DNA of 64,000 bases from the NCBI GenBank assembly GCA_963734545.1, contig CAVTHO010000003.1:352001-416000 (forward strand), in the 5' to 3' direction. The notes beneath the pieces are model-generated. The model did not search any database. It was given only the letters and a program-made list of their open reading frames with translations, and was not told the origin of the DNA. Origin of the DNA: an uncultured Spirochaetota bacterium (lineage in GTDB: Bacteria; Spirochaetota; Spirochaetia; SZUA-6; Fen-1364). Positions 1 to 64,000 of the stretch are shown in pieces. Both the position numbers and the translations under genes were made by a program. Positions within the stretch are counted from its first letter, which is position 1. Each line of letters opens with the position of its first letter.

Positions 1-756
1 GTGGTCTTCTTCGGGCGGTTCGACTACCGGGTCAAGGCCGCGGCGGTGCTGCGCACGGATGACCTGGTCAACCTCACGGCCCCCTTCGACGGCCACCTGG
101 AAAAGGTCCTGGTCCGGGTCGGAGACGCGGTGTCCGAGGGCCAGGAGCTCGTGAGCCTGGACCGGACCGACCTGCTGCTGCGTGAGGCGGAGCTCGTGGC
201 GGAGAAAACCCGCTACGAGCGGGAGTTCGAAAAGGCACAGGGGTCGGGCGCCCTCGCGGACATGCGGATCACGACGGCCCTCAGGGACCAGGCCGCGGCG
301 AGGCTGGAGCTCGCCCGCTACCAGCTGGATCGCGCGGTCATCCGCGCGCTCTTCTCAGGGGTCATCGTGGAGGGCGACCTGTTCGAGAAGCTCGGGTCGC
401 CCGTTCGCCAGGGAGATCTGCTCCTGAAGCTCGGGCGCATGGAACGGCTGTACGCGGAGCTGGAAGTGAACGAAGCGGACATCCACGAGATCACCGGTGG
501 GCTGAAGGGTGAGATCGCCCTTGCCAGCAGGCCGCAGGAACGCTTCGCCGCGCGGGTGACCCGGGTGGAGCCCGCGGCGGTGGCCAAGGAGAAGAAGAAC
601 GTATTCGTGGTGAAGGCGGCCCTCACCGGTGATCGCCTGGACTGGTGGAGGCCGGGCATGAGCGGGGTCGCGCGGCTGGGGGTCGGCAAGCGCAGCCTGG
701 CCTGGATCCTCACCCATCGGACCCTCGATTTCCTCCGGCTGCGGCTCTGGTGGTAG
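1..756 (+). CDS. HlyD/RND-type membrane fusion (periplasmic adaptor) protein, 5' truncated by the window
   Basis: Lipoyl-like APFDGHLEKVLVRVGDAVSEGQELV, coiled-coil hairpin, second half-lipoyl ALFSGVIV..G..V..G, C-terminal WRPGMSG; stop tag 754-756. Confidence 0.85.
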   Translation: MVFFGRFDYRVKAAAVLRTDDLVNLTAPFDGHLEKVLVRVGDAVSEGQELVSLDRTDLLLREAELVAEKTRYEREFEKAQGSGALADMRITTALRDQAAARLELARYQLDRAVIRALFSGVIVEGDLFEKLGSPVRQGDLLLKLGRMERLYAELEVNEADIHEITGGLKGEIALASRPQERFAARVTRVEPAAVAKEKKNVFVVKAALTGDRLDWWRPGMSGVARLGVGKRSLAWILTHRTLDFLRLRLWW

Positions 757-768
757 GGACGAGGCCGG

Positions 769-2925
769 ATGGTCGAGGAAAGCCGGATCTTTCACGAGTC
801 GTGGTACCGCATCGCCAACCAGCGCGTCAGCCTGTCCGCGGCGGTGCGCGTGCGGCGGCAGCTCTTCCGCGGCTCCCGCTGGTACGTGCTCTCGGATCCC
901 TTCAACGGACAATTCTACCGGCTCCGGCCCCAGGCCTATGATTTCATCGCGAGGCTCAGCGCCCGGCGCACCGTGGAAGAGGTGTGGCGCGAGGCGATGG
1001 AGCGGGACCCTGACAACACCCCCGGCCAGGAGGACGTGATCCAGCTCCTGGCCCAGCTCTACCACGCCAACCTGCTCCGCTACGAGCTGCCGGTGGACAG
1101 CGAGAAGCTCTTCGACCGCTACAAGGAACGCAGGCAGAAGGTCACCCGGTCCACCCTGCTGAACATCATGTTCGTTCGCATCCCTCTCCTGGACCCGGAT
1201 GCCTTCCTGCAGCGTCTTCTGCCGTTTGTCCGGGTGCTGATGAATCCCGTGGGGCTCATCATCTGGATTGCCATGGTTGTCTGGGGGATCGCTGCCGCGG
1301 CCGGAAATTCAGCCGCCCTCGGCTCCCAGACCCAGGGCGTCCTCTCCCTCTCCAACCTGCCTCTCCTCTACGCGGGGCTCGTCCTGATCAAGACCCTGCA
1401 CGAGTTCGGGCACGCCTTTGCCGTGCGGCGTTTCGGCGGCGAGGTGCATGTCATGGGAGTCATGTTCCTCATCTTCAGCCCCCTTCCCTACATAGACGCC
1501 ACGGCGGCCTGGGCCTTCCGGAGCAAGGCAAAGCGGGTCCTCGTGGGAGCGGCGGGCATGATCGTCGAGGTGTTCGTCGCCGCCTGCGCGGCGGTCGTGT
1601 GGGCGAACACCGGCCCGGGCGCGCTGCACGCACTTGCGTACAACATGATCTTCGTCGCCTCGGTTTCCACCATTGTCTTCAACATCAACCCGCTCCTGCG
1701 ATACGACGGCTACTACATCCTCTCCGACCTCTTCGACATCCCCAACCTCCACAGCCAGGCCACCCAGCATCTCCGGCACCTGGTGGAGCGCTACGCATTC
1801 GGCGACAAGAAGTCCCGCAGCCCCGCCGCCTCGCCGGTGGAGGCCTTCTGGCTCACCCTCTTCGGCGTGCTGAGCGGGATCTACCGGTTTGTCGTGTTCG
1901 GCGGCATCCTCCTGTTCCTCGCGGACCGCTTCCTCCTGGCCGGCATCATCATGGCCGCCGTCTGCGGCGTCTCGTGGGTGATTGTCCCGCTCCTGCGTCT
2001 CGTGCGCTATCTTGCCATCGACAAGAAGCTGGAGCGGAGACGGCTGCGCGCGGTGTCCGTTTGCGCGGGGGCCGTGGCCGTGATCGCGGCGTTTCTCCTC
2101 CTCTGTCCGTTCCCGAACAGCTTCAAGAGCCCCGGCGTCCTGAAGGCGCGGGACTCGGAAATCGTCATCAACCGGGTGGGCGGGGAAGTGCGGGAGGTCC
2201 TCGCCGCCTCGGGCTCGAGGGTGAAGGCGGGCGACAGCCTCGTGCGCATGGAAAACAGGGAGCTGGAGTTCAGGATCCGGGAGCTGGAGGCCAAGCTGGC
2301 GGAGGTGAACGCCGTGCGGCAGCGCGCGCTGCAGGAGCGCCGCGCGGACGTGAAACCGGTGGAGGGCGTCATCGAGTCCATCACCAAACAGCTTTTCCGG
2401 CTCTACGGGGATCGGGCCGCGCTGCTCCTGACGGCCCGTATCCCCGGGGTATGGGTGGCGCCGCGCGTGAACGAGCTGGTCGATTCGTGGATTCCCCGCG
2501 GCATGCCGGTAGGGGAAATCGTCGACGATGAGTCCTTTTCCTTTTCGGCCGTGGTGTCCCAGCGTGATGTCTCCCGCGTCTTCTCCGGAGAGGTGCGGAG
2601 CGCGGATGTGCGTATTGCGGGCCGGTCCGATCGGACCATTCCGACGGTGGGCTCGATCCGGATCCCGATGGAGAGGACGGCGCTGCCGTCCGCTGCGCTC
2701 GGTCTGGGCGGGGGAGGGGAGGTGGTGACCAACCTCATGGATCCCAGCGGCACGCGCGCCGCCCAGTCCTTCTATGAGGTGCGGCTGGAGATCGTGAAGG
2801 ATCCTTCGCTCGCCGTCTTCCACGGACAGTCCGGCCGGGCAAGGTTCCGGCTCCCGCCGGAGCCGCTCCTGCGCCAGGGCATCCGCAGCCTGCAGCAGCT
2901 CTTCCAGGAGCGGTACCAGCTGTGA
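769..2925 (+). CDS. Site-2 (M50) intramembrane metalloprotease with PqqD/RRE-like N-terminal domain and HlyD-like C-terminal domain
   Basis: HEFGH zinc motif, NINPLLRYDG (NxxPxxxxDG), several TM segments; N-terminal WYVLSDP..FYRL...TVEEVW...QLLAQL is PqqD-like; C-terminal lipoyl plus coiled-coil. Confidence 0.85.
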   Translation: MVEESRIFHESWYRIANQRVSLSAAVRVRRQLFRGSRWYVLSDPFNGQFYRLRPQAYDFIARLSARRTVEEVWREAMERDPDNTPGQEDVIQLLAQLYHANLLRYELPVDSEKLFDRYKERRQKVTRSTLLNIMFVRIPLLDPDAFLQRLLPFVRVLMNPVGLIIWIAMVVWGIAAAAGNSAALGSQTQGVLSLSNLPLLYAGLVLIKTLHEFGHAFAVRRFGGEVHVMGVMFLIFSPLPYIDATAAWAFRSKAKRVLVGAAGMIVEVFVAACAAVVWANTGPGALHALAYNMIFVASVSTIVFNINPLLRYDGYYILSDLFDIPNLHSQATQHLRHLVERYAFGDKKSRSPAASPVEAFWLTLFGVLSGIYRFVVFGGILLFLADRFLLAGIIMAAVCGVSWVIVPLLRLVRYLAIDKKLERRRLRAVSVCAGAVAVIAAFLLLCPFPNSFKSPGVLKARDSEIVINRVGGEVREVLAASGSRVKAGDSLVRMENRELEFRIRELEAKLAEVNAVRQRALQERRADVKPVEGVIESITKQLFRLYGDRAALLLTARIPGVWVAPRVNELVDSWIPRGMPVGEIVDDESFSFSAVVSQRDVSRVFSGEVRSADVRIAGRSDRTIPTVGSIRIPMERTALPSAALGLGGGGEVVTNLMDPSGTRAAQSFYEVRLEIVKDPSLAVFHGQSGRARFRLPPEPLLRQGIRSLQQLFQERYQL

Positions 2926-4907
2926 GCACCTTGACCAGGGACTACTACCGCACCTTCATAAGGAAACCCGAGCCGCTCCTGTCGGGTCTGGACGCACCGC
3001 TGCACTCAGCCGCGGGCGCGGTCACCAGCATCGGCAGCGAATCCGAGCTCCTCGAGCAGGCCGGGCGCATCGATGCCAGGGCTGCGGAGTGGAGCGACAG
3101 GTCCGACGGCAGGCTGGCGAGCGGGCTGCAGGACCTGCGGGACGCGTTCAAAAGGCGCGGCAGGGGCTTTGAGCTCCTCATTCCCGACGCCCTGGCCGCA
3201 ATCCGCGAGGCCGCAACGCGCAAAGTCGGCCTTCGTCCCTACACGGTACAGCTCGCCGGTGCCCTCGCGCTTTACCGGGGCTACATCGTGGAAATGGCCA
3301 CCGGTGAGGGAAAGACGCTGACCGCGGCCCTGGCCATGGTGCTCCATGGCTGGAGCGGGCTTCCCTGTCATGTCGTCACGGTCAACGATTATCTTGCCGA
3401 GCGGGACGCCACCTGGATGGGGACCCTGTACCGGTTCTGCGGGGTGAGCGTGGGTTTCGTCACCGGCGAGATGGACCCTGCCGGCCGCAGGAAGGGCTAT
3501 TCCGCCGACGTCACCTACACCACGAGCAAGGAGATCGTCGCCGACTTCCTCAGGGACAGGCTCTGGCTCGGTGATCTGCAGAAGGTGGAGCGCCGGCAGA
3601 TCGCCTCCCTCCTGGGCAGGCGGTCCCGCATCGAGGAAGGGCTGGTGATGCGGGGCATCCACACGGCCATCGTGGACGAGGCGGACAATGTTCTCATCGA
3701 CGAGGCGGTCACCCCTCTCATCATCTCCCGCGCGGGACCGAACACGCTGTTCGTCGACGCCTGCGGGGCGGCGCACGGCATTGCGACGAGCCTTGAGCCG
3801 GGCAGGGACTATCTTGTGAACCACAGGCAGAAGGAGATCGAGTTCGATGACTCGATGCGGGAGCGCATCGTGGACCGGATTCGCGCCCGGCCCGGCACAT
3901 TCGGCGGCGCGGCGGGGAACCTCGAGCTCGTTCATCAGGCCCTTTCGGCGCGGGAGTTCTTCAGAAACGACGGGGAGTACGTGATCATCGACGGGAAGGT
4001 GGTCATCGTGGACGAGTTCACCGGCCGCCAGATGCCCCAGCGGCAGTGGCGGGGCGGACTGCACCAGCTCGTCGAGCTGAAGGAAGGGCTCGCCGCCACA
4101 CCGCCGAGCGAGACACTGGCCCGGCTCAGCTTTCAGCGCTTCTTCCGGTTCTTCGGCAGGCTCTCCGGCATGACCGGCACGGCGCGCGAGGCGGCCCAGG
4201 AGCTCTGGGACATCTATCAGCTCAACGTGGTACGGATCCCGGAAAACAGGCCCTGCCGGCGCATCGAGTTCCCCCAGGTGGCATTCGCGCGGGCCGCCGA
4301 CCGCTGGCAGGCGGTTCTTGCGGAGATACTTTCCCAGCACGCAACCGGGCGGCCGGTCCTGGTGGGCACCCGCAGCGTGAAATCCAGCGAGCACCTCTCC
4401 TCCCTGTTGAGCGGGGCCGGGCTGTCCCACCAGGTCCTCAACGCGGTGCGTCACCGGGAAGAGGCGGCCATCGTGGCGCGCGCGGGAGAACGGGGTGCCG
4501 TCACCATCGCCACGAACATGGCCGGCAGGGGGACAGACATTCGACTCCCCGAAGGTGTCACCGGGCTGGGGGGGCTGCACGTGATCGCGACCGAGTGCCA
4601 CGAGTCCCACAGGATCGACCGCCAGCTCTTCGGGCGCTGCGCGCGGCAGGGCGACCCGGGGAGCGCCCGCGCCTACGTCAGCATGGAAGACGATCTCATG
4701 GTCCGGTTCCTGCCGGATGTGGCGCGCAGGGCAATCAGGGCGCAGCTCGATCGGGCGGTGCCCGGTTCCGTCTGGATGGCGCGTCAGGCGGTTGCGTGGG
4801 CGCAGCGCACTGCCCAGCGGGACGCCTTCGAGAGGCGGAGGTCCGTGCTCAAGATGGACACCTGGCTCGATGATTCGCTTTCCTTCGCGCCGCGCGACGT
4901 ATCGTGA
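2922..4907 (+). CDS. Secondary SecA-like DEAD ATPase (661 aa) lacking the C-terminal scaffold, wing and zinc-finger regions
   Basis: EMATGEGKT, HVVTVNDYLAERD, IVDEADNVLIDEA, GMTGTA, TNMAGRGTDI, RIDRQLFGRCARQGDPG; GTGA overlap with upstream gene. Confidence 0.9.
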   Translation: MSTLTRDYYRTFIRKPEPLLSGLDAPLHSAAGAVTSIGSESELLEQAGRIDARAAEWSDRSDGRLASGLQDLRDAFKRRGRGFELLIPDALAAIREAATRKVGLRPYTVQLAGALALYRGYIVEMATGEGKTLTAALAMVLHGWSGLPCHVVTVNDYLAERDATWMGTLYRFCGVSVGFVTGEMDPAGRRKGYSADVTYTTSKEIVADFLRDRLWLGDLQKVERRQIASLLGRRSRIEEGLVMRGIHTAIVDEADNVLIDEAVTPLIISRAGPNTLFVDACGAAHGIATSLEPGRDYLVNHRQKEIEFDDSMRERIVDRIRARPGTFGGAAGNLELVHQALSAREFFRNDGEYVIIDGKVVIVDEFTGRQMPQRQWRGGLHQLVELKEGLAATPPSETLARLSFQRFFRFFGRLSGMTGTAREAAQELWDIYQLNVVRIPENRPCRRIEFPQVAFARAADRWQAVLAEILSQHATGRPVLVGTRSVKSSEHLSSLLSGAGLSHQVLNAVRHREEAAIVARAGERGAVTIATNMAGRGTDIRLPEGVTGLGGLHVIATECHESHRIDRQLFGRCARQGDPGSARAYVSMEDDLMVRFLPDVARRAIRAQLDRAVPGSVWMARQAVAWAQRTAQRDAFERRRSVLKMDTWLDDSLSFAPRDVS

Positions 4908-4970
4908 AAAGGACAACAGTATCGCGCCTCCGTCGAAGGGAGGGAGCGATCAGGAACAGGAGGACCTGCA

Positions 4971-5537
4971 ATGGGTAGATCGGGTATGGCACGGGCAGCG
5001 GCATTCATCATGGTCTTTGCGGCGGCGTGCGGTCTGGAGGCACAGGAGGCGACGCCCCGGACCCTGCTGTTGTTCGGCCCCCGACTGGGGATTTCCGCGG
5101 TTATCCAGGACCCGGGTGATTTCGACGACAACATGCAGTCCCTGCTGCATGACTCGAGCAGGAGCTATTTCCCGGTCTACAGCGAAATGGGGGTCCAGGC
5201 GCAGCAGCTTTTTCCCCTGGGGGGAACCAGGAGCTACCTCACCTTCCAGCAGACGCTCCTGCTGGGAGGCTTGGACCAGGGCATGCCCCTTCCGAGCGCG
5301 TATATGACACTCGGTTATCGGATGGCATTCGGGCTCGAATTCGGTCTCGGCCCCTATGTCACTGTTGCCTCGCCGGGCGGCTCCCCGGGTTTTGCCTTCT
5401 CGATGGTCTATGTAGTCGGGTGGACTTTCGTCATGCCTGGATTCCAGCTGCCGATCACCCTCACGTTCGTTCCCCTCCCCAGCTATGTGAATCCGCAAAT
5501 CTCGGTCCTGGCCGGGCTCAGCTTCGGGACGCTGTAA
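4971..5537 (+). CDS. Hypothetical exported protein, possibly a small outer-membrane beta-barrel
   Basis: RBS ggagg at ~4960; signal-peptide-like N-terminus; alternating hydrophobic beta-strand pattern ending ISVLAGLSF. Confidence 0.6.
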   Translation: MGRSGMARAAAFIMVFAAACGLEAQEATPRTLLLFGPRLGISAVIQDPGDFDDNMQSLLHDSSRSYFPVYSEMGVQAQQLFPLGGTRSYLTFQQTLLLGGLDQGMPLPSAYMTLGYRMAFGLEFGLGPYVTVASPGGSPGFAFSMVYVVGWTFVMPGFQLPITLTFVPLPSYVNPQISVLAGLSFGTL

Positions 5538-5559
5538 GGGCGAAACCTGAAAATAATTC

Positions 5560-5588
5560 TTGACAGCCATGGGATCATCATTTAAGAT
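5560..5588 (+). promoter_or_regulatory. sigma70-type promoter of the giant protein gene
   Basis: TTGACA (5560-5565), 17 nt, TAAGAT (5583-5588), AT-rich tract immediately upstream. Confidence 0.7.
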
Positions 5589-5614
5589 CCGACGCAATTG
5601 AGCTCGCCAAGTGA

Positions 5615-8600
5615 ATGAAAATGGGGATTGATAAGAAGAAGTTCCAGCTCGAACCCCTCGAATCCAGACTCCTGCTCTCCGCCAATGGAATCTTGGACAC
5701 CGTTGCCGTGCCGTCGAGCATCGTCGGCGCTGACGTGGTCGTGGAAGTGCTCGGGGCCGGAGAACAGATCACCGCGGCAAATCATGTCGGCTCAATGTAT
5801 GCGCCGGAGGGAAATCTGCCGGATCTCCTGGCAGCCAATTCCCCGGCACTGACGTCCGCGGCACCGGCCGCCGTGGCCATGACCCCTGTGGATGGCGTGT
5901 CTCCTGCACCCGCGGAAACAGGCACCACCAGCGTCGTGGTCCAGGCTGAGGCCGCTGGACAGACACTGACCGGGTCCGTAACGGAATCGCCCGCAGGGCC
6001 CTCCGCTTTCCAGGCGCCGGATCAACAGACAAAAACTGACGAGCTTGTTGCTACTCTTCACGGCTCAGAGCCCCCGCCTGTTGGCGTCCAGAACATTCAT
6101 CTCGTTGCCGCGCAACCCGTCACAGCCCCGTCGGGCCTGGTGATCAACAGTGGAGACACGTTGTCCGGCAATGGCGCCATCACGGGAAACCTGCTCAACC
6201 TGGGCACGCTCAGTCCGGGCAATTCTCCGGGGATTGTGAACATCACCGGAGATACGGTGCTGGATCCCTCCGGCAGCCTGCTCGTCGAGATCGGCGGGCT
6301 CACGCCGGGACCGGGGAGCCCGAACATCAACGACGGCTACGATCAGGTGAACGTGTCCGGCGCTGCCACCCTGGGCGGGACCCTCCAGATCAGTCTTCTC
6401 GACGGTTACTTACCCCAGGTCGGGGATTCCTTCACGATCATGACCTATGGATCCGCCACCGGAGCCTTCAATTCGGTGAATGGGCTCGTCATCGGGGACG
6501 GCCTGGTCTTCAAGCTGGAGCAGGGTGCCACCGAGCTGCGCCTGGTTGTCTCGAATGACATCATGGACGTCATCGACGCCGTGTTCAGCGGGCACGCGGG
6601 CAGTTTCACCCAGACGGTCACTCCCGGGGATATCCAGCTCGGCGGGGTCCTCGGCATTCAGTCCCCTTCCCTGACCTTCAACTTTGCCTACAGCAGCGGG
6701 TCCTGGTCCGGCTCCATCAGCCTGACGGCGAGCGGAGCCTCCTTCCAGATCGGTGACGCCGTGAGCGCAACGATTGCCGACACGAACTCCGACGGCATCG
6801 CTCTCACGGGCACGTACTCCTTGAGCATCGGATCGCCGCTCAGCGGAACTTTCAGTCTGACGGCGGACAAGTTCAGCTTGAGCATACCTTCCCTGCTGAC
6901 GGCGGATGCCACCGGTGTCACGCTGGGCTACAATCCCAACGGCCTGCCGGAGCAGGAGCTGGTCAATCTGGATCATCTCTCCGTGGCCATTCTTCCGCTG
7001 GATGACACAATCGTCACCGTTAACAATCTGTCCATCCGCGCAAATGGCTTCTCTCTCACCGACGCAGAGGTGACCAAGTCTTCGGTGACCCTCGGCTCGG
7101 TCGTCTCCATTCAGACCCTCACGCTCACGTTCAAAGATGTCAAATACTCCACGACCGGCGGCCTTCAGGGAACATTCGGTGTAAGCGCGGCTACGGTGAG
7201 CATGTTCCCCGGGTATGACGCTTTCACGTCCACCATAACCGGGTTCAGCGGCTCCTACACACTGGGCACCAGGGCCCTCAGCCTGGGCGCGGCCACCGTC
7301 GCCTTCGAGATCGGAAACTTGCTGAAGCTCACCGCGACGGACGTGGGCTTCGACCTGGATCCTTTCAAGGTGACAATCGGGGGCATCGAGGTAAGCTCGC
7401 CGCGTTTCCAGGCGTTCAACCTCACTGCCTCCGCAACCGGGCTCACCATCACCTCCACCGGGTTCTCAGTGGCAAGCGCCACCCTCAGCACCACGAGCTC
7501 CGTGAGCATCGGTCCGGTTTTGACGGTTTCCGGCCTGAGCATCACCGCGACCGATTTTGGCTACGAGGTCGGATCCGGGGCAAAGTTCAATGGCACGCTG
7601 TCGGTCACCGTGGGCTCCGCAGCGTTGTTCCCGACAAAGCCGGTGAATGCTTCGGCTACAAATATCGTCGTGACGGTGAATCTTGCTCACGAGCATGAAG
7701 GGGAGCTTTCCTTCTCGGCCGCCACGGTGAGCTTTACCCTGGGCAGCATATTCGAAGCATCGGCCTCCTCGGTATCGATCAATCCCACTCCGGGACCGGG
7801 GCAGCTCGCCTTCAGCTTCGCGCGGATCACCGCGGGCCTTCCCCAATTCGGGATTTCCGGCACCCTGGGAGATACCGGTACGGATCCCTCTCCTCCCGCG
7901 AGCTTCGGCTTCGACGTGAACGGCAAGATCCAGGTCCTCGCAGGCGCGAGCTTCGGTTTCTCCTTTGACACCGCCACCGCTGATGCGGCCCAGAGCCTCA
8001 AGTGGCCGAGCTGGCTTCCCGTGCAGATTTCCGAGCTGTCCATCGCCTGGGGCAATATCACGGAAAATCCTGCGGATTTTGTCCTGACGTTCTCAGCCTC
8101 GGTCAATCTGAGCCAGATCAAGGGCGCGCCCCTGAGCCTGTCCGGATCAGTGACCGATATCGTCATCGACGTCGGAAAACTCATAGCCCTCGAGTTCCCC
8201 ATCGTCTCCATAGGCGTTGTCAGCGTGTCCGTGACAGGGGATCTTTTCGGCGGCACAATCAGTGCCACTCTCGTAGCCGGCGTTTTCAGGTATGACAGCG
8301 AAGGATACGAAGTAGACAGCAGCAACCAGCGGGTCGGACTCCCGGACGGCACCCCCACTGACCCGGTGGGAGCCATTTCCAGCGCATTCTACGGCGGCAT
8401 CAAGGGCGGCTTCTCCATGAAAGGCCTTTCAGGATTCGAGCTCAGCATCGGGCTGTCAGAGTTCGGGCCGCTCTCCGTCTACGTGACCGTGTCGCTGCCC
8501 ACCGGCATCCTTCTCGAGCCCAATTCCGGCCTCACCATCAACAACCTTCGCGGCGGGGTGGATTTCAACATGACCCTGCCGAACATTCCGAATCCTGACA

Positions 8601-11600
8601 CGGGCACCGCGGTGGACGCGCTGCAGCTTCGCAGGGACGAGTTCAACTCTCCGGAGGGGATGACGGAGGTCCAGTGGAAGGCCAGCCTCCGGCGCGCGGT
8701 CGGCCAGCAGATCGTAACGATCATTGCCGCGCGCTCGCAGGGGCTCCCTGATCCCAATTTCTGGAACGTGTTCGCCTACCCCATGATCATCCGGGCCGGC
8801 GCGGACCTGTACAGCCAGTACACCTCTGACAACGTCTTCAAGGCCAAAATCGACCTTGCCCTGGACACCCAGGGAAGGATCCTGATCAGCGGCGAGGCCG
8901 TGTTCGCCAACAGCCTGAGCCTCGGCCTCCGGCTGTACGCCAACCTGAGTCCCGTGATCGACGGTTCGGTCAACAAGGGCGCAAAGGTGACCATTCTGTT
9001 CCTGTCAGATTTCCCCTCCGGCGCAGGCGTCACTCCCATATTCAGCGTGTACGGCAGGGCCGATTTCTTCTTCAGCAGGACCGATGGCACGCCGGTCACT
9101 GCCACGAACAAGGCCGACCAGTTCGAGATCTTCCTCGCCGGCGCTGCGACCATGAACGTGCTGGACCAGTTCTCGGTCACGTACAGCGGCAGCCTCGGCC
9201 TGGCTTTCTCGACCACCGGCTTCGTCATGAAAGTCAATGCCCAGGCCAATGTGTCGTATCTCGGAAACATCGGCACCGCCGCCGGGGAGCTTCACGTCCA
9301 GAAAGTCTCGGGAAGCTCGCTGGAGATCTGGGGCGCCTTCCTCATGACCGCGGATCTCTCTGCCATGGAGCAGTCAGGTATCTACGCTTCCGGGCTGGTG
9401 TTCTTCGCGCTGAACACGACAAGCGCGGCCAAATCTGTCACCCTGACCCTGCCGGCTACTCCGCCTGCCACGCCGACCGCCTATCCCCTGGACCTCAAGC
9501 CGACATCCTTCGGTCTCCTGATAGACGGCAAGGCTGTCATCAAGCTCCCGAAAAGCTCACCCAGTGACCCGGGCCTCTTTTCCATGACCGCGGTCCTGGT
9601 CGTGGACATCGATACGTCAGGCCTGCGGATATTTGCGGAGGGATCCATGACCCTCGGGTCCCCGGGAGTGGACCCGCTCCTGTCGTTCTCGTTCAACGGC
9701 CTGCTGGTGACGAACAGCCAGGGCATCGCGGCCCGGCTGACGCTCATCTATACGAACAACGCAATTCCTGGAGTCGGGCTGAATGCCCGGTTCCACCTCG
9801 TGTTGAATACAACGGGCCTGGCTGTTCAGTACCAGATCCCCACGCTTCCGACCGGTGATCAGATTCCGTTTGTCACGGGACCGAACCCTGCAGACCCGAC
9901 CGGTCCGGAGATACTGCTGGAGGGCCCCGGCCGCACCATCTCGATTCCCGGCGGACCGCCTGTCCTCGGGGACGGCATCGCGAACTGGGTTCCTACGGCG
10001 GAGAATGCCGGAAAACCATACGCGGTGATATTCGGCGGCGGCTCCCTGAGCCTGCTGGGCACCTTCACGCTGGACGGCGCGCTCCTCCTTATCCTTTCTC
10101 CCGCTGAGCTCGCCATGAGCGTGGACATGAGCTTGAGCCTGGCGGATCTGGGCACGGTGAATGCCACGGGCACCCTGCTGATCGACTCCAGCGGCGTGGC
10201 CGGCGCTCTGTCCATCGGAGTCCAGGCGGGAGTATTCAAGTCCGGCCCCCAGTTCAGCCTGTCCGGTGTGGCATTCTTCATGGTCAATACGCGCGCCAGC
10301 CCTGTGCCTGCCCTCCATCTTCCGGCAGGTCCTTACGCGCAGGTCGGAATAACAGGCACCCTGATCCTCGGCCTGGCATCCGGCACGAGCTTCACCATGG
10401 TGGGCAACTTCGTGCTCACCACCACTGCCACGGAAACAGCGGTCAGCGCCTCCTCCACGCTGACCGCTGAGCTGGGCGGGGTCACCCTCTTCTCCATGCA
10501 GGCGGACGGCGCCCTGGTAATGAGCGCGAATGGGATCGCGGCCAGAATCGTGCTGGGCTCTGGAGGCTCGAGCGGACTGAGTGGAGACGGCTTTACGTTC
10601 ACCGGATACTTCACCCTGGAGGTGAACACGACCACGCAGGCGGTCGCAGAGATCAACGCGGTGACTGTGAATCTGGCTCCAGGGCCGTACGTGCGCGTGC
10701 GCATCGGCGGGGACCCGGCGGTGTCGGGCTCCACGGCCACGCTTGCCCTCTCTGAGGCCGGGGACAACAGCATTGGGATGAACGGGAGGTTCGACCTGGA
10801 GATGAGCCCTGCCGGGCTCGCGGTGACAGCCAGCGCCACGCTCTTCATGAAGCTGGGAGGAGCTACCCTGTTCTCCCTGAATGCAAATGGCGCCCTCCTT
10901 GTCACAGCGGACGGCATTGCCGCGAAGCTCTCCCTCGGAACCGGGCAGCTCGAGCACTGCTGCCGCCAACGGCTTCTCGTTCGCAGGGTATTTCACCCTC
11001 GAGCTGAACACAGGCATCCAGCGGGTTACGAAGATCAACGACGTCGTCGTGAACCTTGAACCCGGACCGTATGTGCGGCTGACAATCGGCGGTGACCCCG
11101 CCGTTGCAGGCTCCGAGGCCGTGCTGCAGCTCATTCTCGGGGGAGCCAGCGGCTTCCGCCTGGAAGGCTCCTTTGTTCTGGCGCTCAGCTCCTCCGGTAT
11201 CGCGGTCAGCGCCACCACGTCCCTGGTGGCGGTAGTAGCGGGCCAGCCCCTTCTGACTGTCGACGCAAGCGGCGCCCTTCTGATCAGCAGCGCAGGCATC
11301 GCGGCGAAAATAAGCTTGAGCGCGGGGTCGATCAGCGGCTCGTCCTATGAGTTCACAGCCGCCGCAGGCGCGGCATTCACCCTTTCGATCAATACCACCG
11401 CAGCGGCCGTGGACATCATCAACAACGTGACAGTGGACCTGCCGGCAGGTCCGTATGCATATCTGGCCGTGAGCGGCGCGGTGAGTCTTCCTGCCGCGGC
11501 AGGGCTCTCGCTTTCCGGCGTATTCTCCATCTCGGCCAGCCCGGCCGGACTGGAGATCTTTGCAGACGCCTCGCTCGCCTTTGGACCGAGCATCGCTGCG

Positions 11601-14600
11601 TTCAATTTCCATGCGCTGGGTGTCCTGATCATCAGCGGGAGCGGCGTGGCAGGTGACTTCGATGTCAGCATGTCGGTGGGATCGAGTCTCTCCTCTGTCA
11701 TGACCGCCGCAAACGTCTCCGCGCGGGTCATATTCAATACGACGGGAGCCGACCAGAGCGTGACCATTCCGGCGGCATTCCTGCCGCTGCTGAGCCAGCA
11801 GACAAAGAATCGCCTCGTGGACAATGGCTCCGGCCTCAAGATGTACGTGGTTTCCGGCGGTGCACCGCTCGTGGACGGAACCACGGCCAGCCCCGGCACC
11901 TATATTGTCGCCCGTTTCGATGCCACCCTCACCCTCGGCGGCTTCTGGTCGCTCGCGGGGCACTTCCGGCTGGCTGCCGGCCCGGGCTTCTTCGAGCTGT
12001 CTGCCAGCGCCTCCCTGAACCTCGGCTTCCTCGGGAGCCTCAATGCCACGGGGTTCGTGCAGATAACGAGCGCGGGAATCGCGGGAAGGTTCTCAGTCAG
12101 CGGCACCATGCAGACAACCGGATTCAGTCTTACCGCCGCCGCTTTCTTCGAGGTCAACACCACCGGCTCTGCCGTGAACACCGGCACCGCCGTCATCCAG
12201 CCCGGGTACCGGGTTTCCTTCACCGGCACGGCAAGCTTCCTCAATTTCTGCCAGGCCACGGCCACGGGATACGTGAGCATAGATGGCACCGGCCTGCAGC
12301 TCTACTTCGACGGGACCTTCACGATCGGGCCTCTCTCCTTCGGTGCATCGGCGTATGTCGGGGTCTTCTCTACAGGCATCGTTCTGGATGCCCATGTCTT
12401 CTTCAAGACGAACATCCTGTCCCTCTTCGATTTCGACTTCGACGGCAGGGTGCAGATCAACACGACAGGCGCGGACCTCGCCGGATTCAACGGTCCGAGC
12501 GGGTGGGTGAGCTTTGTGGACGCGAATGGAAATCCCGTCACCATCCCCCACAACTCCTTCTATCTGGACGTGCAGGCAAAACTGAACGTGCTCTCGGTCA
12601 TTCAGCTCAGCGGCAGGCTCATCGTTTCCGTGGAAAATGGCGGCTGGTCCATCACGATTCCCGCAAGCAACAAGCTGAGCGCGAGCCTGTTCGGCATGAT
12701 GACCATCTACGGCTACGGCTTCCTCAACTCCCAGGGTCATTTCGATCTGCATTTCGGCGGCGGAGTCGGTCTTCCCTACTACGGGGCCAGCACCGGCATC
12801 CAGGGAGATATCTTCTTCGACGCCTCGTTCCTCGGCACCACGTTCCACTTTGGCGCGGGCGGCAGCTTCAGCGCAAAATGCGCGGACGTGAACCTGATCG
12901 GAGTATCGGTGAGCCTGTCCGCCGATGGGACCCTCGGCCAGTCCATGAGCCTCGATCTGACCGTGAGCGGGACCGGGACTGTTCTGGAGACCGTCATAAA
13001 GATCGTGCGGATGACCCTGGAGGCGGCGCAGGACATCGGCGCCGCCATCGTCAACTTCCTGGGCTCGCTCGGATGCGAGATCCTGAGCTGGTTCGGCGCC
13101 TGCGACCAGTGGGTGGACGTCGAGATGCCCAGCACGGAGTGGGTCACCAAGCTCTTCAGCTTCACCATCCACCTGGCAACCATCCAGCTCCCCAGCAGCC
13201 TCGCCAACAGCGCGCCCCCGCCGCCGAACCTGGCGGACCTTTCCGGCGGTGTCCTGACCTTGAATGTCGGCTCCCGGGCAGCTTTGCGGGGCGTCCAGCC
13301 GGGGAATCTGGATGAAAACTTCTCCATCTCCCACGTGTCAGGGACTGCCGGGAATGAAACGCTGATCGTCACCGCCTTCGGGGTCTCGGAGACTTACACC
13401 GGTGTTTCTTCGATCTCCGCGGACTTCGGAAACGGTAATGACATATTCGTGGCTGCTCCCGGGGTCCTGGTGAGCGCCACGATCTACGGCGGAGCCGGCA
13501 ACGACACCCTCGTTTATTCCGGATCCGGGTCCGGCGCGCTTTACGGCGGGTCGGGGGATGACGTGCTCACCCTCGGCAGCGGTGTCGCGGCCGGCTCCGC
13601 CTACGGCGGGGACGGGAACGACCAGCTCACGGCAGAGATCACCGGCCCGGTCGGGGTGTCCCTGTATGGCGAGGCGGGCAACGATACTCTGGCCGGAGGC
13701 GCGGGAAGCGACATTCTCAGCGGCGGAGACGGGAACGACATCCTTCAGGGTCGGGGCGGAGCGGATGCCATCACGGGCGGCGCAGGAAACGACACGCTCA
13801 CCGAGTACCTGGCCACCCTGGGAATGGGAGCGTCATTTGACGGCGGCTCGGGCATGGACCAGATCAAGCTGCTGGGAAGCTCGGGGGCCAATACCTTCAA
13901 GGCCGCGGCCGAAGGGACCACCCAGGTCCGGCTGAGCTCCTGTTCCGGCAGCACGGAGACGGCATACCTCCTCGGGTCGACCGTTGAAAGCCTGATCATG
14001 AACGGCGAGGGCGGCGCCGATCGGTTCGTATTTGTCGGGAACCTCCGGCAGGCGGGGGTCACGACCGTGACGGCAGACCTGAATGGGGACCCGTCCACGG
14101 ACACGGTAGAGATCTCTCTGAGCGATCAGGACGATGCCCTGAGGCTTTCGGACTACTCGGCGACACCGAACAGCCTGAGCGCGAGCTGGTCCGGCCACAG
14201 CGTGTACAACCTGCTCTCGGTGAACTCGGCGGGCGGGGACACCCTGACCGTGAAGGGCGGAGCAGGCAGCGATCTTCTCTGCGGCGCCACGGTCGCCACT
14301 TCGCCGTTCAGCCAGATTGCTTTCTACGGCGAAGCGGGGGACGACATCCTCTGCGGCACCGTGCAGAACGATCTTCTCGACGGCGGGCTCGGCAACGACA
14401 GGATCACCGGCATGGCCGGGACGGACATCTTCCAGGATGCCGGCGGCTACAACACGCTGGTAGAGGTATTCGACGCCGACCTTGGCCTCTTCGGCAATCT
14501 CTTCATCGTGGGGACCGCGCAGCTTTCCGGCAGCGGAGAGAGCCGCGTCCTGGCCGGCTTCACCGGCGCCACGGTGGAAGACATTGCCGGCGTATTCTCC

Positions 14601-17600
14601 GAGGTCCAGCTCGTTGCGGGACAGAGCCGGAACATCTTTGCCATAGGCGCCGCGGCAGGGATTGTGAACGCGAATGGCTCGGCAAGGACCGCCACCCCGT
14701 GGAACGGATTGGCCAGGCTCAATGGCGTCGGCGGAGACGATGAGTACCTGGTGGAGCTTTCCGGCCTGAGTGGGGCCACGGTGCAGGTCGTCGAATACTC
14801 GCTGATCCAGAACGGCGTGGTGGTGCAGGCGGCAGGCGGCAACGATGTCCTGACTTTCAAGGGCACCGGCGTCTCCGATACGGGAAGCGTTTCGGTGAGC
14901 GGAGGCCAGACCACCTTCTCCCTGCAGCCTGACGGCCTGGCCGTGAGCCACGTGGTCAGCACTCCGGACATCGAATCGAATCTGTTGTATCTCCGGGCCG
15001 GTGACGACGTGCTCGCCGTGAACAGCATCAACGTGGCGACTCTCGTGGCTGCCGGTGACGGCAACGACAGGATCGACGTACGGTCAATCCCCGTTGCCTT
15101 GGCGGTAAATACGGGAGCGGGGGATGACACGGTCAACGTGGGAAGCGCTGCCCCCGGGGTCGGCGGGACAGTGGACGGGATCGTCGGACAGCTCGTGGTG
15201 GAGGCCGACGGCGGCGACAATGACGTGCTGAACGTGGACGATACGGGAGACCTGACGGACAACACTGGGTACCTGACCTCCACGGACCTGACAGGGCTGG
15301 GGATGGGCGCGGGCATCCACTACGCGGGCTTCGAGTACCTGAACATCGGGCTGGGCGCGGGAAATGACACTCTGAACGTGCAGACCATCGGCGCGTACAC
15401 CACGGTGAGCGCGGGAGCGGGGGATGACACGGTCAACGTGGGAAGCGTTGCCCCCGCGAGTCGGCGGGACAGTGGACGGGATCGTCGGACAGCTCGTGGT
15501 GGAGGCCGACGGCGGCGACAATGACGTGCTGAACGTGGACGATACGGGAGACCTGACGGACAACACTGGGTACCTGACCTCCACGGACCTGACAGGGCTG
15601 GGGATGGGCGCGGGCATCCATTACGCGGGCTTCGAGTACCTGAACATCGGGCTGGGCGCGGGAAATGACACGCTGAACGTGCAGACCATCGGCGCGTACA
15701 CCACGGTGAGCGCGGGAGCGGGGGATGACACGGTCAACGTGGGAAGCGTTGCCCCCGGGGTCGGCGGGACAGTGGACGGGATCGTCGGACAGCTCGTGGT
15801 GGAGGCCGACGGCGGCGACAATGACGTGCTGAACGTGGACGATACGGGAGACCTGACGGACAACACTGGGTACCTGACCTCCACGGACCTGACAGGGCTG
15901 GGGATGGGCGCGGGCATCCATTACGCGGGCTTCGAGTACCTGAACATCGGGCTGGGCGCGGGAAATGACACCTTCACGATAGCGGACACGCATGGCGGAG
16001 AGACCACCCTGCACACGAACGCCGGCAATGACACGGTAAACGTGCTCGCGACCGGCGGGCTGACCAACGTATATGCGGACGCCGGGGATGACGTGGTGAA
16101 TGTGTCCTCCGATGCCCCCGCGGACAGCGGCACCCTGGACAACATCCTTGGCCTGCTCAACATAGATTGCGGCACGGGCATCAATACCCTGAACGTGAGC
16201 GACGAGGCGGACGGGACCGGCGATTCGGTGATCATCACCAGCAACTCGATCGTTGGTTTCTCGCCTGCTCCCATCACTTACACGGCCTCGGGAGGGACCT
16301 TCGGTGGAGGAATCAACATCGAAGGCGGCTTCGGCGGGAACTCCATCGAGATACAGTCCACGAATGACAGCCCAGGCACCACGACGACCCTCTGGTCGGG
16401 TGACGGCAGTGACTACGTTCTCGTGACTGAAACAGATCCCCTGTCGCTGGTCATCCACGGCGAGGCCGGCAATGACGTGATCTTCGCGGCAGTGGTGATG
16501 ACCGACCTTGTCATCACGGGAGACGGGGGAGACGACTTCATTACCAGCGGCTCGGGGAATGACTGGATCACCGGCAACGACGGTGACGATGTGATCCTCG
16601 CCGCCCTCGGAAATGACACGGTGTCGGGCGGCGCGGGCAACGATATCATCACCGGCGACCAGGGCATCGCAACCTGGGCCGAAGGGAAGGTCGTGCGGAT
16701 CGAGACGTCCAACCCCGGGATGGGCGGTGATGATCTTATTGCGGGAGACCTTGGCGACGACATTACCCTGGCCGGGTGCGGCGCCGACACGGTTGACGCT
16801 GGGGACGGCGAAAACGTCGTGCTCGGCGACAACGGTCTTGTACTCATCGAAGCCGGAACCGCCGTCAGGATCGAGAGCACGGACCCCGCGTACGGCGGTC
16901 AGGATTTCATTCATGCCGGCAGCGGGAATGACATCCTCTTCGGCGGGACTGCAAATGACACGATCTTCGCCGGGGCCGGAGACGATATCGCGCTGGGAGA
17001 CAGCGGACTGTTCACTCGCTCCCCGCAGGCTGCTTCGGTTCTGACTTTCAGCGCCTATGCCGGCGGGAACGTCCTGTGCACCAATACCGGCGCGAACGAT
17101 GGCGGCGGCAATGACGAGATCCACGGCGGTCCGGGCGACGACCTCATCATGGGTGAGCAGGGAGACGACCGGCTCTTTGGTGACCAGGGAGACGACGACA
17201 TCATTGGCGGCCACAATGTCCGGTTCGGGGCGGATGGCAGCGACTTCATAGACGGCGGTGACGGCGCGGATGTCGCGCTGGGAGACAATGGCACGATATC
17301 CAGACGCCCCGTGAGCGGCCAGGCATGGGTCTGGCAGAGATATCCGGCACCGTTTGCCGATGTCATACGGGACGTCGTGCTCTTTGACGATGCGGATGGT
17401 GTTGCCGGGCAATGACGAGATGCTCGGCGGGACGGGAAACGACACTCTCCATGGCCAGCGCGGCAGCGACGTTCTGAAGGGCGGCGCGGGTGACGATGAG
17501 CTGGTGGGCGGACTCGGAGATGACAGCCTTGCCGGAGACGATGGAAGCGACATCCTGGCGGGAGATACCGGAATCATTTTCCGGGCCTGGAACCCGGACG

Positions 17601-19510
17601 GCTCTCCCAGAGTGGATCCCAACGGCTCGTGGCACAAGGATGTGCTGCTGACCGATGTCGGGATCATCACCGGCGTGTATTACCTGGACAACATATCCTT
17701 CAAGGATCTGAGCCCGGCCGTGCTCGGGGACCTCCTGAATGCCGATCTGGTGCTCCTGATGGGCGCCTATAATCCTGATGGCACGCCTTACCTCGTGAAG
17801 GACGGCTGCCGCAAGGAATGGCAGACATGCCTGCTGCTCGTGAAGCTGCTGCCTGACGGAAATGACACGCTGGACGGCGGCGCGGGAGACGATTCACTGC
17901 TTGGCGGGAGAGGCGATGACGCCCTGGCGGGCGGGGACGGCAACGACCTCCTGGCCGGGGACGCAGGAAATGATCTTCTTGACGGAGGCGCCGGAGATGA
18001 CGTCCTGGTCGGCGACGAAGCGACGAGGATGACTTCAGGTGACGCGCTTCCGGACGTGCTCCATGGCCTGCACCTCATCACTGGAGGAGCGGGATACGCT
18101 GCCCCGGCGAATATCGTCATGACGGATTTGGGGGCAACGATAATCCCGGTCGTATCGGTGATTCCCGGCCGCGCAACGAGCATCCTGAGCGGCGCGTGGG
18201 GCTATCTCGGGAACGCGAACCGCCTGGTCAGGACCGACGGCACGTGGCTCCTGCCCTTTGCTTCGATCGTCACGGACGTGGCTCATCACATGGGCCTGGT
18301 TGCCGGAAACGACCTTCTCATCGGCGGTGACGGAGACGACGTGCTGGTGGGTGACACGCTGCTCGTCTTCGAGCCGACGGTAATCGTGACCGACCCTCTC
18401 CTTGATTCCGCCGGCCTCCTGCTGCGGGACCTCTCATACGCAACTGGGAAGCTGAACGAGTTCGTGTGCAGGCTCGATCATGCCATCGACGAGGCCACCG
18501 AGCATCGCTGCGTGAGCCACGTGGACGTGATCGTCGACCAGACATACCGGATCGGCTGTGACGAGCTGGACGGCGGGCCGGGGAATGACCTCCTGGCCGG
18601 GGACGACATGGCGGTGCTCTCGCCGTCGTTCACCGTGCCGCTCGGTCTGGTGAGGGATCTTGAACGCCTCCTCGACCAGGCGGAAGGGCTCGGACAGGGG
18701 TTTGACCGGGCGCTCAGCCAGATCGACGATGCGGCGCTCGATCTGCGCGAGGTGCTCGTGTCGGTGAAGTGCGGCAAGAAGACCGTGCTGAACCTCGAGA
18801 GGCACGTGGACCAGATTTTCGCAGGCAATGACTCCATCACGGGCGGCGAGGGAGACGACGTGATCGTCGGTGACCGCTGGACCGTCATGGCGCCCCGGCT
18901 CACGGTGGTTGCAGGCCCGGCGTTCTGCCACCATCACGACCACGGCTGTGACGGATGGGACAGTGATGGCGGGGCGTGCGGCAATGCCCTGGCGGACGGC
19001 TGGATCACGGGCAACGACACGCTGGACGGCGGCGCAGGAAACGATGTTGTATTCGGGGATACCGCGGCGTTCGCCGCCCCTGTGCTGGCCGTCGATCCCG
19101 GCGTCAGCAAGTGCGGCTTCAGGTCCGTGCGGGACGCCGCCGAGGATACTCTGGGGGACCTGATCGAAATGGGGCTGGGCCTCAGCAGCCAGGGAACCTG
19201 GTTCCATCTCGGTGACTGTGACGGCGGATTGTACCTGAGCCGCAGCAACGGGGCGTCGTGCGGCCATTCCTGTGACAAAGGCAAGACAGACAGCGATATC
19301 ATCCAGGGCGGAGACGGGGATGACCTGCTGTTCGGCCAGGGCGGGGATGACACTCTCCTGGGAGGCGCGGGAAACGACTGGCTCATCGGCGGTGACGGTC
19401 ATGACCACCTCGATGGCGGTCCGGGCTGCGACAAGATCAGCCACGGGTGGGACTGCTGCAGGGACTTGAGGAGCAGGGTCTTTGCCCGGCTCTCTCCGTG
19501 GACCATCTGA
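5615..19510 (+). CDS. Giant secreted LEPR-XLL-leader / RTX Ca-binding repeat protein (~4,630 aa once three +1 frameshifts at ~10943, ~15458 and ~17407 are corrected)
   Basis: ORFs 5615-11059, 10881-15524, 15424-17415 and 17354-19510 join in successive +1 frames with continuous repeat content; N-terminal KKKFQLEPLESRLLLSA; GTLSPGNSPG motif; beta-rich repeats; many GGxGxD nonapeptides from ~13430 onward. Confidence 0.85.
10200..11500 (+). repeat. Diverged ~120-130-aa protein repeats in the giant protein
   Basis: Recurring L.PGPY / LPAGPY (~10325, 10680, 11060, 11445) and GAL....GIAA(R/K) motifs. Confidence 0.7.
15112..15970 (+). repeat. Near-identical 300-bp tandem repeat (about 2.9 copies, 100-aa unit)
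   Basis: gggatgacacggtcaacgtgggaagc starts at 15121, 15421 and 15722; copy 2 has one extra base. Confidence 0.95.
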
Positions 19511-19517
19511 GAAAAAC

Positions 19518-19546
19518 AAGGGGCGCCTTTCGAGGCGCCCTTTTGC
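19518..19546 (+). terminator. Intrinsic terminator after the giant gene, probably bidirectional
   Basis: aaggggcgcct-ttcg-aggcgcccttt followed by t, with an A-run upstream; lies between convergent genes. Confidence 0.8.
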
Positions 19547-19603
19547 TGTCTCCTGCCACCTGAAGTGGTGAGCCGTTTCTCTACTTCAGTCCGCCCCACG
19601 CGA

Positions 19604-19705
19604 CCAGAGCGGTACTCCGCACTCGGCGCCCCTCGCCGTCCCTGGGCCCTACGGGGCGCCTTCCGTACATCCTGTACTCGGCGCCCCTCGCCGTCCCTGG
19701 CTACG
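19604..19705. repeat. Composite cluster of palindromic elements (REP/BIME-like)
   Basis: ccagagcggtactccgcact (19604-19623) recurs at 21118; 25-bp direct repeat at 19621-19645 and 19676-19700; nested hairpins. Confidence 0.8.
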
Positions 19706-21050
19706 GATATATTCTCGAGATGGTCCTCGGGAATGGGATGCACTCCCTGATGTGCGGGCTGCCGCAAATCCATGCGAGTGTGCGCTCGAGACCGATGCCA
19801 TAGCCCGAGTGGGGGACCGAGCCGTATTTGCGCAGGTCGAGGTACCAGCCGTAGGTGTCCTCCGGCAGCTTCTCCTCGTGGATGCGGGCGAGCAGCTTCT
19901 CCAGGGAGTCTTCACGCTGGGATCCGCCAATGATCTCCCCGTAGCCTTCCGGGGCAAGAAGGTCGGAGCACAGGACAGTCTCGGTGTTGGCGGGGTTCTC
20001 TTTCATATAGAAGGCCTTGGCCTTTTTCGGATAGTTCATGACGAAGATGGGCTTCTCGTGCAGCTTCGTCAGGATAGTCTCGTCCTCTCCGCCCAGGTCG
20101 TCCCCCCACTGGATTGCGCTGCCCTTGGACTGGAGTGTCTTCACCGCCTCGGCGTAGTCCATTCGGATGAAGGGCGTAGTCACCTTCTTGAGCGGCTCAC
20201 TGTCCCGCTCCAGCGCCTTGAGCTCTTCGGGGCAGTTGGCAAGAACGTCCGAGACCACCCTGCTCACCATGTCTTCCTGCAGTCGCATGTTGTCTTCATT
20301 GTCCGCGTAGGCCACCTCGGCCTCGAGCATCCAGAACTCGGTGAGGTGCCTGCGGGTCTTGGACTTCTCCGCGCGAAAGGTCGGTCCGAAATTGTAGACC
20401 TTGCCGTACGCCATGCAGGCCGCCTCGAGGTAGAGCTGGCCGGTCTGGGCGAGGTACGCATCCCCCAGGTCGAAGTAGGGCACGGTAAAGAGTGTCCCCG
20501 CGCTTTCTCCGATGGAGCCCGTGAGAATGGGAGTGTCGATGAGCAGAAAGCCTCTCTCGTGGAAGAAGGCGCGAAAGGAGGTGATGGCCTGGTCCCGAAT
20601 GCGCATGATGGCGTAGGGCCGGCTGGAGCGCAGCCAGAGGTGCCTGTTCTCCAGAAGGAAGTCGATGCCGTGTTCCTTCTTCGAGATGGGATAGTCGTCT
20701 GCCGGGTTCTGCACGACATCCAGGCCGGTCACGGTGAGCTCGAAGCCGGAAGGAGCGCGCTCGTCCCTGCGCACCTTGCCGCGCACCTTGACGGAGGCTT
20801 CCATTTTCAGGCCAGCGATTGCCGCGAAGCATTCGGCACCGCAGCCGGTCTCCTCCGCCACGCCCTGTATCCTGCCGCTGCCGTCACGGAGCTGCAGGAA
20901 GGCGATCTTTCCCTTGGACCGGAGATTGTACAGCCAGCCGTTGATCTGGACGTCGCTATCGACGTGTTTTCCGATCTCGGATATCGAAACCAGCTCGCCA
21001 CGGTACTCCGTGGATTCTGCTGCGCCACGGTACTCCGTGGATTTATCCAT
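19701..21050 (-). CDS. asnS: Asparagine--tRNA ligase
   Basis: OB-fold GW..NLR.KGKIAFLQLRDGSG, YLAQTGQLY, GPTFRAEKSKTRRHLTEFWM, GEIIGGSQRE, PHSGYGIGLER; RBS aaggag 6 nt upstream. Confidence 0.95.
   Translation of the reverse strand: MDKSTEYRGAAESTEYRGELVSISEIGKHVDSDVQINGWLYNLRSKGKIAFLQLRDGSGRIQGVAEETGCGAECFAAIAGLKMEASVKVRGKVRRDERAPSGFELTVTGLDVVQNPADDYPISKKEHGIDFLLENRHLWLRSSRPYAIMRIRDQAITSFRAFFHERGFLLIDTPILTGSIGESAGTLFTVPYFDLGDAYLAQTGQLYLEAACMAYGKVYNFGPTFRAEKSKTRRHLTEFWMLEAEVAYADNEDNMRLQEDMVSRVVSDVLANCPEELKALERDSEPLKKVTTPFIRMDYAEAVKTLQSKGSAIQWGDDLGGEDETILTKLHEKPIFVMNYPKKAKAFYMKENPANTETVLCSDLLAPEGYGEIIGGSQREDSLEKLLARIHEEKLPEDTYGWYLDLRKYGSVPHSGYGIGLERTLAWICGSPHIRECIPFPRTISRIYP
20996..21043. repeat. 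Two tandem hairpin elements (period 27) in the asnS 5' coding end
   Basis: cgccacggtactccgtggatt at 20996-21016 and 21023-21043; encodes STEYRG twice. Confidence 0.9.
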
Positions 21051-21117
21051 GAGACGCTCCTTCGAGATGTGTATTGGCCGACTGGACGCCCCGGCGAACG
21101 ACGTCCGCGCCCGGCGG

Positions 21118-21137
21118 CCAGAGCGGTACTCCGCACT
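21118..21137. repeat. Intergenic palindromic element
   Basis: Identical 20-mer to 19604-19623; 17-mer core reverse-complemented at 48463-48479. Confidence 0.85.
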
Positions 21138-21140
21138 TCG

Positions 21141-22214
21141 CTACACGAACTTCTCTCGCTCGCGCAGGATGACGATATCGCCCTTCTGCTCCAGCAGCTG
21201 GATGTACTCCAGCAGGTCCTGGATTGCGCGGTCGACTTCCGACTTCCTGACCTGGCCCAGGGCGTCTCCCTCCAGGCGGATGAGCTCCCGCCTGCGCTCG
21301 GAGATCGACGAGAGGAGGCGCTGCCGTACCTGCTCTTCCACTCCCTTCATCACCAGGGCGAGCTCCTTGTCCGCATAGTCGCGCATGACCTTCTGGAGGT
21401 TCTTGTCGGGAAGCTGGAACACGACGTCCATGGTGTAGAGGTTCTTCCTGATCTGGTTGGCCATGTTCGGCTCCAGCTCGGCCAGGATGGCCTGTTCCTT
21501 TCCCGGGTCCATGAATCGAAGGATCTCGGTGAGCGCGGTCTTGCCGTCCACTTCCTCGGTCACCGGCTGCCCCTGCTCGCGCACCTTGCCGCGCAGGACC
21601 TCCTCCGCCTTGCGGATGACTTCGGCATCCACCTGCTGCATTTTCGCAATGCGCGGCACCACTTCGTGCTGCACCTCCGGGCTGAGCGCCTGGAGGATCC
21701 TGGCCGCAAGCTTCGGCTCCAGGTGGGCGAGGATGAGCGCCGCGACCGGTACCGACTCCTCTCTCAGGAGCGTGATGGCCTGGTGAATGTCGATGTCCTG
21801 GAGGAAGGTGAAGGGCGGCGGTGCCATGTCCTTTCGGACCTTCGCGAGGATCTTTTCAGCTTTCTCGGCCCCGATCGAAGCGGTCAGCATCTCCTGGGCC
21901 TTCTCGATGCCGCCCTGCGCGATCAGGTCCTTTGTCTCCCGGATGTAGCCGAACTCCTCGAGGATCTTGGATGCTTCCTTCTCCTCGATGTGCTGCGTGC
22001 GGGCAATTTCCAGGGTGATGCCCTCGACCTCCTCCGGTGACATGTGCCGCAGCACGCGTGCCGCTTCGTCCTTCCCGAGGAGCATCAGGAACTGGGCCGC
22101 CTTTCGATAGCCCGTGTCCCTGCTCGTCTCCTTGATGAAACCGCGGACGCTGGGGTCTCTCCGGGGCTTGCCGGCTTTCTGCGCCTTGCGGTACTCGTCG
22201 ATGGGACCTGGCAT
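21141..22214 (-). CDS. fliG: Flagellar motor switch protein FliG (orphan paralogue)
   Basis: RKAAQFLMLLG, GGIEKAQEML, PFTFL, ILAHL, FliG C-domain SISERRRELI. Confidence 0.85.
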   Translation of the reverse strand: MPGPIDEYRKAQKAGKPRRDPSVRGFIKETSRDTGYRKAAQFLMLLGKDEAARVLRHMSPEEVEGITLEIARTQHIEEKEASKILEEFGYIRETKDLIAQGGIEKAQEMLTASIGAEKAEKILAKVRKDMAPPPFTFLQDIDIHQAITLLREESVPVAALILAHLEPKLAARILQALSPEVQHEVVPRIAKMQQVDAEVIRKAEEVLRGKVREQGQPVTEEVDGKTALTEILRFMDPGKEQAILAELEPNMANQIRKNLYTMDVVFQLPDKNLQKVMRDYADKELALVMKGVEEQVRQRLLSSISERRRELIRLEGDALGQVRKSEVDRAIQDLLEYIQLLEQKGDIVILREREKFV

Positions 22215-22376
22215 GAACGGTATGATACCCCCGGACCGGGGGCAGGTCAATGAAGGACGACGAATGTCACGGGGTACCGTGACCGGGGGGTGGGATCGAC
22301 GGCATGCACGCAGCCCCGCATGGTGCAGGGCTGCGTGGCCGCCGTGTGGTGACGCGTCGTCGTCCCGGAACGACTC

Positions 22377-22691
22377 CTACATTGCCACGAGGTCGAAAAT
22401 GTGTACTTTTCCGCCCTCCCCGATGATGGGGCAGTCCCTGACGAGCCTGGCCGCTGCGGCAAGATCGGCTGCCTGGAGGATGCTGTACCCATTGGAGACA
22501 TTGCCGCTGGTTCCGTCCTGGATCCCGGAAGAGGTCACTGTCTTGGAGCCTCCGAACGGGTTCCCGGGCTCGACGACGGATCCGCCGAGCTTGCCGAACC
22601 ACGACTTCCACACCTTCATGGAAGCTTCTCCTTCCTGGGGCGTTGTGGGGGCTTTTCCCCCGCTGTAAAGAACGATGAACTTGTTCATCAA
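22377..22691 (-). CDS. YciI/DGPF-like small protein
   Basis: KFIVLY..W..W...GNPF...NGYSILQAADL..A.....CP; RBS ggagga. Confidence 0.7.
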   Translation of the reverse strand: MMNKFIVLYSGGKAPTTPQEGEASMKVWKSWFGKLGGSVVEPGNPFGGSKTVTSSGIQDGTSGNVSNGYSILQAADLAAAARLVRDCPIIGEGGKVHIFDLVAM

Positions 22692-22698
22692 ATCCTCC

Positions 22699-22745
22699 CT
22701 TCCGCGGTAGTCCGCGGAGTTGTCTTCCGCGGTAGTCCGCGGAGT
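22699..22745. repeat. Two tandem intergenic hairpin elements (period 25)
   Basis: cttccgcggtagtccgcggagt at 22699-22720 and 22724-22745. Confidence 0.9.
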
Positions 22746-22835
22746 CTTTATCGTTGAGCGTGTGCTCTTACCTGATATGACGTATCGGCCGCCCCGAACT
22801 AATCGCTCACCGCGAGAAATGCGAGGGTTTCCCGT

Positions 22836-24890
22836 TTGCCCGCACCGCCCGGGAGCGGTACCTTCTTCGGGGAGAGCTCACGCCTGAACCGCCTTGCTAA
22901 AGAGAAAAGCCCGTACCTCCTCCAGCACGCCGGGAATCCTGTGGACTGGTACGCCTGGGGGGAGGAGGCATTCCGCAGGGCGAAAGACGACGACAAGCCT
23001 GTTTTCCTTTCCATCGGCTACGCCACCTGCCACTGGTGCCATGTGATGGCGCACGAGTCGTTCGAGGATGAGCGCGTCGCGGCGCTCATGAACTCGACAT
23101 TCGTGTCCATCAAGGTGGACCGCGAGGAAAGGCCGGACATCGACGGTCATTTCATGGGGATCTGCCAGCTCCTCACCGGGACGGGGGGGTGGCCGCTGAC
23201 CGTGGTCCTCACCCCGGAAGGCAAGCCGTTTTTCGCCGGCACGTATATCCCGAAAGACAACGCGTACGGCCGCAGGGGAATGCTCCAACTGGTTCCGGAA
23301 ATCGCGGAGCTGTGGGCCGCCCGGCGTGCGGAGGTGGACGCCTCCGCCGAAGAAATCATGAGAGAGCTCGCCAACCGCGCGAGCGGGAAGCCGGGCACCG
23401 GCGGCACTCCGGACCCGGCAGCGGCGGTTCAGGCGGCCCGGCAGCTTTCCCGGATGTTCGATCCTGAGAACGGCGGGTTCGGTGACGCTCCCAAGTTCCC
23501 CATGCCGGTCCTGTACTCCCTGCTGCTGCGCGCATGGGAACGCGGCAGGGACCCGGAAGTGCTCCGCGTGGTTGAACGGAGCCTCACCGCGATGCGAAAC
23601 GGGGGCATATACGACCAGGTAGGATATGGATTCCACCGCTACTCGACCGACTCCCGCTGGCAGGTCCCTCATTTTGAAAAGATGCTCTACGACCAGGCGC
23701 TTCTGCTTCTGGCCTACACCGAGACCTGGCAGGCCGCTGGCAGGGACTTCTACCGGCGCACCGCGGAGGAGATAGCCACGTACGTCCTGCGCGACATGAC
23801 CTCCCCGGAAGGGGCGTTCTACTCGGCGGAGGACGCGGACAGCGAGGGCGAGGAAGGGAAGTTCTACTCCTGGACCGGACACGAGGCTGCCGCAGCGCTT
23901 GGAGAGGATGAGCGCCGGCTCTTTGCCAAGACCTACGGTGAGCTCCAGCCGGGGCAGAACATTCTGCACAGGGAACGCACGGACATCTCGCCGCCGGGCC
24001 GGCCCGAAGAGCTGCTTTTCGCCGCGCGGGAGCGAAGGAACCGGCCATTCAAGGACGACAAGATCCTTGCCGATTGGAACGGTCTCATGATCGCGGCGCT
24101 CGCCCGCGCGGCCGGCGCGTTCGACGATCCGCGGCTTGTCGCGGCCGCGGGGAGGGCCGCGGATTTCGTGCTGCACCGCATGTGCCCGGAGGGCAGGCTC
24201 TGCCACCGGTTCCGTGACGGGGAGACAGGCATCACCGCATTTGCGGAAGATCACGCGTTCCTCGCATGGGGCCTCCTCGAGCTGTACGAAGCAGGGTTCG
24301 AGGAGCGATACCTCGTACAGGCACTCGACCTGGTGCAGGCCCTCGTTGCGCACCACTGGGACGCGGAAGACGGCGGATTCTTCCAGACCGCCGCGGATGC
24401 GCCCCCGCTTCCGGGGGGGCGCGTGAAACACCTGTCGGACGGCGTGATTCCCTCCGCGAACTCGGTGGGGCTTCTCGTGCTGCTGAAGCTCGCACGGATT
24501 ACCGGCAGCGTGGAGTACCAGCGCATGGCGGAGGCCATCATGCGCCTGTCAGGGGTCCGGGGCGGCGAAGACGCGTATTCACATGCGTTCTTCCTCTGCG
24601 CCATGGACATGGCGGCCGGCCCCTTTTTCGAAGTTGTCGTGGCGGGAAACCCCGATGCCGGCGACACGCGCGCAATGGCGCGCGAGGTGCGCCAAAGATT
24701 CATCCCCCGCAAGATTCTCGTTCTCCGGCCGATGGGAGATGCGGAGCCGCCGATCGTCCGGATTGCGCCGTTTACGAAACCGCTCTCCGCGCTGAATGGC
24801 AGGGCTGCCGCCTACGTGTGCCGTGATCACGCGTGCTCCCTGCCCACGGACGACCCGGCACGGCTGCTCGATCTCCTGAGCGCCAGCTAA
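22836..24890 (+). CDS. Thioredoxin-domain DUF255 (YyaL/SPATA20-like) protein; start uncertain
   Basis: [59 protein letters not shown]. Confidence 0.9.
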
Positions 24891-25711
24891 AAGGTCACGT
24901 GGTCAGGATGCGGTCCGATACGCGCTTCCGCGTCGAGGGCGGTGATCCGTTCGACATCCGCCGGCTCGAGCTGGAAATCGAATACGCGGCTGTTCTCCAG
25001 AATGCGTTCCCGGTGGATCGATTTGGGAATGGTGACGACACCGAGCTGGAGGTCCCAGCGCAGGATGACCTGCGCCGGGGTTTTTCCGTACTTTGCGGCG
25101 ATCCCGGCAATGACGGGATTGTCCAGGCTGCGTCCCCTTGTGAGGGGTGACCATGCTTCATGCCGCACCCCCGCGCGCTCGTCAAAGGCAAGGAGATCCT
25201 GCTGGACGAGGAAGGGATGGAACTCCACCTGGTTCACCGCGGGCACCACGGGAGAGGCCTTCATGACGCTCTCCAGGTGATGCACGAGAAAATTGCTCAC
25301 TCCTATCGCGCGCGTCTTCCCGTCCGCGTAGATCTTCTCCAGCGCCTTCCATGTTTCCAGAAGCTTCCCCTCGACGGGCCAGTGGATGAGGTACAGGTCC
25401 AGGACGTCGAGGCCGAGGTTCTTCCGGCTGCGGTCGAATGCCTTCAACGTACCCTGGTATCCCTGGTCCTGGTTCCATACCTTGGTGGTGATGAACACCT
25501 TTTCCCGGGGAACCCGACTGTCCTTGAGCGCCCGGCCGACGTCCGCCTCGTTCTGGTAGTACGCCGCTGTGTCGACGTGGCGGTAGCCTATCTCCAGCGC
25601 CCACCGAACGGCCTGTTCCGTCTCCTTGCCGGGCGGGGATTTGAACACACCCAGACCGACCCATGGCATCTCGACTCCATTGTTGAGCTTCACGCTCGAC
25701 GAAAGGTCCAT
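24887..25711 (-). CDS. Aldo/keto reductase
   Basis: [41 protein letters not shown]. Confidence 0.92.
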
Positions 25712-25773
25712 GAATCTAAGAAAACATCTTTGCCCTTCGTTGTCCACTGCTGGTACCTTTGACGGGGGTGACT

Positions 25774-26484
25774 ATGTTGGAAGGCAAAATTGTCGCGATT
25801 TCAGGGGCGGCCGGCGGGCTGGGGCCGACCGTGGCGCGCGCGTTTTTCGAGCTCGGGGCGACGCTCTGCGCCGGCGGGCGGAGCAGGGAAGGCCTCACGG
25901 GAATGCTGGACGCGCTCGGGGTCCCGCCGGCGCGATGCATGGCAACGGCTGTCGATCTGCTGGACGTATCCGCGGCAAATGATTGGGCGGAAGCGATCCT
26001 GAAGAGATTCGGCAGGATCGACATCGTCCTGCACCTGGTGGGCGGCTACAAGGGCGGCACGACCATCGCGGAGCTCGACCCCGCTGACTGGAGCCCGCTC
26101 GGCGACATGCTCGTGCGGACAACCCTGCACGTGGCCCGCGCGTTTGCCGGGCCTCTCAAGGCCGGCGGGTGGGGCCGGTTCATCGGGGTCACCTCCCCCA
26201 AGGCCCAGGCGCCGACCGCGAAGACCGCTCTGTACGCCATGGGTAAGGCTGCCTCCGACGCGCTGGTGCTGGCCCTTGCGGACGAGCTGCGGGGCACGGG
26301 CGCCACGGCGAATCTCATCGTGGTGGATTCCATAGATAATCCCGAGACACGGGCTGCGCAGCCGAAAAAGGCATACGGAAAATCGACTCCCGCTGAGGAG
26401 ATCGCGGCAGCCATGGTGTTCCTCTGCTCGGAGGGGGCTGCCACGATCAACGGGGCGCGCCTGCCTCTGACCGGCCGCGGCTGA
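25774..26484 (+). CDS. Short-chain dehydrogenase/reductase
   Basis: ISGAAGGLG, YAMGK (YxxxK). Confidence 0.85.
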   Translation: MLEGKIVAISGAAGGLGPTVARAFFELGATLCAGGRSREGLTGMLDALGVPPARCMATAVDLLDVSAANDWAEAILKRFGRIDIVLHLVGGYKGGTTIAELDPADWSPLGDMLVRTTLHVARAFAGPLKAGGWGRFIGVTSPKAQAPTAKTALYAMGKAASDALVLALADELRGTGATANLIVVDSIDNPETRAAQPKKAYGKSTPAEEIAAAMVFLCSEGAATINGARLPLTGRG

Positions 26485-26500
26485 GCGAACCTCTTTTGTA

Positions 26501-26529
26501 TTGACACCTCGGGAGGGCGATTCTACACT
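26501..26529 (+). promoter_or_regulatory. sigma70-type promoter of the cheY-cheX-kinase operon
   Basis: TTGACA, 17 nt, TACACT; RBS ggaggt before ATG 26551. Confidence 0.75.
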
Positions 26530-26550
26530 TCGGGGCGCCGGAGGTCTCAT

Positions 26551-26940
26551 ATGAAAGTGCTTGTCATCGACGATTCTGCCGTCATGAGAAGGATTCATCG
26601 GAACACCCTCACGGAGCACGGCATCCCCGAAAGCGACATCCTCGATGCATCCGATGGGGAGGCTGCCCTCAGGATCGCCACCGAAGGGCACATCGGGCTC
26701 TTCCTCGTGGACTGGAACATGCCGAAGCTCGACGGCTTTCAGCTCGTGAAGGCGCTGCGGGCCATCCCCCATTATGCCTCCACGCCGATCATCATGATCA
26801 CCTCCGAGGCGGCGAAATACAACGTGATGGAGGCCATCAACGCGGGGGTCACCAACTACGTCGTGAAGCCGATCAAGGGTGACATCCTGTGGCAGAAGCT
26901 GGCGAAGTACGTCGATCCCGGGGCCGGGGGCGCCGCATGA
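26551..26940 (+). CDS. cheY: CheY-like single-domain response regulator
   Basis: KVLVIDDS, DWNMPKLDG, IIMITSE, YVVKP. Confidence 0.85.
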   Translation: MKVLVIDDSAVMRRIHRNTLTEHGIPESDILDASDGEAALRIATEGHIGLFLVDWNMPKLDGFQLVKALRAIPHYASTPIIMITSEAAKYNVMEAINAGVTNYVVKPIKGDILWQKLAKYVDPGAGGAA

Positions 26941-27398
26941 AAGCGAAGTACATCAATCCGTTTCTCGCCGCCTCCATGAATCTGTTCAAGGAACATCTCG
27001 GCGTCGATGTGCGCAGCCTCAACCCGTTCGTGCGCAAGGATCCCACGGCCCTGGAGGAAGTCTCGGGGATTATCGGTCTTGCAGGGGAAACCACCGGCGC
27101 GGTGGTGCTCAGCTTCTCACGGGTGACCGCGATGAACATCGTTTCCGTCTTCGCCGGCAAATCGTATACAGCGCTCACCAACGAAGTGCTGGACGGAGTG
27201 GGAGAGCTGGTGAACATCATCGCCGGCAATGCCAAGAAGGACCTGCTGGATTTCCGCATCTCGATCTCCCTGCCGGGCGTCATCGTCGGATCGGCAACCA
27301 AGATCCATTGGCCCGAGGGCGTGCCCGTCATCACCATCCCCTTTGACTCGAACCTCGGGAGCCTCAGCGTGAATGTCTCGTTGAAAGAGGCCGAATGA
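26937..27398 (+). CDS. cheX: CheX phosphatase
   Basis: YINPFL, VSGIIGLAG, GELVNIIAGN, ISLP; ATGA coupling with cheY. Confidence 0.9.
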   Translation: MKAKYINPFLAASMNLFKEHLGVDVRSLNPFVRKDPTALEEVSGIIGLAGETTGAVVLSFSRVTAMNIVSVFAGKSYTALTNEVLDGVGELVNIIAGNAKKDLLDFRISISLPGVIVGSATKIHWPEGVPVITIPFDSNLGSLSVNVSLKEAE

Positions 27399-29620
27399 TG
27401 GCGCGCCGAACGGTTTCCATACAGCTCAAGATCGTGTCCCTCATTGTCGTGATCCTCGTGGCGAGCACGGCGGCGTCCGTGATCTTCACCGTGCGCAGCC
27501 AGCGCGCGAACCTCCTCGAGGCCACGCAGCGGACCCTGTCCGTCAATTCAGACCTGCTTCTTCTCACCATTCAGAACCTCATGCTGAGCGGCGAAGCTCC
27601 CATCGCCGTGCGGGCAATGGCGAGCTACAAGACCATCGAGAGCTTTACGGAGATCAGCCTCTACCGTGCGAACGGGGACGCGGCATTCAGCGACTATGCC
27701 ACCATCGACGACGTGAACGGCTTTCAGAAAAAGATCCGCTTCATGCGGACACCGCGGGCCGAGCCTGATACGGAGGATGATCCTGCTTTGAAAAAGGCGG
27801 TGGCCGGGAGGACGCCCATACAGGTGGTGTCGGAGAAGGACCGTTCCTTCGAGTCCTTCTTTCCCATCATCAACCTCACCGAGTGCCGGCAGTGCCATGG
27901 CCGCTCGGGTTTCGTGCGCGGCGTTCTTCATCTCAAGCTCTCCCTTGCCGCGGTCTTCGACCAGATCCGCTTCGCGCGGGATACCCTCTCGATCCTTCTC
28001 GGCTCCATCGGTATTGCCATCGCCGGGCTGCTCGTGCTGCTGCTCAACCGGGTCATCGTTTCCCCGGTTCTGTCCATCGGGCGGACGGCGAGGATCGTCG
28101 GCCAGGGTGATCTGGATGCCCGGGTGTCCGTGCGCTCGCGGGACGAGCTGGGCGCGCTGGGAGAGACGCTGAATGAGATGATCGCGGGACTCAAGGAGAG
28201 GAACGAGCTGGCCGTCCGGAACAGGGTCATCGACACGCTCAACAAGGAGAGCAGGAAATATCTGGACACGATCCAGGAAGGCCTCCTCCTCCTGGACCGG
28301 CGCTTCGTGATCAGCGAGCAGTACTCGCTGTTCCTGGAAAAGCTGTTTTCCACGAGCGACATTGCGGGCAGGAGCTTCCTGGACTTCCTGTACCCCGATG
28401 CCGCGGCACACGCGGCCAGGCGGGAGGAGCTGGAGAAGTTCCTCGAGATCCTCTTCACGAAGACCGTGTCCGACATGGAAATGATCCTCCAGCTCAACCC
28501 GCTGCGGGACGTCACTCTCGTGGCGAGCGGCGGAGGCAGGGCGAAAGAGATCGTGGTGGATACCGTGTTTCACCGCATCCTGGAGAACGACCGGGTGGTC
28601 AATGTGCTGGTGATATTCGAGGACCGCACCGATCTGGTACGGGTGAGGAACGAGCTGGAGCGGGAGAAAGCGCGCAGTGAAACGGAGCTGGCGCACATTG
28701 CCGCCATTCTCAGGGCCGGCCCGCAGGCGTTCCAGGAGTTCGCCGACCAGGCGGAGGAGACCGTCCGGACCCTCGAGTCCAGGATGGGCAGGCTGGAAGC
28801 CGGGGAAGGGATCGACAGCCTTTTCCGCAGCATCCATTCGCTGAAAGGGGCGGCGCGCTACCTCGAGTTCCGCACCCTCGAGCACTCCGCGCACGCGGTG
28901 GAGCAGGCGCTGGCCGGCGTGAGAGACGGCACCGCGGCCGCGGACGGTGAAATGCAGGTGCGCCTCCGCGCGCTGATCGAGACGATCCGGCAGGAGATCG
29001 GGGCAGTGCGGACGCTGATCGATCGGTTCCGCCAGTTCGCCGTGACCGCCGCGCCGGCAGAGGGAGAGCGGGGACCGGGCCCCTTCCAGGAGCTGGTCGA
29101 GTCCCTGAAGAGCATGGCAGCCGACATCGCGCGCGAGCTCGGCAAGGAGGTGACCTTCTCCACGAGCGGCCGGCTCCCGGACGACAATCTCTTGCGGCGC
29201 CTGCGCGATCCGCTGATCCACCTGCTGCGCAATGCCGTGGACCACGGCATCGAGGATCCGATGGAGAGGCTCGGCTCCGGCAAGCCGCAGTCAGGCAGGA
29301 TCCTGGTGAGCTTTGCGCGCAGGGGAGCGGAGACGGTGATACGGATAACGGATGACGGGCAGGGCATCGACTTTGCGCGCGTACGGGACCGGGCCGAGGA
29401 GCTGGGTCTCATCCGGCGCGGTCAGGCGCCGGCCAATGCCGAGCTCACGAAGCTTCTTTTCTCTCCGCGGTTCAGCTCGAGGGGAGAGGCATCGGAGATC
29501 TCGGGGCGCGGCGTGGGACTGGACATCGTACGGGAGGCAATGCGCGCGCTCGGCGGACGAATCGGCGTTGCCACCCGCAAGGGGGAAGGGACCGCGTTCA
29601 CGCTGCACATCCCCTCCTGA
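27395..29620 (+). CDS. Membrane-bound CheA-like kinase: TM, periplasmic CxxCH sensor, TM, HAMP, PAS-like, Hpt, HATPase; no CheW domain
   Basis: ECRQCHG; HAMP RDELGALGETLNEM; Hpt LFRSIHSLKGAA; HLLRNAVDHGIE, DDGQGID, ISGRGVGLD; ends FTLHIPS. Confidence 0.8.
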   Translation: MMARRTVSIQLKIVSLIVVILVASTAASVIFTVRSQRANLLEATQRTLSVNSDLLLLTIQNLMLSGEAPIAVRAMASYKTIESFTEISLYRANGDAAFSDYATIDDVNGFQKKIRFMRTPRAEPDTEDDPALKKAVAGRTPIQVVSEKDRSFESFFPIINLTECRQCHGRSGFVRGVLHLKLSLAAVFDQIRFARDTLSILLGSIGIAIAGLLVLLLNRVIVSPVLSIGRTARIVGQGDLDARVSVRSRDELGALGETLNEMIAGLKERNELAVRNRVIDTLNKESRKYLDTIQEGLLLLDRRFVISEQYSLFLEKLFSTSDIAGRSFLDFLYPDAAAHAARREELEKFLEILFTKTVSDMEMILQLNPLRDVTLVASGGGRAKEIVVDTVFHRILENDRVVNVLVIFEDRTDLVRVRNELEREKARSETELAHIAAILRAGPQAFQEFADQAEETVRTLESRMGRLEAGEGIDSLFRSIHSLKGAARYLEFRTLEHSAHAVEQALAGVRDGTAAADGEMQVRLRALIETIRQEIGAVRTLIDRFRQFAVTAAPAEGERGPGPFQELVESLKSMAADIARELGKEVTFSTSGRLPDDNLLRRLRDPLIHLLRNAVDHGIEDPMERLGSGKPQSGRILVSFARRGAETVIRITDDGQGIDFARVRDRAEELGLIRRGQAPANAELTKLLFSPRFSSRGEASEISGRGVGLDIVREAMRALGGRIGVATRKGEGTAFTLHIPS

Positions 29621-29631
29621 GGGAAGCGGGG

Positions 29632-30171
29632 TCACTTCCCCCCGGCGGGAAGCGGCGCGTCCAGCGGCCAGAGGATCACGTAGTCGTTGTCCTTCACCCC
29701 GGCATGACATTCGTAGCAGTACGCGACCCTGCCTTCGAGGGCGAGGTTATTGCTGACCACGATCTTCCCCTTGGGATCGTACATCGCCCAGAACCAGTCG
29801 CCGTCGTCGGGATTGTAGCCGCGCACTTTCGCCATCACGGTGACATTGATGAGCTTCTTGTCCGCGCTGAAGTTCTCTTTGACGATAATCGACCCGTCGG
29901 GAGCGGTCTTCGAGGCAATGGGCAGCGCGGAGGCGAGGGTCGCGTTGATGTACACCTCGTGATATTTCCCGTGCGGAGACTGCCCGGGGAGGAGCCCCTC
30001 CTGCCCGGGCCAGTGCGCGTATATATCGTAGTCGCTGTCCACCGTGATGCGCTTCCACAGCCGCTCGCCGGATATTTCAGCTCCGGTGAGCGGAGCAAGG
30101 ATCGGCTCTTTCTCCTTTGTGCAGCCGAAAATCAACGCGGCAAGACAGCCCAGAAGGAGCACGCAGCGCAT
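29632..30171 (-). CDS. Cytochrome P460-family lipoprotein
   Basis: Lipobox LIFGC; PDGSIIVKE, VTVMAK, GDWFWA, C-terminal CYECH. Confidence 0.75.
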   Translation of the reverse strand: MRCVLLLGCLAALIFGCTKEKEPILAPLTGAEISGERLWKRITVDSDYDIYAHWPGQEGLLPGQSPHGKYHEVYINATLASALPIASKTAPDGSIIVKENFSADKKLINVTVMAKVRGYNPDDGDWFWAMYDPKGKIVVSNNLALEGRVAYCYECHAGVKDNDYVILWPLDAPLPAGGK

Positions 30172-30222
30172 GGGCCCACCTCCCTGCGCCATGATACGCC
30201 GGGGCAGGGTGAAGCGCAATGA

Positions 30223-30278
30223 GCCGCCTGTCGTGCATCCCTGCACTCGGCGGCCTCGACATCCCTGTCTACGGCCGC
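30223..30278. repeat. Intergenic double-hairpin element related to 19653-19705
   Basis: gtgca-tccc-tgcac tc ggcggcc tc gaca-tccc-tgtc tac ggccgc. Confidence 0.7.
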
Positions 30279-31312
30279 TATCGGGCGGGAGTTTCCCGCT
30301 CCAGCTGCCGGTAGATGTCGTCGAGTATCTCGGGAAGGGGAAGCGGACGAGAGTGTATCGGGACGCAGCTCTCGCGGCCGGTATCGAGGCTTTCATTGCC
30401 CATCCTGGCTCCCAGCCCGTCAGCGGGCGATAGTCCGGCAAGCACGGCGGCGAGCTCCTTGAGCATGCGGGTGCAATCGGCAAGCGCCAGCTCGTACAGG
30501 TCGAAAAAGCTCGCCGTGCTGGTCGCCGTATCGTCGCAGGGATGGCACCAGGTGGCATGGCCGAGGTTGAGGAAATCGTACCCCGGGGGGACCTCGCGGG
30601 GGTGGATCAACCCGAGTCGTTTTTCGCGGAAGCTCTCCTTGCGGTCCTTTCTGAACGCGAGACGGAGCAGGTCCGTATTGAGGTGATTGGTGACCTTGTA
30701 GAAGAAAATCGTGTCATGATACGCGTTCTCGATGCGCTTCCTGTCGCGGCTCTTGTAGTTGAAGGACGGATACGTGGAGTTGAGGGCCTTCACCAGCGCC
30801 TTGATGACCGGATAGGGCAGGGTTTTTCCGCATCGGACCTGTGAGAGGAAGTCGAAATCCGCGGGTGCTTTTCCGAAGCGCTTCTCCAGCACGAGAAGGT
30901 CGATGATTCGTTCCAGGAACGGATGCGCGTGATAGAGCCGGCGCGTGCGCTCGTCCCTCGGGTCGTCCCACCCGGCAAAGTACCCGATGAATGGATGGGT
31001 CCGCCGATCCAGCGGCGCGTGTGTCGCGAAACCGAGGATGAAGGCGGAAAGCTCCGAGCCGACGCCCGCGGACAGGCGGAGTGCTTCCCGCGCCATCGCC
31101 TCCACGAACGTGCCGTACCCGTGCCGGTGCAGCGCCACCCCGTAACGCAGCCCCGTGGGCATGGTCCGCTGATTGTGATAGAAGAAGTCGGGACCCTGCG
31201 CCCCGAACCGGAACAGGTTGCCGTGTGCGGCGAGGAACTCATGTGCCTTCTCGCCAAGGGCACCGCGGAGCGCTTCCTCTGCAAAGAGGAGGTGCGTGAA
31301 GTGGGAAGGCAT
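30278..31312 (-). CDS. Zinc-dependent phospholipase C family protein
   Basis: MPSHFTH, GAQGPDFFY, GFATHAPLD..THP, H..LE..ID. Confidence 0.7.
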   Translation of the reverse strand: MPSHFTHLLFAEEALRGALGEKAHEFLAAHGNLFRFGAQGPDFFYHNQRTMPTGLRYGVALHRHGYGTFVEAMAREALRLSAGVGSELSAFILGFATHAPLDRRTHPFIGYFAGWDDPRDERTRRLYHAHPFLERIIDLLVLEKRFGKAPADFDFLSQVRCGKTLPYPVIKALVKALNSTYPSFNYKSRDRKRIENAYHDTIFFYKVTNHLNTDLLRLAFRKDRKESFREKRLGLIHPREVPPGYDFLNLGHATWCHPCDDTATSTASFFDLYELALADCTRMLKELAAVLAGLSPADGLGARMGNESLDTGRESCVPIHSRPLPLPEILDDIYRQLERETPAR

Positions 31313-31415
31313 AAAACCAAGATAACATGAAACGGTGCGACTTTCACGTTGGACGGGCGGGCAGCTGCCCGGTCCGGCGCGGCTTTTCGGGCGATCGTCC
31401 GCTCACCCCCACCCC

Positions 31416-31443
31416 TTGACTTTTTCCCGACCGCCGATAGTAT
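31416..31443 (+). promoter_or_regulatory. Putative tRNA promoter
   Basis: TTGACT, 16 nt, TAGTAT, ending 11 nt before the tRNA. Confidence 0.5.
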
Positions 31444-31454
31444 GTGCCGATATC

Positions 31455-31527
<73 letters not shown>

Positions 31528-31571
31528 ATCCCCGGGTAAGCCCTCGCGCAAGCCTCCCTGCACCTTGAAAT

Positions 31572-33068
31572 TCACCCCCGCCTGCCGAATGACCGCGCGG
31601 CGGCAACGGCCGCATTCCATCCTTCGACAAGGGCGCCGCGGGCCGCCGTGTCCATCTTCGGCTCGAAAATCGTGTCTGCCTGCCAGATTTCGGCAAGCTC
31701 CTCCCTGTTCTTCCAGACCCCCGCGGTCAGTCCCGCAGCGAATGCGGCGCCGAGCGCCGTGGTTTCCGGGCTTCGGGGACGGACAAGAGGCGTGCCCAGG
31801 ATGTCCGCCTGGAACTGCATGAGGAATGCATTGACCGACGCGCCTCCGTCCACGCGCACGGACTGGATTGCGCGGCCGGCATCCCTCTCCATGGCCTCGA
31901 CGAGGTCGCGCGTCTGGAAGGCAATGCTCTCCAGCCCGGCGCGCACGATGTGCTCCTGCCGGGTGCCGCGCGTGATTCCGAACAGGGCACCCCGCACCTC
32001 GGGATCCCAGTACGGCGCTCCCATGCCCACGAACGCGGGAACGAAATAGACCCCGCCGGTGTCCGCAACCGACCGGGCCAGTGTGTCGGATTCCGCGGAA
32101 GAGGAGAGGATGCGCAGCTCGTCGCGCAGCCACTGTACCACCGCGCCTCCGACGAACACGGAGCCCTCCAGCGCGTACTCCAGGCCGTCGCCCAGGTCCC
32201 ATGCAACGGTCGTGAGAAGCCGGTTGCGGGAGGCAACGGCCTGGCGGCCGGTGGAAAGCAGGCAGAAGCATCCCGTCCCGTACGTGACTTTCACCGCCCC
32301 TGGCTCCAGGCACGCCTGGCCCAGGAGCGCGGCCTGCTGGTCTCCCAGCACGCCGCACACGGGAATCTCAGCGCCGAGAAGGCTTGCCTCCGCATGACCG
32401 AAGCTCGCGGAGGAGGGGATGACGCGGGGCAGCAGCGCCGCGGGGATTTCCAGGGCGGCGAGTATCTCCGGGTCCCACGCGCCCTTGCGAATGTCGAAGA
32501 GGAGCGTCCGTGAGGCGTTCGACGGGTCCGTGAAGTGGCCCCCCGTCAGCTTGTAGACGAGCCACGAATCCACCGTGCCGAAGCAGACGTCTCCCGCGTG
32601 CGCCTTTTTCCGCATGCCCGGCATGTTTTCCAGGGCCCACATGATTTTCGTCGCCGAGAAGTATGGATCGACCAGGAGGCCCGTGCGCTCAATGAGCATG
32701 CGCTCCAGCCCCCGGGCGGAGAGGGTGCGGCAGATATCTGCCGTGCGCCGATCCTGCCAGACGATGGCGGGGCCGAGGGGCGCGCCCGTGCTCCTGTCCC
32801 AGAACACGGCCGTTTCCCGCTGGTTGGCAATTCCGATCCCGGCGATCTGCGAGGGACTGATGTGCGCCTGGGCAATGGCCTCCCGCGCCGCGGTGAGCTG
32901 GGTGGACCAGATCTCAGCAGGGTCGTGCTCCACCCAGCCCGGGCGGGGGTAGCTCTGCGGAAAGGATTTCTGAGACAGGGCGAGCGCGCGTCCCGTCCGG
33001 TCGTAGACGATGGCGCGAGAGCTGGTCGTGCCCTGATCGAGGGCGAGAACGTACTGCGAGCCTGCCAT
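31572..33068 (-). CDS. glpK: Glycerol kinase
   Basis: [56 protein letters not shown]. Confidence 0.95.
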
Positions 33069-33090
33069 GAAGGGGATTATATGCGTCCGG

Positions 33091-33801
33091 CTATCGGGCG
33101 GACAAGCTTCCCGGCGCGTAGGGGCCGGAGACCACCCCGTAGCCGGCCTTCTCGTCCCACGCGAACACGCGATAGGTGAAGCCCGCCGTCAGCGCCGGCG
33201 AGGCGCTGAGGATGGTTCTTATTTCCAGGGGAGGGGATTTGCTCCCTGCCGGAAACGCCGCCACGAACCTTCCATCGGAGCTGTATGTCCACACCTCGTA
33301 CGCCGCGTAGGGGCCTGACACCCTGATGATTCCTCCTGCCACGCTCGAGGAAGGGTACGCGGCGTCCGCCGCGCCGACGGCGCGGGCGGGAATCGTCACG
33401 GTGTCTTCCACGGTGTCCCCCCCCGCGTCCTGCAGAACGACCCTGTAGGGGCCGGCGGGGAGCCTGGCTGACCCGGGCATGAAGAGAGACGTGCTCCCGA
33501 TCCAGCTCTCCCCCTCGGCAGTGGAGGTGGACCACGCGCCGCTTTCCACCTTCCAGAAGAGCTCCGCGTCGTCGTTGATCACGTAGAACGCGCCGAGGTT
33601 CTCCAGTCCCTCCGGGTCATTCGCCACGAGGAAGACTCCGAGTGTTTCGGATTTCCTGCCGCTTCCCGTGTCGTGCACATAGATGGCGCGCGCGAATACC
33701 CGGGAGATGGTCGGCGGCTTGCCGGCGCAGCCGGCCAGGACCAGAACCAGGAGCGCGCAGAGGGCGGCGGCTGCGGTGCCGGTCCGGAGGGTCCTCCTCA
33801 C
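33091..33801 (-). CDS. Hypothetical lipoprotein
   Basis: Lipobox VLAGC; GTG start overlapping the tdk stop. Confidence 0.6.
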
Positions 33802-34916
33802 AGCTTCTCCAGCACGGTGGCCCGCCGGCAGTCGGACAGGCGGCGCTGCAGGTAGTCGACGTCCAGCCGGAGCTCTTTCACAAGGCACAGGAACAGGGAG
33901 TCCGGCACGATGTTTTGTTCCGTGAACAGAAACAGCAGCGCCCTCTCCGCGATGCAGGACACGCGCAGCGAGTTCATCCGGATTTCCTCGTACCTGTCAC
34001 GGAAGTGGGCGTACAGCAGGGATTTCTCCAGGTTGTCCTTGATGAGAGACAGCTCCTCGCGAAGGGGCGCCGCGTCCCCCCGTGCCGCCTGCGCGCCGAG
34101 GGGCTTGAGAACGAGGAAGGTGTACTCCTTGCCCGGCAGATAGTGATGGTCGTCGCAGCGGGTGCAGTAGTTCGGCTCCAATGGATCATGCACCTCGCGG
34201 TCTCCGCCGATCACCAGCAGGGGATCGAAGTAGAGCGCGGGACACTCCCGTCCGTCCACCGTGTAGTACCGGTAGGTATAGAAGGAATCCTGGAGACACT
34301 CGGGATGCTCGCAGTAGGCGGTGAGAGGGAACACGTCCGTGGCCGTGTCCAGCAAAAGCCGCGCGGTCGTATTGAATATCTCGCGCCGGAAATTCAGCAC
34401 GAGCGAGGGGAAGATGAATGTCAGCCCCCGGGTCCGCGAAGCGTTTTCCACCACGTAGGCGAGCCGCTCCTCGTAGAAGGATGCCTCGTCGATGACCCAG
34501 GTCCCCGCCTCCGGGTTCTCCGCCATGACGCGCTCCAGGTCGAACGAGCTTGAGATCGAGGCGATGTTCTTCCCGCAGCGCACGAACCCCCCGCGGTAGG
34601 GAAGCGCATCCGGCGGGTAATCGGGAAACCTCCTGACATCCAGCGCGGAACGGATGAAGAACACGATCCTGCGGTCAGCCCCATCGGCGCGCGTGCTGAG
34701 CGCGGCGGCCCCCTTTTTCCTGCGCGCCACCTCGGAATCCCGCCAGATCCGCGCGGAGAACTCGGTCTTGCCCGAGCCCATGGAGCCGATCACGAGGATC
34801 CGCCGTGACGGCCGCGAGAAGTCGAAGTGATTGAACGAGTGATGAACCCTGACCTCGGGGAATCCGAGGCTCTTCAGGAAGGTTCGTGTGTCCTGGCTCT
34901 CCGGCGCGCCGTCCAT
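33798..34916 (-). CDS. tdk: Thymidine kinase (long form)
   Basis: GSMGSGKT, WVIDEASF, LTAYCEHPEC, YCTRCDDH zinc motifs. Confidence 0.8.
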   Translation of the reverse strand: MDGAPESQDTRTFLKSLGFPEVRVHHSFNHFDFSRPSRRILVIGSMGSGKTEFSARIWRDSEVARRKKGAAALSTRADGADRRIVFFIRSALDVRRFPDYPPDALPYRGGFVRCGKNIASISSSFDLERVMAENPEAGTWVIDEASFYEERLAYVVENASRTRGLTFIFPSLVLNFRREIFNTTARLLLDTATDVFPLTAYCEHPECLQDSFYTYRYYTVDGRECPALYFDPLLVIGGDREVHDPLEPNYCTRCDDHHYLPGKEYTFLVLKPLGAQAARGDAAPLREELSLIKDNLEKSLLYAHFRDRYEEIRMNSLRVSCIAERALLFLFTEQNIVPDSLFLCLVKELRLDVDYLQRRLSDCRRATVLEKL

Positions 34917-34998
34917 GAACCGCAAGCATAGTCCGCGCGACGCGCGACGTCAACGCGTGCGAGTTGACAGAGTGCCGGAATCGACCTACGGTGCCCGA

Positions 34999-37557
34999 AT
35001 GGCCCTTACGGAAGAGCAGGTGAAGACATTGACAGGCCTGACCGAGGAACAGGCGAGGCTGATCCTGGCGAAGGAGGGGATGAACGAGCTGCCGTCCTCG
35101 AAGAAGCGCGGCATCTTTTCCATCGCCTTCGAGGTGGTCAAAGAGCCCATGTTCCTGCTCCTGATCGCGTGCGGCGTCATCTACCTGGTGCTCGGCGACA
35201 TCCAGGAGGCGATCATGCTTCTCGGGTTCGTCGTGGTGATCATGGGCATCACCATCTTTCAGGAACAAAAGACGGAAAACACGCTGGAGGCCCTGCGGGA
35301 CCTCTCGAGCCCCCGGGCCCTGGTCATACGGGAAGGCGAGCGGCGGAGGATCCCCGGCAGGGAGGTGGCGCGCGGGGACCTCCTGGTTCTTTCCGAGGGG
35401 GACCGGGTGCCGGCGGATGCCCTGCTCCTCTGGTGCGTCAACATCTCAGCCGATGAGTCGCTTCTGACGGGCGAGTCGGCAGCCGTGCGGAAGTCCGCCG
35501 GCGACCCTGACACGCCATTGCAGAGACCGGGCGGAGAGGACACCCCTTTCGTCTATTCCGGCACCCTGATTGTGCATGGACGGGGGGTCGCCGTCGCGAA
35601 GGCCACCGGCGCGGACTCGGAGATCGGGAGGATCGGGAAAGCGCTGCAGACGGTACAGCAGGAACAGACCCCTCTCCAGAAGGAAACAGCCTCCATCGTC
35701 AAGGCAATCTTCGCGGGCGCGCTGCTGCTGTGCGCTGTCCTGGTCGTGGTATACGGCCTCACGCGCGGGAACTGGCTGGAAGGGATTCTCTCCGGCATCA
35801 CGCTGGCGATGGCGATGCTCCCGGAAGAGTTTCCCGTCGTGCTCACGATCTTTCTCGCTCTCGGCGCATGGCGCATCTCCCAGAACAGGGTGCTTGCGCG
35901 CAGGATGGCGGCGGTGGAGACCCTTGGCGCAGCCACCGTGCTGTGCGCGGACAAGACGGGCACTCTCACCCAGAACAGGATGAAGATCCGCATGCTGCGT
36001 GCCGGCGGCGTCTCTCTCGATCTGGCGGAGAGCAGGGGCGCCGTTCCCGAGAGCTTTCACGAGCTGCTGGAGTTCGGCATTCTCGCCAGCCAGGAAGACC
36101 CGTTCGACCCGATGGAGAAAGCGATCCAGGAGGCGGGTGCCCTCACCCTGACGAATACCGAGCATCTGCACAGGAGCTGGACCATGGTGCAGCAGTACCC
36201 CCTGTCGCGGGACCTGCTCGCGCTCTCCCACGTGTGGAAGTCGGTGTCCGGGGCCGGCTACGTCGTCGCCACGAAGGGCGCGCCGGAGGCCATCGCGGAT
36301 CTCTGCCATTTCGACACCGGAGCGCGCCGAGGCGCTGGCCCGCGAGGTGCACGATCTGGCGGACCGGGGCCTGCGGGTGCTGGGTGTGGCGAAGGCCGGT
36401 TTTCCGGAGAGTGACCTTCCCGGCGCGCAGCACGAGTTCGTCTTCGAGTTCATCGGCCTGGTCGGACTGGAAGATCCCATACGGCCGACGGTGCCTCCGG
36501 CCATCGCAGAATGCTACGAAGCGGGCATCAAGGTCGTGATGATCACGGGAGATTACCCCGTGACGGCGCAGAAAATTGCCCGGCAGATCGGGATGCGGGG
36601 CGGGGAGACCGTGATCACGGGGCAGGACCTTGCGCGCATGTCCCCCGGGAGCTGCGGGAGCGAGTGAGGGAGACGACCATCTTTGCCCGGGTGGTGCCCG
36701 AGCAGAAGCTTCTCATCGTGGATGCGTTCAAGGCGAACGGCGAGGTGGTGGCCATGACCGGGGACGGGGTGAACGACGCGCCCGCGCTGAAGTCCGCGCA
36801 CATCGGCGTGGCCATGGGGGAAAGGGGTACCGACGTGGCGCGGGAGGCGTCCGCCCTCGTGCTGCTGGACGACGACTTCTCCTCCATCGTCGCAGCGGTG
36901 AGGATGGGACGGAGGATCTTCGACAACCTGAAAAAGGCGATGGCATACATCATCAGCGTGCATGTCCCCATCGCTCTCGCATCCCTGGTGCCCGTGCTCT
37001 TGAATTGGAAGGAGATGATCCTGTTCCCCGTGCACATCGTGTTCCTGGAGCTGATCATCGATCCGGCGTGCTCCGTCGTGTTCGAGGCCGAAGCGGGGGA
37101 GCGGGACATCATGAAGCGCATGCCGCGCAGCCCGAAGGACCGCCTCTTCGGCAGGCGGAGCCTGGTGACCAGCGCCATCCAGGGGCTGGTGGCTTTTGGA
37201 GCGGTGATCGCGGTCTACGCGGCGGCGCTCGCCCTCGGGGAGAGCGTGGCCCAGGCCCGCACGCTGTCCTTCGTGACGCTCATCGTGTCCAATCTCTGCC
37301 TTATCCTCACCAACCGCAGCTGGCAGCGCAGCCTGTTCACGTCCTTTGCCGTCCGCAACCCCGCGCTCCTCTGGGTCATCGGCGGCGCGCTCGCTTTCCT
37401 GGCTCTCGTGGTATACGTCCCGGCGCTGCAGCGTCTTTTCCACTTCGCCTTCATGCAGCCGCTGGATCTCGCCCTCGCGGGTGCCGCCGGTCTCTTCAGT
37501 ATCTTGTGGTTCGAAGTGATGAAGCTTGTCAGGCGCAGGCGGCTTCGAGCCGGCTGA
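34999..37557 (+). CDS. Cation-transporting P-type ATPase (type II-like); two frameshifts at ~36317 and ~36648
   Basis: LTGES, PEEFP, CADKTGT, KGAPE, EDP.RP, MITGD, MTGDGVNDAPALK across ORFs 34888-36414, 36347-36667 and 36511-37557. Confidence 0.88.
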
Positions 37558-37579
37558 GCGGGGAAGGCGCGTGCGCCCT

Positions 37580-40500
37580 TTACGCGAACAGCGTGAGCTG
37601 CCGGTCGCGCGGCGGGCGGCGCGGGGTCTTGTCCACCAGGCAGCGCGCAGGTATTTCCGACAGGAACCGGCTCGGCAGGGCGCCCTGCACCTTTCCATGC
37701 GCGCGGCGACTGGCGCAATGGCTGATGAAGAGAAAGTCGCGTGCCCGGGTAACGGCGACGTAGAACAGCCGGCGCTCCTCCGCCAGGTCATCCGGCAGGC
37801 GCGCAGAATCCACGGAGTACCGTGGCGTGACTCCTTCCTCCGCGCCCGCGATGAACACGACCGGGAACTCCAGGCCCTTGGCCGCGTGGAATGTCAGGAG
37901 AGCCACCTTCTGCGCGGCCCGCGCCCACTCGCTTTCTCGCGCGCAGAGGGAAACACGGGAGAGGAAACCGCGGAGGTCCGACCCGTGTTCCGCCGCGAAA
38001 TCGCGCAGAGCTTCTTCTCCGAGCACAACGTCCGGTGAGGAGGTGTCGAACCGCACCACGCTGCTCCGCGCATCGTCAATGAGAGCGCAGACACCTTCCG
38101 AGCCGGCCTTCCGCGCAAGCTCGGCTCCGCGGAGCGAGCCAGTCCTCCACCGACGCGGCGGGGCTTCCGCCGGCCGCGTGGGCGCGGAGGATGCGCAGTG
38201 ATACCGGGTCTGCCGGGCATGACCACCAGCCTGAGCGCCGCGACAAGGGAACGGAAGGGCTCCTCTTCGGCGAGCGGGGTGCCGGCGCCGAGCGTGAGCG
38301 GCAGCCCGGCGCCTGCCAGCGAGGGGAGAAGCGCGTCCCGGACAGCGCGCGTGCGAAAGAGGACCGCGATGTCCGAGAACGCGTAGCCGCCGCGGTCACG
38401 GTACGGCGTACTCGCCGAACGGGTACTCCCGTATTCAGCGACATTTTCGAGCTCGCGTCCCCTCGCCGCGTCCACGGACACGGAATCCACGCCCCCGACA
38501 AGGTCGCTGATCGAACCGGCAATGATTTTTCCTTCCTCCTGCGGGTCCGAGACCCTGAGCAGCCGTACCCTGGCGCCTTCCGGCCGAACCGCAGCGAGCA
38601 GGGGAGCGCCCTGCGCGCGCGCACGGTGGAAATCAATGCGTCGGCAGAGGCTACGATGGCCCCGGCAGATCGATAGTTGCGTGTCAGGTAAAAGGTGCGG
38701 GCGCCGGTCTGCTCGCCGAATCGGAAAAACAATTCCCTGTCTGAGCCGCGAAAGCCATAGATGGCCTGGTCGGGGTCCCCGATGCCCAGCACCCGCTCCA
38801 CGGAGGGGCAAAGCTGCATCAGAAGCTCGTACTGGGGCTTGTTGATGTCCTGGAGCTCGTCGATGGCAATGAGACCGTATCGAGCGGAGAGCTCGGCTCG
38901 GAATGCTCCGTCGGCCTGCAGCGCGGCATTCAGCCGCGTCACCAGGGACGAGAGGTCCGCGCCGCCGATGCGACGCAGCTCCTCCTCGTACCTGTCCATT
39001 ACGATTTGCAGGTCCGTTCCCGGTTCCTCCATCCCTTCCCAGCACCGCTCCATGCGCTCCGCAAGGGCGCCGCGGTACGCCGCGGATTCGGCATTGCGGT
39101 ACGCCGCGGATTCGGCCTTCACCCGACCGGTCACCTGCCGGAAGAAGCATTTCCAGCAGCTCGGCCCTCTGCGAGGGGGCATAGACGGCAAGGAGCGAGG
39201 GATCGCGCTCCCTGAGGACCGACCAGCAGAAGGAATGAAATGTCGCTGCGGTGATCTTGTCAGCCTGTCCCGGGCAGCAGGAGCGCAAGCCGGTCTTTGA
39301 GCTCTCCGGCCGCCCGGTTGGTAAAAGTGAGCGCAAGGACCCGGCCCGGCTCGATGGCCCCGGTGCGCACCTGACGGGAGATCCAGGCCACCAGGAGTCG
39401 GGTCTTCCCGGTGCCGGGACCTGCCAGGACCAGGCTGCGCCGGGAATCGCAATCAACGATGGCGCGTCTGTTCGTCGTCGAGAATCGCGGGGTCCTCCAT
39501 GGTATCCTGCGCGCGCGCGCGCAGCCTGAAGGGGGAGGGCCCGCGCGCCTTCCGGGACGAGGATGCGCGTCTCGGCTTGAAAGAGCTCATCCTGTCCCCG
39601 GAGCCTGATCAGCTCCGCGTCGTTGAAGACCCGGATGACTCCGAACTCCCCGTCATAGCCGGGCCGGGGATCGATTCTTCCCTCCCTCATGCGCCGCACG
39701 GCCTCGGCCAGAAGGCTGCCCTGTGAGCGCGAGATGTCTTCCAGCGCCGCGTCGAGGAGGAACCCGTATTCGTTCCCGAACGCCGTGATGATCCGGCCGT
39801 ACAGGCCGGTGACCGCTTTCGAGCCGGAGCCGCTGCCCGCAATTTCCGCGAGGAGCTCGGGGAGGGGTATGATGTAGCTGAATCCTTCAGCCCTCCGCGG
39901 CGGCAGCGGCTCGGCCCTGTCCGCGAGCGCGAGCACCCGGTTGAGCACGCCCACGGTGACGGGCGTGCCGCACACGGGACACATGCCGCCCGTTTTCAGC
40001 GTCTGGTCCGGCTCCATGCAGACCCCGCACTTGCGGTGGCCGTCGTAGTGGTACTTTCCCTCTTCAGGGTAGAACTCGAACGTCCCCAGGAAGCCCTCGC
40101 CGGTCCGGAGGGCATCGACAAGGCCCTGCCAGCTTTGCTCGGTGTCGAGGAGATTCGCCTCCCTGCCGAGCCTGCCCGGCGAGTGCGCGTCCGAGTTCGA
40201 GATCAGCCGGTAGCGGTCGAGGGCGCTCCAGCGCCAGTTCATGAGCGGATCCGAGGAAAGGCCCGTTTCCAGCGCGAAGATGTGCGGGGTGAGCTCCTCG
40301 AAGCAGTCTTCGATGCGGTCGAAGCCCGACTTCGAGCCGAAGAGGGAGAACCATGGCGTCCAGATGTGGGCGGGGATGAGGAACGAGTCAGGCGAAGTCT
40401 CCAGGAGCAGGGAAAGCAGGTCCTTCGGGTCCAGCCCCAGGATGGGCCGGCCGTCCGAGGCGATGTTGCCTATGGTCGCGAGCTTCGTGCTCATCCGGCG

Positions 40501-40852
40501 CGCGTCTTCCAGGGTGGGCACGCCGATCAGGCTGTGCACTTTTCGCACCTGCCCCTGCTTCTTGTAGATGGAGCTGATTTCCGTGGTCAGGATGAATCGG
40601 ACCGGGTGGTCCGCCGGGCACAGCCCCTTCGAGGGGCGAGCCCTCGGGCGGTTCCCTGAGCGCGTACAGACCGTCCTTCTCCACGAGCCGGTCTTCCAGC
40701 TCCGCGAGCCACCCGGGGTGAGTGAAATCACCGGTGCCCACGACCCCGATGCCTTTGACCCTGGCCCAGCGATAGTAGCCCGCCAGGTCAGCCTCCCTGC
40801 TCGTGGCCCGCGAATATCGGGAGTGCACGTGCAGGTCGGCAACGTATCTCAT
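37580..40852 (-). CDS. PHP/EndoQ-like nuclease fused to a UvrD/PcrA-like helicase; about 6 frameshifts
   Basis: ADLHVHSRYSRATS, GTGDFTHP, PAHIWTPW, NSDAHS, GKYHYDGHRKC, CPVCG; LVLAGPGTGKT (39402-39433), TFHSF, DELQD, GDPDQAIYGFRG, NYRS, HAAKGLEF, EERRLFYVAVTRA. Confidence 0.85.
38397..38436. repeat. Double-hairpin element inside the uvrD-like CDS
   Basis: cggcg-tact-cgccg a acggg-tact-cccgt; homologues at 49675-49714 and (reverse) 43812-43840. Confidence 0.85.
39072..39116. repeat. Tandem hairpin element (period 24) inside the uvrD-like CDS
   Basis: gcggtacgccgcggattcggc at 39072-39092 and 39096-39116. Confidence 0.9.
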
Positions 40853-41442
40853 GCGGATTTCGCGAAAATCGTCCTGATCTCTTCCTTGGCGCCGTCCAGC
40901 ACTTCCCCGTATTTCATGTCGAGCTGGGAGAGGTACTGGCGGATCATGGACTGGAACTCGGGATCCGCCGCAGGGTTGATCTTCACCGGCCTGCCCATCT
41001 GCCGGGACAGCTCCTCTTCCTTCTTCTTCAGCCTCTGGGAGTACTGGCGCTCGACGGTCTCCACCAGGCGCTTGCGCTCGCCGAGGTACTCCTTGAAAAA
41101 GCCGTCGAGCTGGCTGAATATCGTGGTCACCTTGCGCGCGTCCGAGACGGCGAGCGACACGGCTTCCCCAATGCGTTTCAAGTCTTTCGTTGCGAACTCG
41201 TCGATCGGGAGAACGAGGTTGGCAAGAAGGGACTGGACAAGCCCCTCCCTCACCGTCCGGGCCTGGGAAGCGTCATAGCCCTTGAGCGCAGCCTTGAGAT
41301 CGTATGCAGGGTCCTCCAGCATCCTGGACACGAGCTTTTTCCCTTCGTCTCGGAGCCGGTTCGTCTCCACCAGCTCCTTGTTCGCTTCTATGCCCTTGGA
41401 GTTCTCCATCGCGATTTCGAGCGCCGATTTTATGATTCCCAT
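40849..41442 (-). CDS. Hypothetical helical protein
   Basis: Clean ORF with RBS; MGIIKSALEIAME start; ATGA-coupled to the downstream nuclease-helicase. Confidence 0.75.
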   Translation of the reverse strand: MGIIKSALEIAMENSKGIEANKELVETNRLRDEGKKLVSRMLEDPAYDLKAALKGYDASQARTVREGLVQSLLANLVLPIDEFATKDLKRIGEAVSLAVSDARKVTTIFSQLDGFFKEYLGERKRLVETVERQYSQRLKKKEEELSRQMGRPVKINPAADPEFQSMIRQYLSQLDMKYGEVLDGAKEEIRTIFAKSA

Positions 41443-41493
41443 CTATTTTTCTCCCTCACCCGGTGTGCAATGTAATCTGGCCTTGTGCGCGAA

Positions 41494-42076
41494 TCAAGCA
41501 GGGAGAAGGATGGTATCCTTCTCCGTGACCGCGCCGTCCAGGCGCTGGTCCCTTTCACCGTGAGGGACCTCTTCCACGAGCTGTTCGGAAACGCAGACGC
41601 CTATGGCGGCGATGCTCTTCGCGGTGCGCCGTGCCCCGGCCAGGAACCTGTCGTAGTAGCCTTTGCCCCTGCCCAGCCGATTGCCCTGCCGGTCGAAGGC
41701 AAGACCGGGCACCGTCACGAGCACGCATGCGGCGCGCGCGAGGTCCACCGGCAGCCACGCGGGATCCGGTTCCGGTATGCCCCAGGCATCGCGCGGGAGC
41801 TCCCCCGCATCCGGCGGCATGACGACGAAGCGGATGTCATTTTCCTCGATGCAGGGGACCGCGACGGTCTTGCCCTCGCGCGCGCGCTTCCGAGATCATC
41901 GCCGCGGTGTCCAGCTCGTGGGGCATGGACAGAAAACACAGGACCGTGTCGGCCCGGCGCCAGGCGTCTGTCAGCGCGAGGCGTCCCGCGACGACCGCGC
42001 TCCGCGCCGCGAGGTCCGCCGCGCCGATCCCGCGCAGGCGGCGCTTCATCGCCGCGCGCATTTCCGTCTTGTTCAT
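41494..42076 (-). CDS. 5-formyltetrahydrofolate cyclo-ligase (frameshifted around 41810-41880)
   Basis: MNKTEMR..., FLSMPHELDT; WGIPEP, VPGLAFDRQGNRLGRGKGYYDRFL, VPHGERD. Confidence 0.85.
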
Positions 42077-42105
42077 GCTACATTCATACGGACGGGGAGA
42101 TGGAT

Positions 42106-43813
42106 ATGCAAGAGCAGGGGGCCGCGCCCAGGGCCGATTTCTGGGATTTCACGCGCGCGAGCATCATCGGGGAAAGCACCCTGATCGAGACGCCGTTCGG
42201 CAGCAGGCGGGTCACCTACGCCGACCACACCGCCTCGGGCCGGGGGGTGGCATTCATCGAAGACCGGATGCGCGACGTGCTGGAGCTGTACGGCAACACG
42301 CACACGGAGGACGATGCGACGGGCACCCTCACCTCCGAGCGCCTGCGCGATGCCGAGGCCACGATCAAGAGGCTCGTGCACGCGGGCCCCGCGCACATGA
42401 TCGTCACCGTCGGCGCCGGGGCCACCGCGGCGGTGCACCACCTCCAGCAGATCCTGGGCATCTATGTCCCGCCCGCGGGCAGGGATTTTTTCGAGACTCT
42501 GCTCAGGGAGCATCTCCCGGCCTCGCAGAATGAAGCCCTGGCCGCCCTGCTCGGCGCCTCCCGCCCCGTGGTCTTCGTCGGTCCCTACGAGCATCACTCG
42601 AATGAAGTCTCCTGGCGGGAGTGCTACGCCGAGGTCGTCGAGATCGAGCTCACCCCGGAGGGCCTGCTCGATCTCGAGGACCTGCGCGCCAAGGTGTCCC
42701 GGGAAGGATACGCGGGCAGGCGCAAGATCGGCGCTTTCTCCGCTGCCTCCAATGTCACGGGCGTGAAAACGCCGGTGCACGAGGTCGCACGGATCCTGCA
42801 TCGCCACGACGCGCTTGCGTTCTTCGATTTCGCCGCGCTCGCGCCGTACGAGCCCATCGACATGTGCCGGGACGCCGAGTCGTGTTTCGATGCGATCTAT
42901 TTCTCCCCGCACAAGCTCCTCGGGGGTCCGGGAAGCTGCGGCGTGCTCATCTTTCACCGCAGAATCTACCGCGGCGATCTTCCCCCCACGGTGGGCGCCG
43001 GTGGCACGGTGGACTTCGTGAGCTTCGACGACCAGGCCTACAGCGCCGACATCGAGGTCCGGGAGAAGGCCGGCACGCCGGGCATCCTGCAGACCCTCCG
43101 GGCGGCGCTCGCCATGGAGCTGAAGGAGAAGCTGGGTGCCGCGCGCATCGCGGAGCGTGAGGGGGACCTGGTGCGCAGGGTGCACGCCGCCCTTTGCGGG
43201 CACCCGGCCATCGATCTCATGGGCAATGTCGGACCGGAGCACCGGCTGCCGATTTTCTCCTTCAATGTAAGGGTGGGCACGTCGTGGCTGCACCCGCGAT
43301 TCGTCACCCGGCTCCTCAATGACCTTTTCGGCATCCAGAGCAGGGCGGGGTGCTCGTGCGCCGCGCCGTACGGTCACCGGATCCTCCACATCGACGCGAA
43401 GAAGTCCCGGGACCTCCGGCGCTCCATCATGGGCGGAAACGTCGGTCTCAAGCCGGGCTGGGCCCGGGTGAACTTCCACTTCCTTCTCAGCGACGAGGAG
43501 GTCGATTTCATCTGCCGCGCCATCCTTTTCGTGGCGGAGCAGGGAAAGCATTTTCTGCCTCTCTATCGCTTCGACATCCACAGCGGGTCCTGGCAGCACG
43601 GCGAGTTCGCGCCCCGTCACAGCGTCTTCGGTCTGGAGGAGGCGCTGGCGCCGGGCGCGGGCGCGGCGCGCGCGGCAGAGGACGATCATGGCGCGCTTTT
43701 TGCGCGCTACCTGGCCGAGGCGGAAAGCCTGGCGCGCGGCCTGCAGGGACCGCTGGTCGGATACGAATCTCAAGCACACGGAGGAGGACCTGATCCCCTT
43801 CGTGTACATGTAA
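42106..43813 (+). CDS. Class V PLP aminotransferase / cysteine desulfurase-like; frameshift at ~43745
   Basis: YADHTASGR, YGNTHTE, GPYEHHSNE, AASNVTG, FSPHKLLGGPG, GIQSRAGCSCA; natural end ...EEDLIPFVYM-taa (43811-43813) lies in the shifted frame. Confidence 0.85.
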
Positions 43814-43890
43814 GGGGGTACCCTTTCGGCGAATACGCCGGTTCTGGGCGCCGCGGTAGTCGGCCGCGGCCCGGAATGCTATTTTTCATC

Positions 43891-46620
43891 ATGGTCATAC
43901 ACATGTTCGGCGGCCGCGCGGGTGGAGCCCGCCGTGCTGCAGTGCGGCTCGCCCTGCTGGCAGCTCTTGCCGGCGGAGCTCTCCTCCTCTCCGGCTGCGC
44001 AACCTTGCGGCCGGACCCGGGCGCCTCGGCCGGCACCCGGGTTCTGCACGCCACGCTCGAAAATGGACTGCGCGTCATCATCGTGAAGACGTCCCTCGCG
44101 CCGGTGGTCGCGCAGCAGCTCACCTTCTTTGCAGGGGCCAATCAGTCCCCGCCGGGGTTCCCCGGTATGGCTCACGCGGAGGAACATATGATGTTCCGCG
44201 GCTCCCCGGAAATATCGGGAGACCAGTTTTCCGCGATCACGGCGCAGCTGGGGGGGGACCAGAATGCGTTCACCCTTTCCACGACCACCACGTACTATCA
44301 CACGGTACCGGCGGACGACCTGGATCTGACGCTGCGCATGGATGCAATCCGGCTTGCCGGTATCGACAACGATCAGGCCGCCTGGGAAAAGGAGCGCGGG
44401 GCCATCGAGCAGGAGGTGGCACGGGACAACTCCAGTCCTTCCTATGTCCTGCAATCAAGGGCGCGGGAGCGCATCTTCGCAGGCACTCCCTATTCGGACA
44501 CCGGTCTCGGCACGAAGTCGTCTTTCGACCGGACGACTGCCGACATGCTCAGGAGCTTCCACGAGAGCTGGTATGCGCCCAACAATGCGCTCCTGGTTCT
44601 CGTCGGAGACGTGGACCCGGAGGCGGTGCTTGCGAAGGTGAAACAGCTCTACGGGCCCATTCCCGGAAGGCCCGTTCCTCCCCGGGAGGACATCGCGCTC
44701 CGTCCGGTGGCGTCGGACACTTTCAGCTCCACCACCGACCAGCCCTACGGCTTTGTCGCCTACGTCTTCCGCGCGCCGGGCTACCGGGCCCCCGACTATC
44801 CGGCCGCGCAGATTCTTTCCCGCGTGATGGACTCTCCCCGCGGCGCCATCACCGGGCTGGCATACGAGGGGAAGGCCCTCAACGCGGGGTTCACCATGCA
44901 GACTTTTCCCGACACCGGCTACGCCACCGCGTGGGCCGCATTTCCACAGGGAGGGGATGAAAAGGCGCTGGCGGAGGAGCTGAAGAGCGCCGTCAAGCAG
45001 GCGCTGGCCGGCATCCCCGGGGATCTCATCGAAGCCGAGCGCCGGCGCGTGGTGCTGGAAAGCGCGCAGCGGGGCAATTCGATTTCCGGGCTGGCCGACT
45101 CCTGGACCGATGCCGTTGCCGTGAAGGGGCTGGATTCCCCCGACAGGGAAGGGGAGCTGCTCCAGAAAGTGGATGCGGACGCGGTGAAGGCCGCTGCCGC
45201 GCGCCTGCTGGACTTCGATCATGCCATCACCCTCGTGCTCACCCCCGCATCCGGCACCACGGCACCCAGGGGCGGCGGGGCGTTCGGATCGCCTGAATCC
45301 TTCGCGTCCACCCCCGAGAAACCGGTGGCGCTTCCCGCCTGGGCTGCCGCGGCGCTGGCAAAGCTTCCTCATCCGAAGCCCCTGTTCGCACCGACCATCT
45401 ACGACCTGTCAAACGGACTGCGGCTCATCGTGCAGCCTCTCTCTTCCACCAGCGCGGTGAGCCTTTACGGAAGCGTCCATACCAACGAAAATCTCCAGGC
45501 GCCTCAGGGGCAGGAAGGCGTCGAGGACATGCTGAACACCCTCTTCGCCTGGGGCCCGAAAGGAATGAGCCGCGAGTCCTTCGAAGCGGCGTGGGACTCC
45601 ATCGGGGCCGACTACTCGGCGGGCACGTCTTTCTCCCTGAGCGTGCTGCCTGAATACTTCGACAGGGGCGTCGGGCTGCTGAGCGAGGACCTGCTCCAAC
45701 CGGCCCTGCCGACAGATGCCTTCGCAAGCCAGCAGCCTATCCAGGGCAGGCAGGCTGCCGGCAATGTGCAGAGCCCGGTCTTCCAGTTCCGGATCGCCGT
45801 TCAGAAAGGTCTCGTGCCCGCGGGCGACCCCTCCCTGAGGAAGCCGACGCCCGAGTCCATCGCATCCCTCACCGTGGACGCGGTGCGCGCATATCACCAG
45901 GCGGTGATGAGGCCCGACATGACCACGATAGTCGTGATGGGCAGGATAGAGCCGCAGGCGGCGCGCGCGGTCATCGAGAAGTACTTCGGCGCATGGAAGG
46001 CCTCCGGCCCGAAACCCGTCCTGGACTACAAGCCCGTTCCTGCCTCCGTGCCTTCCGAGGTGTTCATTGCCGACGCAGTGCGGGAGCAGAACGAGGTCGT
46101 TCTGACGGAGACGCTGCCGCTGACATACGAGGATCCCGAGCGGCATCCGCTGCGGCTGGGAAGCGAGTTCCTCGGGGGGGACAGCTTTGCCAGCCCCCTC
46201 TACCGCGAGCTCCGGGTCAAGCGGGGCCTTGTCTACAGCGTCGGCAGCTCCGCCGGGTTCGGCCGCACGCGCTCCCAGTTCTCGTTGAGCTTCGGCGCCT
46301 CCCCGGACAAGGTCAAGGAGGCCCGGCTGATCGCCTTGCAGCTCGTGAAGGCCATGGCGGATACGCCGCTGTCCGAGCAGGACCTGCATCTCGCCAAGGG
46401 ACAGTCCCTGCGCCAGATCGAGCTCTCCAACCAGACCGCCTCGGATATCGCCCAGAGCTGGATCGGCTACAATGAGGAGGGGCTCTCGCTCAACCGGTTG
46501 TTCGAGGTCGCGCGCGCCTACGAAAGCCTGACCGCGGAGCAGATCCAGGCCGCTTTCAGGAAGTATGTCGACCCCGACAGGTTGTCCACCTTTGTCCTCG
46601 GCCAGCCCTATGGCCGGTAG
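43891..46620 (+). CDS. M16 (pitrilysin-like) zinc protease, lipoprotein; start approximate
   Basis: Lipobox LLSGC, LENGLRVI, GMAHAEEHMMFRG (HxxEH), WYAPNNA, second half LSNGLRLI, ELRVKRGLVY. Confidence 0.88.
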   Translation: MVIHMFGGRAGGARRAAVRLALLAALAGGALLLSGCATLRPDPGASAGTRVLHATLENGLRVIIVKTSLAPVVAQQLTFFAGANQSPPGFPGMAHAEEHMMFRGSPEISGDQFSAITAQLGGDQNAFTLSTTTTYYHTVPADDLDLTLRMDAIRLAGIDNDQAAWEKERGAIEQEVARDNSSPSYVLQSRARERIFAGTPYSDTGLGTKSSFDRTTADMLRSFHESWYAPNNALLVLVGDVDPEAVLAKVKQLYGPIPGRPVPPREDIALRPVASDTFSSTTDQPYGFVAYVFRAPGYRAPDYPAAQILSRVMDSPRGAITGLAYEGKALNAGFTMQTFPDTGYATAWAAFPQGGDEKALAEELKSAVKQALAGIPGDLIEAERRRVVLESAQRGNSISGLADSWTDAVAVKGLDSPDREGELLQKVDADAVKAAAARLLDFDHAITLVLTPASGTTAPRGGGAFGSPESFASTPEKPVALPAWAAAALAKLPHPKPLFAPTIYDLSNGLRLIVQPLSSTSAVSLYGSVHTNENLQAPQGQEGVEDMLNTLFAWGPKGMSRESFEAAWDSIGADYSAGTSFSLSVLPEYFDRGVGLLSEDLLQPALPTDAFASQQPIQGRQAAGNVQSPVFQFRIAVQKGLVPAGDPSLRKPTPESIASLTVDAVRAYHQAVMRPDMTTIVVMGRIEPQAARAVIEKYFGAWKASGPKPVLDYKPVPASVPSEVFIADAVREQNEVVLTETLPLTYEDPERHPLRLGSEFLGGDSFASPLYRELRVKRGLVYSVGSSAGFGRTRSQFSLSFGASPDKVKEARLIALQLVKAMADTPLSEQDLHLAKGQSLRQIELSNQTASDIAQSWIGYNEEGLSLNRLFEVARAYESLTAEQIQAAFRKYVDPDRLSTFVLGQPYGR

Positions 46621-46627
46621 GCCTGTC

Positions 46628-48454
46628 ATGGGATCCCTTGCCGATCTGGTTTACCTCCCCCGTCCCCGCGATATCCGGCCTGCGGCCGGTCACTTCAAGG
46701 CGCTCGCGGGCGCGCGGATCGCTCTCCTGGGCAACGTGCAGCCCCTCCTCTCTTCCGCGGTCCTCCTGCAGAAAATCGCGCATGATAGGGGGGGCATGGA
46801 GTGGCACATCGCGGCAGGCGCGGGCGGTGATGCGCCTGCCATCGCTCTTTCCATGACGGGCAATGCGGCGGCCGAGCACTATCGTGTGAGGATCTCCCCT
46901 GCGGGGATCGACGTGACCGCGTCAGATGCGGCGGGAATGTTTCGTGCGGTGACGACTCTCGGCCAGGTCATCCGGCAATCTTCGGGCGCCCTGCCTGCCG
47001 GAGAGATCGTCGACTGGCCGGATTTCCCCGTGCGCGGTCTCATGCTCGATATTTCCCGGGACAAGGTGCCGACCATGGAGACCCTGTTCTCCCTGGTGGA
47101 CCTGCTGGCTGACCTCAAGATCAATCACCTCCAGCTCTACACGGAGCACACCTTTGCCTATTCGGCGCACCGGGAGGTCTGGGCAGAAGCGAGCCCGATG
47201 ACAGGTGAGGAGATTCTGGCCCTGGACGCGTACTGCCGGGAGCGCTTCATCGAGCTTGTTCCCAATCAGAACTCTTTCGGCCACATGAGCCGCTGGCTTA
47301 CCCACGCGCGGTATCGGGACCTTGCCGAATGTCCGGATGGGTTCGACTCGCCGTGGGGCTTCGAGCCGTACGGCCTCGATCCCACCAACCCGGCCTGCCT
47401 CGAGCTCCTTGACGGCTTGTATGCCGAGCTCCTGCCCCATTTCGGAAGCCGGCTCTTCAACGCTGGCTGCGACGAGACGTTCGATCTTGGCATGGGCAGG
47501 AGCCGGGAGCTCTGCGAGCGGGTGGGCAAGGGCCGCGTCTACCTTGATTTCCTTCAGAAGATCCATCGGCTGACGACCGCCCATGGGCACACCCTCCTCT
47601 ACTGGGGGGACATCATCATGCAGTATCCCGCGCTCGTGCCCGAGCTCCCGCGGGACGGGATTGCCCTGGAGTGGGGCTACGAGGCGAACCATCCTTTCGA
47701 GGAGCACGGGGCCCGGTACCGTCAAGCGGGCGTGCCCTGGTGGGTCTGCCCCGGCACTTCCTCCTGGAACTCCATCGCGGGGCGCACGGACAACTGCCTG
47801 GCGAACATCCGCGCCGCGGCGCGCGCCGGGCTGACGCACGGGGCCACCGGTTTTCTGAACACGGACTGGGGTGACAATGGGCACTGGCAGGTCCTGCCGG
47901 TCAGCTTTCTGGGCTACGCGGCCGGAGCGGCTCTTTCCTGGTGCCTCGAAGCAAACGGCGCAACCGATTTCAGCCGTGAGCTGGACATGCATGTCTTTCG
48001 CGACGGGGCGGGCATCATGGGCACTCTTGTCCGGGACCTGGGCAATACCTATCAGCACGAAGGGCCGCTGAAACACAATGGGAGTGCGCTCTTCTATATC
48101 CTGCAGAGCCGCAAGGACGTCATTGAGCCGCGGGAGCTCTCATCCGCCGCGCTCGGAGAAGCCCGGGCATGGGTCGATTCGTCAGCGTCGAGGCTTGCCG
48201 AGGCCCGGATGGTTCGGCCTGATGCAGCGCTCATTCTCGAGGAATACGCCAACACCGTGCGCCTGCTTCACTGCGCGTGCGACCACGCGCAGGCTCTCCG
48301 GGACGGCACGCTGGATGACAACACGGTTATGGCCCGGGCCCGCGATGAGCTTCGCTTCGCCCTCGGTGAGTACCGCAGGCTCTGGGTGCGCCGGAACAGG
48401 ATAGGCGGCCTGGCGGACAGCGTGCGGAGGCTGGAAAGACTGCTCCCGTCTTGA
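46628..48454 (+). CDS. GH20-family beta-N-acetylhexosaminidase
   Basis: DWPDFPVRGLMLDISR, NSFGH, NAGCDETFDLG, TDWGDNGH. Confidence 0.85.
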   Translation: MGSLADLVYLPRPRDIRPAAGHFKALAGARIALLGNVQPLLSSAVLLQKIAHDRGGMEWHIAAGAGGDAPAIALSMTGNAAAEHYRVRISPAGIDVTASDAAGMFRAVTTLGQVIRQSSGALPAGEIVDWPDFPVRGLMLDISRDKVPTMETLFSLVDLLADLKINHLQLYTEHTFAYSAHREVWAEASPMTGEEILALDAYCRERFIELVPNQNSFGHMSRWLTHARYRDLAECPDGFDSPWGFEPYGLDPTNPACLELLDGLYAELLPHFGSRLFNAGCDETFDLGMGRSRELCERVGKGRVYLDFLQKIHRLTTAHGHTLLYWGDIIMQYPALVPELPRDGIALEWGYEANHPFEEHGARYRQAGVPWWVCPGTSSWNSIAGRTDNCLANIRAAARAGLTHGATGFLNTDWGDNGHWQVLPVSFLGYAAGAALSWCLEANGATDFSRELDMHVFRDGAGIMGTLVRDLGNTYQHEGPLKHNGSALFYILQSRKDVIEPRELSSAALGEARAWVDSSASRLAEARMVRPDAALILEEYANTVRLLHCACDHAQALRDGTLDDNTVMARARDELRFALGEYRRLWVRRNRIGGLADSVRRLERLLPS

Positions 48455-48516
48455 GTCCACGGAGTGCGGAGTACCGCTCAAACGGAGAGTGCTCGCTTCC
48501 GCTCGTGGGTCCGTTT
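48453..48516. repeat. Palindromic element cluster between convergent genes
   Basis: gagtccacgg-agtgcggagtaccgctc followed by an aaacgga...tccgttt hairpin. Confidence 0.75.
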
Positions 48517-48539
48517 GTACCGTGGCGCGCTAGATCGCG

Positions 48540-49669
48540 CTAGATATAGTTCAGCCCATAGCCCGGCAGCGGCAGAGGGAATAACCGGGCAAGGATTTCC
48601 CGCAGAGTCCCGTCCTCTGCCGCGGGCGGCGTATGCGCGACCGAGCCGAACACGAGGGCGGTGAGATCTGCGTCATCGGCAATGGCGAGCTCCGCACCCT
48701 TGTATCGGAAAACAACAGCCGGCCCGCACTGGATCGTAAGCCCTGCGCGTTCCCCCTGGGTCAGCCTGGAAGCGATGTGCCCTTCGATTGCTCCGAAGAA
48801 ACCCGCCCGGTCGAGGATCTTCATCGTCCCGTGGAATCCGCGCGGAGACGAGGAAAGGTCCCCGGCATGGGCGAGGGTTTCCATTTCAAGGTCCGTTGCA
48901 GTTGTCTCGATCTCCACGCCGGGGCGCCGGTGGCGGCACAAATCGCCGGCAGCGCGGCAAGGAGCGCGTGCCGGGACCCGGCAATTTCAAGCGCCTTGAG
49001 AACTCTTTCTCCGCTCCGCTGCTCGGGCCCCGTGGTGCACACGTAAGCGGCGAGCTTCTGCCCCAGCCGGCACACCCATGTGCGTCCGGGACGTGCGTGC
49101 AGCGAGCGCGACTCCAGGAGAGTCCGCATCTCCTCCATGCCGCGCTCGAACCGCACCGGTTCGGCCTGATACAGCGCAGCCATTTCAGGGATGTCACGGC
49201 CGGTCCATTCAGCCACGTCGCATCCCAGCCGGGGCAGGCTGCTGGTCTCTTCCACGCGCACGGTCCGCCAGAGTCCGGCGTCCACGCAGCCCATGCGCCT
49301 GTACAGCCCCCGGCCGCCGGAAACAAGGACAGCTACGGCTCCCTGCTCCGCTGACCGGGCAACCACCGCTTCCACCACGCGCCCTGCCATGCCCTGCCCG
49401 CGAAACTCCTCGAGGGTGCACACCGCTCCGACGAGCCCCACCCTGATCTTCGTTCCCGCAAGGCAGAGGTCACGCAGGACGCCGCCGGCCAGCGCCACCG
49501 GTCTTCCCTCGTCGAGCATGATCTGCAGGTTCTCCAGATTGTCCGCATCAAAGAGCGTGGGAAAGGACGTTCCCATGTCCGCATCGTCTCCGCGGCGGAA
49601 AACGGTGTTTGCAAGGCGGACCACCGCGTCCAGCTCGGCGGGCAGTACCGCCCTCGGTCCCTCGATCAT
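48540..49669 (-). CDS. GNAT acetyltransferase (Eis-like); frameshift at ~48922
   Basis: VGAVCTLEEFRGQGMA, LYRRMG; C-terminal part in ORF 48540-48941. Confidence 0.75.
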
Positions 49670-49770
49670 GGCGCCACGGTACGGGGTATTCCCCGAACGG
49701 GTACTCCCGTACTCCTTTGATTCATACTCCCACTATACACGGGCATGCGCGGACATGCAAAATAATCTCC

Positions 49771-50655
49771 ATGAAAAGGCGACCGACATCAAAAGACTGG
49801 CTCCCCCTCGCGCGCGCGGACGGGCCGGCCGTCGAGGCGCCCACCGGCGAAGCGTTTCGCACCGAGTGGATCGATTTCGACAGGGGCATCCGGGTCGGCA
49901 ACCTCGAGCCTCACGAGCGCATCACGCGCATTCTCAAGTTCCGCCTGGAAGAAGAGTACGGCACCGGATTCGTGACCGACCGGTGGGGGCGGGGCGTCTA
50001 TTGGCAATGGATCTGCTGGGTGCCCCGGGCGGATCGTGATGCCAAGCCCCTTTCGAGCAGCGTGAACTTCGGCTGCGCAAAGCTCTTCATATCGCAGGAC
50101 CGCCCCGCACGGGTGTTCCAGTGCGGGCTCCAGGTGGAGCGCGGCGCCGAATCCGCGTCGCGGTACTCCGCGGATTCCGCGTCGCGGTACTCCGCGGATT
50201 CCGGCGAAGGAGAGGTGGTGCTCCAGGACGACTGGGACTGGCACCGGCTCATGCGGCAGTGCGCGGCGAAAACGCCGCTGGACGACGAGCTTCACCGGCT
50301 GGTACGGAAGGAAGGATTCGTGGCCCGTATCTGGGGATGGCCGGGAGCGCCTTCATTCACCGCTGCAAATTACCGGTCGGCGGCCCAGATCCGGCAGGCC
50401 GCGCGGAAGGCCCCCCGGGACCGGTGGGCGGGTTTCCAGCTCTACTATCCAATGCCCGAGCCGGAAGTGCGCGCCACCGGGGGCTACGATTTCGTGCAGG
50501 CGATCATGGGTGCCTTTTCCGAGGTGATTCCCGCCATGAACCTCTGCATGCAGGTCACATTGGCTCCGGCACGCCCGCTCAGCGCGCCCGGTCCCGGATC
50601 GGCGACTCCTTCAGGAACAGCGCGAGGCAGACAGCGGCCAGCGTCAGGGCGATGA
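49771..50655 (+). CDS. Hypothetical Trp-rich protein carrying an in-frame hairpin duplication
   Basis: Coherent ORF (DRWGRGVYWQWICW, DWDWHR); SASRYSAD x2 at 50152-50199. Confidence 0.65.
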   Translation: MKRRPTSKDWLPLARADGPAVEAPTGEAFRTEWIDFDRGIRVGNLEPHERITRILKFRLEEEYGTGFVTDRWGRGVYWQWICWVPRADRDAKPLSSSVNFGCAKLFISQDRPARVFQCGLQVERGAESASRYSADSASRYSADSGEGEVVLQDDWDWHRLMRQCAAKTPLDDELHRLVRKEGFVARIWGWPGAPSFTAANYRSAAQIRQAARKAPRDRWAGFQLYYPMPEPEVRATGGYDFVQAIMGAFSEVIPAMNLCMQVTLAPARPLSAPGPGSATPSGTARGRQRPASGR

Positions 50656-51799
50656 GGGCCACGAGGGAGCTGGTCATCGAGCCGCTGGGGGACTTCAGCG
50701 CATCCATCGCGAATATGAATACGATTCCGGAAAACTGACCCATCACGATGAGCATGCTGTTCGAAGTGCCCTCGGGAGCGGGAAGGGTGATCTCGGCCCC
50801 GTACTGGAAGCCGATTGGCCCTGCGCTCAGCAGGAACATCCCGAACACCACGGCGGAGACCGCCAGCAGCCACCACGTCGTGGCGAATGTGAGGCCCGCC
50901 AGGCCGGGGAGCAGCCCCGCGAGGGCGAGAATGATGAATGGCTTCCGCCTTCGCGTGGCATCGGAGATGAGCGGAATGACGACGGCGCCGACGACTCCGC
51001 CGATCAGCATCAGGCCGCCCGCCAATCCGGCCTGGGCCGTGGTAAATCCGCGCGGCCCGACGATCTCCTCGATCCACGTGGTGATTCCATTGAACAGGCC
51101 GAGCCCGATGAAGAATATGATGAGCAGGAGGATGAAATCCTTCTGCCGGATCATGCTTTTCAGCCCGTCGAACATGAGCGTTCTCTCGTCATGACCGGCA
51201 GGCCCCGGGGGCGTCGGCGGATGCTCGCGGGCCGCGACGACGAAAAGCACCGCGGCGAGGCAGGACACGGCCCCGCCGATCAGGAGCATGCCCTTCATTC
51301 CATAGCTGCCCATCAGGAGAGGGGTCAGTATCAACGACGCGAGGATTCCGAGGTAGATGGAGAGGGTGCCCAGCCCCGCGGCCGTTGCCCGTTCATCATT
51401 CAGGAACCAGCGGGCGCCCAGCTTCGTGATGGCGCCGAGTATCAGCGGCTGGCCGATGGCGATGCCGATCTGGGAGACGAAGACGAGCGCGAAATTGTCC
51501 GCGAATATGCCGCGGGTCAGGGCGAACACCGCGGTAAGAATCGCGCCGAGGGACACGGACTTCCGGAACCCCCAGGTGTCGATGAGCCAGGCCGACGGGA
51601 GGAACAGGAGGATGTAGACCACCATGAAAACCATGGACAGGAGGCCGATCGCGATATCGGAGGCGGCGTAGAACTTCATCGCGTCGCTCGTGATGGGGGC
51701 GAATGTGATCCAGAGGCCCTGGTTCAGCGCGGTGATGAACATGAACACCGCCAGGATCACCCACCGGTATCCGTACGTCCTGATTGTTCCTTCCTCCAT
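50579..51799 (-). CDS. MFS transporter
   Basis: About 12 hydrophobic segments; YRWVIL, WITFAPI, ARWF..ERATA. Confidence 0.88.
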   Translation of the reverse strand: MEEGTIRTYGYRWVILAVFMFITALNQGLWITFAPITSDAMKFYAASDIAIGLLSMVFMVVYILLFLPSAWLIDTWGFRKSVSLGAILTAVFALTRGIFADNFALVFVSQIGIAIGQPLILGAITKLGARWFLNDERATAAGLGTLSIYLGILASLILTPLLMGSYGMKGMLLIGGAVSCLAAVLFVVAAREHPPTPPGPAGHDERTLMFDGLKSMIRQKDFILLLIIFFIGLGLFNGITTWIEEIVGPRGFTTAQAGLAGGLMLIGGVVGAVVIPLISDATRRRKPFIILALAGLLPGLAGLTFATTWWLLAVSAVVFGMFLLSAGPIGFQYGAEITLPAPEGTSNSMLIVMGQFSGIVFIFAMDALKSPSGSMTSSLVALIALTLAAVCLALFLKESPIRDRAR

Positions 51800-51862
51800 C
51801 TGGCCCTCCTCTGTCAAAAACCCACTATATAAGCGCGTGTTCCCGGTATCAAGGAAACAACT

Positions 51863-53042
51863 TCACGTGCGCGTCGCGACGGAGCGTTTCACCATGGCGA
51901 CGATCGCAAGGGAGAGCACGACAAGCACAAGGGTGAGGCCGAGATAGAACCAGAACCCTCCGCGCAGGCCGATGCTTTCCGCGACGACTGCCATGAGGAA
52001 CGGGAAGGTGAATGAGCCCAGACCGCCTCCGGTCGCGACGGTCCCCACCGCAAATCCGCTCTTGAAGTAGCGGCCGACGATGGTCATGACGAGCGGGTAG
52101 AGCGCGGACAGGCCGAGTCCCGTCAGGAAGACTCCCACTGCCACCGCGGCGGTGGAGCTCACCACGAGAACAAACCCCAGCGCGACCGCGGACAGCAGGG
52201 AGAGACCCAGCACCAGGTATTCCTGGCGGGTGCCCCGGTAGAGCACCGAGACTCCGAGCCGGCCGGCGAAAGATACCCAGCCAGAAAAGCGAAACGGAGA
52301 AGGCGCCCGTGGAGGTGCTGGTTGCGAGCACCTTCACGAAATACTCTGAAACCCACGTGGAGACACCGAGCTCCGCTCCCACGTAGAGGAGCAGGAAGAG
52401 CGTCAGGAGGAGCAGGACGGGGCTGCGCAGGAGCCGGAGCCCGTGTCTCTGTCCATGTTCGTCCTCCTGGGCGAGCCGCGGGAACCTGGCCGTGCCGAAG
52501 AGAAGCGCCATGAGGGCAATCGGCCCGGCCGCGGCCAGGAAAACGACCGTCCCCCGAATGCCCAGGCTCATGAGAATGCCCACGGCGGCCGGTCCCACGA
52601 TTGCTCCCACGGAAAAGGCCGCATGCATGAGGTTCATGAGCCTGCTCTGGCCCTTCCGCTCCATGTGGATGACCTCGAGATTGGTCACCACCTCGATCGT
52701 GCCCTGTCCGAGCCCGATCATCAGGTTCAGCGCCAGATTGAGCCACGGTGAACGCCACCGCATGAAGAAGAGCATGCAGACCGCAATGAGCAGCAGGCCG
52801 GTGACCAGCACTGTCCGTGGGGAGAACCTCTGCACGAGAAAGCCGCAGAGGAATGTCGAAAGGAAGTAGCCGATGGCGCTGGCAGCCAGCACGACCCCGG
52901 TGAGGGTGTACGACCAGTGGAACGTCCGGATGATCTGGGGGAGCGCCGCACCGATTATGGTGAAGAGGATCCCGAAAATCACGAAGCCGGCAAGGAAGAG
53001 GACATACAGGCGCCGTGTCTCGCGGTTGAGTGACTGCATCAT
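51863..53042 (-). CDS. MFS transporter (FucP/TsgA-like); frameshift at ~52270
   Basis: IGAALPQI, MNLMHAAFSVGAIVGP, LYVGAE; C-terminus in ORF 51863-52246. Confidence 0.85.
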
Positions 53043-53206
53043 ACGTGTGATGTCTATCTATAGAGGATCGCATCGCTCTGGTCAAGACATCGCGGTATTC
53101 CGCGGATTGAGCGCCTGCCGACATCGTCGTATTGTGACTTCGCCGTTTTTGTGCTATATCCGGAACTGCATCTCCACTGACACACCGAAAAGCCCGGAGC
53201 CTGATT

Positions 53207-54103
53207 GTGACGTCCCGATCCATTGCGATCATCTTGTGCGCGACAACTCTCGCCCTGCTCCTCGGAGCATGTCCCGCGCACGCGCAAGCTGCTGCGTCAG
53301 GCGTCACTATTGATGCCACGAGCGCGGCCACAGGCACGGATGCCGTTACGTCCGCGTCGGCAGCGGGGACTCGATCCGGCAGCGGCCGTGCCGCGCTCGA
53401 CCTTGCGAGCATTCTGATGGGCCCCGGGTTCATTCTCGCGTGGGTCCTTTTCGCGCTCGGATGCGCATGGCGCGTCATCCAGTTCAGCCGCCTGACCCGG
53501 CTCGCGCAGCACACGCCGGCCGCCGGCGTGCAGCTCACCGCTCCCCGTCCGGAGATTGCTGATCGGGAGTTCCTGCTCAGGGGCGAGTCCTGGCTGGGCC
53601 GACTTTTCTCACGTTATCGAAGATGGGAACGGGGAACCGTTTTCGGCGGCCACCCCGTGATGGCAAGGGTGAGCCTCGTGTTTCACTTGCTTCTTTTCCT
53701 GGTTCCGCTGCTTCTTCCCGCGCACAACAACCTTCTCTCCCGGGCCCTTGGCGTGGGCCTGCCTTCCCTTCCGGCGCCACTACTGGACATGCTGACGCTC
53801 GTCTTTCTGGTCATCGGCGGGTTTTTCCTCGCGCGCAGGATCCTTGTTCCGCGCGTCAGGATCCTCAGTACCCTGGGGGACTACGCCATCCTTCTGCTCG
53901 TTGTGGCGCCGTTCATCACCGCTTACGCGGCCCATCACCGATGGCTCGACTATCACGCGCTTCTCATGGCGCACACGTTCGTCGGGGAAGCGCTGATTGC
54001 CGCCATTCCGTTCACCAAGCTGGGTCATATGCCCTTCCTGATATTCTCGCGCTTCTTCACGGCCTCCGAGTACTCGTTGAAGACGGCGGGCCGCAGGTGG
54101 TAG
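53207..54103 (+). CDS. NarI/HmcE/TmcC-like membrane cytochrome b subunit with an exported N-terminal extension
   Basis: HP....SLVFH, PAH, MAH, IPFTKLGH histidine pattern in TM helices; signal-like N-terminus. Confidence 0.7.
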   Translation: MTSRSIAIILCATTLALLLGACPAHAQAAASGVTIDATSAATGTDAVTSASAAGTRSGSGRAALDLASILMGPGFILAWVLFALGCAWRVIQFSRLTRLAQHTPAAGVQLTAPRPEIADREFLLRGESWLGRLFSRYRRWERGTVFGGHPVMARVSLVFHLLLFLVPLLLPAHNNLLSRALGVGLPSLPAPLLDMLTLVFLVIGGFFLARRILVPRVRILSTLGDYAILLLVVAPFITAYAAHHRWLDYHALLMAHTFVGEALIAAIPFTKLGHMPFLIFSRFFTASEYSLKTAGRRW

Positions 54104-54105
54104 CA

Positions 54106-54483
54106 ATGGACGCACGGACCCGGGAGAGGATCGCCAGGATCGTCGCGAAAAAGGAGGGATTGATCAGGCTCTCCCTGCAGGCATGCGCGCACTGCGCCTT
54201 CTGCGCGGAGAGCTGCTTCATGTACCGGCAGAGCGGCGGCGATCCCACCTGCACTCCCTCCTACAAGGCAATCAATTCCATCGGGAAGATCTGGCGGAAG
54301 AAAGGGAAGCTGTCAGAGGCGGAATATGCGCGGATCAGGGAACTTGCGTGGGACAAATGCGTGCTGTGCATGCGCTGCTACTGCCCGGTCGGCATCAACA
54401 TCCCGTCCCTGATCGCCGCGGCGCGCGGCGCGTGCAGGGAACAAGGCGTGCTGCGCACCTATGACGCAAAGAGGAACGCCTGA
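54106..54483 (+). CDS. 2x[4Fe-4S] dicluster protein (HdrC / HmcF N-terminal-like)
   Basis: CAHCAFCAESC and CVLCMRCYCPVGI. Confidence 0.8.
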   Translation: MDARTRERIARIVAKKEGLIRLSLQACAHCAFCAESCFMYRQSGGDPTCTPSYKAINSIGKIWRKKGKLSEAEYARIRELAWDKCVLCMRCYCPVGINIPSLIAAARGACREQGVLRTYDAKRNA

Positions 54484-54502
54484 GGGCGGAAGCGAGGAAG
54501 AC

Positions 54503-55228
54503 ATGGTCAAGGCCACACGGAAGCCATTGGAAGAGATATTCGGCATGGTGAAGGGATTCGAGCGCGTGCTGGTTGTCGGCTGCGGCGGATGCACGTCGGT
54601 GTGCCTCGCCGGCGGACAGCGGGAGGTCCTTGCCCTTGCGGATGAGCTTGCCGAATGCGCGCGTCACGAACGGGTGCCCCAGCAGTACGCGTGCTTCGTG
54701 ACGGAGCGCCAGTGCAACCGCGAGTTTCTGGATGACATCGAGGAGCGGGTGGAAAACTGCGACTGCCTGCTGTCCCTGGCCTGCGGCGCGGGCGCCGGCC
54801 TGATGGCGGACGTGTATGCGGCCGTTCCGGTTTTCCCCGCCCTCAATACGATGTTCCTCGGCGCGGACCTGGATGTGGGCCTGTACGAAGAGAGGTGCCG
54901 CACCTGCGGCCAATGCGTGCTGGGTGACACCGGGGGAATCTGCCCGGTGACGCGCTGCTCCAAAGGCTCGCTGAACGGCCCCTGCGGCGGGACGCAGCAG
55001 GACGGCTCCTGCGAGCTGGGGGACGGCATCCACTGCGCGTGGAACGACATCTATGATCGACTGAAAGGACAGGGAAGGCTGGAAAGCATGCAGGTCATCC
55101 GGCCGCCCATGGACTGGATGGAGAAGGGCCCCCGAACCCTTGTCCAGCGGGGCTTCGAAGCCAGGTACGCCAAAAAGCCCGCCGGAATGCCGCCAGGAGC
55201 GGCCGCGGAAAAGGCGCGGCTGCCGTGA
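54503..55228 (+). CDS. metV: Methylene-THF reductase small subunit MetV
   Basis: GCGGCTSVCLAGG, ERQC, ACGAG, CRTCGQC, CPVTRCSKGSLNGPCGG, CAW. Confidence 0.85.
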   Translation: MVKATRKPLEEIFGMVKGFERVLVVGCGGCTSVCLAGGQREVLALADELAECARHERVPQQYACFVTERQCNREFLDDIEERVENCDCLLSLACGAGAGLMADVYAAVPVFPALNTMFLGADLDVGLYEERCRTCGQCVLGDTGGICPVTRCSKGSLNGPCGGTQQDGSCELGDGIHCAWNDIYDRLKGQGRLESMQVIRPPMDWMEKGPRTLVQRGFEARYAKKPAGMPPGAAAEKARLP

Positions 55229-56151
55229 GGTCGGGCAGCAATCTGGAAAAGGTCCTTGCCGCGGGTCACTTCGCCGTCACGGCGGAGCTGGGCCCTCCCG
55301 CGGGAGCCGACACCGAGCCGGTGCGGCTGAAAGCGGAGCTCCTGCGCGGCGCCGTGGATGCCGTGAACGTGACGGACAACCAGACGGCGGTCGTCCGCAT
55401 GTCCAGCATTGCCGTCTCATCGCTTCTCGTGCAGATGGGCGTCGAGCCGGTGATGCAGATGGTCTGCCGCGACAGGAATCGCATCGCCATGCAGAGCGAC
55501 ATATTCGGGGCCTCCGCGCTCGGCATCCGCAACCTCACCTGCCTGTCGGGAGACCACCAGAGCTTCGGGAACCAGGCCGGCGCGAAAAAGGTCTATGATA
55601 TCGACTCGGTGCAGCTCGTCGCCATGGTGAAGCGTCTTCGGGACGAGAAGAAGGTCCTGGACAGCGACGAGGAGATCGCCGGCAGCGTGCCGATGTTCAT
55701 CGGCGTGGCGGCCAACCCGTTCGCCCAGCCGTACGAGTTTCGCGCGCTCCGGCTGGCCAAGAAGGTGGCGGCGGGCGCGGACTACGTGCAGACCCAGTGC
55801 GTGTTCGACGTGCCCCGTTTCGCGGAGTGGATGAAGGCCGTGCGCGACCTGGGGCTGCACACCCGGTGCGGAATCCTTGCCGGGGTGACGCCGCTGAAGT
55901 CCGCGGGCATGACCCGCTACATGGCGGAAAGCGTGCCGGGTATCAGCATTCCGGAGCAGATCGTGAAACGGATGAGCGACGCGCCCCGCGGCAAGGCCGC
56001 GGAAACAGGGCTGCAGATCTGCCGGGAAATCATCGAGGAATTGCGCTCGATCGAGGGAGTCGCCGGCATCCATATCATGGCGGTCGAATGGGAGCAGAAG
56101 GTCCGCGAGATCGTGGCAGGGGCCGGTCTTCTCCCGCGGCCACTGGTATAG
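55225..56151 (+). CDS. metF: Methylene-THF reductase MetF
   Basis: VTAELGPP, NVTDNQ, CRDRNRIAMQS, LSGDH, KKVAAGADYVQTQ; GTGA coupling. Confidence 0.9.
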   Translation: MRSGSNLEKVLAAGHFAVTAELGPPAGADTEPVRLKAELLRGAVDAVNVTDNQTAVVRMSSIAVSSLLVQMGVEPVMQMVCRDRNRIAMQSDIFGASALGIRNLTCLSGDHQSFGNQAGAKKVYDIDSVQLVAMVKRLRDEKKVLDSDEEIAGSVPMFIGVAANPFAQPYEFRALRLAKKVAAGADYVQTQCVFDVPRFAEWMKAVRDLGLHTRCGILAGVTPLKSAGMTRYMAESVPGISIPEQIVKRMSDAPRGKAAETGLQICREIIEELRSIEGVAGIHIMAVEWEQKVREIVAGAGLLPRPLV

Positions 56152-56180
56152 CCCGCGCGGCCTGGGTAGAATCCCCCCTG

Positions 56181-57563
56181 ATGCAGCCCGTTCCTTCCAC
56201 AGCGCCACGCGGTCTCTCGGGCAGGATCGGAAGAATGTGGGAGCTTTCCGCCCGAAAGATACGCTCGATCGAACGCTCCTATGACCCGTCCCGGGGAGCG
56301 CCGGTATTCACCGCCGGAGGCTCCTGGACCTCGCGCGGCTGGACGGAGTGGACGCAGGGATTCCAGTACGGCTCCGCGCTCCTGCAGTTCGACGCCACGG
56401 GAGAGACGGAATTCCTCGAGATCGGCAGGCGCAACACCCGGGAAAGAATGGGCGTGCATCTCACCCACGTCGGCGTGCACGACCACGGCTTCAACAATGT
56501 GAGCACTTACGGCGGTCTCCTGCGCCTGATGAACGAGGGTCGGATCCCTGAAAACTCATGGGAAAGGGCCTTCTATGAGCTGGCCCTCAAGGTGAGCGGC
56601 GCCGTGCAGGCATCGAGGTGGACACGGACCGCTGACGGCGGCGGGTTCATCTATTCCTTCAACGGTCCCCATTCCCTTTTCGTGGACACTATCCGGTCCC
56701 TGCGCTCACTCGCCCTTTCACACTCGCTGGGCCAGATCTTGATGGAAGAAAACGACCGGAAGGTCTCCCTGCTCTCGAGGCTCGTCCGGCATGCCGCGGC
56801 CACCGCCCGTTTTTCGGTCTTCTACGGCGAAGGCCGTGACGCATATGACGTGCCGGGCAGGGTCACCCACGAGGCGATCTTCAATATCAAGGACGGCACG
56901 TATCGCTGTCCGAGCTCCCAGCAGGGCTATTCGCCATTCAGCACGTGGACTCGGGGGCTTGCCTGGGCAATCCTCGGCTTCGCGGAAGAGCGGGAGTACA
57001 TCGCCGGTGTTCCCGAGCAGGAGCTGGCGGACCTCGGCGGGAAAGGGGAGATCCTTTCCTGGATGCGCCGCGCCCTCGATGTCACCATTGAGTTCTACCT
57101 GGCGAACACGGCCGCGGACGGGATCCCGTATTGGGACACCGGCGCTCCCGGTCTGGAGGGGCTCGGAGCGTGGCGGGAGCGGGATGCGGATCCCTTCAAT
57201 GAAAAGGAACCGGTGGACAGCTCTGCCGCGGCCATTGCCTGCCAGGGTCTCATGCGGTACGGAACCTGCCTCCGGGCGGAGGGGGAGCCGCGAGGGGAGC
57301 GCTTCCTGAACGCGGGCCTCGCCGTGCTCTCCCGGCTCCTCGAAGAGCCTTACCTGAGCACGGCGGACGCGCACCAGGGGCTCCTGCTGCACTCCGTGTA
57401 CCATCGCCCCAACGGCTGGGACAGCATCCCTGCCGGGCGGGCGGTTCCCTGCGGGGAGTCCAGCATGTGGGGTGACTACCACCTGCGGGAGGCTGCCCTC
57501 TTCGCGCAAAGGCTGATGGACGGCGGCGCGCCGCTTGTTTTCTGGAGGAGGAATCCACAATGA
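56181..57563 (+). CDS. GH88-like unsaturated glucuronyl hydrolase
   Basis: WTEWTQGF, HDHGF, QQGYSPFSTWTRGLAW, PYWD, DSSAAAI, WGDYH. Confidence 0.8.
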   Translation: MQPVPSTAPRGLSGRIGRMWELSARKIRSIERSYDPSRGAPVFTAGGSWTSRGWTEWTQGFQYGSALLQFDATGETEFLEIGRRNTRERMGVHLTHVGVHDHGFNNVSTYGGLLRLMNEGRIPENSWERAFYELALKVSGAVQASRWTRTADGGGFIYSFNGPHSLFVDTIRSLRSLALSHSLGQILMEENDRKVSLLSRLVRHAAATARFSVFYGEGRDAYDVPGRVTHEAIFNIKDGTYRCPSSQQGYSPFSTWTRGLAWAILGFAEEREYIAGVPEQELADLGGKGEILSWMRRALDVTIEFYLANTAADGIPYWDTGAPGLEGLGAWRERDADPFNEKEPVDSSAAAIACQGLMRYGTCLRAEGEPRGERFLNAGLAVLSRLLEEPYLSTADAHQGLLLHSVYHRPNGWDSIPAGRAVPCGESSMWGDYHLREAALFAQRLMDGGAPLVFWRRNPQ

Positions 57564-58006
57564 CCGTGGCGGATCTCTCGAAGATCGCGGGCCGCGCGTA
57601 TCCTGCCGGGCGCAGGACGCAGAACCTCGTGGGAGGCGCCTCCCCGATCCAGGCGAAAAACTTCTGCATGGGTCACGTCACGCTCGACCCGGAGGGAGGG
57701 CAGGTGCCCTGGCACAACCACGAACAGGAAGAGGTGTACTTCATTGTCCGCGGAACCGGGGAGGCGTGCATGGGAGACGAGCGCATCGTGCTCTCGGCCG
57801 GCCAGGCCCTGTACGTGCCGCCGAACGTCTTCCACCAGCTCACCAATACCGGAAAGGACGCGCTTCTCATGGTGTATGTCTATGCTCCTGCAGGGGACGT
57901 GGCGCACTGGCGCCAGGAGCTGGACGGCACCCTGCCGAAGGCAGGGATCGACGCGCCGCCATTGCCGGCAGGGGCACGGCCGCAGCGGGGGGAGGCTCCC
58001 CGGTGA
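57560..58006 (+). CDS. Cupin-domain protein
   Basis: PWHNHEQEEVYFIVRG, VPPNVFHQLTN. Confidence 0.85.
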   Translation: MTVADLSKIAGRAYPAGRRTQNLVGGASPIQAKNFCMGHVTLDPEGGQVPWHNHEQEEVYFIVRGTGEACMGDERIVLSAGQALYVPPNVFHQLTNTGKDALLMVYVYAPAGDVAHWRQELDGTLPKAGIDAPPLPAGARPQRGEAPR

Positions 58007-59160
58007 ACACTCGCACTGTCGGCATCATCATGAACGGCGTCACCGGCCGGATGGGCACGAACCAGCACCTGTTGCGCTCCATCGTTCCCCTCATCCAGCA
58101 GGGCGGGGTGAAGGCGGACAAGGACACCCTGATCGTGCCCGAGCCGCTCCTGGTGGGCCGCAATGCGGACAAGCTCGCGCAGGTGGCGCGGAGCGCCGGG
58201 CTTTCCCGCTGGACCACGGATCTCGATGCCGCGCTCTCCGACCCGAAGATGAGCGTGTACTTCGACGCCCAGACAACGCTGAACCGCGCGGCAAGCGTGA
58301 CCCGGGCCATTGCGGCGGGCAAGCACATCTATTGCGAGAAGCCCACGGCCACGAGCACCCGGGAGGCATACGCGCTCTATGAGCGGGCGCACCGGAAGGG
58401 AGTGAAGCACGGCGTGGTGCAGGACAAGCTGTGGCTCCCCGGGCTGATGAAGCTGGCCGACCTCAAGGCCAGGGGGTTCTTCGGCCGGATCCTCTCTGTG
58501 CGCGGCGAGTTCGGCTACTGGGTCTATGAAGGAGACCTCATCCCCGGGCAGCGGCCTTCCTGGAACTACAAGAAGGAGGAAGGCGGCGGGATCGTCGTCG
58601 ACATGCTCTGCCATTGGCGCTACGTGCTGGACAACCTGTTCGGCGCGGTGAAGGCCGTCTCCTGTCTGGCCGCCACGCACATCCCCGAGCGATGGGACGA
58701 GACCGGGGCGCCCTATCGATGCACTGCCGAGGACTCCGCCTACAGCACCTTCGAGTTGGAAGGGGGGACCGTGGCCCACTTCAACTCGTCCTGGGACGTG
58801 CGGGTGCGTCGGGACGACCTTCTCACCCTGCAGGTGGACGGGACGCTTGGCTCGGCCGTTGCCGGGCTTCGCGACTGCTGGATCCAGCCGTATGGCGCAA
58901 CGCCCCGGCCCGTGTGGAACCCCGACATCCCCAACCCGATCGACTTCCTTGCTTCCTGGCAGAAGGTGCCTGAGCAGAGGCAATACGACAATGCGTTCAA
59001 GGCGCAGTGGGAGCTGTTCCTCCGGCACGTTGTGCTCGACGAGCCGTTCCGCTGGGACCTGCGGGAAGGGGCCAAGGGCGTCCAGCTCGCGGAAAAAGGG
59101 CTGGAGTCCTCCGAGAAGCGGTGCTGGGTCGATGTGCCTCCCCTGGCTGAGGCCGGCTGA
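58003..59160 (+). CDS. Gfo/Idh/MocA oxidoreductase
   Basis: GIIMNGVTGRMG, HIYCEKP, GGGIVVDMLCHW. Confidence 0.88.
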   Translation: MNTRTVGIIMNGVTGRMGTNQHLLRSIVPLIQQGGVKADKDTLIVPEPLLVGRNADKLAQVARSAGLSRWTTDLDAALSDPKMSVYFDAQTTLNRAASVTRAIAAGKHIYCEKPTATSTREAYALYERAHRKGVKHGVVQDKLWLPGLMKLADLKARGFFGRILSVRGEFGYWVYEGDLIPGQRPSWNYKKEEGGGIVVDMLCHWRYVLDNLFGAVKAVSCLAATHIPERWDETGAPYRCTAEDSAYSTFELEGGTVAHFNSSWDVRVRRDDLLTLQVDGTLGSAVAGLRDCWIQPYGATPRPVWNPDIPNPIDFLASWQKVPEQRQYDNAFKAQWELFLRHVVLDEPFRWDLREGAKGVQLAEKGLESSEKRCWVDVPPLAEAG

Positions 59161-59933
59161 TGGCCGCGCGCGTGGCGCTGGTGACAGGAGGAACGCGCGG
59201 CATCGGCCTGGGCTGCGCGGAGGCGCTCGGCAGGGAGGGATGGGACCTCGTGCTGTGCGGGCTCCGTTCCGAGGCGGAGGTGCGGCCCGTTCTGGAGAAG
59301 CTTCGGGGTGAGGGGAGCCAGGTCCTCTACATCCAGGCGGACATCGGCGACGACGAGACGCCGCAGCGCCTGGTATCCGGCGTGCACGAGCGCTTCGGCA
59401 GGCTCGACGTCCTGGTGAACAACGCGGGTGTGGCGCCTCGGGAGAGGAAAGACATTCTCGAAGCCCTGCCGGAGAGCTTTGACAGGCTCATGCGGATAAA
59501 CCTCCGCGGCCCCTACTTCCTCACGCAGGCTGCCGCACGGTACATGGTGAAGGCCCGCGAGCAGGGAAGGGGGACGGGCGGCTGCATCGTATTCATCACA
59601 TCCATGTCCGCCGCCGTGGCGTCCACGAACCGCGGGGAGTATTGCATCTCGAAGGCCGGGCTGAGCATGGCGAGCCTTCTGTGGGCAACGCGTCTTGCGG
59701 AGGAAGGCATCACGGTCTACGAGGTGCGCCCCGGCATCATACGCACCGACATGACTTCCGGTGTCGCTGCGAAATACGATACCCTGATCAGCCAGGGCCT
59801 GACGCTCCAGAGAAGATGGGGCACTCCGCAGGATGTCGGCCGCTGCGTTGCCATGCTCGCCCGGGGAGACCTGCCGTACTCGACGGGACAGGTGATCGGA
59901 GTGGATGGGGGACTCACCGTTCAGAGGCTTTGA
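59160..59933 (+). CDS. Short-chain dehydrogenase/reductase
   Basis: TGGTRGIG, NNAG, YCISK. Confidence 0.9.
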   Translation: MAARVALVTGGTRGIGLGCAEALGREGWDLVLCGLRSEAEVRPVLEKLRGEGSQVLYIQADIGDDETPQRLVSGVHERFGRLDVLVNNAGVAPRERKDILEALPESFDRLMRINLRGPYFLTQAAARYMVKAREQGRGTGGCIVFITSMSAAVASTNRGEYCISKAGLSMASLLWATRLAEEGITVYEVRPGIIRTDMTSGVAAKYDTLISQGLTLQRRWGTPQDVGRCVAMLARGDLPYSTGQVIGVDGGLTVQRL

Positions 59934-59986
59934 CGCGCGCGGCTTCGCGGCGGCTCGGCCTCGCTGCCCCCGGCAGCCTCGCGCCT

Positions 59987-61555
59987 TCAGCGGCCCCGCA
60001 GCAGGTCCGCCGCGCGCTCCGCGATCATGATGGTCGTTGCGTTCGTGTTGCAGCGGACGATTTCCGGCATGAGGGAGGCGTCCACCACCGAGAGCCCTTC
60101 TGTTCCGATCACCGCGCAATCCGGGTCCACTACCGCGTTCGGGTCGCTCGCCGCGCCCATCCTGCACGTCCCGACCGGGTGAAAGTACTGCGCGCACTGG
60201 GCAAGAATCGCGGCGTCGAGATCGTCGTCCCGCGGGAAGGCGCTGACGGCCCGCCCCTTGCCGCCCCGCGGGGCAAAGTTTGCCTCTCCCTCTATCGCTT
60301 CCTTCAGCGCGCCTTCCTGCACGAGCTCGAACAGGTGCCGCAGTCCCTGGCGGACCCGCACCAGGTCCCTTTTGTCCGACAGCATTCCCACATTCACGAA
60401 GGGGCTGCGCTTCGGATCCGCGGATTCGAGCGCCACGCTCCCCGAGGAGTAGACGGAGCCGAGGCCCATCACGAGGCCGCCGGTTTCCCGGGCCGCCTCC
60501 GTCGTGCCGATGAAGCTCTGCGTGTGCACGTTCAGGTCGTTCTTCAGGCTGTGGGGAGTGTCCGAGGTCCAGAGAAGGAGGATCGAGGAGAAGAAGTCGC
60601 GCGGGGCCGGAGCGGGCGCGCGGTGACTCTCCTTCAGCGTGAATGTCACGGTGAGGAGCGGATGGTCGAAGAGACGGCCGAGGCCGGGACGATCGCTCAC
60701 GAGGGTTGCGCCGAGGCGGTGCACCTGCTCCGCCTGCCCGATGCCTGACCTCAGGAGGATGGCAGGCGTGAAGACCGCGCCGGCGCAGAGGATGACCCTG
60801 CGGGCCTTGTATGTCTCCTGCCGTCCCGCGACCAGCGCGCGTACTCCCGTGGCCTTCCTGCCCTCGAACAGGACCGCGTCCACCAGGGAATCTCCCTGAA
60901 TCGCGAGGTTCTCCCTTTGCCGGGCAGGCTCCAGGTAGGCGTCGTTCGTGGAGACCCTCTTGCCGTCACGCACGTTGTAGGGCACGGTCGTGATGCCCGA
61001 AGCCCCGGGCGCGTTGAAGTCCAGGTCAGCGGACTCCCGGTGTCCCCGCTGCATTGCCGCTTCATGGAACGCGAGATCGAGCGGCTTCCACGCTCCGCGC
61101 GATGGGCGCCAGACCGGTATGGGGCCGCTGGTGCCGTGGCAGTCGCGGTCCGCGGGCGCAAGGTCGCTTTCAGCCCGCACGAAATACTTCAGGGCTTCCT
61201 TTCCCGACCATCCCCGGCAGCCGAGGGCTTCCCACCGATCGAAATCGTCCAGCGGCGGCCGCACGTAAAACAGCGCGTTCACGGTGGAGCCCCCGCCCAG
61301 GCCCTTTCCCACCCAGTACTGCTCAGGCTGCTTTGCCTCGGTCAGCCGGCCCTTGAGGTCCTGCCAGAAAAACTCCGGACGCTGGAATGCATGAAAGAAA
61401 TTGAGACTGCGGATCTCTTCCGGCGCGTCGGCGCTTCTCCAGTTCTTTCCCGCCTCGAGGAGCAGGACCGACGACCTCCCGTCTTCGCTCAACCGGTTGG
61501 CAACAACGCTGCCGGCAGACCCCCCGCCGACAACGACAAAGTCCCAGGTGCGCAT
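59987..61555 (-). CDS. GMC-family FAD oxidoreductase
   Basis: DFVVVGGGSAG, GKGLGGGSTVN, LLRSGIG, HPVGTCRMG, VVDASLMP, NTNATTIMIAE. Confidence 0.9.
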   Translation of the reverse strand: MRTWDFVVVGGGSAGSVVANRLSEDGRSSVLLLEAGKNWRSADAPEEIRSLNFFHAFQRPEFFWQDLKGRLTEAKQPEQYWVGKGLGGGSTVNALFYVRPPLDDFDRWEALGCRGWSGKEALKYFVRAESDLAPADRDCHGTSGPIPVWRPSRGAWKPLDLAFHEAAMQRGHRESADLDFNAPGASGITTVPYNVRDGKRVSTNDAYLEPARQRENLAIQGDSLVDAVLFEGRKATGVRALVAGRQETYKARRVILCAGAVFTPAILLRSGIGQAEQVHRLGATLVSDRPGLGRLFDHPLLTVTFTLKESHRAPAPAPRDFFSSILLLWTSDTPHSLKNDLNVHTQSFIGTTEAARETGGLVMGLGSVYSSGSVALESADPKRSPFVNVGMLSDKRDLVRVRQGLRHLFELVQEGALKEAIEGEANFAPRGGKGRAVSAFPRDDDLDAAILAQCAQYFHPVGTCRMGAASDPNAVVDPDCAVIGTEGLSVVDASLMPEIVRCNTNATTIMIAERAADLLRGR

Positions 61556-63015
61556 CAGAACTTCATGCAGATGGTGGACTGCTCGCTGTAGAAGTCGAGG
61601 CTGAACAGCCCGCCCTGCCTGCCGATGCCGCTCTCCTTCATGCCGCCGTAGGGGGTCCGCGGGTCTCGCAGGAACCACGTGTTGACCCAGGTGAGCCCGG
61701 CCTCGATCTGCTCCGCCACCCGGAACGCCCTCTTCGCGTCGCTGGTCCAGAGCGAGGCGCTCAGGCCGTAGCGCGTGTCATTGGCCTTGCGGATCACTTC
61801 CTCTTCCGTGTCGAACGGCTCCACGGTGACGACGGGACCGAACACTTCCTCGCACATGATCCGCGAGGCAGGCTTCGCGCCCGTGATGATCGTGGGCTCC
61901 ACGAAGTAGCCGCGGGCGATCCCTTTCGGGCGTCCTCCGCCGGCCAGGATGGCCGCCCCGTCCTTCCGGGCGAGCTCGATATAGCTCATGACCCGGTCGT
62001 AGTGCTCCCTGCTGATGAGCGCCCCCACGTTCGTCTTCGGCTGCAGCGGATCTCCCACGACCTGTTCCCTGGTTTTTGCGAGGAACTTTTCCATGAACTG
62101 ATCGTAGATCGGGCGCTGCACGTACGCGCGGGAGCCGCTGAGGCAGATCTCCCCCTGGTTGAGGAAGCTTGCCCGCACCGTGGCCTCCACCACCTCGTCC
62201 ACGGCGCAGTCCGCGAAAACGATGTTCGGGTTCTTGCCGCCGAGCTCGAAGGAGACTTTTTTCAGGTTGCCCGAAGCGGCCTGCATGATGCTCGTGCCGG
62301 TCGTGGTCTCTCCGGTGAAGGAGATCGCGCCGATTCCGGGGTGGCGTGCGATTGCCTCTCCCGCCGAGTCCCGGCCGAACCCGTGCACGACATTGACCAC
62401 GCCGTCAGGAACACCGGCCTGGGCGCAGATCTCGGCCAGGACCGTGGCGGTCATGGGGGTCCACTCCGCGGGCTTGAGGACGGCCGCGTTTCCCATTGCG
62501 AGGCAGGGCGCCAGCTTCGCGCTGAGCAGGAGCAGGGGGAGGTTCCACGGGTTGATGAGCCCGACCACCCCGATCGGCCTCCGCAGGACGTAGTTCAGTG
62601 CGCCGGCCTCCATCGGGTAGGCCTCTGTACCCATCGTGGAAATGAGGTTCGCGAAGAACTGGTAGCTGCCGGCCGCCCGTGGGATGTCGACGTTCGTGGC
62701 GAGCCACAATGGCTTGCCCGTGTCCAGGGCTTCGAGCATTGCGAGCTCGTCCCTGCGCTGAAGGATCAGGTCGCTGATCTTCCGCAGTATGGCCGCGCGC
62801 TCACTGAGCTTTGTGGTCTTCCATCCTCCGGCAAAGGCCTTGTGCGCCGCCTCGACCGCCATCTCGACCTCCGCGGCACCCCCTTCGGCCACGGTTCCGA
62901 GCACTTCCTCGGTGGCCGGGTTTATATTCTCGAAGCTCTTGTTGTTGCGCGATGCAATCCGGTTCCCGCCGATGAAGTGGAGACAATCCATCCCTTTGAC
63001 TGATTTCGGTTCCAT
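61555..63015 (-). CDS. Aldehyde dehydrogenase (2-hydroxymuconate semialdehyde dehydrogenase-like)
   Basis: PWNLPLLL, FTGETTTG, ELGGKN, NQGEIC, EEVFGP, WVNTWFLRD. Confidence 0.88.
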   Translation of the reverse strand: MEPKSVKGMDCLHFIGGNRIASRNNKSFENINPATEEVLGTVAEGGAAEVEMAVEAAHKAFAGGWKTTKLSERAAILRKISDLILQRRDELAMLEALDTGKPLWLATNVDIPRAAGSYQFFANLISTMGTEAYPMEAGALNYVLRRPIGVVGLINPWNLPLLLLSAKLAPCLAMGNAAVLKPAEWTPMTATVLAEICAQAGVPDGVVNVVHGFGRDSAGEAIARHPGIGAISFTGETTTGTSIMQAASGNLKKVSFELGGKNPNIVFADCAVDEVVEATVRASFLNQGEICLSGSRAYVQRPIYDQFMEKFLAKTREQVVGDPLQPKTNVGALISREHYDRVMSYIELARKDGAAILAGGGRPKGIARGYFVEPTIITGAKPASRIMCEEVFGPVVTVEPFDTEEEVIRKANDTRYGLSASLWTSDAKRAFRVAEQIEAGLTWVNTWFLRDPRTPYGGMKESGIGRQGGLFSLDFYSEQSTICMKF

Positions 63016-63091
63016 GGAGGAAAGATCGACATCGACGGAATGGTCGTCAATCGATTCCGAACGGGACGGAGACGAGGGGGCCTCGAATGGA

Positions 63092-64000
63092 TCAGGTCCC
63101 CTGCGGGGGGCGCTCATCCGGCTCCTGGCCCGGCCGCTTTCCCAGCAATGAGAACGAGGGCTGGAGGCTGCGCCAGCTCCTTTCGAACTCCTCGTCGATC
63201 AGCGCCGCTTCCCGGCCCGAATGGGCTCCCCGACGGCAGACGTCCCGCAGCCTCTGGTACTCCCGCGCGAATCCGTCGAAAAGACCCTGCAGCGCCGCGT
63301 CGTCGATCGTCACCTGGACGGGAGAAGTCGTCGAAGCCGCTCCCGGGTGCTGGCTCTTTTTCAGGGGATCCTTTTCCGGTGGCAGCCCGAGGGCGATTTC
63401 AGTGGGCTCCCATGCCCGCAGAGGGTCGCGCAGGCCCTTGATGCCGACCATGCCGAGATCGTTGGCATGGATCCAGTCGGCCACCCGCGCGAACAGCTCC
63501 TGGGAGATGCAGATCGACCCTCCCCGTGCCGTGGTCTGGAGACGGGCCGCGATGTTCACCGTGTTGCCCAGCGCGTCCCCTCCCTTCTCGACCACCTCTC
63601 CCCAATGGATCCCGATCCGCACGATCACTCTCATCTTCTCCGGCCGGAAGCGGTTGAACCTCCGCAGCGCCTTCTGCACGCGGATCGCGGAGAGGACGGC
63701 GGACATGGGCTCGGAGAACAGGAAAATATGGCCGTCCCCCATCCTCTTGACCAGCGCTCCCTCGTGGGCGCCGACGATCGGCAGGAGAATGCCTTCGTAC
63801 TCCTGCAAGAGGGAGGTGATCTCCAGGGGGGAGAGCTCCTCTGCCTTGCTCGAATAGTCCTGGATATCGGAGAAAAGCACGGCGCACACCCGCACGTGCT
63901 CCCGCTCGAACTTGTACGTGTCCTTCTCCGTGGAGAAGCGCACTTCCGGTTCGTCCACCGGCTCGACGTCCGCCGCTTCGATGTCTCCGGCCGGCGTGCG
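63092..64000 (-). CDS. Class III adenylate/guanylate cyclase domain protein, 5' end outside the window
   Basis: AVLFSDIQDYS, VKRMGDG, VRIGIHWGEV, GNTVNIAARLQ. Confidence 0.85.
   Translation of the reverse strand, partial: RTPAGDIEAADVEPVDEPEVRFSTEKDTYKFEREHVRVCAVLFSDIQDYSSKAEELSPLEITSLLQEYEGILLPIVGAHEGALVKRMGDGHIFLFSEPMSAVLSAIRVQKALRRFNRFRPEKMRVIVRIGIHWGEVVEKGGDALGNTVNIAARLQTTARGGSICISQELFARVADWIHANDLGMVGIKGLRDPLRAWEPTEIALGLPPEKDPLKKSQHPGAASTTSPVQVTIDDAALQGLFDGFAREYQRLRDVCRRGAHSGREAALIDEEFERSWRSLQPSFSLLGKRPGQEPDERPPQGT

Follow-up and report, generated by a model that had tools for sequence, protein, structure and literature searches.

A putative TolC-linked, ABC-less export locus for LEPR-XLL proteins in a wetland spirochaete

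We identified, in the metagenome-assembled genome (MAG) of a wetland spirochaete, a locus that probably encodes a dedicated TolC-linked machine without an ABC transporter, one that recognises, processes and, we infer, most likely exports proteins carrying an LEPR-XLL leader. To our knowledge, only a few export routes are known for the largest bacterial proteins, and the LEPR-XLL tag, carried by many giant proteins, is a motif that has an annotation but no assigned function. The window, by which we mean the whole 64,000-nucleotide stretch analysed, covers CAVTHO010000003.1:352,001-416,000 on the forward strand (assembly GCA_963734545.1; genome 89% complete). Domain profile searches gave the gene order as a divergent OEP gene on the minus strand, then HlyD, GAF-HlyD, M50-HlyD and SecA-like genes (Table 1), and every part of this cassette was found, each intact. 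GAF-HlyD and M50-HlyD are separated by 12 nt, while the M50-HlyD and SecA-like genes overlap by 4 nt and are read as translationally coupled. The substrates would be the neighbouring giant RTX protein and three more LEPR proteins encoded elsewhere in the genome, in which a genome-wide profile search returned one cassette and four LEPR proteins.

Table 1 Features of the locus, in positions of the window.
Feature	Position	Strand	Basis
GAF-HlyD adaptor, C-terminal 251 aa	1..756	+	HlyD_3 2.6e-17, HlyD_D23, RND_mfp
PqqD-like/M50/HlyD fusion, 718 aa	769..2925	+	Pfam, NCBIfam, alignment
SecA-like ATPase, 661 aa	2922..4907	+	SecA_DEAD 2.2e-90, PPXD 9e-21, P-loop_SecA 3e-56
Small ORF, 188 aa, signal-peptide-like N-terminus	4971..5537	+	Same place in same-genus genome
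Sigma-70-like promoter match, TTGACA-17-TAAGAT	5560..5588	+	27 nt before giant gene start
Giant LEPR-XLL/RTX gene, about 4630 codons if continuous	5615..19510	+	ORF list, profiles
LEPR-XLL leader motif, residues 10-26, KFQLEPLESRLLLSANG	5642..5692	+	NF012209
RTX calcium-binding nonapeptide repeats	13473..19415	+	HemolysinCabind 8.7e-15, 6.3e-21, 1.6e-39 (final three frames)

The sequence-only reading had placed three tightly spaced genes directly before the giant gene, and the genes, their domains and their spacing held up, but the small ORF intervenes. The first of the three, described there as an HlyD-type adaptor, does match HlyD_3 but is only the tail of a 616-aa GAF-HlyD protein, whose whole gene (G000:C3:350906-352756) starts 1.1 kb before the window. 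The full protein has a GAF domain at aa 192-322 (2.5e-10), and its topology comprises a cytoplasmic GAF region, a sole transmembrane segment at aa 354-372 and a periplasmic HlyD part. Extension upstream, which had been suggested as a way of finding TolC or more adaptors, yielded both a divergent TolC-type gene just outside the window (OEP, 7.6e-31) and a further HlyD adaptor, bringing the HlyD-domain proteins at the locus to three (HlyD, GAF-HlyD and M50-HlyD).

Between the cassette and the giant gene, the frame of the small ORF showed 58% amino acid identity to G707 over 168 aa, compared to 32-49% for other frames. Its product is possibly a small outer-membrane beta-barrel protein, for which the Atlas gave leads only (DUF2715, OMP_b-brl and PagL clusters at 0.91-0.92); a Pfam search with it returned no match, and none of the 80 loci from other phyla held a counterpart. 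No DUF3467 or SapC-like domain was found in the gap ORFs at E ≤ 1. The ORF at 4717-5307 had no family match and was rejected as a gene, the conserved frame in the gap being that of the small ORF.

The fusion protein consists of an RRE (aa ~11-105), a transmembrane M50 core (aa ~160-446) and an HlyD part (aa ~450-718). Its N-terminus matched PF05402 (PqqD; E 1.4e-4, 22.6 bits, just under the 23.4 cut-off), and its M50 core was closest to daptide_HExxH (NF041824; 8.9e-52, 176.5 bits vs. a cut-off of 300), with further matches to YydH/LiaK (NF058609; 3.6e-9, 36.7 bits vs. 225) and Pfam M50 (19.9 bits, below the 27.2 cut-off). The residues H211, E212, H215, N305, P308, D313 and G314, which make up HExxH and NxxPxxxxDG, were invariant in 17/17 aligned homologues, and both motifs sit in predicted transmembrane segments. 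The family comprises more than 4029 homologues of about 718 aa, with at least 549 relatives in GTDB species genomes. A model of the RRE (aa 1-135; pLDDT 87-94 over residues 11-100) predicts a winged-helix domain of a three-stranded sheet and three helices with a leader-binding groove. It resembled the lasso B1 RRE 6jx3_B (Z = 9.4), TbiB1 5v1v_A (Z = 8.9) and PqqD 5sxy (Z = 8.4), with VIA-align rmsd of 2.5-3.2 over 84-87 residues (3.0 over 84 residues for 6jx3_B), while Foldseek returned no match to the model at E ≤ 0.001.

The SecA-like protein is composed of NBD1, PPXD, NBD2 and the start of the scaffold helix; SecA_SW had no match in it, and the wing, two-helix finger and C-terminal tail are absent. 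Residues 47-649 align with residues 23-603 of the ~800 of B. subtilis SecA (446 bits), and the protein scored 578 bits against TIGR00963 (cut-off 800), falling under every NCBIfam SecA/SecA2 cut-off. It contains GEGKT, DEAD, NMAGRGTD and GRCARQGDPG, which we take to be the named SecA ATPase motifs. It shares NBD1, PPXD, NBD2 and the ATPase motifs with canonical SecA and SecA2 (PDB 1m6n, 3dl8, 6sxh and others), but stops where B. subtilis SecA has reached residue ~603, without wing, finger or tail, and differs from SecA2 in that its gene is accompanied by adaptors rather than by SecY2 or glycosylation genes. A separate canonical secA, the presence of which was to be confirmed, was located on contig C7 with SecA_SW, and the genome held 2 SecA_DEAD matches over cut-off (C7 and C3).

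The leader of the giant protein scored above the NF012209 cut-off of 17 in both the window search (18.6 bits) and the genome search (23.4 bits), a level reached in none of 14 control genomes, and no Sec-type hydrophobic core was found in it. Structure prediction of the leader with the fusion, another of the proposed checks, placed the LEPR motif in the RRE groove of the model and reaching the M50 zinc site (ipSAE 0.64; runs 0.62, 0.64 and 0.64; best of 3 controls 0.00). Of solved complexes, 116 of 157 clear the ipSAE mark that this model passed, as do 2 of 215 mismatched pairs; resemblance to solved RRE-leader complexes may account for part of the pass. Runs shared at least 48% of contacts, and pLDDT of the partner was 41-43, so that its fold is uncertain; alignments were supplied by the analyst. 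In the predicted interface, residues 8-22 of the leader meet residues 40-59 and 85-102 of the RRE and, on the M50 side, residues 208, 211-212, 215, 305 and 311-313.

We also assessed co-occurrence of the cassette with LEPR-XLL proteins across genomes, defining carriers by an M50-HlyD orthologue of at least 500 bits to profile A1 and LEPR-XLL by NF012209 over cut-off. The link that had been anticipated was strong in several of the phyla sampled, in counts that overstate independence because the sampled genomes are kin: LEPR-XLL was found in 5/5 same-order relatives with the cassette vs. 1/15 without, 23/25 vs. 5/266 Verrucomicrobiota, 14/16 vs. 3/125 Planctomycetota and 6/8 vs. 5/133 Gammaproteobacteria. 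The sole match in a same-order relative lacking the cassette was weak (19.9 bits in a 120-aa ORF), and the five in Verrucomicrobiota scored 18.7-22.2 bits in ORFs of 38-636 aa, while Verrucomicrobiota with only a paralogous M50-HlyD had LEPR in 0/42. The three LEPR-positive Planctomycetota below threshold hold matches of 360-417 bits, and LEPR was found in 0/103 Planctomycetota without any A1 match. LEPR-XLL was likewise present in 5/5 seed genomes of five phyla, picked for holding the cassette; G401-G403 were picked because they carry it. Exceptions of both kinds occurred, namely six sampled cassette genomes without an LEPR match (G686, G574, G849, G851, G865 and G990) and two Gammaproteobacteria (G913 and G960) with good LEPR matches (31.1 and 27.3 bits) and no A1 match, and incomplete MAGs could lie behind either. 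The cassette was found in 0/400 other genomes sampled from the phylum itself, 399 of which had neither cassette nor LEPR and one a weak LEPR match, yet 5/20 close relatives carry it. Cassette and cargo are thus patchy within one spirochaete genus and order, a distribution that fits joint gain or loss, and a functional link between the cassette and LEPR-XLL proteins is well supported.

Gene order was compared in 80 related loci from many phyla. A GAF-region match lay just upstream of M50-HlyD in 69/80 and a SecA-like gene directly downstream in 60/80, with about a dozen loci having room downstream and no SecA-like gene, and TolC was found in 24/80. An ORF with the strict LEPR motif lay within 10 kb in only 18/80 loci (19 matches in 1.22 Mb), against a background in the spirochaete genome of 5 matches in 5.14 Mb, 4 of which are the true LEPR genes.

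The mechanism we propose begins with the cytoplasmic RRE of the fusion, which in the modelled complex would capture the leader as an added beta-strand, such that the C-terminal half of the leader (R-L-L-L-S) would lie at the M50 zinc site and be cut off. The SecA-like ATPase would hold and feed the unfolded chain using ATP, a role suggested by retention of both NBDs and the preprotein-binding domain with the SecY-docking and pushing parts gone. Domain families and synteny suggest that HlyD, GAF-HlyD and M50-HlyD build a tunnel through the periplasm towards the TolC-type channel. Outside the cell, folding of the RTX repeats driven by Ca2+ would help to pull the chain out by analogy with type I secretion systems (T1SS). 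The GAF domain may gate the machine. More tentatively, and somewhat short of probable, the family as a whole may be a widespread, unnamed TolC-dependent one-step exporter without an ABC, RND or MFS pump, in which an RRE reads the LEPR-XLL leader, M50 removes it, and a wingless SecA motor passes chains as long as tens of thousands of residues into the three-adaptor tunnel.

It is possible, though unlikely in our judgement, that the role of the cassette is confined to maturing or controlling LEPR-XLL proteins, with the adaptors and TolC serving otherwise, the inner membrane crossed elsewhere, for example through SecYEG with canonical SecA, and the SecA-like protein working as an unfoldase or chaperone. 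This reading accounts for co-occurrence and the complex model as well as export does, the RRE and M50 parts are most like RiPP leader peptidases, and the SecA-like protein lacks SecY-engaging parts. We know of no M50 domain or protease that serves as a conduit or channel for proteins, which favours maturation and counts against export. However, maturation in the cytoplasm would have no need of three MFP-type adaptors, one of them fused to the protease, or of the recurrent TolC, a Sec-type hydrophobic core is missing from the leader, and LEPR proteins bear RTX repeats of extracellular type.

The giant gene had been read as a single 13.9-kb RTX gene, and its LEPR-XLL and RTX matches bear out the family assignment, but the assembly holds it as four overlapping frames (5615-11059, 10881-15524, 15424-17415 and 17354-19510) rather than a single ORF. 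The sigma-70-like promoter before it is a consensus match only (1 site vs. 0.3 expected). The frame changes are probably indel errors in the assembly, since the essential canonical secA is likewise split, into a DEAD and PPXD frame and a P-loop and SecA_SW frame. A same-genus orthologue is open for 3267 aa up to the end of its contig and is colinear at 68-72% identity over shift 1 (~10956-10969) and shift 2 (~15440-15445), the second of which adjoins a C5 run; shift 3 falls within the frame overlap at 17354-17415. No sequencing run listed shared half or more of the sequence words (best 0.28), and none listed was an RNA run; contigs of X1-X4 matched the window in short related-strain pieces only, leaving 10801-11067 uncovered, with no indel listed at the shifts. 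Alternatively, the changes in all four LEPR genes would be real and the cargo genes would be decaying in a disused system, since overlapping same-strand ORFs in other frames also follow the other three LEPR genes and errors would be unevenly spread, given the ~9.5 kb of cassette genes without a frame change. We regard decay as quite improbable, as the split secA points to assembly indels, coding-level similarity to the uninterrupted orthologue persists over the shifts, one shift lies beside the homopolymer, and the cassette genes are intact. As a caution for other uses, the locus shows that this assembly bears frame errors in long genes.

The absence of an ABC transporter from the original view was borne out, with none of the 107 ABC ATPase matches obtained falling inside the window, and no T1SS-type ABC gene over cut-off was found by profile search anywhere in the genome (best 389 bits for TIGR01846, cut-off 725, and 243 bits for TIGR01842, cut-off 510). 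The closest ABC matches on C3, at 329.9-331.2 kb and at 337.9-339.3 kb, cover the ATPase part alone and fall in open frames of 251-296 aa. Six full-length genes of ABC exporter type lie on other contigs, none at a T1SS family cut-off, and, as the genome is incomplete, the assembly could lack an ABC exporter. ABC-like matches near the cassette occurred in 4/80 related loci, all weak (54-77 bits) and restricted to the ATPase part. T1SS such as HlyB-HlyD-TolC and LapB-LapC-LapE export RTX proteins and giant adhesins, and giant adhesins with RTX repeats are a classic cargo of theirs, for which cysteines in the C-terminal tail are unusual. The giant protein might then be ordinary T1SS cargo that leaves C-terminus first through an HlyB/PrtD-type ABC protein encoded elsewhere or missing, with the cassette serving other cargo such as a small RiPP-like peptide, but despite RTX repeats that reach to ~30 residues from the stop and the six exporter genes this is very improbable, given the ABC scores and rarity above, several cysteines in the C-terminal tail and the tight genome-level link to LEPR-XLL that it leaves unexplained. 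The cassette resembles a T1SS in its HlyD-type adaptors, TolC-type factor and giant cargo with C-terminal RTX repeats and no Sec-type signal peptide, but has a SecA-like ATPase and M50 protease in place of the ABC transporter, three distinct adaptors instead of one, and a cargo whose conserved signal would be an N-terminal leader motif instead of an uncleaved C-terminal signal. RiPP leader machinery shares the winged-helix RRE, the HExxH intramembrane protease core and, in the predicted complex, a leader that binds in strand form alongside the last beta-strand and helix 3, whereas the module here is joined to an HlyD adaptor in one protein, and its cargo proteins are hundreds to thousands of residues long and not short peptides.

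This gene set is the secondary SecA_DEAD locus described by Kamneva, Poudel & Ward in 2015 (PLoS One, PMC4452313), a conserved locus type of the kind that the sequence-only reading had pointed to. Shared features, in the accessible part of that paper, are SecA_DEAD, Peptidase_M50 with HlyD, GAF with HlyD/biotin-lipoyl, HlyD, sometimes OEP, and no ABC; the present locus correspondingly has a second SecA_DEAD gene, adjacent M50, GAF and HlyD proteins and OEP, and no ABC gene. In the same portion of the text, the role of ATPase was already suggested for the SecA_DEAD protein and that of membrane component for the M50 protein, but no substrate is named and neither LEPR-XLL nor an RRE/PqqD-like domain is mentioned, whereas the locus described here belongs to a Spirochaetia MAG and lies next to its likely cargo. 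The earlier statement that no description in spirochaetes was known agrees with our searches, and what is new here is a spirochaete member of a described, uncharacterised locus type. The literature searches, which covered work outside subscription journals, found neither a cargo nor an experiment for the 2015 locus and no work linking LEPR-XLL to the SecA-like/M50/HlyD cassette.

Two preprints describe related giants. In Omnitrophota and actinobacteria, wingless SecA DEAD and preprotein-binding domains are embedded in giant proteins, and the authors propose that the module aids export of the giant itself (bioRxiv 10.1101/2023.11.21.568195, as far as its accessible text goes); a SecA-like module without scaffold or wing is tied to giants in both cases, but there it lies inside the giant with type II/IV-secretion-like neighbours, and in the present locus it forms a 661-aa protein of its own within an adaptor/M50/TolC cassette. 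Cag_663 and Cag_665 of the 'Chlorochromatium aggregatum' epibiont are reported to be expressed and transferred out of the cell, and resemble the present cargo in being giants with an N-terminal 24-aa LEPRxLL domain and an adjoining TolC-like gene; the accessible text leaves M50 unmentioned and mentions SecA once (bioRxiv 10.64898/2026.03.19.712371). Tying the tag to the machine yields a testable hypothesis of a secretion route in which both the energiser and the signal logic would be new and, if true, RiPP-style leader recognition would have been recruited for protein secretion and the LEPR-XLL tag would be a sorting signal.

Downstream of the giant gene, the ORF at 19752-22040 (762 aa, no family) was considered as a part of the system and rejected, as it looks like antisense to genuine genes, a class II aminoacyl-tRNA synthetase and FliG being encoded on the minus strand of that region.

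We assessed the co-occurrence of the cassette (genes for a TolC-type protein, HlyD and GAF-HlyD adaptors, an M50-HlyD fusion and a SecA-like ATPase) with proteins bearing the N-terminal LEPR-XLL leader motif by scoring the M50-HlyD family profile, A1, and the leader profile, NCBIfam NF012209, on the same set of 995 genomes, drawn in five samples that take in kin and three deliberately selected seeds; matches of at least 500 bits to A1 were taken as cassette orthologues. LEPR-XLL matches were present in 5/5 seed genomes from five phyla, a count to be read with the selection of sample centres G401-G403 for carrying the cassette, their LEPR-positive status being known beforehand. Among 20 relatives of the source genome, the cassette was found in 3 of 12 from the same genus and 2 of 8 from the same order, and LEPR-XLL in 5/5 genomes with the cassette vs. 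1/15 without it, the sole exception being a 19.9-bit match in a 120-aa ORF. No cassette was detected in the 400 other genomes sampled from the phylum, one of which had a weak LEPR-XLL match (18.6 bits). LEPR-XLL was likewise present in 23/25 cassette-bearing Verrucomicrobiota vs. 5/266 others (n = 291; all five with matches of 18.7-22.2 bits in short ORFs), in 14/16 cassette-bearing Planctomycetota vs. 3/125 others (n = 141; the three have A1 matches of 360-417 bits, one cut at a contig end), and in 6/8 cassette-bearing Gammaproteobacteria vs. 5/133 others (n = 141; of the five, two carry an A1 match cut by a contig end and two, G913 and G960, have none). It was absent from all 103 Planctomycetota lacking an A1 match. 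The co-occurrence, which the sequence-only reading had put forward as a check, is thus strong in relatives and in these three groups, and there is good support for regarding the cassette and LEPR-XLL proteins as a single functional unit that is gained and lost jointly.

Gene neighborhoods were examined in 80 related M50-HlyD loci from other genomes. An ORF of at least 200 residues with the strict motif lay within 10 kb in 18 loci; 12 of these match the window in having it on the same strand and downstream, and several Verrucomicrobiota have the LEPR-XLL start 2.1-2.4 kb past the M50-HlyD end, right behind the SecA-like gene. Such hits number 19 in the 1.22 Mb of these loci and five in the 5.14 Mb source genome, where four of them are the true LEPR-XLL genes. 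Only these four score over the LEPR-XLL cut-off in that genome, which carries a single cassette. A paralogous M50-HlyD family of similar length (~126-330 bits to A1) is common in Verrucomicrobiota and Planctomycetota (e.g., G410:C6:135224-137275, G411, G415). None of 42 Verrucomicrobiota genomes holding only the paralogue (126-327 bits) had a LEPR-XLL match, and leaders of another type may be what this family handles. Four Planctomycetota (G716, G761, G765, G816) encode 8-17 LEPR-XLL ORFs each, many of just 300-1800 residues, and therefore the tag is not confined to giant proteins.

The close packing of adaptor, fusion and SecA-like genes upstream of the giant gene, described from sequence alone, was seen again in that order. 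The search upstream of the window added a 617-aa TolC-type protein (OEP, 7.6e-31), transcribed divergently from a further, plain HlyD adaptor gene. The adaptor at the window's edge begins upstream and is complete at 616 aa, with a cytoplasmic GAF region (PF01590, 2.5e-10), one TM segment and a periplasmic HlyD part. The fusion consists of a PqqD-like N-terminus (22.6 bits, just below the cut-off of 23.4), an M50-type core, best matched under the family's cut-off by the NCBIfam 'daptide biosynthesis intramembrane metalloprotease' (8.9e-52), and a C-terminal HlyD part; HExxH and NxxPxxxxDG are invariant in 17/17 aligned homologues from several phyla. The 188-aa ORF is kept at the same place in a same-genus genome (58% aa identity), and none of the 80 loci from other phyla gave a match to it; leads from the Atlas are to families of small beta-barrels of the outer membrane (DUF2715, OMP_b-brl, PagL). 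Given the near-consensus promoter match directly before it, the giant gene may be transcribed apart from the cassette.

Features of the cassette, its candidate cargo genes and related loci (window, C3:352001-416000; L003, contig C3 upstream of the window; L004, contig C7 locus of canonical secA)
Feature	Location	Strand	Basis or context
GGDEF-type membrane protein and two phenylacetate-CoA-ligase-like genes	C3:342442-347284 (L003 2442-7284)	minus	by eye, from translations
Second HlyD adaptor, plain	L003:9899-10897		upstream of GAF-HlyD gene
HlyD-type adaptor (GAF-HlyD), last 251 residues	window 1-756	plus	profile search
M50-HlyD fusion, 718 aa, three parts	window 769-2925	plus	family profiles
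SecA-like protein, 661 aa	window 2922-4907	plus	4-nt overlap with M50-HlyD stop
188-aa ORF, signal-peptide-like start	window 4971-5537	plus	between SecA-like and giant genes
Sigma-70-like promoter match, near-consensus	window 5560-5588	plus	directly 5' of giant gene
Giant LEPR-XLL/RTX gene	window 5615-19510	plus	profile and ORF reading
Further LEPR-XLL giant gene	C10:179586-195126	minus	
Further LEPR-XLL giant gene	C8:26002-41352	minus	
Further LEPR-XLL giant gene	C10:119000-125555	minus	
Canonical secA	C7:220072-224226	minus	
Canonical secA, split frames	L004 1348-2742 and 3-1634	minus	

This arrangement is conserved and widespread. There are more than 4029 M50-HlyD homologues, nearly all ~718 aa and 53-60% identical even between phyla, and species-representative genomes hold at least 549 relatives. 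Candidate carriers that can be cultivated are Methylobacterium extorquens AM1 (META1p2399-2402, given in PMC4452313), Marinobacter suaedae and Mesorhizobium sp. LjNodule214 (loci L070 and L075). Among the 80 loci, a GAF-region match lies directly upstream of M50-HlyD in 69, a SecA-like gene with the same shortened end directly downstream in 60, and TolC in 24; many loci missing a partner stop at a contig edge, and about a dozen have no SecA-like gene despite room downstream.

Residues 47-649 of the SecA-like protein align with 23-603 of B. subtilis SecA (446 bits), an alignment that takes in the two nucleotide-binding domains and the preprotein cross-linking domain and reaches into the beginning of the scaffold helix. 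It contains the motifs GEGKT, DEAD, NMAGRGTD and GRCARQGDPG. It falls below every SecA/SecA2 cut-off and has no wing, two-helix finger or C-terminal tail, with no SecA_SW match in the profile search. By analogy with SecA, a protein retaining these domains and lacking those parts should still bind ATP and unfolded chains, without the usual work on SecY; a separate canonical secA, which the initial reading had listed for confirmation, is present in the source genome.

We then modeled recognition of the leader. Residues 1-135 of the fusion were predicted with pLDDT ~90 over 11-100 and the strand-and-helix order of an RRE, a PqqD-like leader-binding domain. Foldseek returned only weak matches to this model, and VIA-align placed it near leader-bound lasso-peptide B1 protein (6jx3_B; Z 9.4, rmsd 3.0, 84/85 aligned), leader-bound TbiB1 (5v1v_A; Z 8.9) and PqqD (5sxy; Z 8.4); a Z of 9.7 to a GdmN domain shows the fold to occur outside RiPP enzymes as well. 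The complex of fusion residues 1-440 (alignment A1) with the giant protein's first 60 residues (alignment A2, 19 leaders) scored 0.64 (runs 0.62, 0.64, 0.64) vs. 0.00 for the best of three controls, passing a mark reached by 116/157 solved complexes and 2/215 mismatched pairs. At least 48% of contacts agreed between runs, with pLDDT of the giant-protein partner at 41-43. The confident predicted interface covers leader residues 8-22, exactly the LEPR motif, and on the fusion the last strand (40-59) and third helix (85-102) of the RRE together with M50 residues 208, H211, E212, H215, N305 and R311-D313. Predicted error is lowest for pairs between leader 11-15 and fusion 48-52. RRE domains canonically bind leaders in the way predicted here, and likeness to solved RRE-leader complexes may therefore account for part of the pass. 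These predictions support, in silico, a model in which the RRE reads the leader and the LEPR motif reaches the M50 site.

In the proposed export route, the fusion would cleave the leader after recognition, the SecA-like protein would supply the motor, the exit path would run through the three adaptors and TolC, and Ca2+-driven RTX folding could aid export. This proposal is weakest on the inner-membrane conduit, and a cassette serving only the maturation of LEPR-XLL proteins is a rather unlikely alternative to export. The original observation of this locus was largely right, and the interpretation put on it has partial support. The locus is a spirochaete example of a described but uncharacterised type: the accessible text of Kamneva et al. 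2015 (PMC4452313) describes such loci, proposes that SecA_DEAD is the ATPase and that M50 may form a pore, and calls their biological role 'completely unknown', naming no cargo. In the portions available, a 2023 preprint (10.1101/2023.11.21.568195) suggests self-export for giant Omnitrophota proteins containing wingless SecA domains, and a 2026 preprint (10.64898/2026.03.19.712371) describes a pair of giant proteins of an epibiont, with LEPRxLL domains, beside TolC and SapC genes, reporting their export and a lack of known transport signals, with M50 unmentioned. Our literature search found no paper joining the LEPR-XLL tag to the cassette; the finding draws its value from linking the cassette to a cargo and from the model of leader recognition, each of them bench-testable.

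The giant protein begins MKMGIDKKKFQLEPLESRLLLSANG, matching NF012209 over its cut-off, and RTX nonapeptide repeats occupy much of the gene's final 6 kb, stopping ~30 residues before the end. Initially read as a single 13.9-kb gene, it changes frame three times in the assembly, near window positions ~10956-10969, ~15440-15460 and 17354-17415, the second change adjoining a C5 run. Its orthologue in G707, from the same genus, runs uninterrupted for 3267 codons to the end of its contig and is colinear across the first two changes (68-72% identity). Real frame changes in decaying cargo genes would fit the ~9.5-kb cassette being free of them, unlike the cargo genes, but this is distinctly unlikely, since the essential canonical secA is likewise split into overlapping frames (DEAD and PPXD, then P-loop and SecA_SW). 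Indel errors in the assembly offer the most economical reading, given that split and given that each of the three other LEPR-XLL genes is followed, on its own strand, by overlapping ORFs in different frames. A LEPR-XLL giant on C10 also has EF-hand and RTX matches.

It is very improbable that the giant protein leaves through a classical T1SS whose genes lie elsewhere, as nothing in the 89% complete source genome passes the T1SS ABC cut-offs (best TIGR01842, 243 vs. 510 bits; TIGR01846, 389 vs. 725 bits). Neither family matched within the window, in agreement with the ABC transporter's reported absence there. The nearest ABC matches on C3, 13-22 kb upstream, are ATPase-only frames of 251-296 aa adjoining binding-protein and permease genes (judged by eye), and in the 80 loci an ABC-exporter query gave four weak matches (54-77 bits), all confined to the ATPase part.

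The spirochaete assignment was upheld by the window's FliG, whose five taxon-named relatives are all 'Spirochaetia bacterium' MAGs (72-79% identity); for M50-HlyD, the closest taxon-named homologue among the matches listed is a 'Spirochaetales bacterium' (59%). Sequencing runs with related DNA are labeled wetland, sediment or soil metagenomes, in shares small enough that we make no habitat claim. An aminoacyl-tRNA synthetase gene and fliG, both on the minus strand, bound the locus downstream, and the GGDEF-type and phenylacetate-CoA-ligase-like genes sit upstream of the TolC gene.

Follow-up and report, generated by a model that had tools for sequence, protein, structure and literature searches.

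Short hairpins with a common core are scattered through the window analysed here, a stretch of 64,000 nucleotides from the genome of an uncultured spirochaete, and they lie both between genes and within open reading frames. What kind of element are they, how do they come to occupy their sites, and what becomes of the genes that hold them? An earlier note on this DNA had listed 14 copies. We found all of them, each with the 10-base core CGGTANNCCG (19610, 21001, 21028, 21124, 22270(-), 22705, 22730, 37813(-), 39073, 39097, 48467(-), 50161, 50185 and 53093). The tests that the note had proposed all spoke for its interpretation. The answer we favour, and consider likely, is a genus-restricted, REP-like family of mini-palindromes whose units insert, multiply head-to-tail and are filtered by selection within genes. 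The features of the window are as follows.

19604..19625, + strand: sub-family C hairpin GAGCGG-TACT-CCGCAC, predicted DNA fold -8.9 kcal/mol
20993..21046, + strand: two units with a 27-base period, forming minus-strand codons 2-18 (DKSTEYRGAAESTEYRG) of the class-II tRNA synthetase gene 19701-21050(-)
21118..21139, + strand: sub-family C hairpin in the spacer between the FliG and tRNA synthetase genes
22262..22287, - strand: single intergenic unit GTCACGG-TACC-CCGTGAC-ATTC with a weak scan score of 15.0 bits
22697..22752, + strand: two TAGT-loop units, period 25 bases, immediately 5' of the start of a 103-aa ORF (22377-22688, -)
37800..37830, - strand: one unit in a PHP/UvrD-like helicase gene, within its UvrD_C part (Pfam), giving VTPRYSVDSA
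38395..38440, + strand: one unit with a nested 30-base double mini-hairpin in its loop (GGCGTACTCGCC GAAC GGGTACTCCC) and GTA on both sides
39065..39120, + strand: two units, period 24 bases, in the PHP/UvrD-like helicase gene, minus-strand reading AESAAYRNAESAAYRG
48463..48480, - strand: sub-family C hairpin just past the stop codon of gene 46628-48454(+)
49671..49722, + strand: composite with two mini-hairpins (GGGGTATTCCCC, GGGTACTCCC) inside the loop of an outer hairpin
50153..50204, + strand: two units, period 24 bases, within ORF 49609-50655(+), giving SASRYSADSASRYSAD
53085..53111, + strand: single unit, 51 bases 5' of the start of an MFS transporter gene (51849-53042, -)

Repeat unit, copy number and distribution

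The unit consists of a 6-bp stem, CC(R)CGG/CCG(Y)GG, a 4-base TAYN loop, a GGATT(C/T) tail and a short GC-rich spacer. It measures 24-27 bases, 16 of which form the hairpin, and occurs singly or in head-to-tail arrays whose period of 23-28 bases, with no unique spacers between repeats, rules out a CRISPR array. Among the copies found by position-weight scanning, the loop T and A (91% each) and the ATT of the tail are conserved; the tail, earlier given as a frequent GGATTC, is present as GGATT directly 3' of the hairpin in 278 of 483 copies. Single-stranded DNA folds of the units are predicted at -6.7 to -9.5 kcal/mol. Stems had been said to vary while keeping their pairing, and the pair flanking the core does so (G/C 351, A/T 78, G/T 15, A/C 18 and other 21; n=483). 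Orthologous units likewise differ by paired changes (CCACGG/CCGTGG versus CCGCGG/CCGCG, also CCGCTG/CAGCGG). Such complementarity might be maintained by selection on the hairpin or by arm-to-arm template switching. Neighbours at most 100 bases apart share their orientation in 165 of 187 cases and oppose each other in 22; that is, head-to-tail order dominates over the inverted pairing of the REPIN or BIME layout.

TACT is the commonest core loop (131 of 530 genome matches). It also ranks first among all perfect 6-bp-stem/4-base-loop hairpins of the genome (94), where TACC is fourth (67) and TATT sixth (60); the other loops ranked between TACT and TATT are CGCG (80), CGGC/GCCG (69) and GCGC (62), at a genomic GC content of 63%. 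The copies at 19604, 21118 and 48463 fall below the 12-bit scan threshold and look like a related yet separate sub-family, C, whose sequence GAGCGGTANNCCGCAC has 12 copies in the genome. Sub-family B, with 47 copies, carries GTAG at its start.

The core has 16 matches in the window against 1.55 expected, a number reached by none of 100 shuffles, and 530 matches in the 5.1-Mb genome. Those at 24495(-) and 44777(-) are without the flanking consensus and appear fortuitous. With a cut-off of 15 bits, position-weight scanning returned 518 copies, compared with 14 in a reversed-sequence control; with a cut-off of 18 bits it returned 435, compared with 2. Extended copies number about 480-520 genome-wide; the set analysed below comprises 483 copies grouped in 324 arrays. 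In the broad sense of the term, a REP is a short imperfect palindrome (20-40 bases) at high copy number in one lineage, a description that the family fits with 483 to 518 copies. The scan gave no match in positions 1-19,500, a segment in which the earlier note had noticed none, or beyond 53,111.

An exact 19-mer of the family, present in 81 copies in this genome, occurs in 12 of 20 further species of this genus, in none of 20 genomes from other genera of the order and in none of 300 other Spirochaetota. It also occurs in one viral contig. Judged by this 19-mer, the family is confined to a single genus of uncultured spirochaetes.

Units arise at sites that are empty in relatives

Discrete units of about 24 bases arise at sites that are empty in related genomes, and are then gained or lost head-to-tail. 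One series is provided by the tRNA synthetase gene, which encodes a protein of the asparaginyl/aspartyl type (Pfam tRNA-synt_2) with an OB fold from residue 34. Directly 3' of its ATG lie two units here, one (24 bases) in the relative G014 and none in ten other species, which start the protein with M-E/N/Q-x-V behind an unchanged Shine-Dalgarno sequence and ATG. In UvrD, a 35-residue block is present in this genome (G000) and absent from 14 orthologues, 15 genomes having a readable segment. The earlier proposal that the palindrome adds peptides to proteins is thus matched by orthologues that lack the peptides in both genes.

In the helicase gene, site 37813 carries a 24-base insertion relative to G017 and two units each in G014 and G002, with compensatory stem changes between species. 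Site 38395 is empty in G017, G015 and G006, and holds a simple unit in G014, three units in G002 and the nested form here. Site 39073 has no unit in G014 and one in G002. For site 50161, in the ORF 49609-50655(+), we found one unit in G014 and none in G002, G015, G006 or G017; this ORF has a positive coding score in the SASRYSADSASRYSAD frame and matched no Pfam family. Empty orthologous sites therefore exist for all four copies, and unit number at the helicase and ORF sites ranges from 0 to 3 according to species. The helicase reading frame is broken around 39072/39096 in this assembly; in G002 the gene is an intact 1101-aa ORF with six units. In-frame insertion into an intact gene, with orthologues free of units, was found for the tRNA synthetase, UvrD and the G002 helicase.

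Variation extends to the intergenic sites. The array at 22697..22752 is a single unit in G014, and a contig from metagenome run X3 joins 22698 to 22753, leaving no unit. Another contig, from run X2, skips 19584-19676 and with it the hairpin at 19604, which sits between the convergent gene ends 17396-19510(+) and 19701-21050(-). The spacer between the FliG and tRNA synthetase genes measures 90 bases here and is shorter and different in G014 and other species, and the unit at 22262..22287 is kept as one unit in G014. The hairpin at 48463..48480 belongs to a dispersed repeat (48457-48527), and the unit at 53085..53111 has no clean counterpart in G014 or G002. Across a 150-kb block syntenic with G014, two of 13 sites had equal numbers (one of them a weak match), six differed in number or structure, four were present in one genome only and one could not be anchored. 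Most sites shared by sister species hold different numbers of units. We infer from these presence/absence and copy-number changes that the family is mobile and probably selfish. Arrays may grow by replication slippage or unequal exchange.

Copies within genes

Genes were called with a crude, purpose-made finder that covered 85% of the genome and missed some genes. By these calls, 118 of the 324 arrays and 177 of the 483 copies (37%) lie within ORFs and 306 copies outside, at densities of 40 and 405 copies per Mb, respectively. Outside ORFs the family is some ten times as dense as inside, yet real genes contain it too, at linkers, loops and termini. Each of the 16 proteins with an internal array of several units has Pfam domains, and the arrays sit between or inside them: UvrD_C is split, and HATPase_c takes up 145 residues for a profile of 111 positions.

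Tandem periods in the window are 27, 24 and 24 in coding sequences and 25 between genes, as described before, and the same trend holds genome-wide, where array spacings are multiples of three in 54 of 56 cases inside ORFs versus 47 of 103 elsewhere (Fisher p = 8e-12). Among the spacings classed as intergenic, 37 of 64 are also multiples of three; either there is a general preference for periods of 24 and 27, or the finder missed genes that contain some of these arrays. The four main reading frames contain 54, 40, 36 and 30 of the ORF copies versus 9 and 5 in the two arginine-rich frames. The TAGT loop, which among the copies of the earlier note lay only between genes, occurs genome-wide in one of 177 copies inside ORFs versus 22 of 306 outside. 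Selection may have filtered the gene copies, the survivors being those with a length and period divisible by three, outside the arginine-rich frames and free of stop-bearing loops. Filtering of this kind would imply that the survivors are translated and lengthen their proteins by repeats of 8-9 residues.

Insertion, related elements and alternative readings

The edges of the arrays bear on how units might insert. TAG stands at offset -11 in 23 arrays, mostly of the GGAGTT sub-family B, and at -10 in 16, together 39 of 324; TGA and TAA account for three arrays at these offsets, though TGA makes up 59% of stop codons. Some arrays start one base past a pre-existing TAG stop codon, and at two TAG-edged arrays a TAG (or TAA) already terminates the gene at the empty orthologous site. 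Since the TAG pre-exists in species without the unit at these two sites, it is part of the target rather than of the element. Most insertions have no adjacent TAG. Nested composites number 11 in the genome, and in 11 of 11 the inner piece lies within the mini-hairpin loop; the comparison of site 38395 shows one of them to be derived. The nested 26-base piece is flanked by GTA(C) on both sides, and simple-unit insertions showed no target-site duplication at the orthologous sites compared.

Passages of Di Nocera et al. (2013, PMC3733652) describe GTAG-tagged REPs that are mobilised by RAYT (Y1 HUH) transposases, occur partly inside ORFs, bear TAG stops at their ends and form tandem head-to-tail groups; there, GTAG repeats are reported for other phyla, and for Spirochaetes only CGTC repeats. 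The family studied here resembles them as short, GC-rich, lineage-specific palindromes with hundreds of copies, by the crude gene calls mostly outside genes but some in ORFs including repair genes, with TAG stop codons at the element edge, head-to-tail groups as in Thauera units with 5-bp stems (PMC3733652, same passages) and a GTAG start in sub-family B. The palindrome had been called possibly undescribed; going by those passages of PMC3733652, this is true of the sequence family, and its behaviour is already described for GTAG REPs. Most of the present units, unlike GTAG REPs, lack GTAG (units inside arrays have ATTC or ATTT at the corresponding position) and carry the 3' GGATT and the loop TA as conserved unpaired tags; they are ordered head-to-tail instead of in inverted pairs, 37% of them lie in ORFs, and neither a RAYT nor a REPtron was found. 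We rejected membership in the GTAG-REP superfamily, which is defined by an unpaired GTAG at one palindrome end, TAG occupying -11/-10 in only 39 arrays.

MIRU units, from dispersed minisatellites of mycobacteria, which measure 46-100 bases and lie between operon genes, share with the mini-hairpins dispersed tandem loci, unit numbers that vary between strains and frame-compatible unit lengths, but are not simple hairpins. The insertion sequences IS1397 and ISKpn1 insert into REP loops, as the nested element does into the mini-hairpin loop, although the inserted piece here is non-coding and of 26-30 bases. Rickettsia palindromic elements are about 100-150 bases long and form single insertions, not tandem arrays. 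Like them (they are cited in parts of PMC3733652), the present palindromes lie in frame in functional genes, place peptides at tolerated positions and have no known transposase; the two are set apart by description, a 24-27-base unit being incompatible with that length, and by unrelated lineages. MITEs such as Correia/NEMIS or RUP, named in PMC3733652 and PMC10969869, are likewise small, non-autonomous and polymorphic in presence, and the nested 26-base piece has a comparable short GTA/GTAC target duplication. However, MITEs are 70-300 bases long, end in inverted repeats and regularly duplicate their target; we rejected this class for the simple 24-base units, which show neither feature. The family is best described as a REP-like mini-palindrome, probably selfish, with the tolerance in genes seen in the Rickettsia elements.

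The earlier note had seen no mobilising enzyme in the window. No RAYT gene was found in this genome either, although at 89% completeness one may have been missed. The profile PF01797 had one match, a Y1 transposase of IS200 type; the IS200 copies do not have the repeat at their flanks, and their ends carry different, unrelated hairpins. Among 12 Y1 loci across the genus, none had the motif within 1.5 kb or was a RAYT-type gene flanked by the hairpin, and no REPtron was identified in the genome or at these loci. Motif-rich genomes more often have a Y1 gene (9 of 11 versus 3 of 10, p = 0.03, among related species), and two of them have none. Orientation (42/26 versus 23/23) showed no clear link to GC skew, itself weak.

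New loci could be founded by a DNA activity with sequence specificity for the hairpin, the TA conserved in its loop and the GGATT tail. Some insertions would land one base 3' of a pre-existing TAG, and the 26-base double hairpin would insert into the loop of existing units, duplicating GTA(C). This resembles the single-strand chemistry of HUH/Y1 enzymes (RAYT, IS200/IS605), a candidate class by that resemblance. Only tentatively do we suggest that a RAYT-independent activity reads the 6-bp hairpin, TA-initial tetraloop and GGATT tail and pastes 24-base units beside TAG or into hairpin loops. If so, the unit would be the smallest known mobile element routinely adding in-frame peptide repeats to housekeeping proteins, and a natural source of fast protein length variation across the genus.

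The hairpins could instead be host sites, bound by a nucleoid protein, gyrase, an IHF-like protein or a regulator, or acting as RNA stabilisers or terminators, and spread by use rather than selfishness. The loop TA and asymmetric tail are conserved beyond the needs of pairing, gene ends and the sequence just before starts hold many copies (53093, 22705; 24 arrays overlap gene 3' ends), and REPs elsewhere reportedly bind host proteins and affect mRNA (in passages of PMC3733652). We nevertheless regard this reading as unlikely. Intergenic arrays show no preference for gene arrangement (95 of 1782 co-directional, 38 of 657 divergent and 28 of 409 convergent spacers) and no bias in their direction with respect to genes (46 versus 49); the hairpin has no T-run on its 3' side and matched no Rfam family, presence and copy number shift between sister species at most sites, and copies lie within conserved enzyme domains.

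A DNA-uptake-type sequence, spread by preferential uptake and recombination (molecular drive) and not by transposition, is far less plausible. Uptake sequences are enriched in genome-maintenance genes, and the motif, genus-specific and present in both orientations in genic and intergenic DNA, occurs in genes of DNA-repair helicases, namely UvrD, a UvrD-like helicase and Lhr; a DprA gene is also present. Yet uptake sequences arise by point substitution at constant length, and here filled sites are at least 24 bases longer than empty ones (tRNA synthetase, helicase, UvrD) and build tandem arrays. A density of about 1 per 10 kb is low for such sequences, covariation in the stem points to folding of a strand, and we know of no report of competence in this lineage.

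Selection for the peptides or linkers themselves, with DNA similarity secondary, would suit arrays that are in frame, in linkers and at termini, but we give it hardly any credence: one DNA unit yields at least four unrelated peptides by frame and strand (SAPRYSAD, LGAAVPGG, AESAEYRG, PNPRNTAA), the same unit occurs in four to six reading frames as well as between genes, and the many copies outside ORFs include periods of 23, 25 and 26. Chance, GC composition or an assembly artefact, which the apparent frame breaks of this metagenome assembly might suggest, can practically be dismissed, with shuffled and reversed controls near zero and the family present in 12 other assemblies.

Abundance, structure and range of the repeat

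In the window, the core CGGTANNCCG matches 16 times, far above the 1.55 matches expected from dinucleotide-preserving shuffles (0 of 100 shuffles reached 16). All 14 copies listed in the earlier note are among these matches; the remaining two, at 24495 and 44777, stand without the flanking consensus. The whole assembly (G000, 5.14 Mb in 10 contigs, 63% GC, with the window at C3:352001-416000) contains 530 core matches, and the most frequent loop is TACT (n=131). The flanks gave the consensus C-C-R-CGG-TA-Y-N-CCG-Y-GG-A-T-T. A position-weight scan with minimum scores of 15 and 18 bits detected 518 and 435 copies, respectively, versus 14 and 2 in the reversed sequence. Our statistics are based on a set of 483 copies in 324 arrays.

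While 228 of the 324 arrays consist of a single unit, the largest comprises seven. Of 187 close-neighbour cases, 165 share one orientation, and the array periods are 24 (61 cases), 27 (27), 26 (19), 25 (12) and 23 bases (9). When all perfect hairpins made of a 6-bp stem and a tetraloop were ranked by loop, TACT (94) came first, TACC (67) fourth and TATT (60) sixth, the other loops between TACT and TATT being CGCG (80), CGGC/GCCG (69) and GCGC (62). Folding energies of the units as single-stranded DNA range from -6.7 to -9.5 kcal/mol. A partial unit ends 35 of the 324 arrays, compared to a background of 0.9%. Arrays may thus grow by slippage or unequal exchange, which such partial end units would fit.

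The exact 19-mer CCGCGGTANNCCGCGGATT is present in 81 copies in G000 and was found in 12 of the 20 other species of the genus (G001-G020), with a maximum of 79 copies. None of 20 genomes from the order's other genera and none of 300 genomes (125 genera) of other Spirochaetota contained it, and the reversed pattern had 0 matches everywhere. A phage origin of the repeat was rejected, as the viral matches to the 19-mer were limited to one contig with a single match. Three sub-families and a composite form were distinguished:

Sub-families and composites of the repeat
Sub-family A: GCGCC-R-CGG-TAYN-CCG-Y-GGATT(C/T), mostly in head-to-tail arrays
Sub-family B: GTAGCCCTTCCGCGG-TAYN-CCGCGGAGTTGGATGG, with a second hairpin behind it; GGAGT tail in 47 copies
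Sub-family C: GAGCGG-TACT-CCGCAC, 12 copies; members in the window at 19610, 21124 and 48467
Composite: 11 elements in which the unit loop contains two more mini-hairpins, GGSGTAYNCSCC GAAC GGGTAYTCCC; in the window at 38395-38440 and 49671-49722

The nested piece of the composites was seen nowhere but in unit loops (all 11 copies) and is bordered by GTA(C) on both sides; at 38395 it represents the derived state, as judged from outgroups. The sub-family C hairpin is also contained in other dispersed repeats of 55-120 bases (window 19588-19706, 21076-21141 and 48457-48527). BLAST revealed copies of these longer repeats in G003, G018, G008 and G007 as well, four genomes without the main motif; the genus thus holds several repeat families that differ in age.

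Filled and empty sites in related species

The earlier note had inferred a selfish palindrome that adds peptides to proteins. In support of this, orthologues of the host proteins lack the insertion peptides. The tRNA synthetase gene (19701-21050, minus strand), whose closest named records are from uncultured Spirochaetota, starts in G000 with ATG, followed by DKSTEYRGAAESTEYRG and then ELVSISEIG. G014 has one 24-base unit, with the Shine-Dalgarno sequence and ATG as in G000, while the protein of ten other species begins M-E/N/Q-x-V and contains no unit. The units should be translated, since there is no other start codon behind them. In the main UvrD, encoded outside the window, a 35-residue block GPGDVDAKSAGDVDAKSAGYVDAESAGYVGAGVGA of G000 is missing from 14 of 14 other readable orthologues, including those of G002 (91% identity) and G014 (95%). 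For this comparison G016 was dropped because it matched another locus, and G018, G009, G004, G011 and G001 were left unaligned because their matches were partial or broken.

A PHP/UvrD-like helicase gene in the window carries at least four separate insertion sites across species. G014 has an additional array at a position that is empty in G000; three further sites are:

Repeat sites in the PHP/UvrD-like helicase gene (minus strand)
37813: no unit in G017, one in G000, two in G014, two in G002
38395: no unit in G017, G015 and G006, one in G014, three in G002, one with a nested insertion in G000
39073: no unit in G014, one in G002, two in G000

In G002 the gene is a single intact ORF of 1101 aa with six units. 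The G000 copy (37580-40842, minus strand) is readable only across three frames, and the G014 orthologue has one break. The three-frame gene could be a pseudogene or could reflect indel errors of the (long-read) assembly.

Further sites in the window also vary. The array at 22705/22730 has two units in G000, one in G014 and none in a related metagenome contig, and the site at 50161/50185, within an ORF with positive coding potential and no Pfam family, has two in G000, one in G014 and none in G002. At 53093, 51 bases upstream of an MFS transporter gene, G000 has a unit where no clean one was found in relatives. Among 13 sites of a 150-kb block syntenic with G014, two have equal unit numbers (one of them weak and possibly a chance match), six vary in unit number or structure, four are occupied in one genome only and one was unanchored. 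Species with filled versus empty sites share 85-90% DNA identity. Spacers near repeats also differ between close strains, in a comparison comprising a few bridging metagenome contigs whose best DNA runs share only 0.21-0.28 of sampled words; no RNA run with the sequence was listed. Behind 21139, beside the FliG stop codon, contigs from two sequencing runs (X1 and X2) have 28 inserted bases, and 19584-19676 is skipped in a contig of run X2.

Repeat units inside genes

To place the arrays we used our own codon-statistics gene finder, a crude tool whose calls cover 85% of the genome and miss some real genes. With these calls, 118 of the 324 arrays lie inside ORFs, 44 across an ORF end and 162 between ORFs, counts that are approximate because long ORFs were missed. 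Copy density was 40 per Mb inside ORFs versus 405 per Mb outside. Intergenic arrays were spread over convergent, divergent and co-directional spacers without preference, and their orientation was unbiased. Among the uncalled long ORFs is 10881-15524 (plus strand); atypical composition or frame errors may explain such cases.

Array periods bear out the expected difference between coding and intergenic copies: 54 of 56 within-array spacings inside ORFs are multiples of 3, versus 10 of 39 at ORF ends and 37 of 64 between ORFs (inside ORFs against all others, p = 8e-12). The 37 cases between ORFs may reflect missed genes or a built-in preference for 24 and 27. Units inside ORFs are read as follows:

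Peptides encoded by units in ORFs
AESAEYRG / AKSAGYVD: opposite orientation, frame 1, 54 copies
SAPRYSAD: same orientation, frame 0, 40 copies
PNPRNTAA: opposite orientation, frame 0, 36 copies
LGAAVPGG: same orientation, frame 1, 30 copies
Two arginine-rich frames: 9 and 5 copies

The TAGT loop, which the earlier note had placed only between genes, occurs in 22 of 306 copies outside ORFs and, as a single exception, in 1 of 177 inside. The TAAT loop was found in 11 and 1 of the same copies, respectively.

Each of the 16 proteins that carry a multi-unit array internally contains Pfam domains. Some arrays lie between domains (response regulator-AraC, DEAD-Helicase_C) or downstream of a kinase domain. 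Domains themselves are also hosts: UvrD_C is split in two, one array is located in MacB_PCD, and HATPase_c spans 145 residues, against 111 profile positions. Several repair helicases host arrays, namely two UvrD-type genes and a Lhr-type helicase (G000:C8:516517-520216; L020, L021) that was called as two adjoining ORFs with an array in each. Two ORFs each unite unrelated genes across an array: an ABC permease and an alpha-L-rhamnosidase are joined in 1201 aa (G000:C7:117720-121325, L016), and ABC ATPase domains and a branched-chain permease in 888 aa (G000:C4:201430-204096, L009). These could be true fusions by in-frame arrays or assembly artefacts.

Clues to the proposed mobilisation and relation to known elements

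The two positions that enclose the core form a G/C pair in 351 of 483 copies, A/T in 78, G/T in 15, A/C in 18 and another combination in 21. At 37813 the orthologous unit reads CCACGG/CCGTGG in G000 and G002 and CCGCGG/CCGCG in G014, where a second unit reads CCGCTG/CAGCGG. Judged from these sequences, the stem differences are paired changes. Hairpin selection, arm-to-arm template switching or overwriting by a different copy could each produce them. Though unpaired, the first two loop positions (TA) and the ATT of the tail are conserved, which suggests sequence-specific recognition.

In 39 of the 324 arrays, TAG stands at offset -11 or -10 ahead of the first unit. TGA and TAA combined account for 3 cases there, despite TGA making up 59% and TAG 31.5% of predicted stops. 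For 23 of these 39 arrays, the upstream gene ends at that TAG. For two such genes, unit-free species already stop at the same TAG or at TAA, indicating that the unit arrived a single base behind a stop codon that was already there. For GTAG REPs, PMC3733652 describes element ends that often supply a TAG stop.

RAYT or IS200-like genes flanked by the hairpin, as envisaged in the earlier note, were not found: the motif lies within 1.5 kb of none of the 12 Y1 loci in the genus. A PF01797 search for RAYT/REPtron genes in the genome and genus returned IS200-type elements only, none of them motif-flanked, including the one gene in G000:

IS200-type elements (about 580-720 bases)
G000:C4:159537-160028 (L001)
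11 loci in relatives (L104-L114)

Their ends form CCACCGCC-TAT/TCT-GGCGGTGG hairpins, unlike the motif. Y1 genes are present in 12 of 21 genus genomes, 9 of 11 motif-rich versus 3 of 10 motif-poor (p = 0.03, kinship ignored); IS200-type elements are thus more frequent in motif-rich genomes without being physically linked to the motif. The motif-rich group comprises G000, G001, G002, G009, G010, G011, G013, G014, G016, G017 and G019, whereas G003, G004, G006, G007, G008, G015, G018 and G020 are free of the motif. From 81 neighbouring array pairs 300-3500 bases apart we picked 14 bracketed genes by hand, seven single genes between opposite-orientation arrays and seven between same-orientation arrays. 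Pfam revealed no nuclease or transposase among them. Ordinary genes make up ten of the 14 (glycosidases, DHODH-like, histidine kinase, PAP2, LacI, DprA, decarboxylase, AraC and HAD), and the other four are without a Pfam match. As to a replication-strand bias of the units, GC skew in G000 is weak.

The repeat family behaves similarly to REP elements and, when inside genes, to Rickettsia RPEs. It departs from the GTAG REP/RAYT system in three defining features, the GTAG tag, the flanking RAYT gene and the inverted pairing, and RPEs and MITEs are much longer than its units. Our literature searches returned no description of the family, motif strings occurring only incidentally in unrelated papers. 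The view that it is possibly undescribed therefore stands for the sequence family but not for its general behaviour: PMC3733652 already reports REPs within ORFs, notably in repair genes, as well as REP ends with TAG stops and groups arranged head-to-tail in tandem.

For work on the spread of REP-like repeats without a RAYT, this family is unusually clean material because of its very short units, many filled and empty sites, TAG-adjacent subset and nested loop insertions. It also gives a genome-scale view of selection on remnants of DNA parasites in genes, acting on length, reading frame and loop sequence, with examples in essential proteins (the tRNA synthetase N-terminus, UvrD and a histidine kinase ATP-binding domain). 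For annotation, the arrays account for unusual extensions at N-termini, for low-complexity insertions and for seeming gene fusions in these metagenome genomes.

Searching window positions 19,000-54,000 against Rfam left the repeat units unmatched and returned a tRNA and four sub-threshold chance matches. ASdes (22298-22375, sub-threshold) came nearest to a repeat, starting 11 bases away from the 22262-22287 unit. The tRNA gene, at 31455-31527 on the plus strand (70.5 bits), is unrelated to the repeats.

Follow-up and report, generated by a model that had tools for sequence, protein, structure and literature searches.

None of the four types of methylene-THF reductase (MTHFR) listed in the consulted sections of PMC8760232 contains a cytochrome, and the same sections describe a debate, running since 1977, over whether the exergonic reduction of methylene-THF is coupled to the membrane. 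The best earlier evidence for such coupling is the loose membrane association of the Sporomusa ovata enzyme, for which the consulted sections of the original paper identify no anchor (PMC9430772). This enzyme belongs to type IV, MetVF-HdrCBA-MvhD, as does that of Moorella thermoacetica; according to the same sections it is partly membrane-associated, S. ovata membranes carry electrons from H2 to methylene-THF in a chain that the authors call bidirectional, and no subunit has a transmembrane helix (PMC9430772). In 'Ca. Contubernalis alkaliaceticus' a metVF copy lies beside the genes for a [NiFe] hydrogenase whose small subunit is of c3 type (PMC10608574, consulted in part), a figure legend in the Desulfobacterium autotrophicum genome paper names a 'MetF-ABC' that the searched text leaves unexplained (PMC2702500), and Murali et al. 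give only metF-HdrABC in the sections searched (PMC10553843). Mentions of cytochrome c3 in the consulted text of a Rectinema paper concern its Desulfobacterium partner, and are not relevant here (PMC6052044). The literature searched, whose coverage excluded subscription journals, held no description of metVF with a cytochrome b.

The locus described here shares with DsrMK(JOP) and HdrDE an architecture in which a NarI-like dihaem cytochrome b is accompanied by a cytoplasmic HdrC/HdrD-type FeS protein, although those complexes keep CCG domains, acting on the DsrC trisulfide or heterodisulfide, and the locus encodes none. A further relative is TmcABCD of Desulfovibrio vulgaris, the type II cytochrome c3 complex, which reportedly transfers electrons between the periplasmic cytochrome pool and a cytoplasmic acceptor, a transmembrane role that the locus may share.

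The window, by which we mean the whole stretch of 64,000 nucleotides analysed, contains four co-oriented genes on the + strand (53207..56151), here termed the module, in the order cytochrome b, 2x[4Fe-4S] protein, MetV and MetF. The two outer genes, both with GTG starts, were taken from the ORF list, and the two middle genes were called from internal ATGs. The coordinates and a reading of the sequence bear out the shared orientation and the spacing given in the original prediction (2, 19 and -4 nt), the last value reflecting a GTGA overlap; the gene identities of that prediction agree with our family scans (TmcC/HmcE, Fer4_8, PF12225 and PF02219). All four reading frames are intact, and a Shine-Dalgarno-like purine-rich stretch precedes each start (GGAG, AGGTGG, GAGGAAG), with GGAG 7 nt 5' of the cytochrome b GTG. 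A divergent intergenic region of 164 nt (53043..53206, no strand assigned) separates the module from an MFS transporter gene on the - strand and is presumed to hold the promoter, an assignment that stays presumptive because a consensus scan, uninformative for the host phylum, found no sigma-70 match there; the same kind of scan, with the same restriction, found no terminator-like site on the + strand within the cluster. The module is flanked by MFS transporters upstream and by a weakly GH88-like protein downstream. We considered MFS transporters and a cupin as conserved partners and rejected them: the two MFS genes of the window recur only in close relatives within its family (L084-L088, L094), and not in other families at E < 1e-10.

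The product of the first gene (53207..54103, +; 298 aa) is a probable membrane cytochrome b with two haems, of the NarI/TmcC/HmcE type. Its best NCBIfam matches, TmcC (2.2e-42, 145 bits, cut-off 240) and HmcE (1.7e-35, 122.7 bits, cut-off 275), both lie below the equivalog cut-offs, and Pfam NarI matches it weakly (E 0.0036, 17.4 bits, cut-off 22.9). Residues 1-26 form a predicted export signal ending at an AHA-Q site, followed by a disordered Ala/Ser/Thr/Gly-rich tail (residues ~27-65) that has no CxxCH motif and occupies the position of a fused tetrahaem c3 domain in relatives, and then by a helical membrane core, as seen from its hydrophobic stretches. This long form is retained in the nearest orthologues (identity 72-83%); the gene caller's version (P0005) begins at M71. 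Across 25 sequences, with identities down to 22%, four histidines in two transmembrane helices (H160, H173, H256 and H274) never vary, and the protein is predicted to bind two haems b. The AF2 model (pLDDT 75) leaves residues 21-65 disordered, and the top 8 Foldseek matches are all NarI, with weak scores (E 7e-3 to 5e-2, TM 0.31-0.51). NarI (PDB 1Q16 chain C) is likewise the sole solved relative by sequence (E about 5e-5). Both proteins have four histidines in two helices, the second pair 18 residues apart, although identity is only about 16%, the TM-score is low, and the partner is NarGH in one case and apparently a small FeS protein with MetVF in the other.

The second gene (54106..54483, +) encodes an HdrC-like 2x[4Fe-4S] adaptor of 125 aa, predicted to be cytoplasmic, in which Fer4_8 (2.3e-8) and Fer4_17 both score over their cut-offs. 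It aligns with positions 51-153 of 457 in the HmcF profile (1.6e-24) and 21-137 of 430 in that of TmcB (1.1e-19), corresponding to the N-terminal ferredoxin domain (~100 residues) of HmcF/TmcB/DsrK without the CCG domains. Eight cysteines are invariant in 23 sequences, in a CxxCxxCxxxC motif (C27, C30, C33, C37) and a CxxCxxCxCP motif of unusual spacing (C85, C88, C91, C93), which would hold two cubane clusters. The AF2 model (pLDDT 90.5) has as its top fold matches chains I and C of HdrC 5odc (prob 0.99, E 0.05-0.08, TM 0.48). The third gene (54503..55228, +) encodes MetV, the Fe-S/Zn subunit of a MetVF-type methylene-THF reductase (241 aa; PF12225 at 3.4e-33, 113.6 bits, over the cut-off), with 13 cysteines invariant in 23 sequences; we found no solved structure related to it by sequence. 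The fourth (55225..56151, +), whose GTG start overlaps the metV stop codon by 4 nt, encodes the flavin-binding catalytic subunit MetF (308 aa; PF02219 at 2.2e-38, 132.7 bits, over the cut-off), 95-98% identical to orthologues in loci L001, L053 and L054. The adjacent PF02219 and PF12225 genes make up a MetVF-type (type II core) pair, predicted to have methylene-THF reductase activity with FMN and Fe-S clusters.

The membrane subunit of the module finds its best model match in TmcC, the adaptor resembles TmcB in its N-terminal ferredoxin domain, and relatives of the module add a TmcA-like tetrahaem c3. However, CCG (HdrB-like) catalytic domains are lacking from the adaptor, where TmcB has HdrD-like ones, no TmcD was seen, MetV and MetF stand in place of thiol/disulfide chemistry, no score reaches its equivalog cut-off, and cytochrome c is entirely lacking from the window's copy. 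HmcE and the HmcF N-terminus of Desulfovibrio HmcABCDEF also match, and in L172, a metagenome variant, a 551-aa protein bearing four c3 domains joins the module together with an NrfD-like subunit, whereas HmcA, HmcB, HmcC and HmcD are absent from the window and its HmcF-like protein has only 125 aa. The similarity of the adaptor to DsrK is weak (8.7e-5). With type IV MTHFR the module shares the MetVF core and an HdrC-type 2x[4Fe-4S] protein, but no HdrA, HdrB or MvhD lies beside the window's metVF, and its cluster encodes, unlike the S. ovata enzyme as described in the consulted sections of PMC9430772, a subunit that has both predicted haem ligands and membrane-spanning helices.

We investigated the conservation of this arrangement in 400 other Spirochaetota genomes, 29 of which match the membrane protein. 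The order membrane gene-FeS gene-MetV occurs in 18 of these 29 (18/400 sampled), with MetF next in 17 of the 18. Within the family of the window's genome (f1) the membrane gene is present in 16 of 24 other genomes, against 0/68 in the rest of the order. A profile search with the FeS protein additionally recovered 493 metagenome relatives, and the best 80 of these were studied as loci: the membrane gene lies directly upstream of the FeS gene in 49 of the 50 with at least 800 nt upstream, and all 19 flanked on each side by 2.5 kb or more have the membrane gene together with MetV and/or MetF (MetV in 18, MetF in 14), in at least five gene orders. Since linkage is conserved across rearranged gene orders, the grouping is more than chance, and the combination of MetVF, FeS adaptor and cytochrome b recurs in many anaerobes. 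The synteny search proposed with the original prediction thus finds the genes together in distant genomes through shuffles of their order, and this linkage supports its central claim of a connection between MetVF and a membrane cytochrome b by way of a small 2x[4Fe-4S] protein.

Most relatives differ from the window's copy by a cytochrome c3. In 18/18 loci from outside f1 the FeS gene and MetV are separated by a c3 gene (17 by Pfam, L048 by four CxxCH motifs), where the window has only a 19-nt spacer, and a fused domain with four CxxCH motifs is found in 26 of 99 homologues of the membrane protein. A CxxCH scan found no haem-c motif in the window's module, and a profile search found no match to PF02085 in its genome. 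Because all 18 relatives from outside f1 have the c3 gene, the ancestral unit would have resembled a mini-Tmc complex wired to MetVF, of which the window's copy is a derived form, in which all haem-c sites are gone and the four remaining parts are complete. According to the MetV tree, c3 was lost at least twice within f1, and the c3-less form occurs in at least eight f1 genomes in two separate clades, with MetF and MetV 92-98% identical among the nearest c3-less copies. We considered a hexahaem cytochrome of the window's genome as a general replacement partner and rejected it, as it occurs in only two of 12 other f1 genomes.

On balance, we lean towards a reading of the four genes as one membrane-bound methyl-/methylene-THF oxidoreductase wired through the cytochrome b, which in the window's genome would oxidise methyl-THF. 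MetF, with the flavin and folate site, and MetV, with its Fe-S clusters, would dock through the HdrC-like adaptor onto the cytoplasmic face of the cytochrome b, and electrons would pass between methyl-/methylene-THF, the flavin, the MetV clusters, the two [4Fe-4S] clusters, the inner haem b and the outer haem b. In most relatives the outer haem would meet a tetrahaem cytochrome c3 in the periplasm, either fused or as a separate protein, so that their unit would amount to a reduced Tmc/Hmc complex with the cytoplasmic catalytic CCG domains swapped for MetVF. The oxidoreductase is probably reversible. In organisms that have CODH/ACS, c3 and a periplasmic [NiFe] hydrogenase, electrons would run inward to methylene-THF and build proton-motive force; in reverse, the membrane potential would assist the outward passage of electrons from methyl-THF (-200 mV). 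Oxidation of methyl groups is more likely than reduction in the window's genome, where the methyl-THF would come from demethylation; we infer this direction because the genome lacks CODH/ACS, has its own methionine-linked MTHFR and contains corrinoid methyl-transfer parts. No partner for the outer haem was found there, as searches gave no c3, no menaquinone marker over its cut-off and no [NiFe] hydrogenase, the last in none of 13 f1 genomes. Absences in this genome are soft, since its assembly reaches 89% completeness and shows several apparent frameshifts.

The methyl-transfer parts comprise an MttB-family methyltransferase, an MtgC-like corrinoid protein and a methyl-THF:corrinoid methyltransferase over its cut-off, all unlinked to the module. 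Elsewhere the linkage is direct: a corrinoid protein gene lies immediately upstream on the same strand, among the loci listed, in L090, L092, L093 and L109, and a gene for a BCCT betaine/choline/carnitine transporter follows MetV in at least five loci. The Wood-Ljungdahl role put forward originally holds for some relatives, the module lying inside CODH/ACS clusters in at least five loci (L043, L044, L133, L165 and L175) in the order CooS-AcsB-AcsC-AcsE-[module]. It does not suit the window's genome, 89% complete and the one f1 genome searched for AcsB, in which profiles (including PF03598) and tblastn with the L043 proteins found no AcsB, CooS or CFeSP large subunit; the methyl oxidation named as its alternative fits better there. 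AcsB is also absent from 12 of 18 module genomes outside f1, two of which (G310 and G328) lack MttB as well, so that acetogenesis and MttB-type demethylation each leave some carriers unexplained.

The window's genome could be that of an acetogen whose CODH/ACS is merely missing from an incomplete assembly, and the presence of FTHFS and FolD, together with the clustered relatives, would agree with this; however, given the negative profile and tblastn searches we hold it to be the least probable reading. Hardly more probable is a biosynthetic MTHFR, feeding methionine synthesis with methyl-THF and simply drawing on an unusual electron donor. The module does lie beside Rrf2, a CysK-like gene and a MetY-like gene in loci L040 and L041, and genomes without CODH/ACS have few sinks for methyl-THF, but 29 of the 31 module genomes possess a further MTHFR, either bifunctional or a canonical MetF scoring about 300 bits, that of the window's genome being a bifunctional homocysteine methyltransferase/MTHFR beside MetE, and a transmembrane haem wire would be costly for a low-flux anabolic step. 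Decay is improbable too, be it that the window's genome has no working membrane complex or that its MetVF acts in solution as a ferredoxin-dependent enzyme of type II. All haem-c sites are gone, no partner was found and many genes in the assembly look broken, yet the four frames are intact, the invariant histidines and cysteines are kept, the c3-less form spans two clades, and the cytochrome b keeps 72-82% identity among the nearest copies.

The strongest competitor, which we nonetheless regard as unlikely, is the quinone link of the original prediction, in which a NarI-like cytochrome b would make the enzyme a methyl-THF:menaquinone or menaquinol:methylene-THF oxidoreductase. NarI-family subunits carry quinol sites, and a lipid-soluble carrier would be the simplest partner after the loss of c3. 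Marker genes of the quinone pathways (MqnA/D, MenD and MenA) were searched: MqnA/D is found in 12 of 18 module genomes outside f1, and the window's genome has three MenA-like prenyltransferases, one adjoining a geranylgeranyl reductase. These three are, however, all sub-threshold (best 154 bits vs 277), MqnA/D is absent from all 13 f1 genomes, including the window's own, no MenD scored over the cut-off in the five genomes tested, and MqnA/D is also missing from six carriers outside f1, two of them with the module embedded in Wood-Ljungdahl clusters. Menaquinol, at about -74 mV, could moreover not drive the reduction of methylene-THF (-200 mV), and the outer partner in relatives is a tetrahaem c3, not obviously a quinone. 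On the other side, S. ovata membranes reduce AQDS with methyl-THF, according to the consulted sections of PMC9430772. For the window's genome, the markers searched thus give the quinone part of the prediction no support.

If the favoured reading, a cytochrome-wired methyl-/methylene-THF oxidoreductase, holds, the module could be the long-sought membrane link of MetVF, here in a stripped-down form without the outer cytochrome c. More tentatively, and with less confidence than we place in the wiring itself, it may represent a fifth, cytochrome-containing and bidirectional type of MTHFR built on a wire derived from Tmc/Hmc. Acetogenic, hydrogen-using Spirochaetota would use it to conserve energy at methylene-THF, and in fermentative, non-acetogenic relatives, the window's genome among them, the haem-c-less form would use the membrane potential to oxidise methyl groups without NAD+ as acceptor, the methyls coming from betaine-type or other corrinoid-dependent demethylation and the electrons passing to a partner on the outer side. 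The reversed wire would explain how fermenters and syntrophs oxidise methyl-THF (-200 mV). A MetVF encoded with its own predicted haem-bearing transmembrane subunit is a concrete, clonable candidate for the membrane link, and closed genomes such as G310, provided that their strains are in culture, would open the question to direct testing. Within f1 the number of haems c runs from eight to four to none, a natural dissection that could show the purpose of the periplasmic end of the wire.

Four co-oriented genes on the + strand of the window encode a TmcC/HmcE-like membrane cytochrome b (53207-54103, 298 aa), a 2x[4Fe-4S] adaptor (54106-54483, 125 aa), MetV (54503-55228, 241 aa; PF12225, 3.4e-33) and MetF (55225-56151, 308 aa; PF02219, 2.2e-38), with the spacing given in the original prediction (2 nt, 19 nt and a 4-nt overlap) read directly from the sequence. 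A Shine-Dalgarno-like stretch lies ahead of every gene, and a consensus scan found no terminator-like site on the + strand within the cluster. Two divergent MFS transporter genes lie upstream, and a weakly GH88-like gene follows 31 nt downstream, then cupin, Gfo/Idh/MocA, SDR and GMC oxidoreductase genes. Further upstream, a gene of unknown function (49609-50655, +) encodes at ~50150-50260 the tandem repeat SASRYSAD SASRYSAD, a short in-frame duplication with a matching repeat on the opposite strand.

The expectation that these genes belong together was borne out across families and through shuffled gene orders. A match to the membrane protein was obtained in 29 of 400 other Spirochaetota genomes sampled; 18 of the 29 contained the order membrane gene-FeS gene-MetV, followed by MetF in 17. 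These 18 carriers come from three families other than that of the window, f1 (13 from f41, four from f52 and one from f55), and the GC of their loci spans 37-59%. Within the order to which the window belongs, the membrane gene was identified in 16/24 other f1 genomes and in 0/68 genomes of other families. In a metagenome scan with an adaptor profile, of which the best 80 of 493 relatives were kept, 50 loci extended 800 nt or more upstream, and in 49 of them the membrane gene was directly 5'. MetV or MetF was present in 39 of 42 loci with room, and in the 19 loci flanked by 2.5 kb or more on each side the membrane and FeS genes were without exception paired with MetV (18) and/or MetF (14). With b for cytochrome b, S for the FeS adaptor, V and F for MetV and MetF and c for cytochrome c3, the arrangements include b-S-c-V-F, b-S-V-F, V-b-S-F, c-V-b-S-F and F-b-S-V-c, and conservation between families stops at the edges of the module. 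The linkage survives gene-order shuffling, which is good evidence that the cluster is a functional unit. In one locus (L042:7647-8761), MetV precedes not MetF but a 300-aa protein without Pfam match, with toxin-antitoxin genes and a fragment of a transposase beyond it; this copy may have been disrupted.

The membrane protein matched the TmcC and HmcE models (2.2e-42 and 1.7e-35, both under equivalog cut-offs) and, weakly, Pfam NarI; NarI is its sole solved relative by sequence, and accounts for all eight best PDB fold matches, with weak scores. Four His (H160, H173, H256 and H274) are invariant in an alignment of 25 sequences with identity down to 22%, the number expected for two predicted bis-His haems b, and residues 1-26 resemble an export signal that ends with AHA-Q. 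Its AlphaFold2 model (pLDDT 75) begins with an N-terminal helix, is disordered at residues 21-65 and has a membrane core made of helices. The second protein, a Fer4_8/Fer4_17 dicluster protein, aligns with the N-terminal ~100 residues only of HmcF/TmcB/DsrK, indicating that the CCG domains are missing. Its eight invariant Cys form a CxxCxxCxxxC and an unusual CxxCxxCxCP motif, and its model (pLDDT 90.5) is HdrC-like, with HdrC chains topping the fold search (prob 0.99, E 0.05). MetV contains 13 invariant Cys, and no solved relative of it was found.

All 18 non-f1 loci have, between the FeS gene and MetV, a gene for a tetrahaem cytochrome c3 of ~130 aa (17 recognised via Pfam, L048 via four CxxCH motifs), and 26/99 homologues of the membrane protein carry a fused N-terminal domain in which four CxxCH motifs occur. 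Therefore, the reconstructed ancestral unit is cytochrome c3, cytochrome b, a truncated TmcB-like adaptor and MetVF; compared with the Tmc complex, it is a mini-Tmc with MetVF as its cytoplasmic end. Family f1 contains a series from copies with both a fused tetrahaem domain and a c3 gene of its own (L085-L089), through a separate c3 gene alone (L094), to no c3 (the window, L001/L054, L053/L084, L090-L093 and L068). In the window, a 19-nt spacer occupies the position of the c3 gene and a disordered haem-less tail that of the fused domain, and the remaining four genes are intact. Identity to L053/L054 is 97-98% for MetF, 92-94% for MetV and 72-79% for cytochrome b. Haem-less copies fall into two separate, well-supported clades of the MetV tree, indicating that c3 was lost at least twice. 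In another variant (L172:5176-11856, and L174), the order begins with MetF, cytochrome b, FeS and MetV. Next come genes for a 551-aa HmcA-like protein, whose four c3 domains correspond to about 16 haems, for a protein of 231 aa and for a membrane subunit resembling NrfD, which makes this an Hmc-like form of the module.

The relatives differ in metabolic setting. The module lies directly behind CooS-AcsB-AcsC-AcsE in five loci (L043, L044, L133, L165 and L175), and AcsB was found in only 6/18 non-f1 carriers, compared with 59/401 genomes across the phylum sample. The [NiFe] hydrogenase large subunit is present in 14/18 non-f1 carriers, and in three genomes its gene lies ~2 kb or less from a c3 gene (G310 C1:618615-621899, G328 C12:328228-331484 and G376 C37:22045-25316). 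Sulfate reducers have such a pairing in their periplasmic hydrogenase-c3 systems; these genomes are of module-bearing Spirochaetota. An additional methylene-THF reductase (MTHFR) occurs in 29/31 carriers, therefore the MetF of the module is not the housekeeping enzyme. In three loci, two distinct MTHFR types stand side by side, a canonical MetF (PF02219, ~300 bits) lying 0.5-5 kb from that of the module (L045:10748-11635, L046:10581-11447 and L049:3079-3948). Five metagenome loci (L134, L136, L144, L147 and L157) have the order cytochrome b, FeS, c3, MetV and a BCCT betaine/choline/carnitine transporter replacing MetF, with no MetF found within 3.5 kb. DUF3786 proteins recur beside the module in Wood-Ljungdahl clusters and the BCCT variant alike (L043:7580-8275, L133, L175 and L134:10408-11220, the last a DUF3786+FeS protein adjoining the transporter). 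A corrinoid protein gene is immediately 5' of the module in L090, L092, L093 and L109. Immediately before these two, one f1 clade conserves a protein of 245-263 aa that has a Lys/Ala-rich tail and matches neither Pfam nor NCBIfam models (L090:12002-12769, L091:6708-7499, L092:11690-12427 and L093:11766-12551); the genome of the window (G000) has a homologue with 55% identity away from the module (C8:613580-614257).

The conserved linkage and ligands support a single, predicted membrane-bound enzyme, for which we infer complex formation and an electron path. The HdrC-like adaptor would bridge MetV to the cytoplasmic haem of cytochrome b. Where periplasmic hydrogenase and c3 are present, electrons would pass inward to methylene-THF, whose reduction potential is -200 mV (PMC8760232), with protons released outside and consumed inside. 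A study of Sporomusa ovata describes a chain of the same kind, shown biochemically, with the anchor not identified (PMC9430772). Run in reverse, the membrane potential would help to expel electrons from methyl-THF, as the authors of that study propose for growth on methanol (PMC9430772). A review lists four MTHFR types, none with a cytochrome (PMC8760232), and our literature search for metVF with cytochrome b found no description.

The module had also been proposed to be possibly quinone-linked, and to serve the Wood-Ljungdahl methyl branch or methyl oxidation. A quinone link is possible, and MqnA/D occur in 12/18 non-f1 carriers, but it lacks support in f1: MqnA/D were not found in G000 (0/13 f1 genomes), and in G000 no MenD scored above cut-off and three MenA-like prenyltransferases all fell under theirs. 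Likewise, no [NiFe] hydrogenase was found in G000 (0/13 f1 genomes), nor cytochrome c3 in G000. Here the module without haem c belongs to a genome that is non-acetogenic and lacks both quinone and hydrogenase markers. A Wood-Ljungdahl role holds for the five relatives' loci at CODH/ACS genes and not for G000, in which neither AcsB nor CooS was found. G000 encodes MetE adjoining a bifunctional homocysteine methyltransferase/MTHFR, FTHFS, FolD, an MttB-family methyltransferase, an MtgC-like corrinoid protein, a methyl-THF:corrinoid methyltransferase (over cut-off) and several URO-D-family genes; none of the methyl-transfer and URO-D-family genes is linked to the module. We favour the methyl-oxidising direction in this organism, because it has no CODH/ACS, its own biosynthetic MTHFR and methyl-transfer parts.

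G000 comprises 5.14 Mb in 10 contigs and is 89% complete. Several genes appear split over two frames: the MFS transporter just 5' of the module (window 51849-53042, -), FTHFS (C5:238122-239802), CcsA of a ResB/CcsA cytochrome c biogenesis pair (C6:209458-209959), FolP (C7:857101-857824), FolD (C5:182272-182722) and a URO-D-family gene (C5:219040-220115). Since the assembly has only 10 contigs, this suggests long-read indel errors, not true pseudogenes; whatever the cause, gene absences in G000 are soft. The sole G000 reading frame with at least two CxxCH motifs encodes a 380-aa hexahaem cytochrome with weak MtrC/c3/c7 matches (C10:44342-45481; L069:6340-7482, - strand); its neighbours encode a methyl-accepting chemotaxis protein and PAS histidine kinases. 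The MttB-family methyltransferase gene of G000 adjoins genes for a peptide-type ABC transporter and a truncated-looking FdhA-like molybdopterin oxidoreductase of 399 aa (C6:302986-306575; L082:5987-9573).
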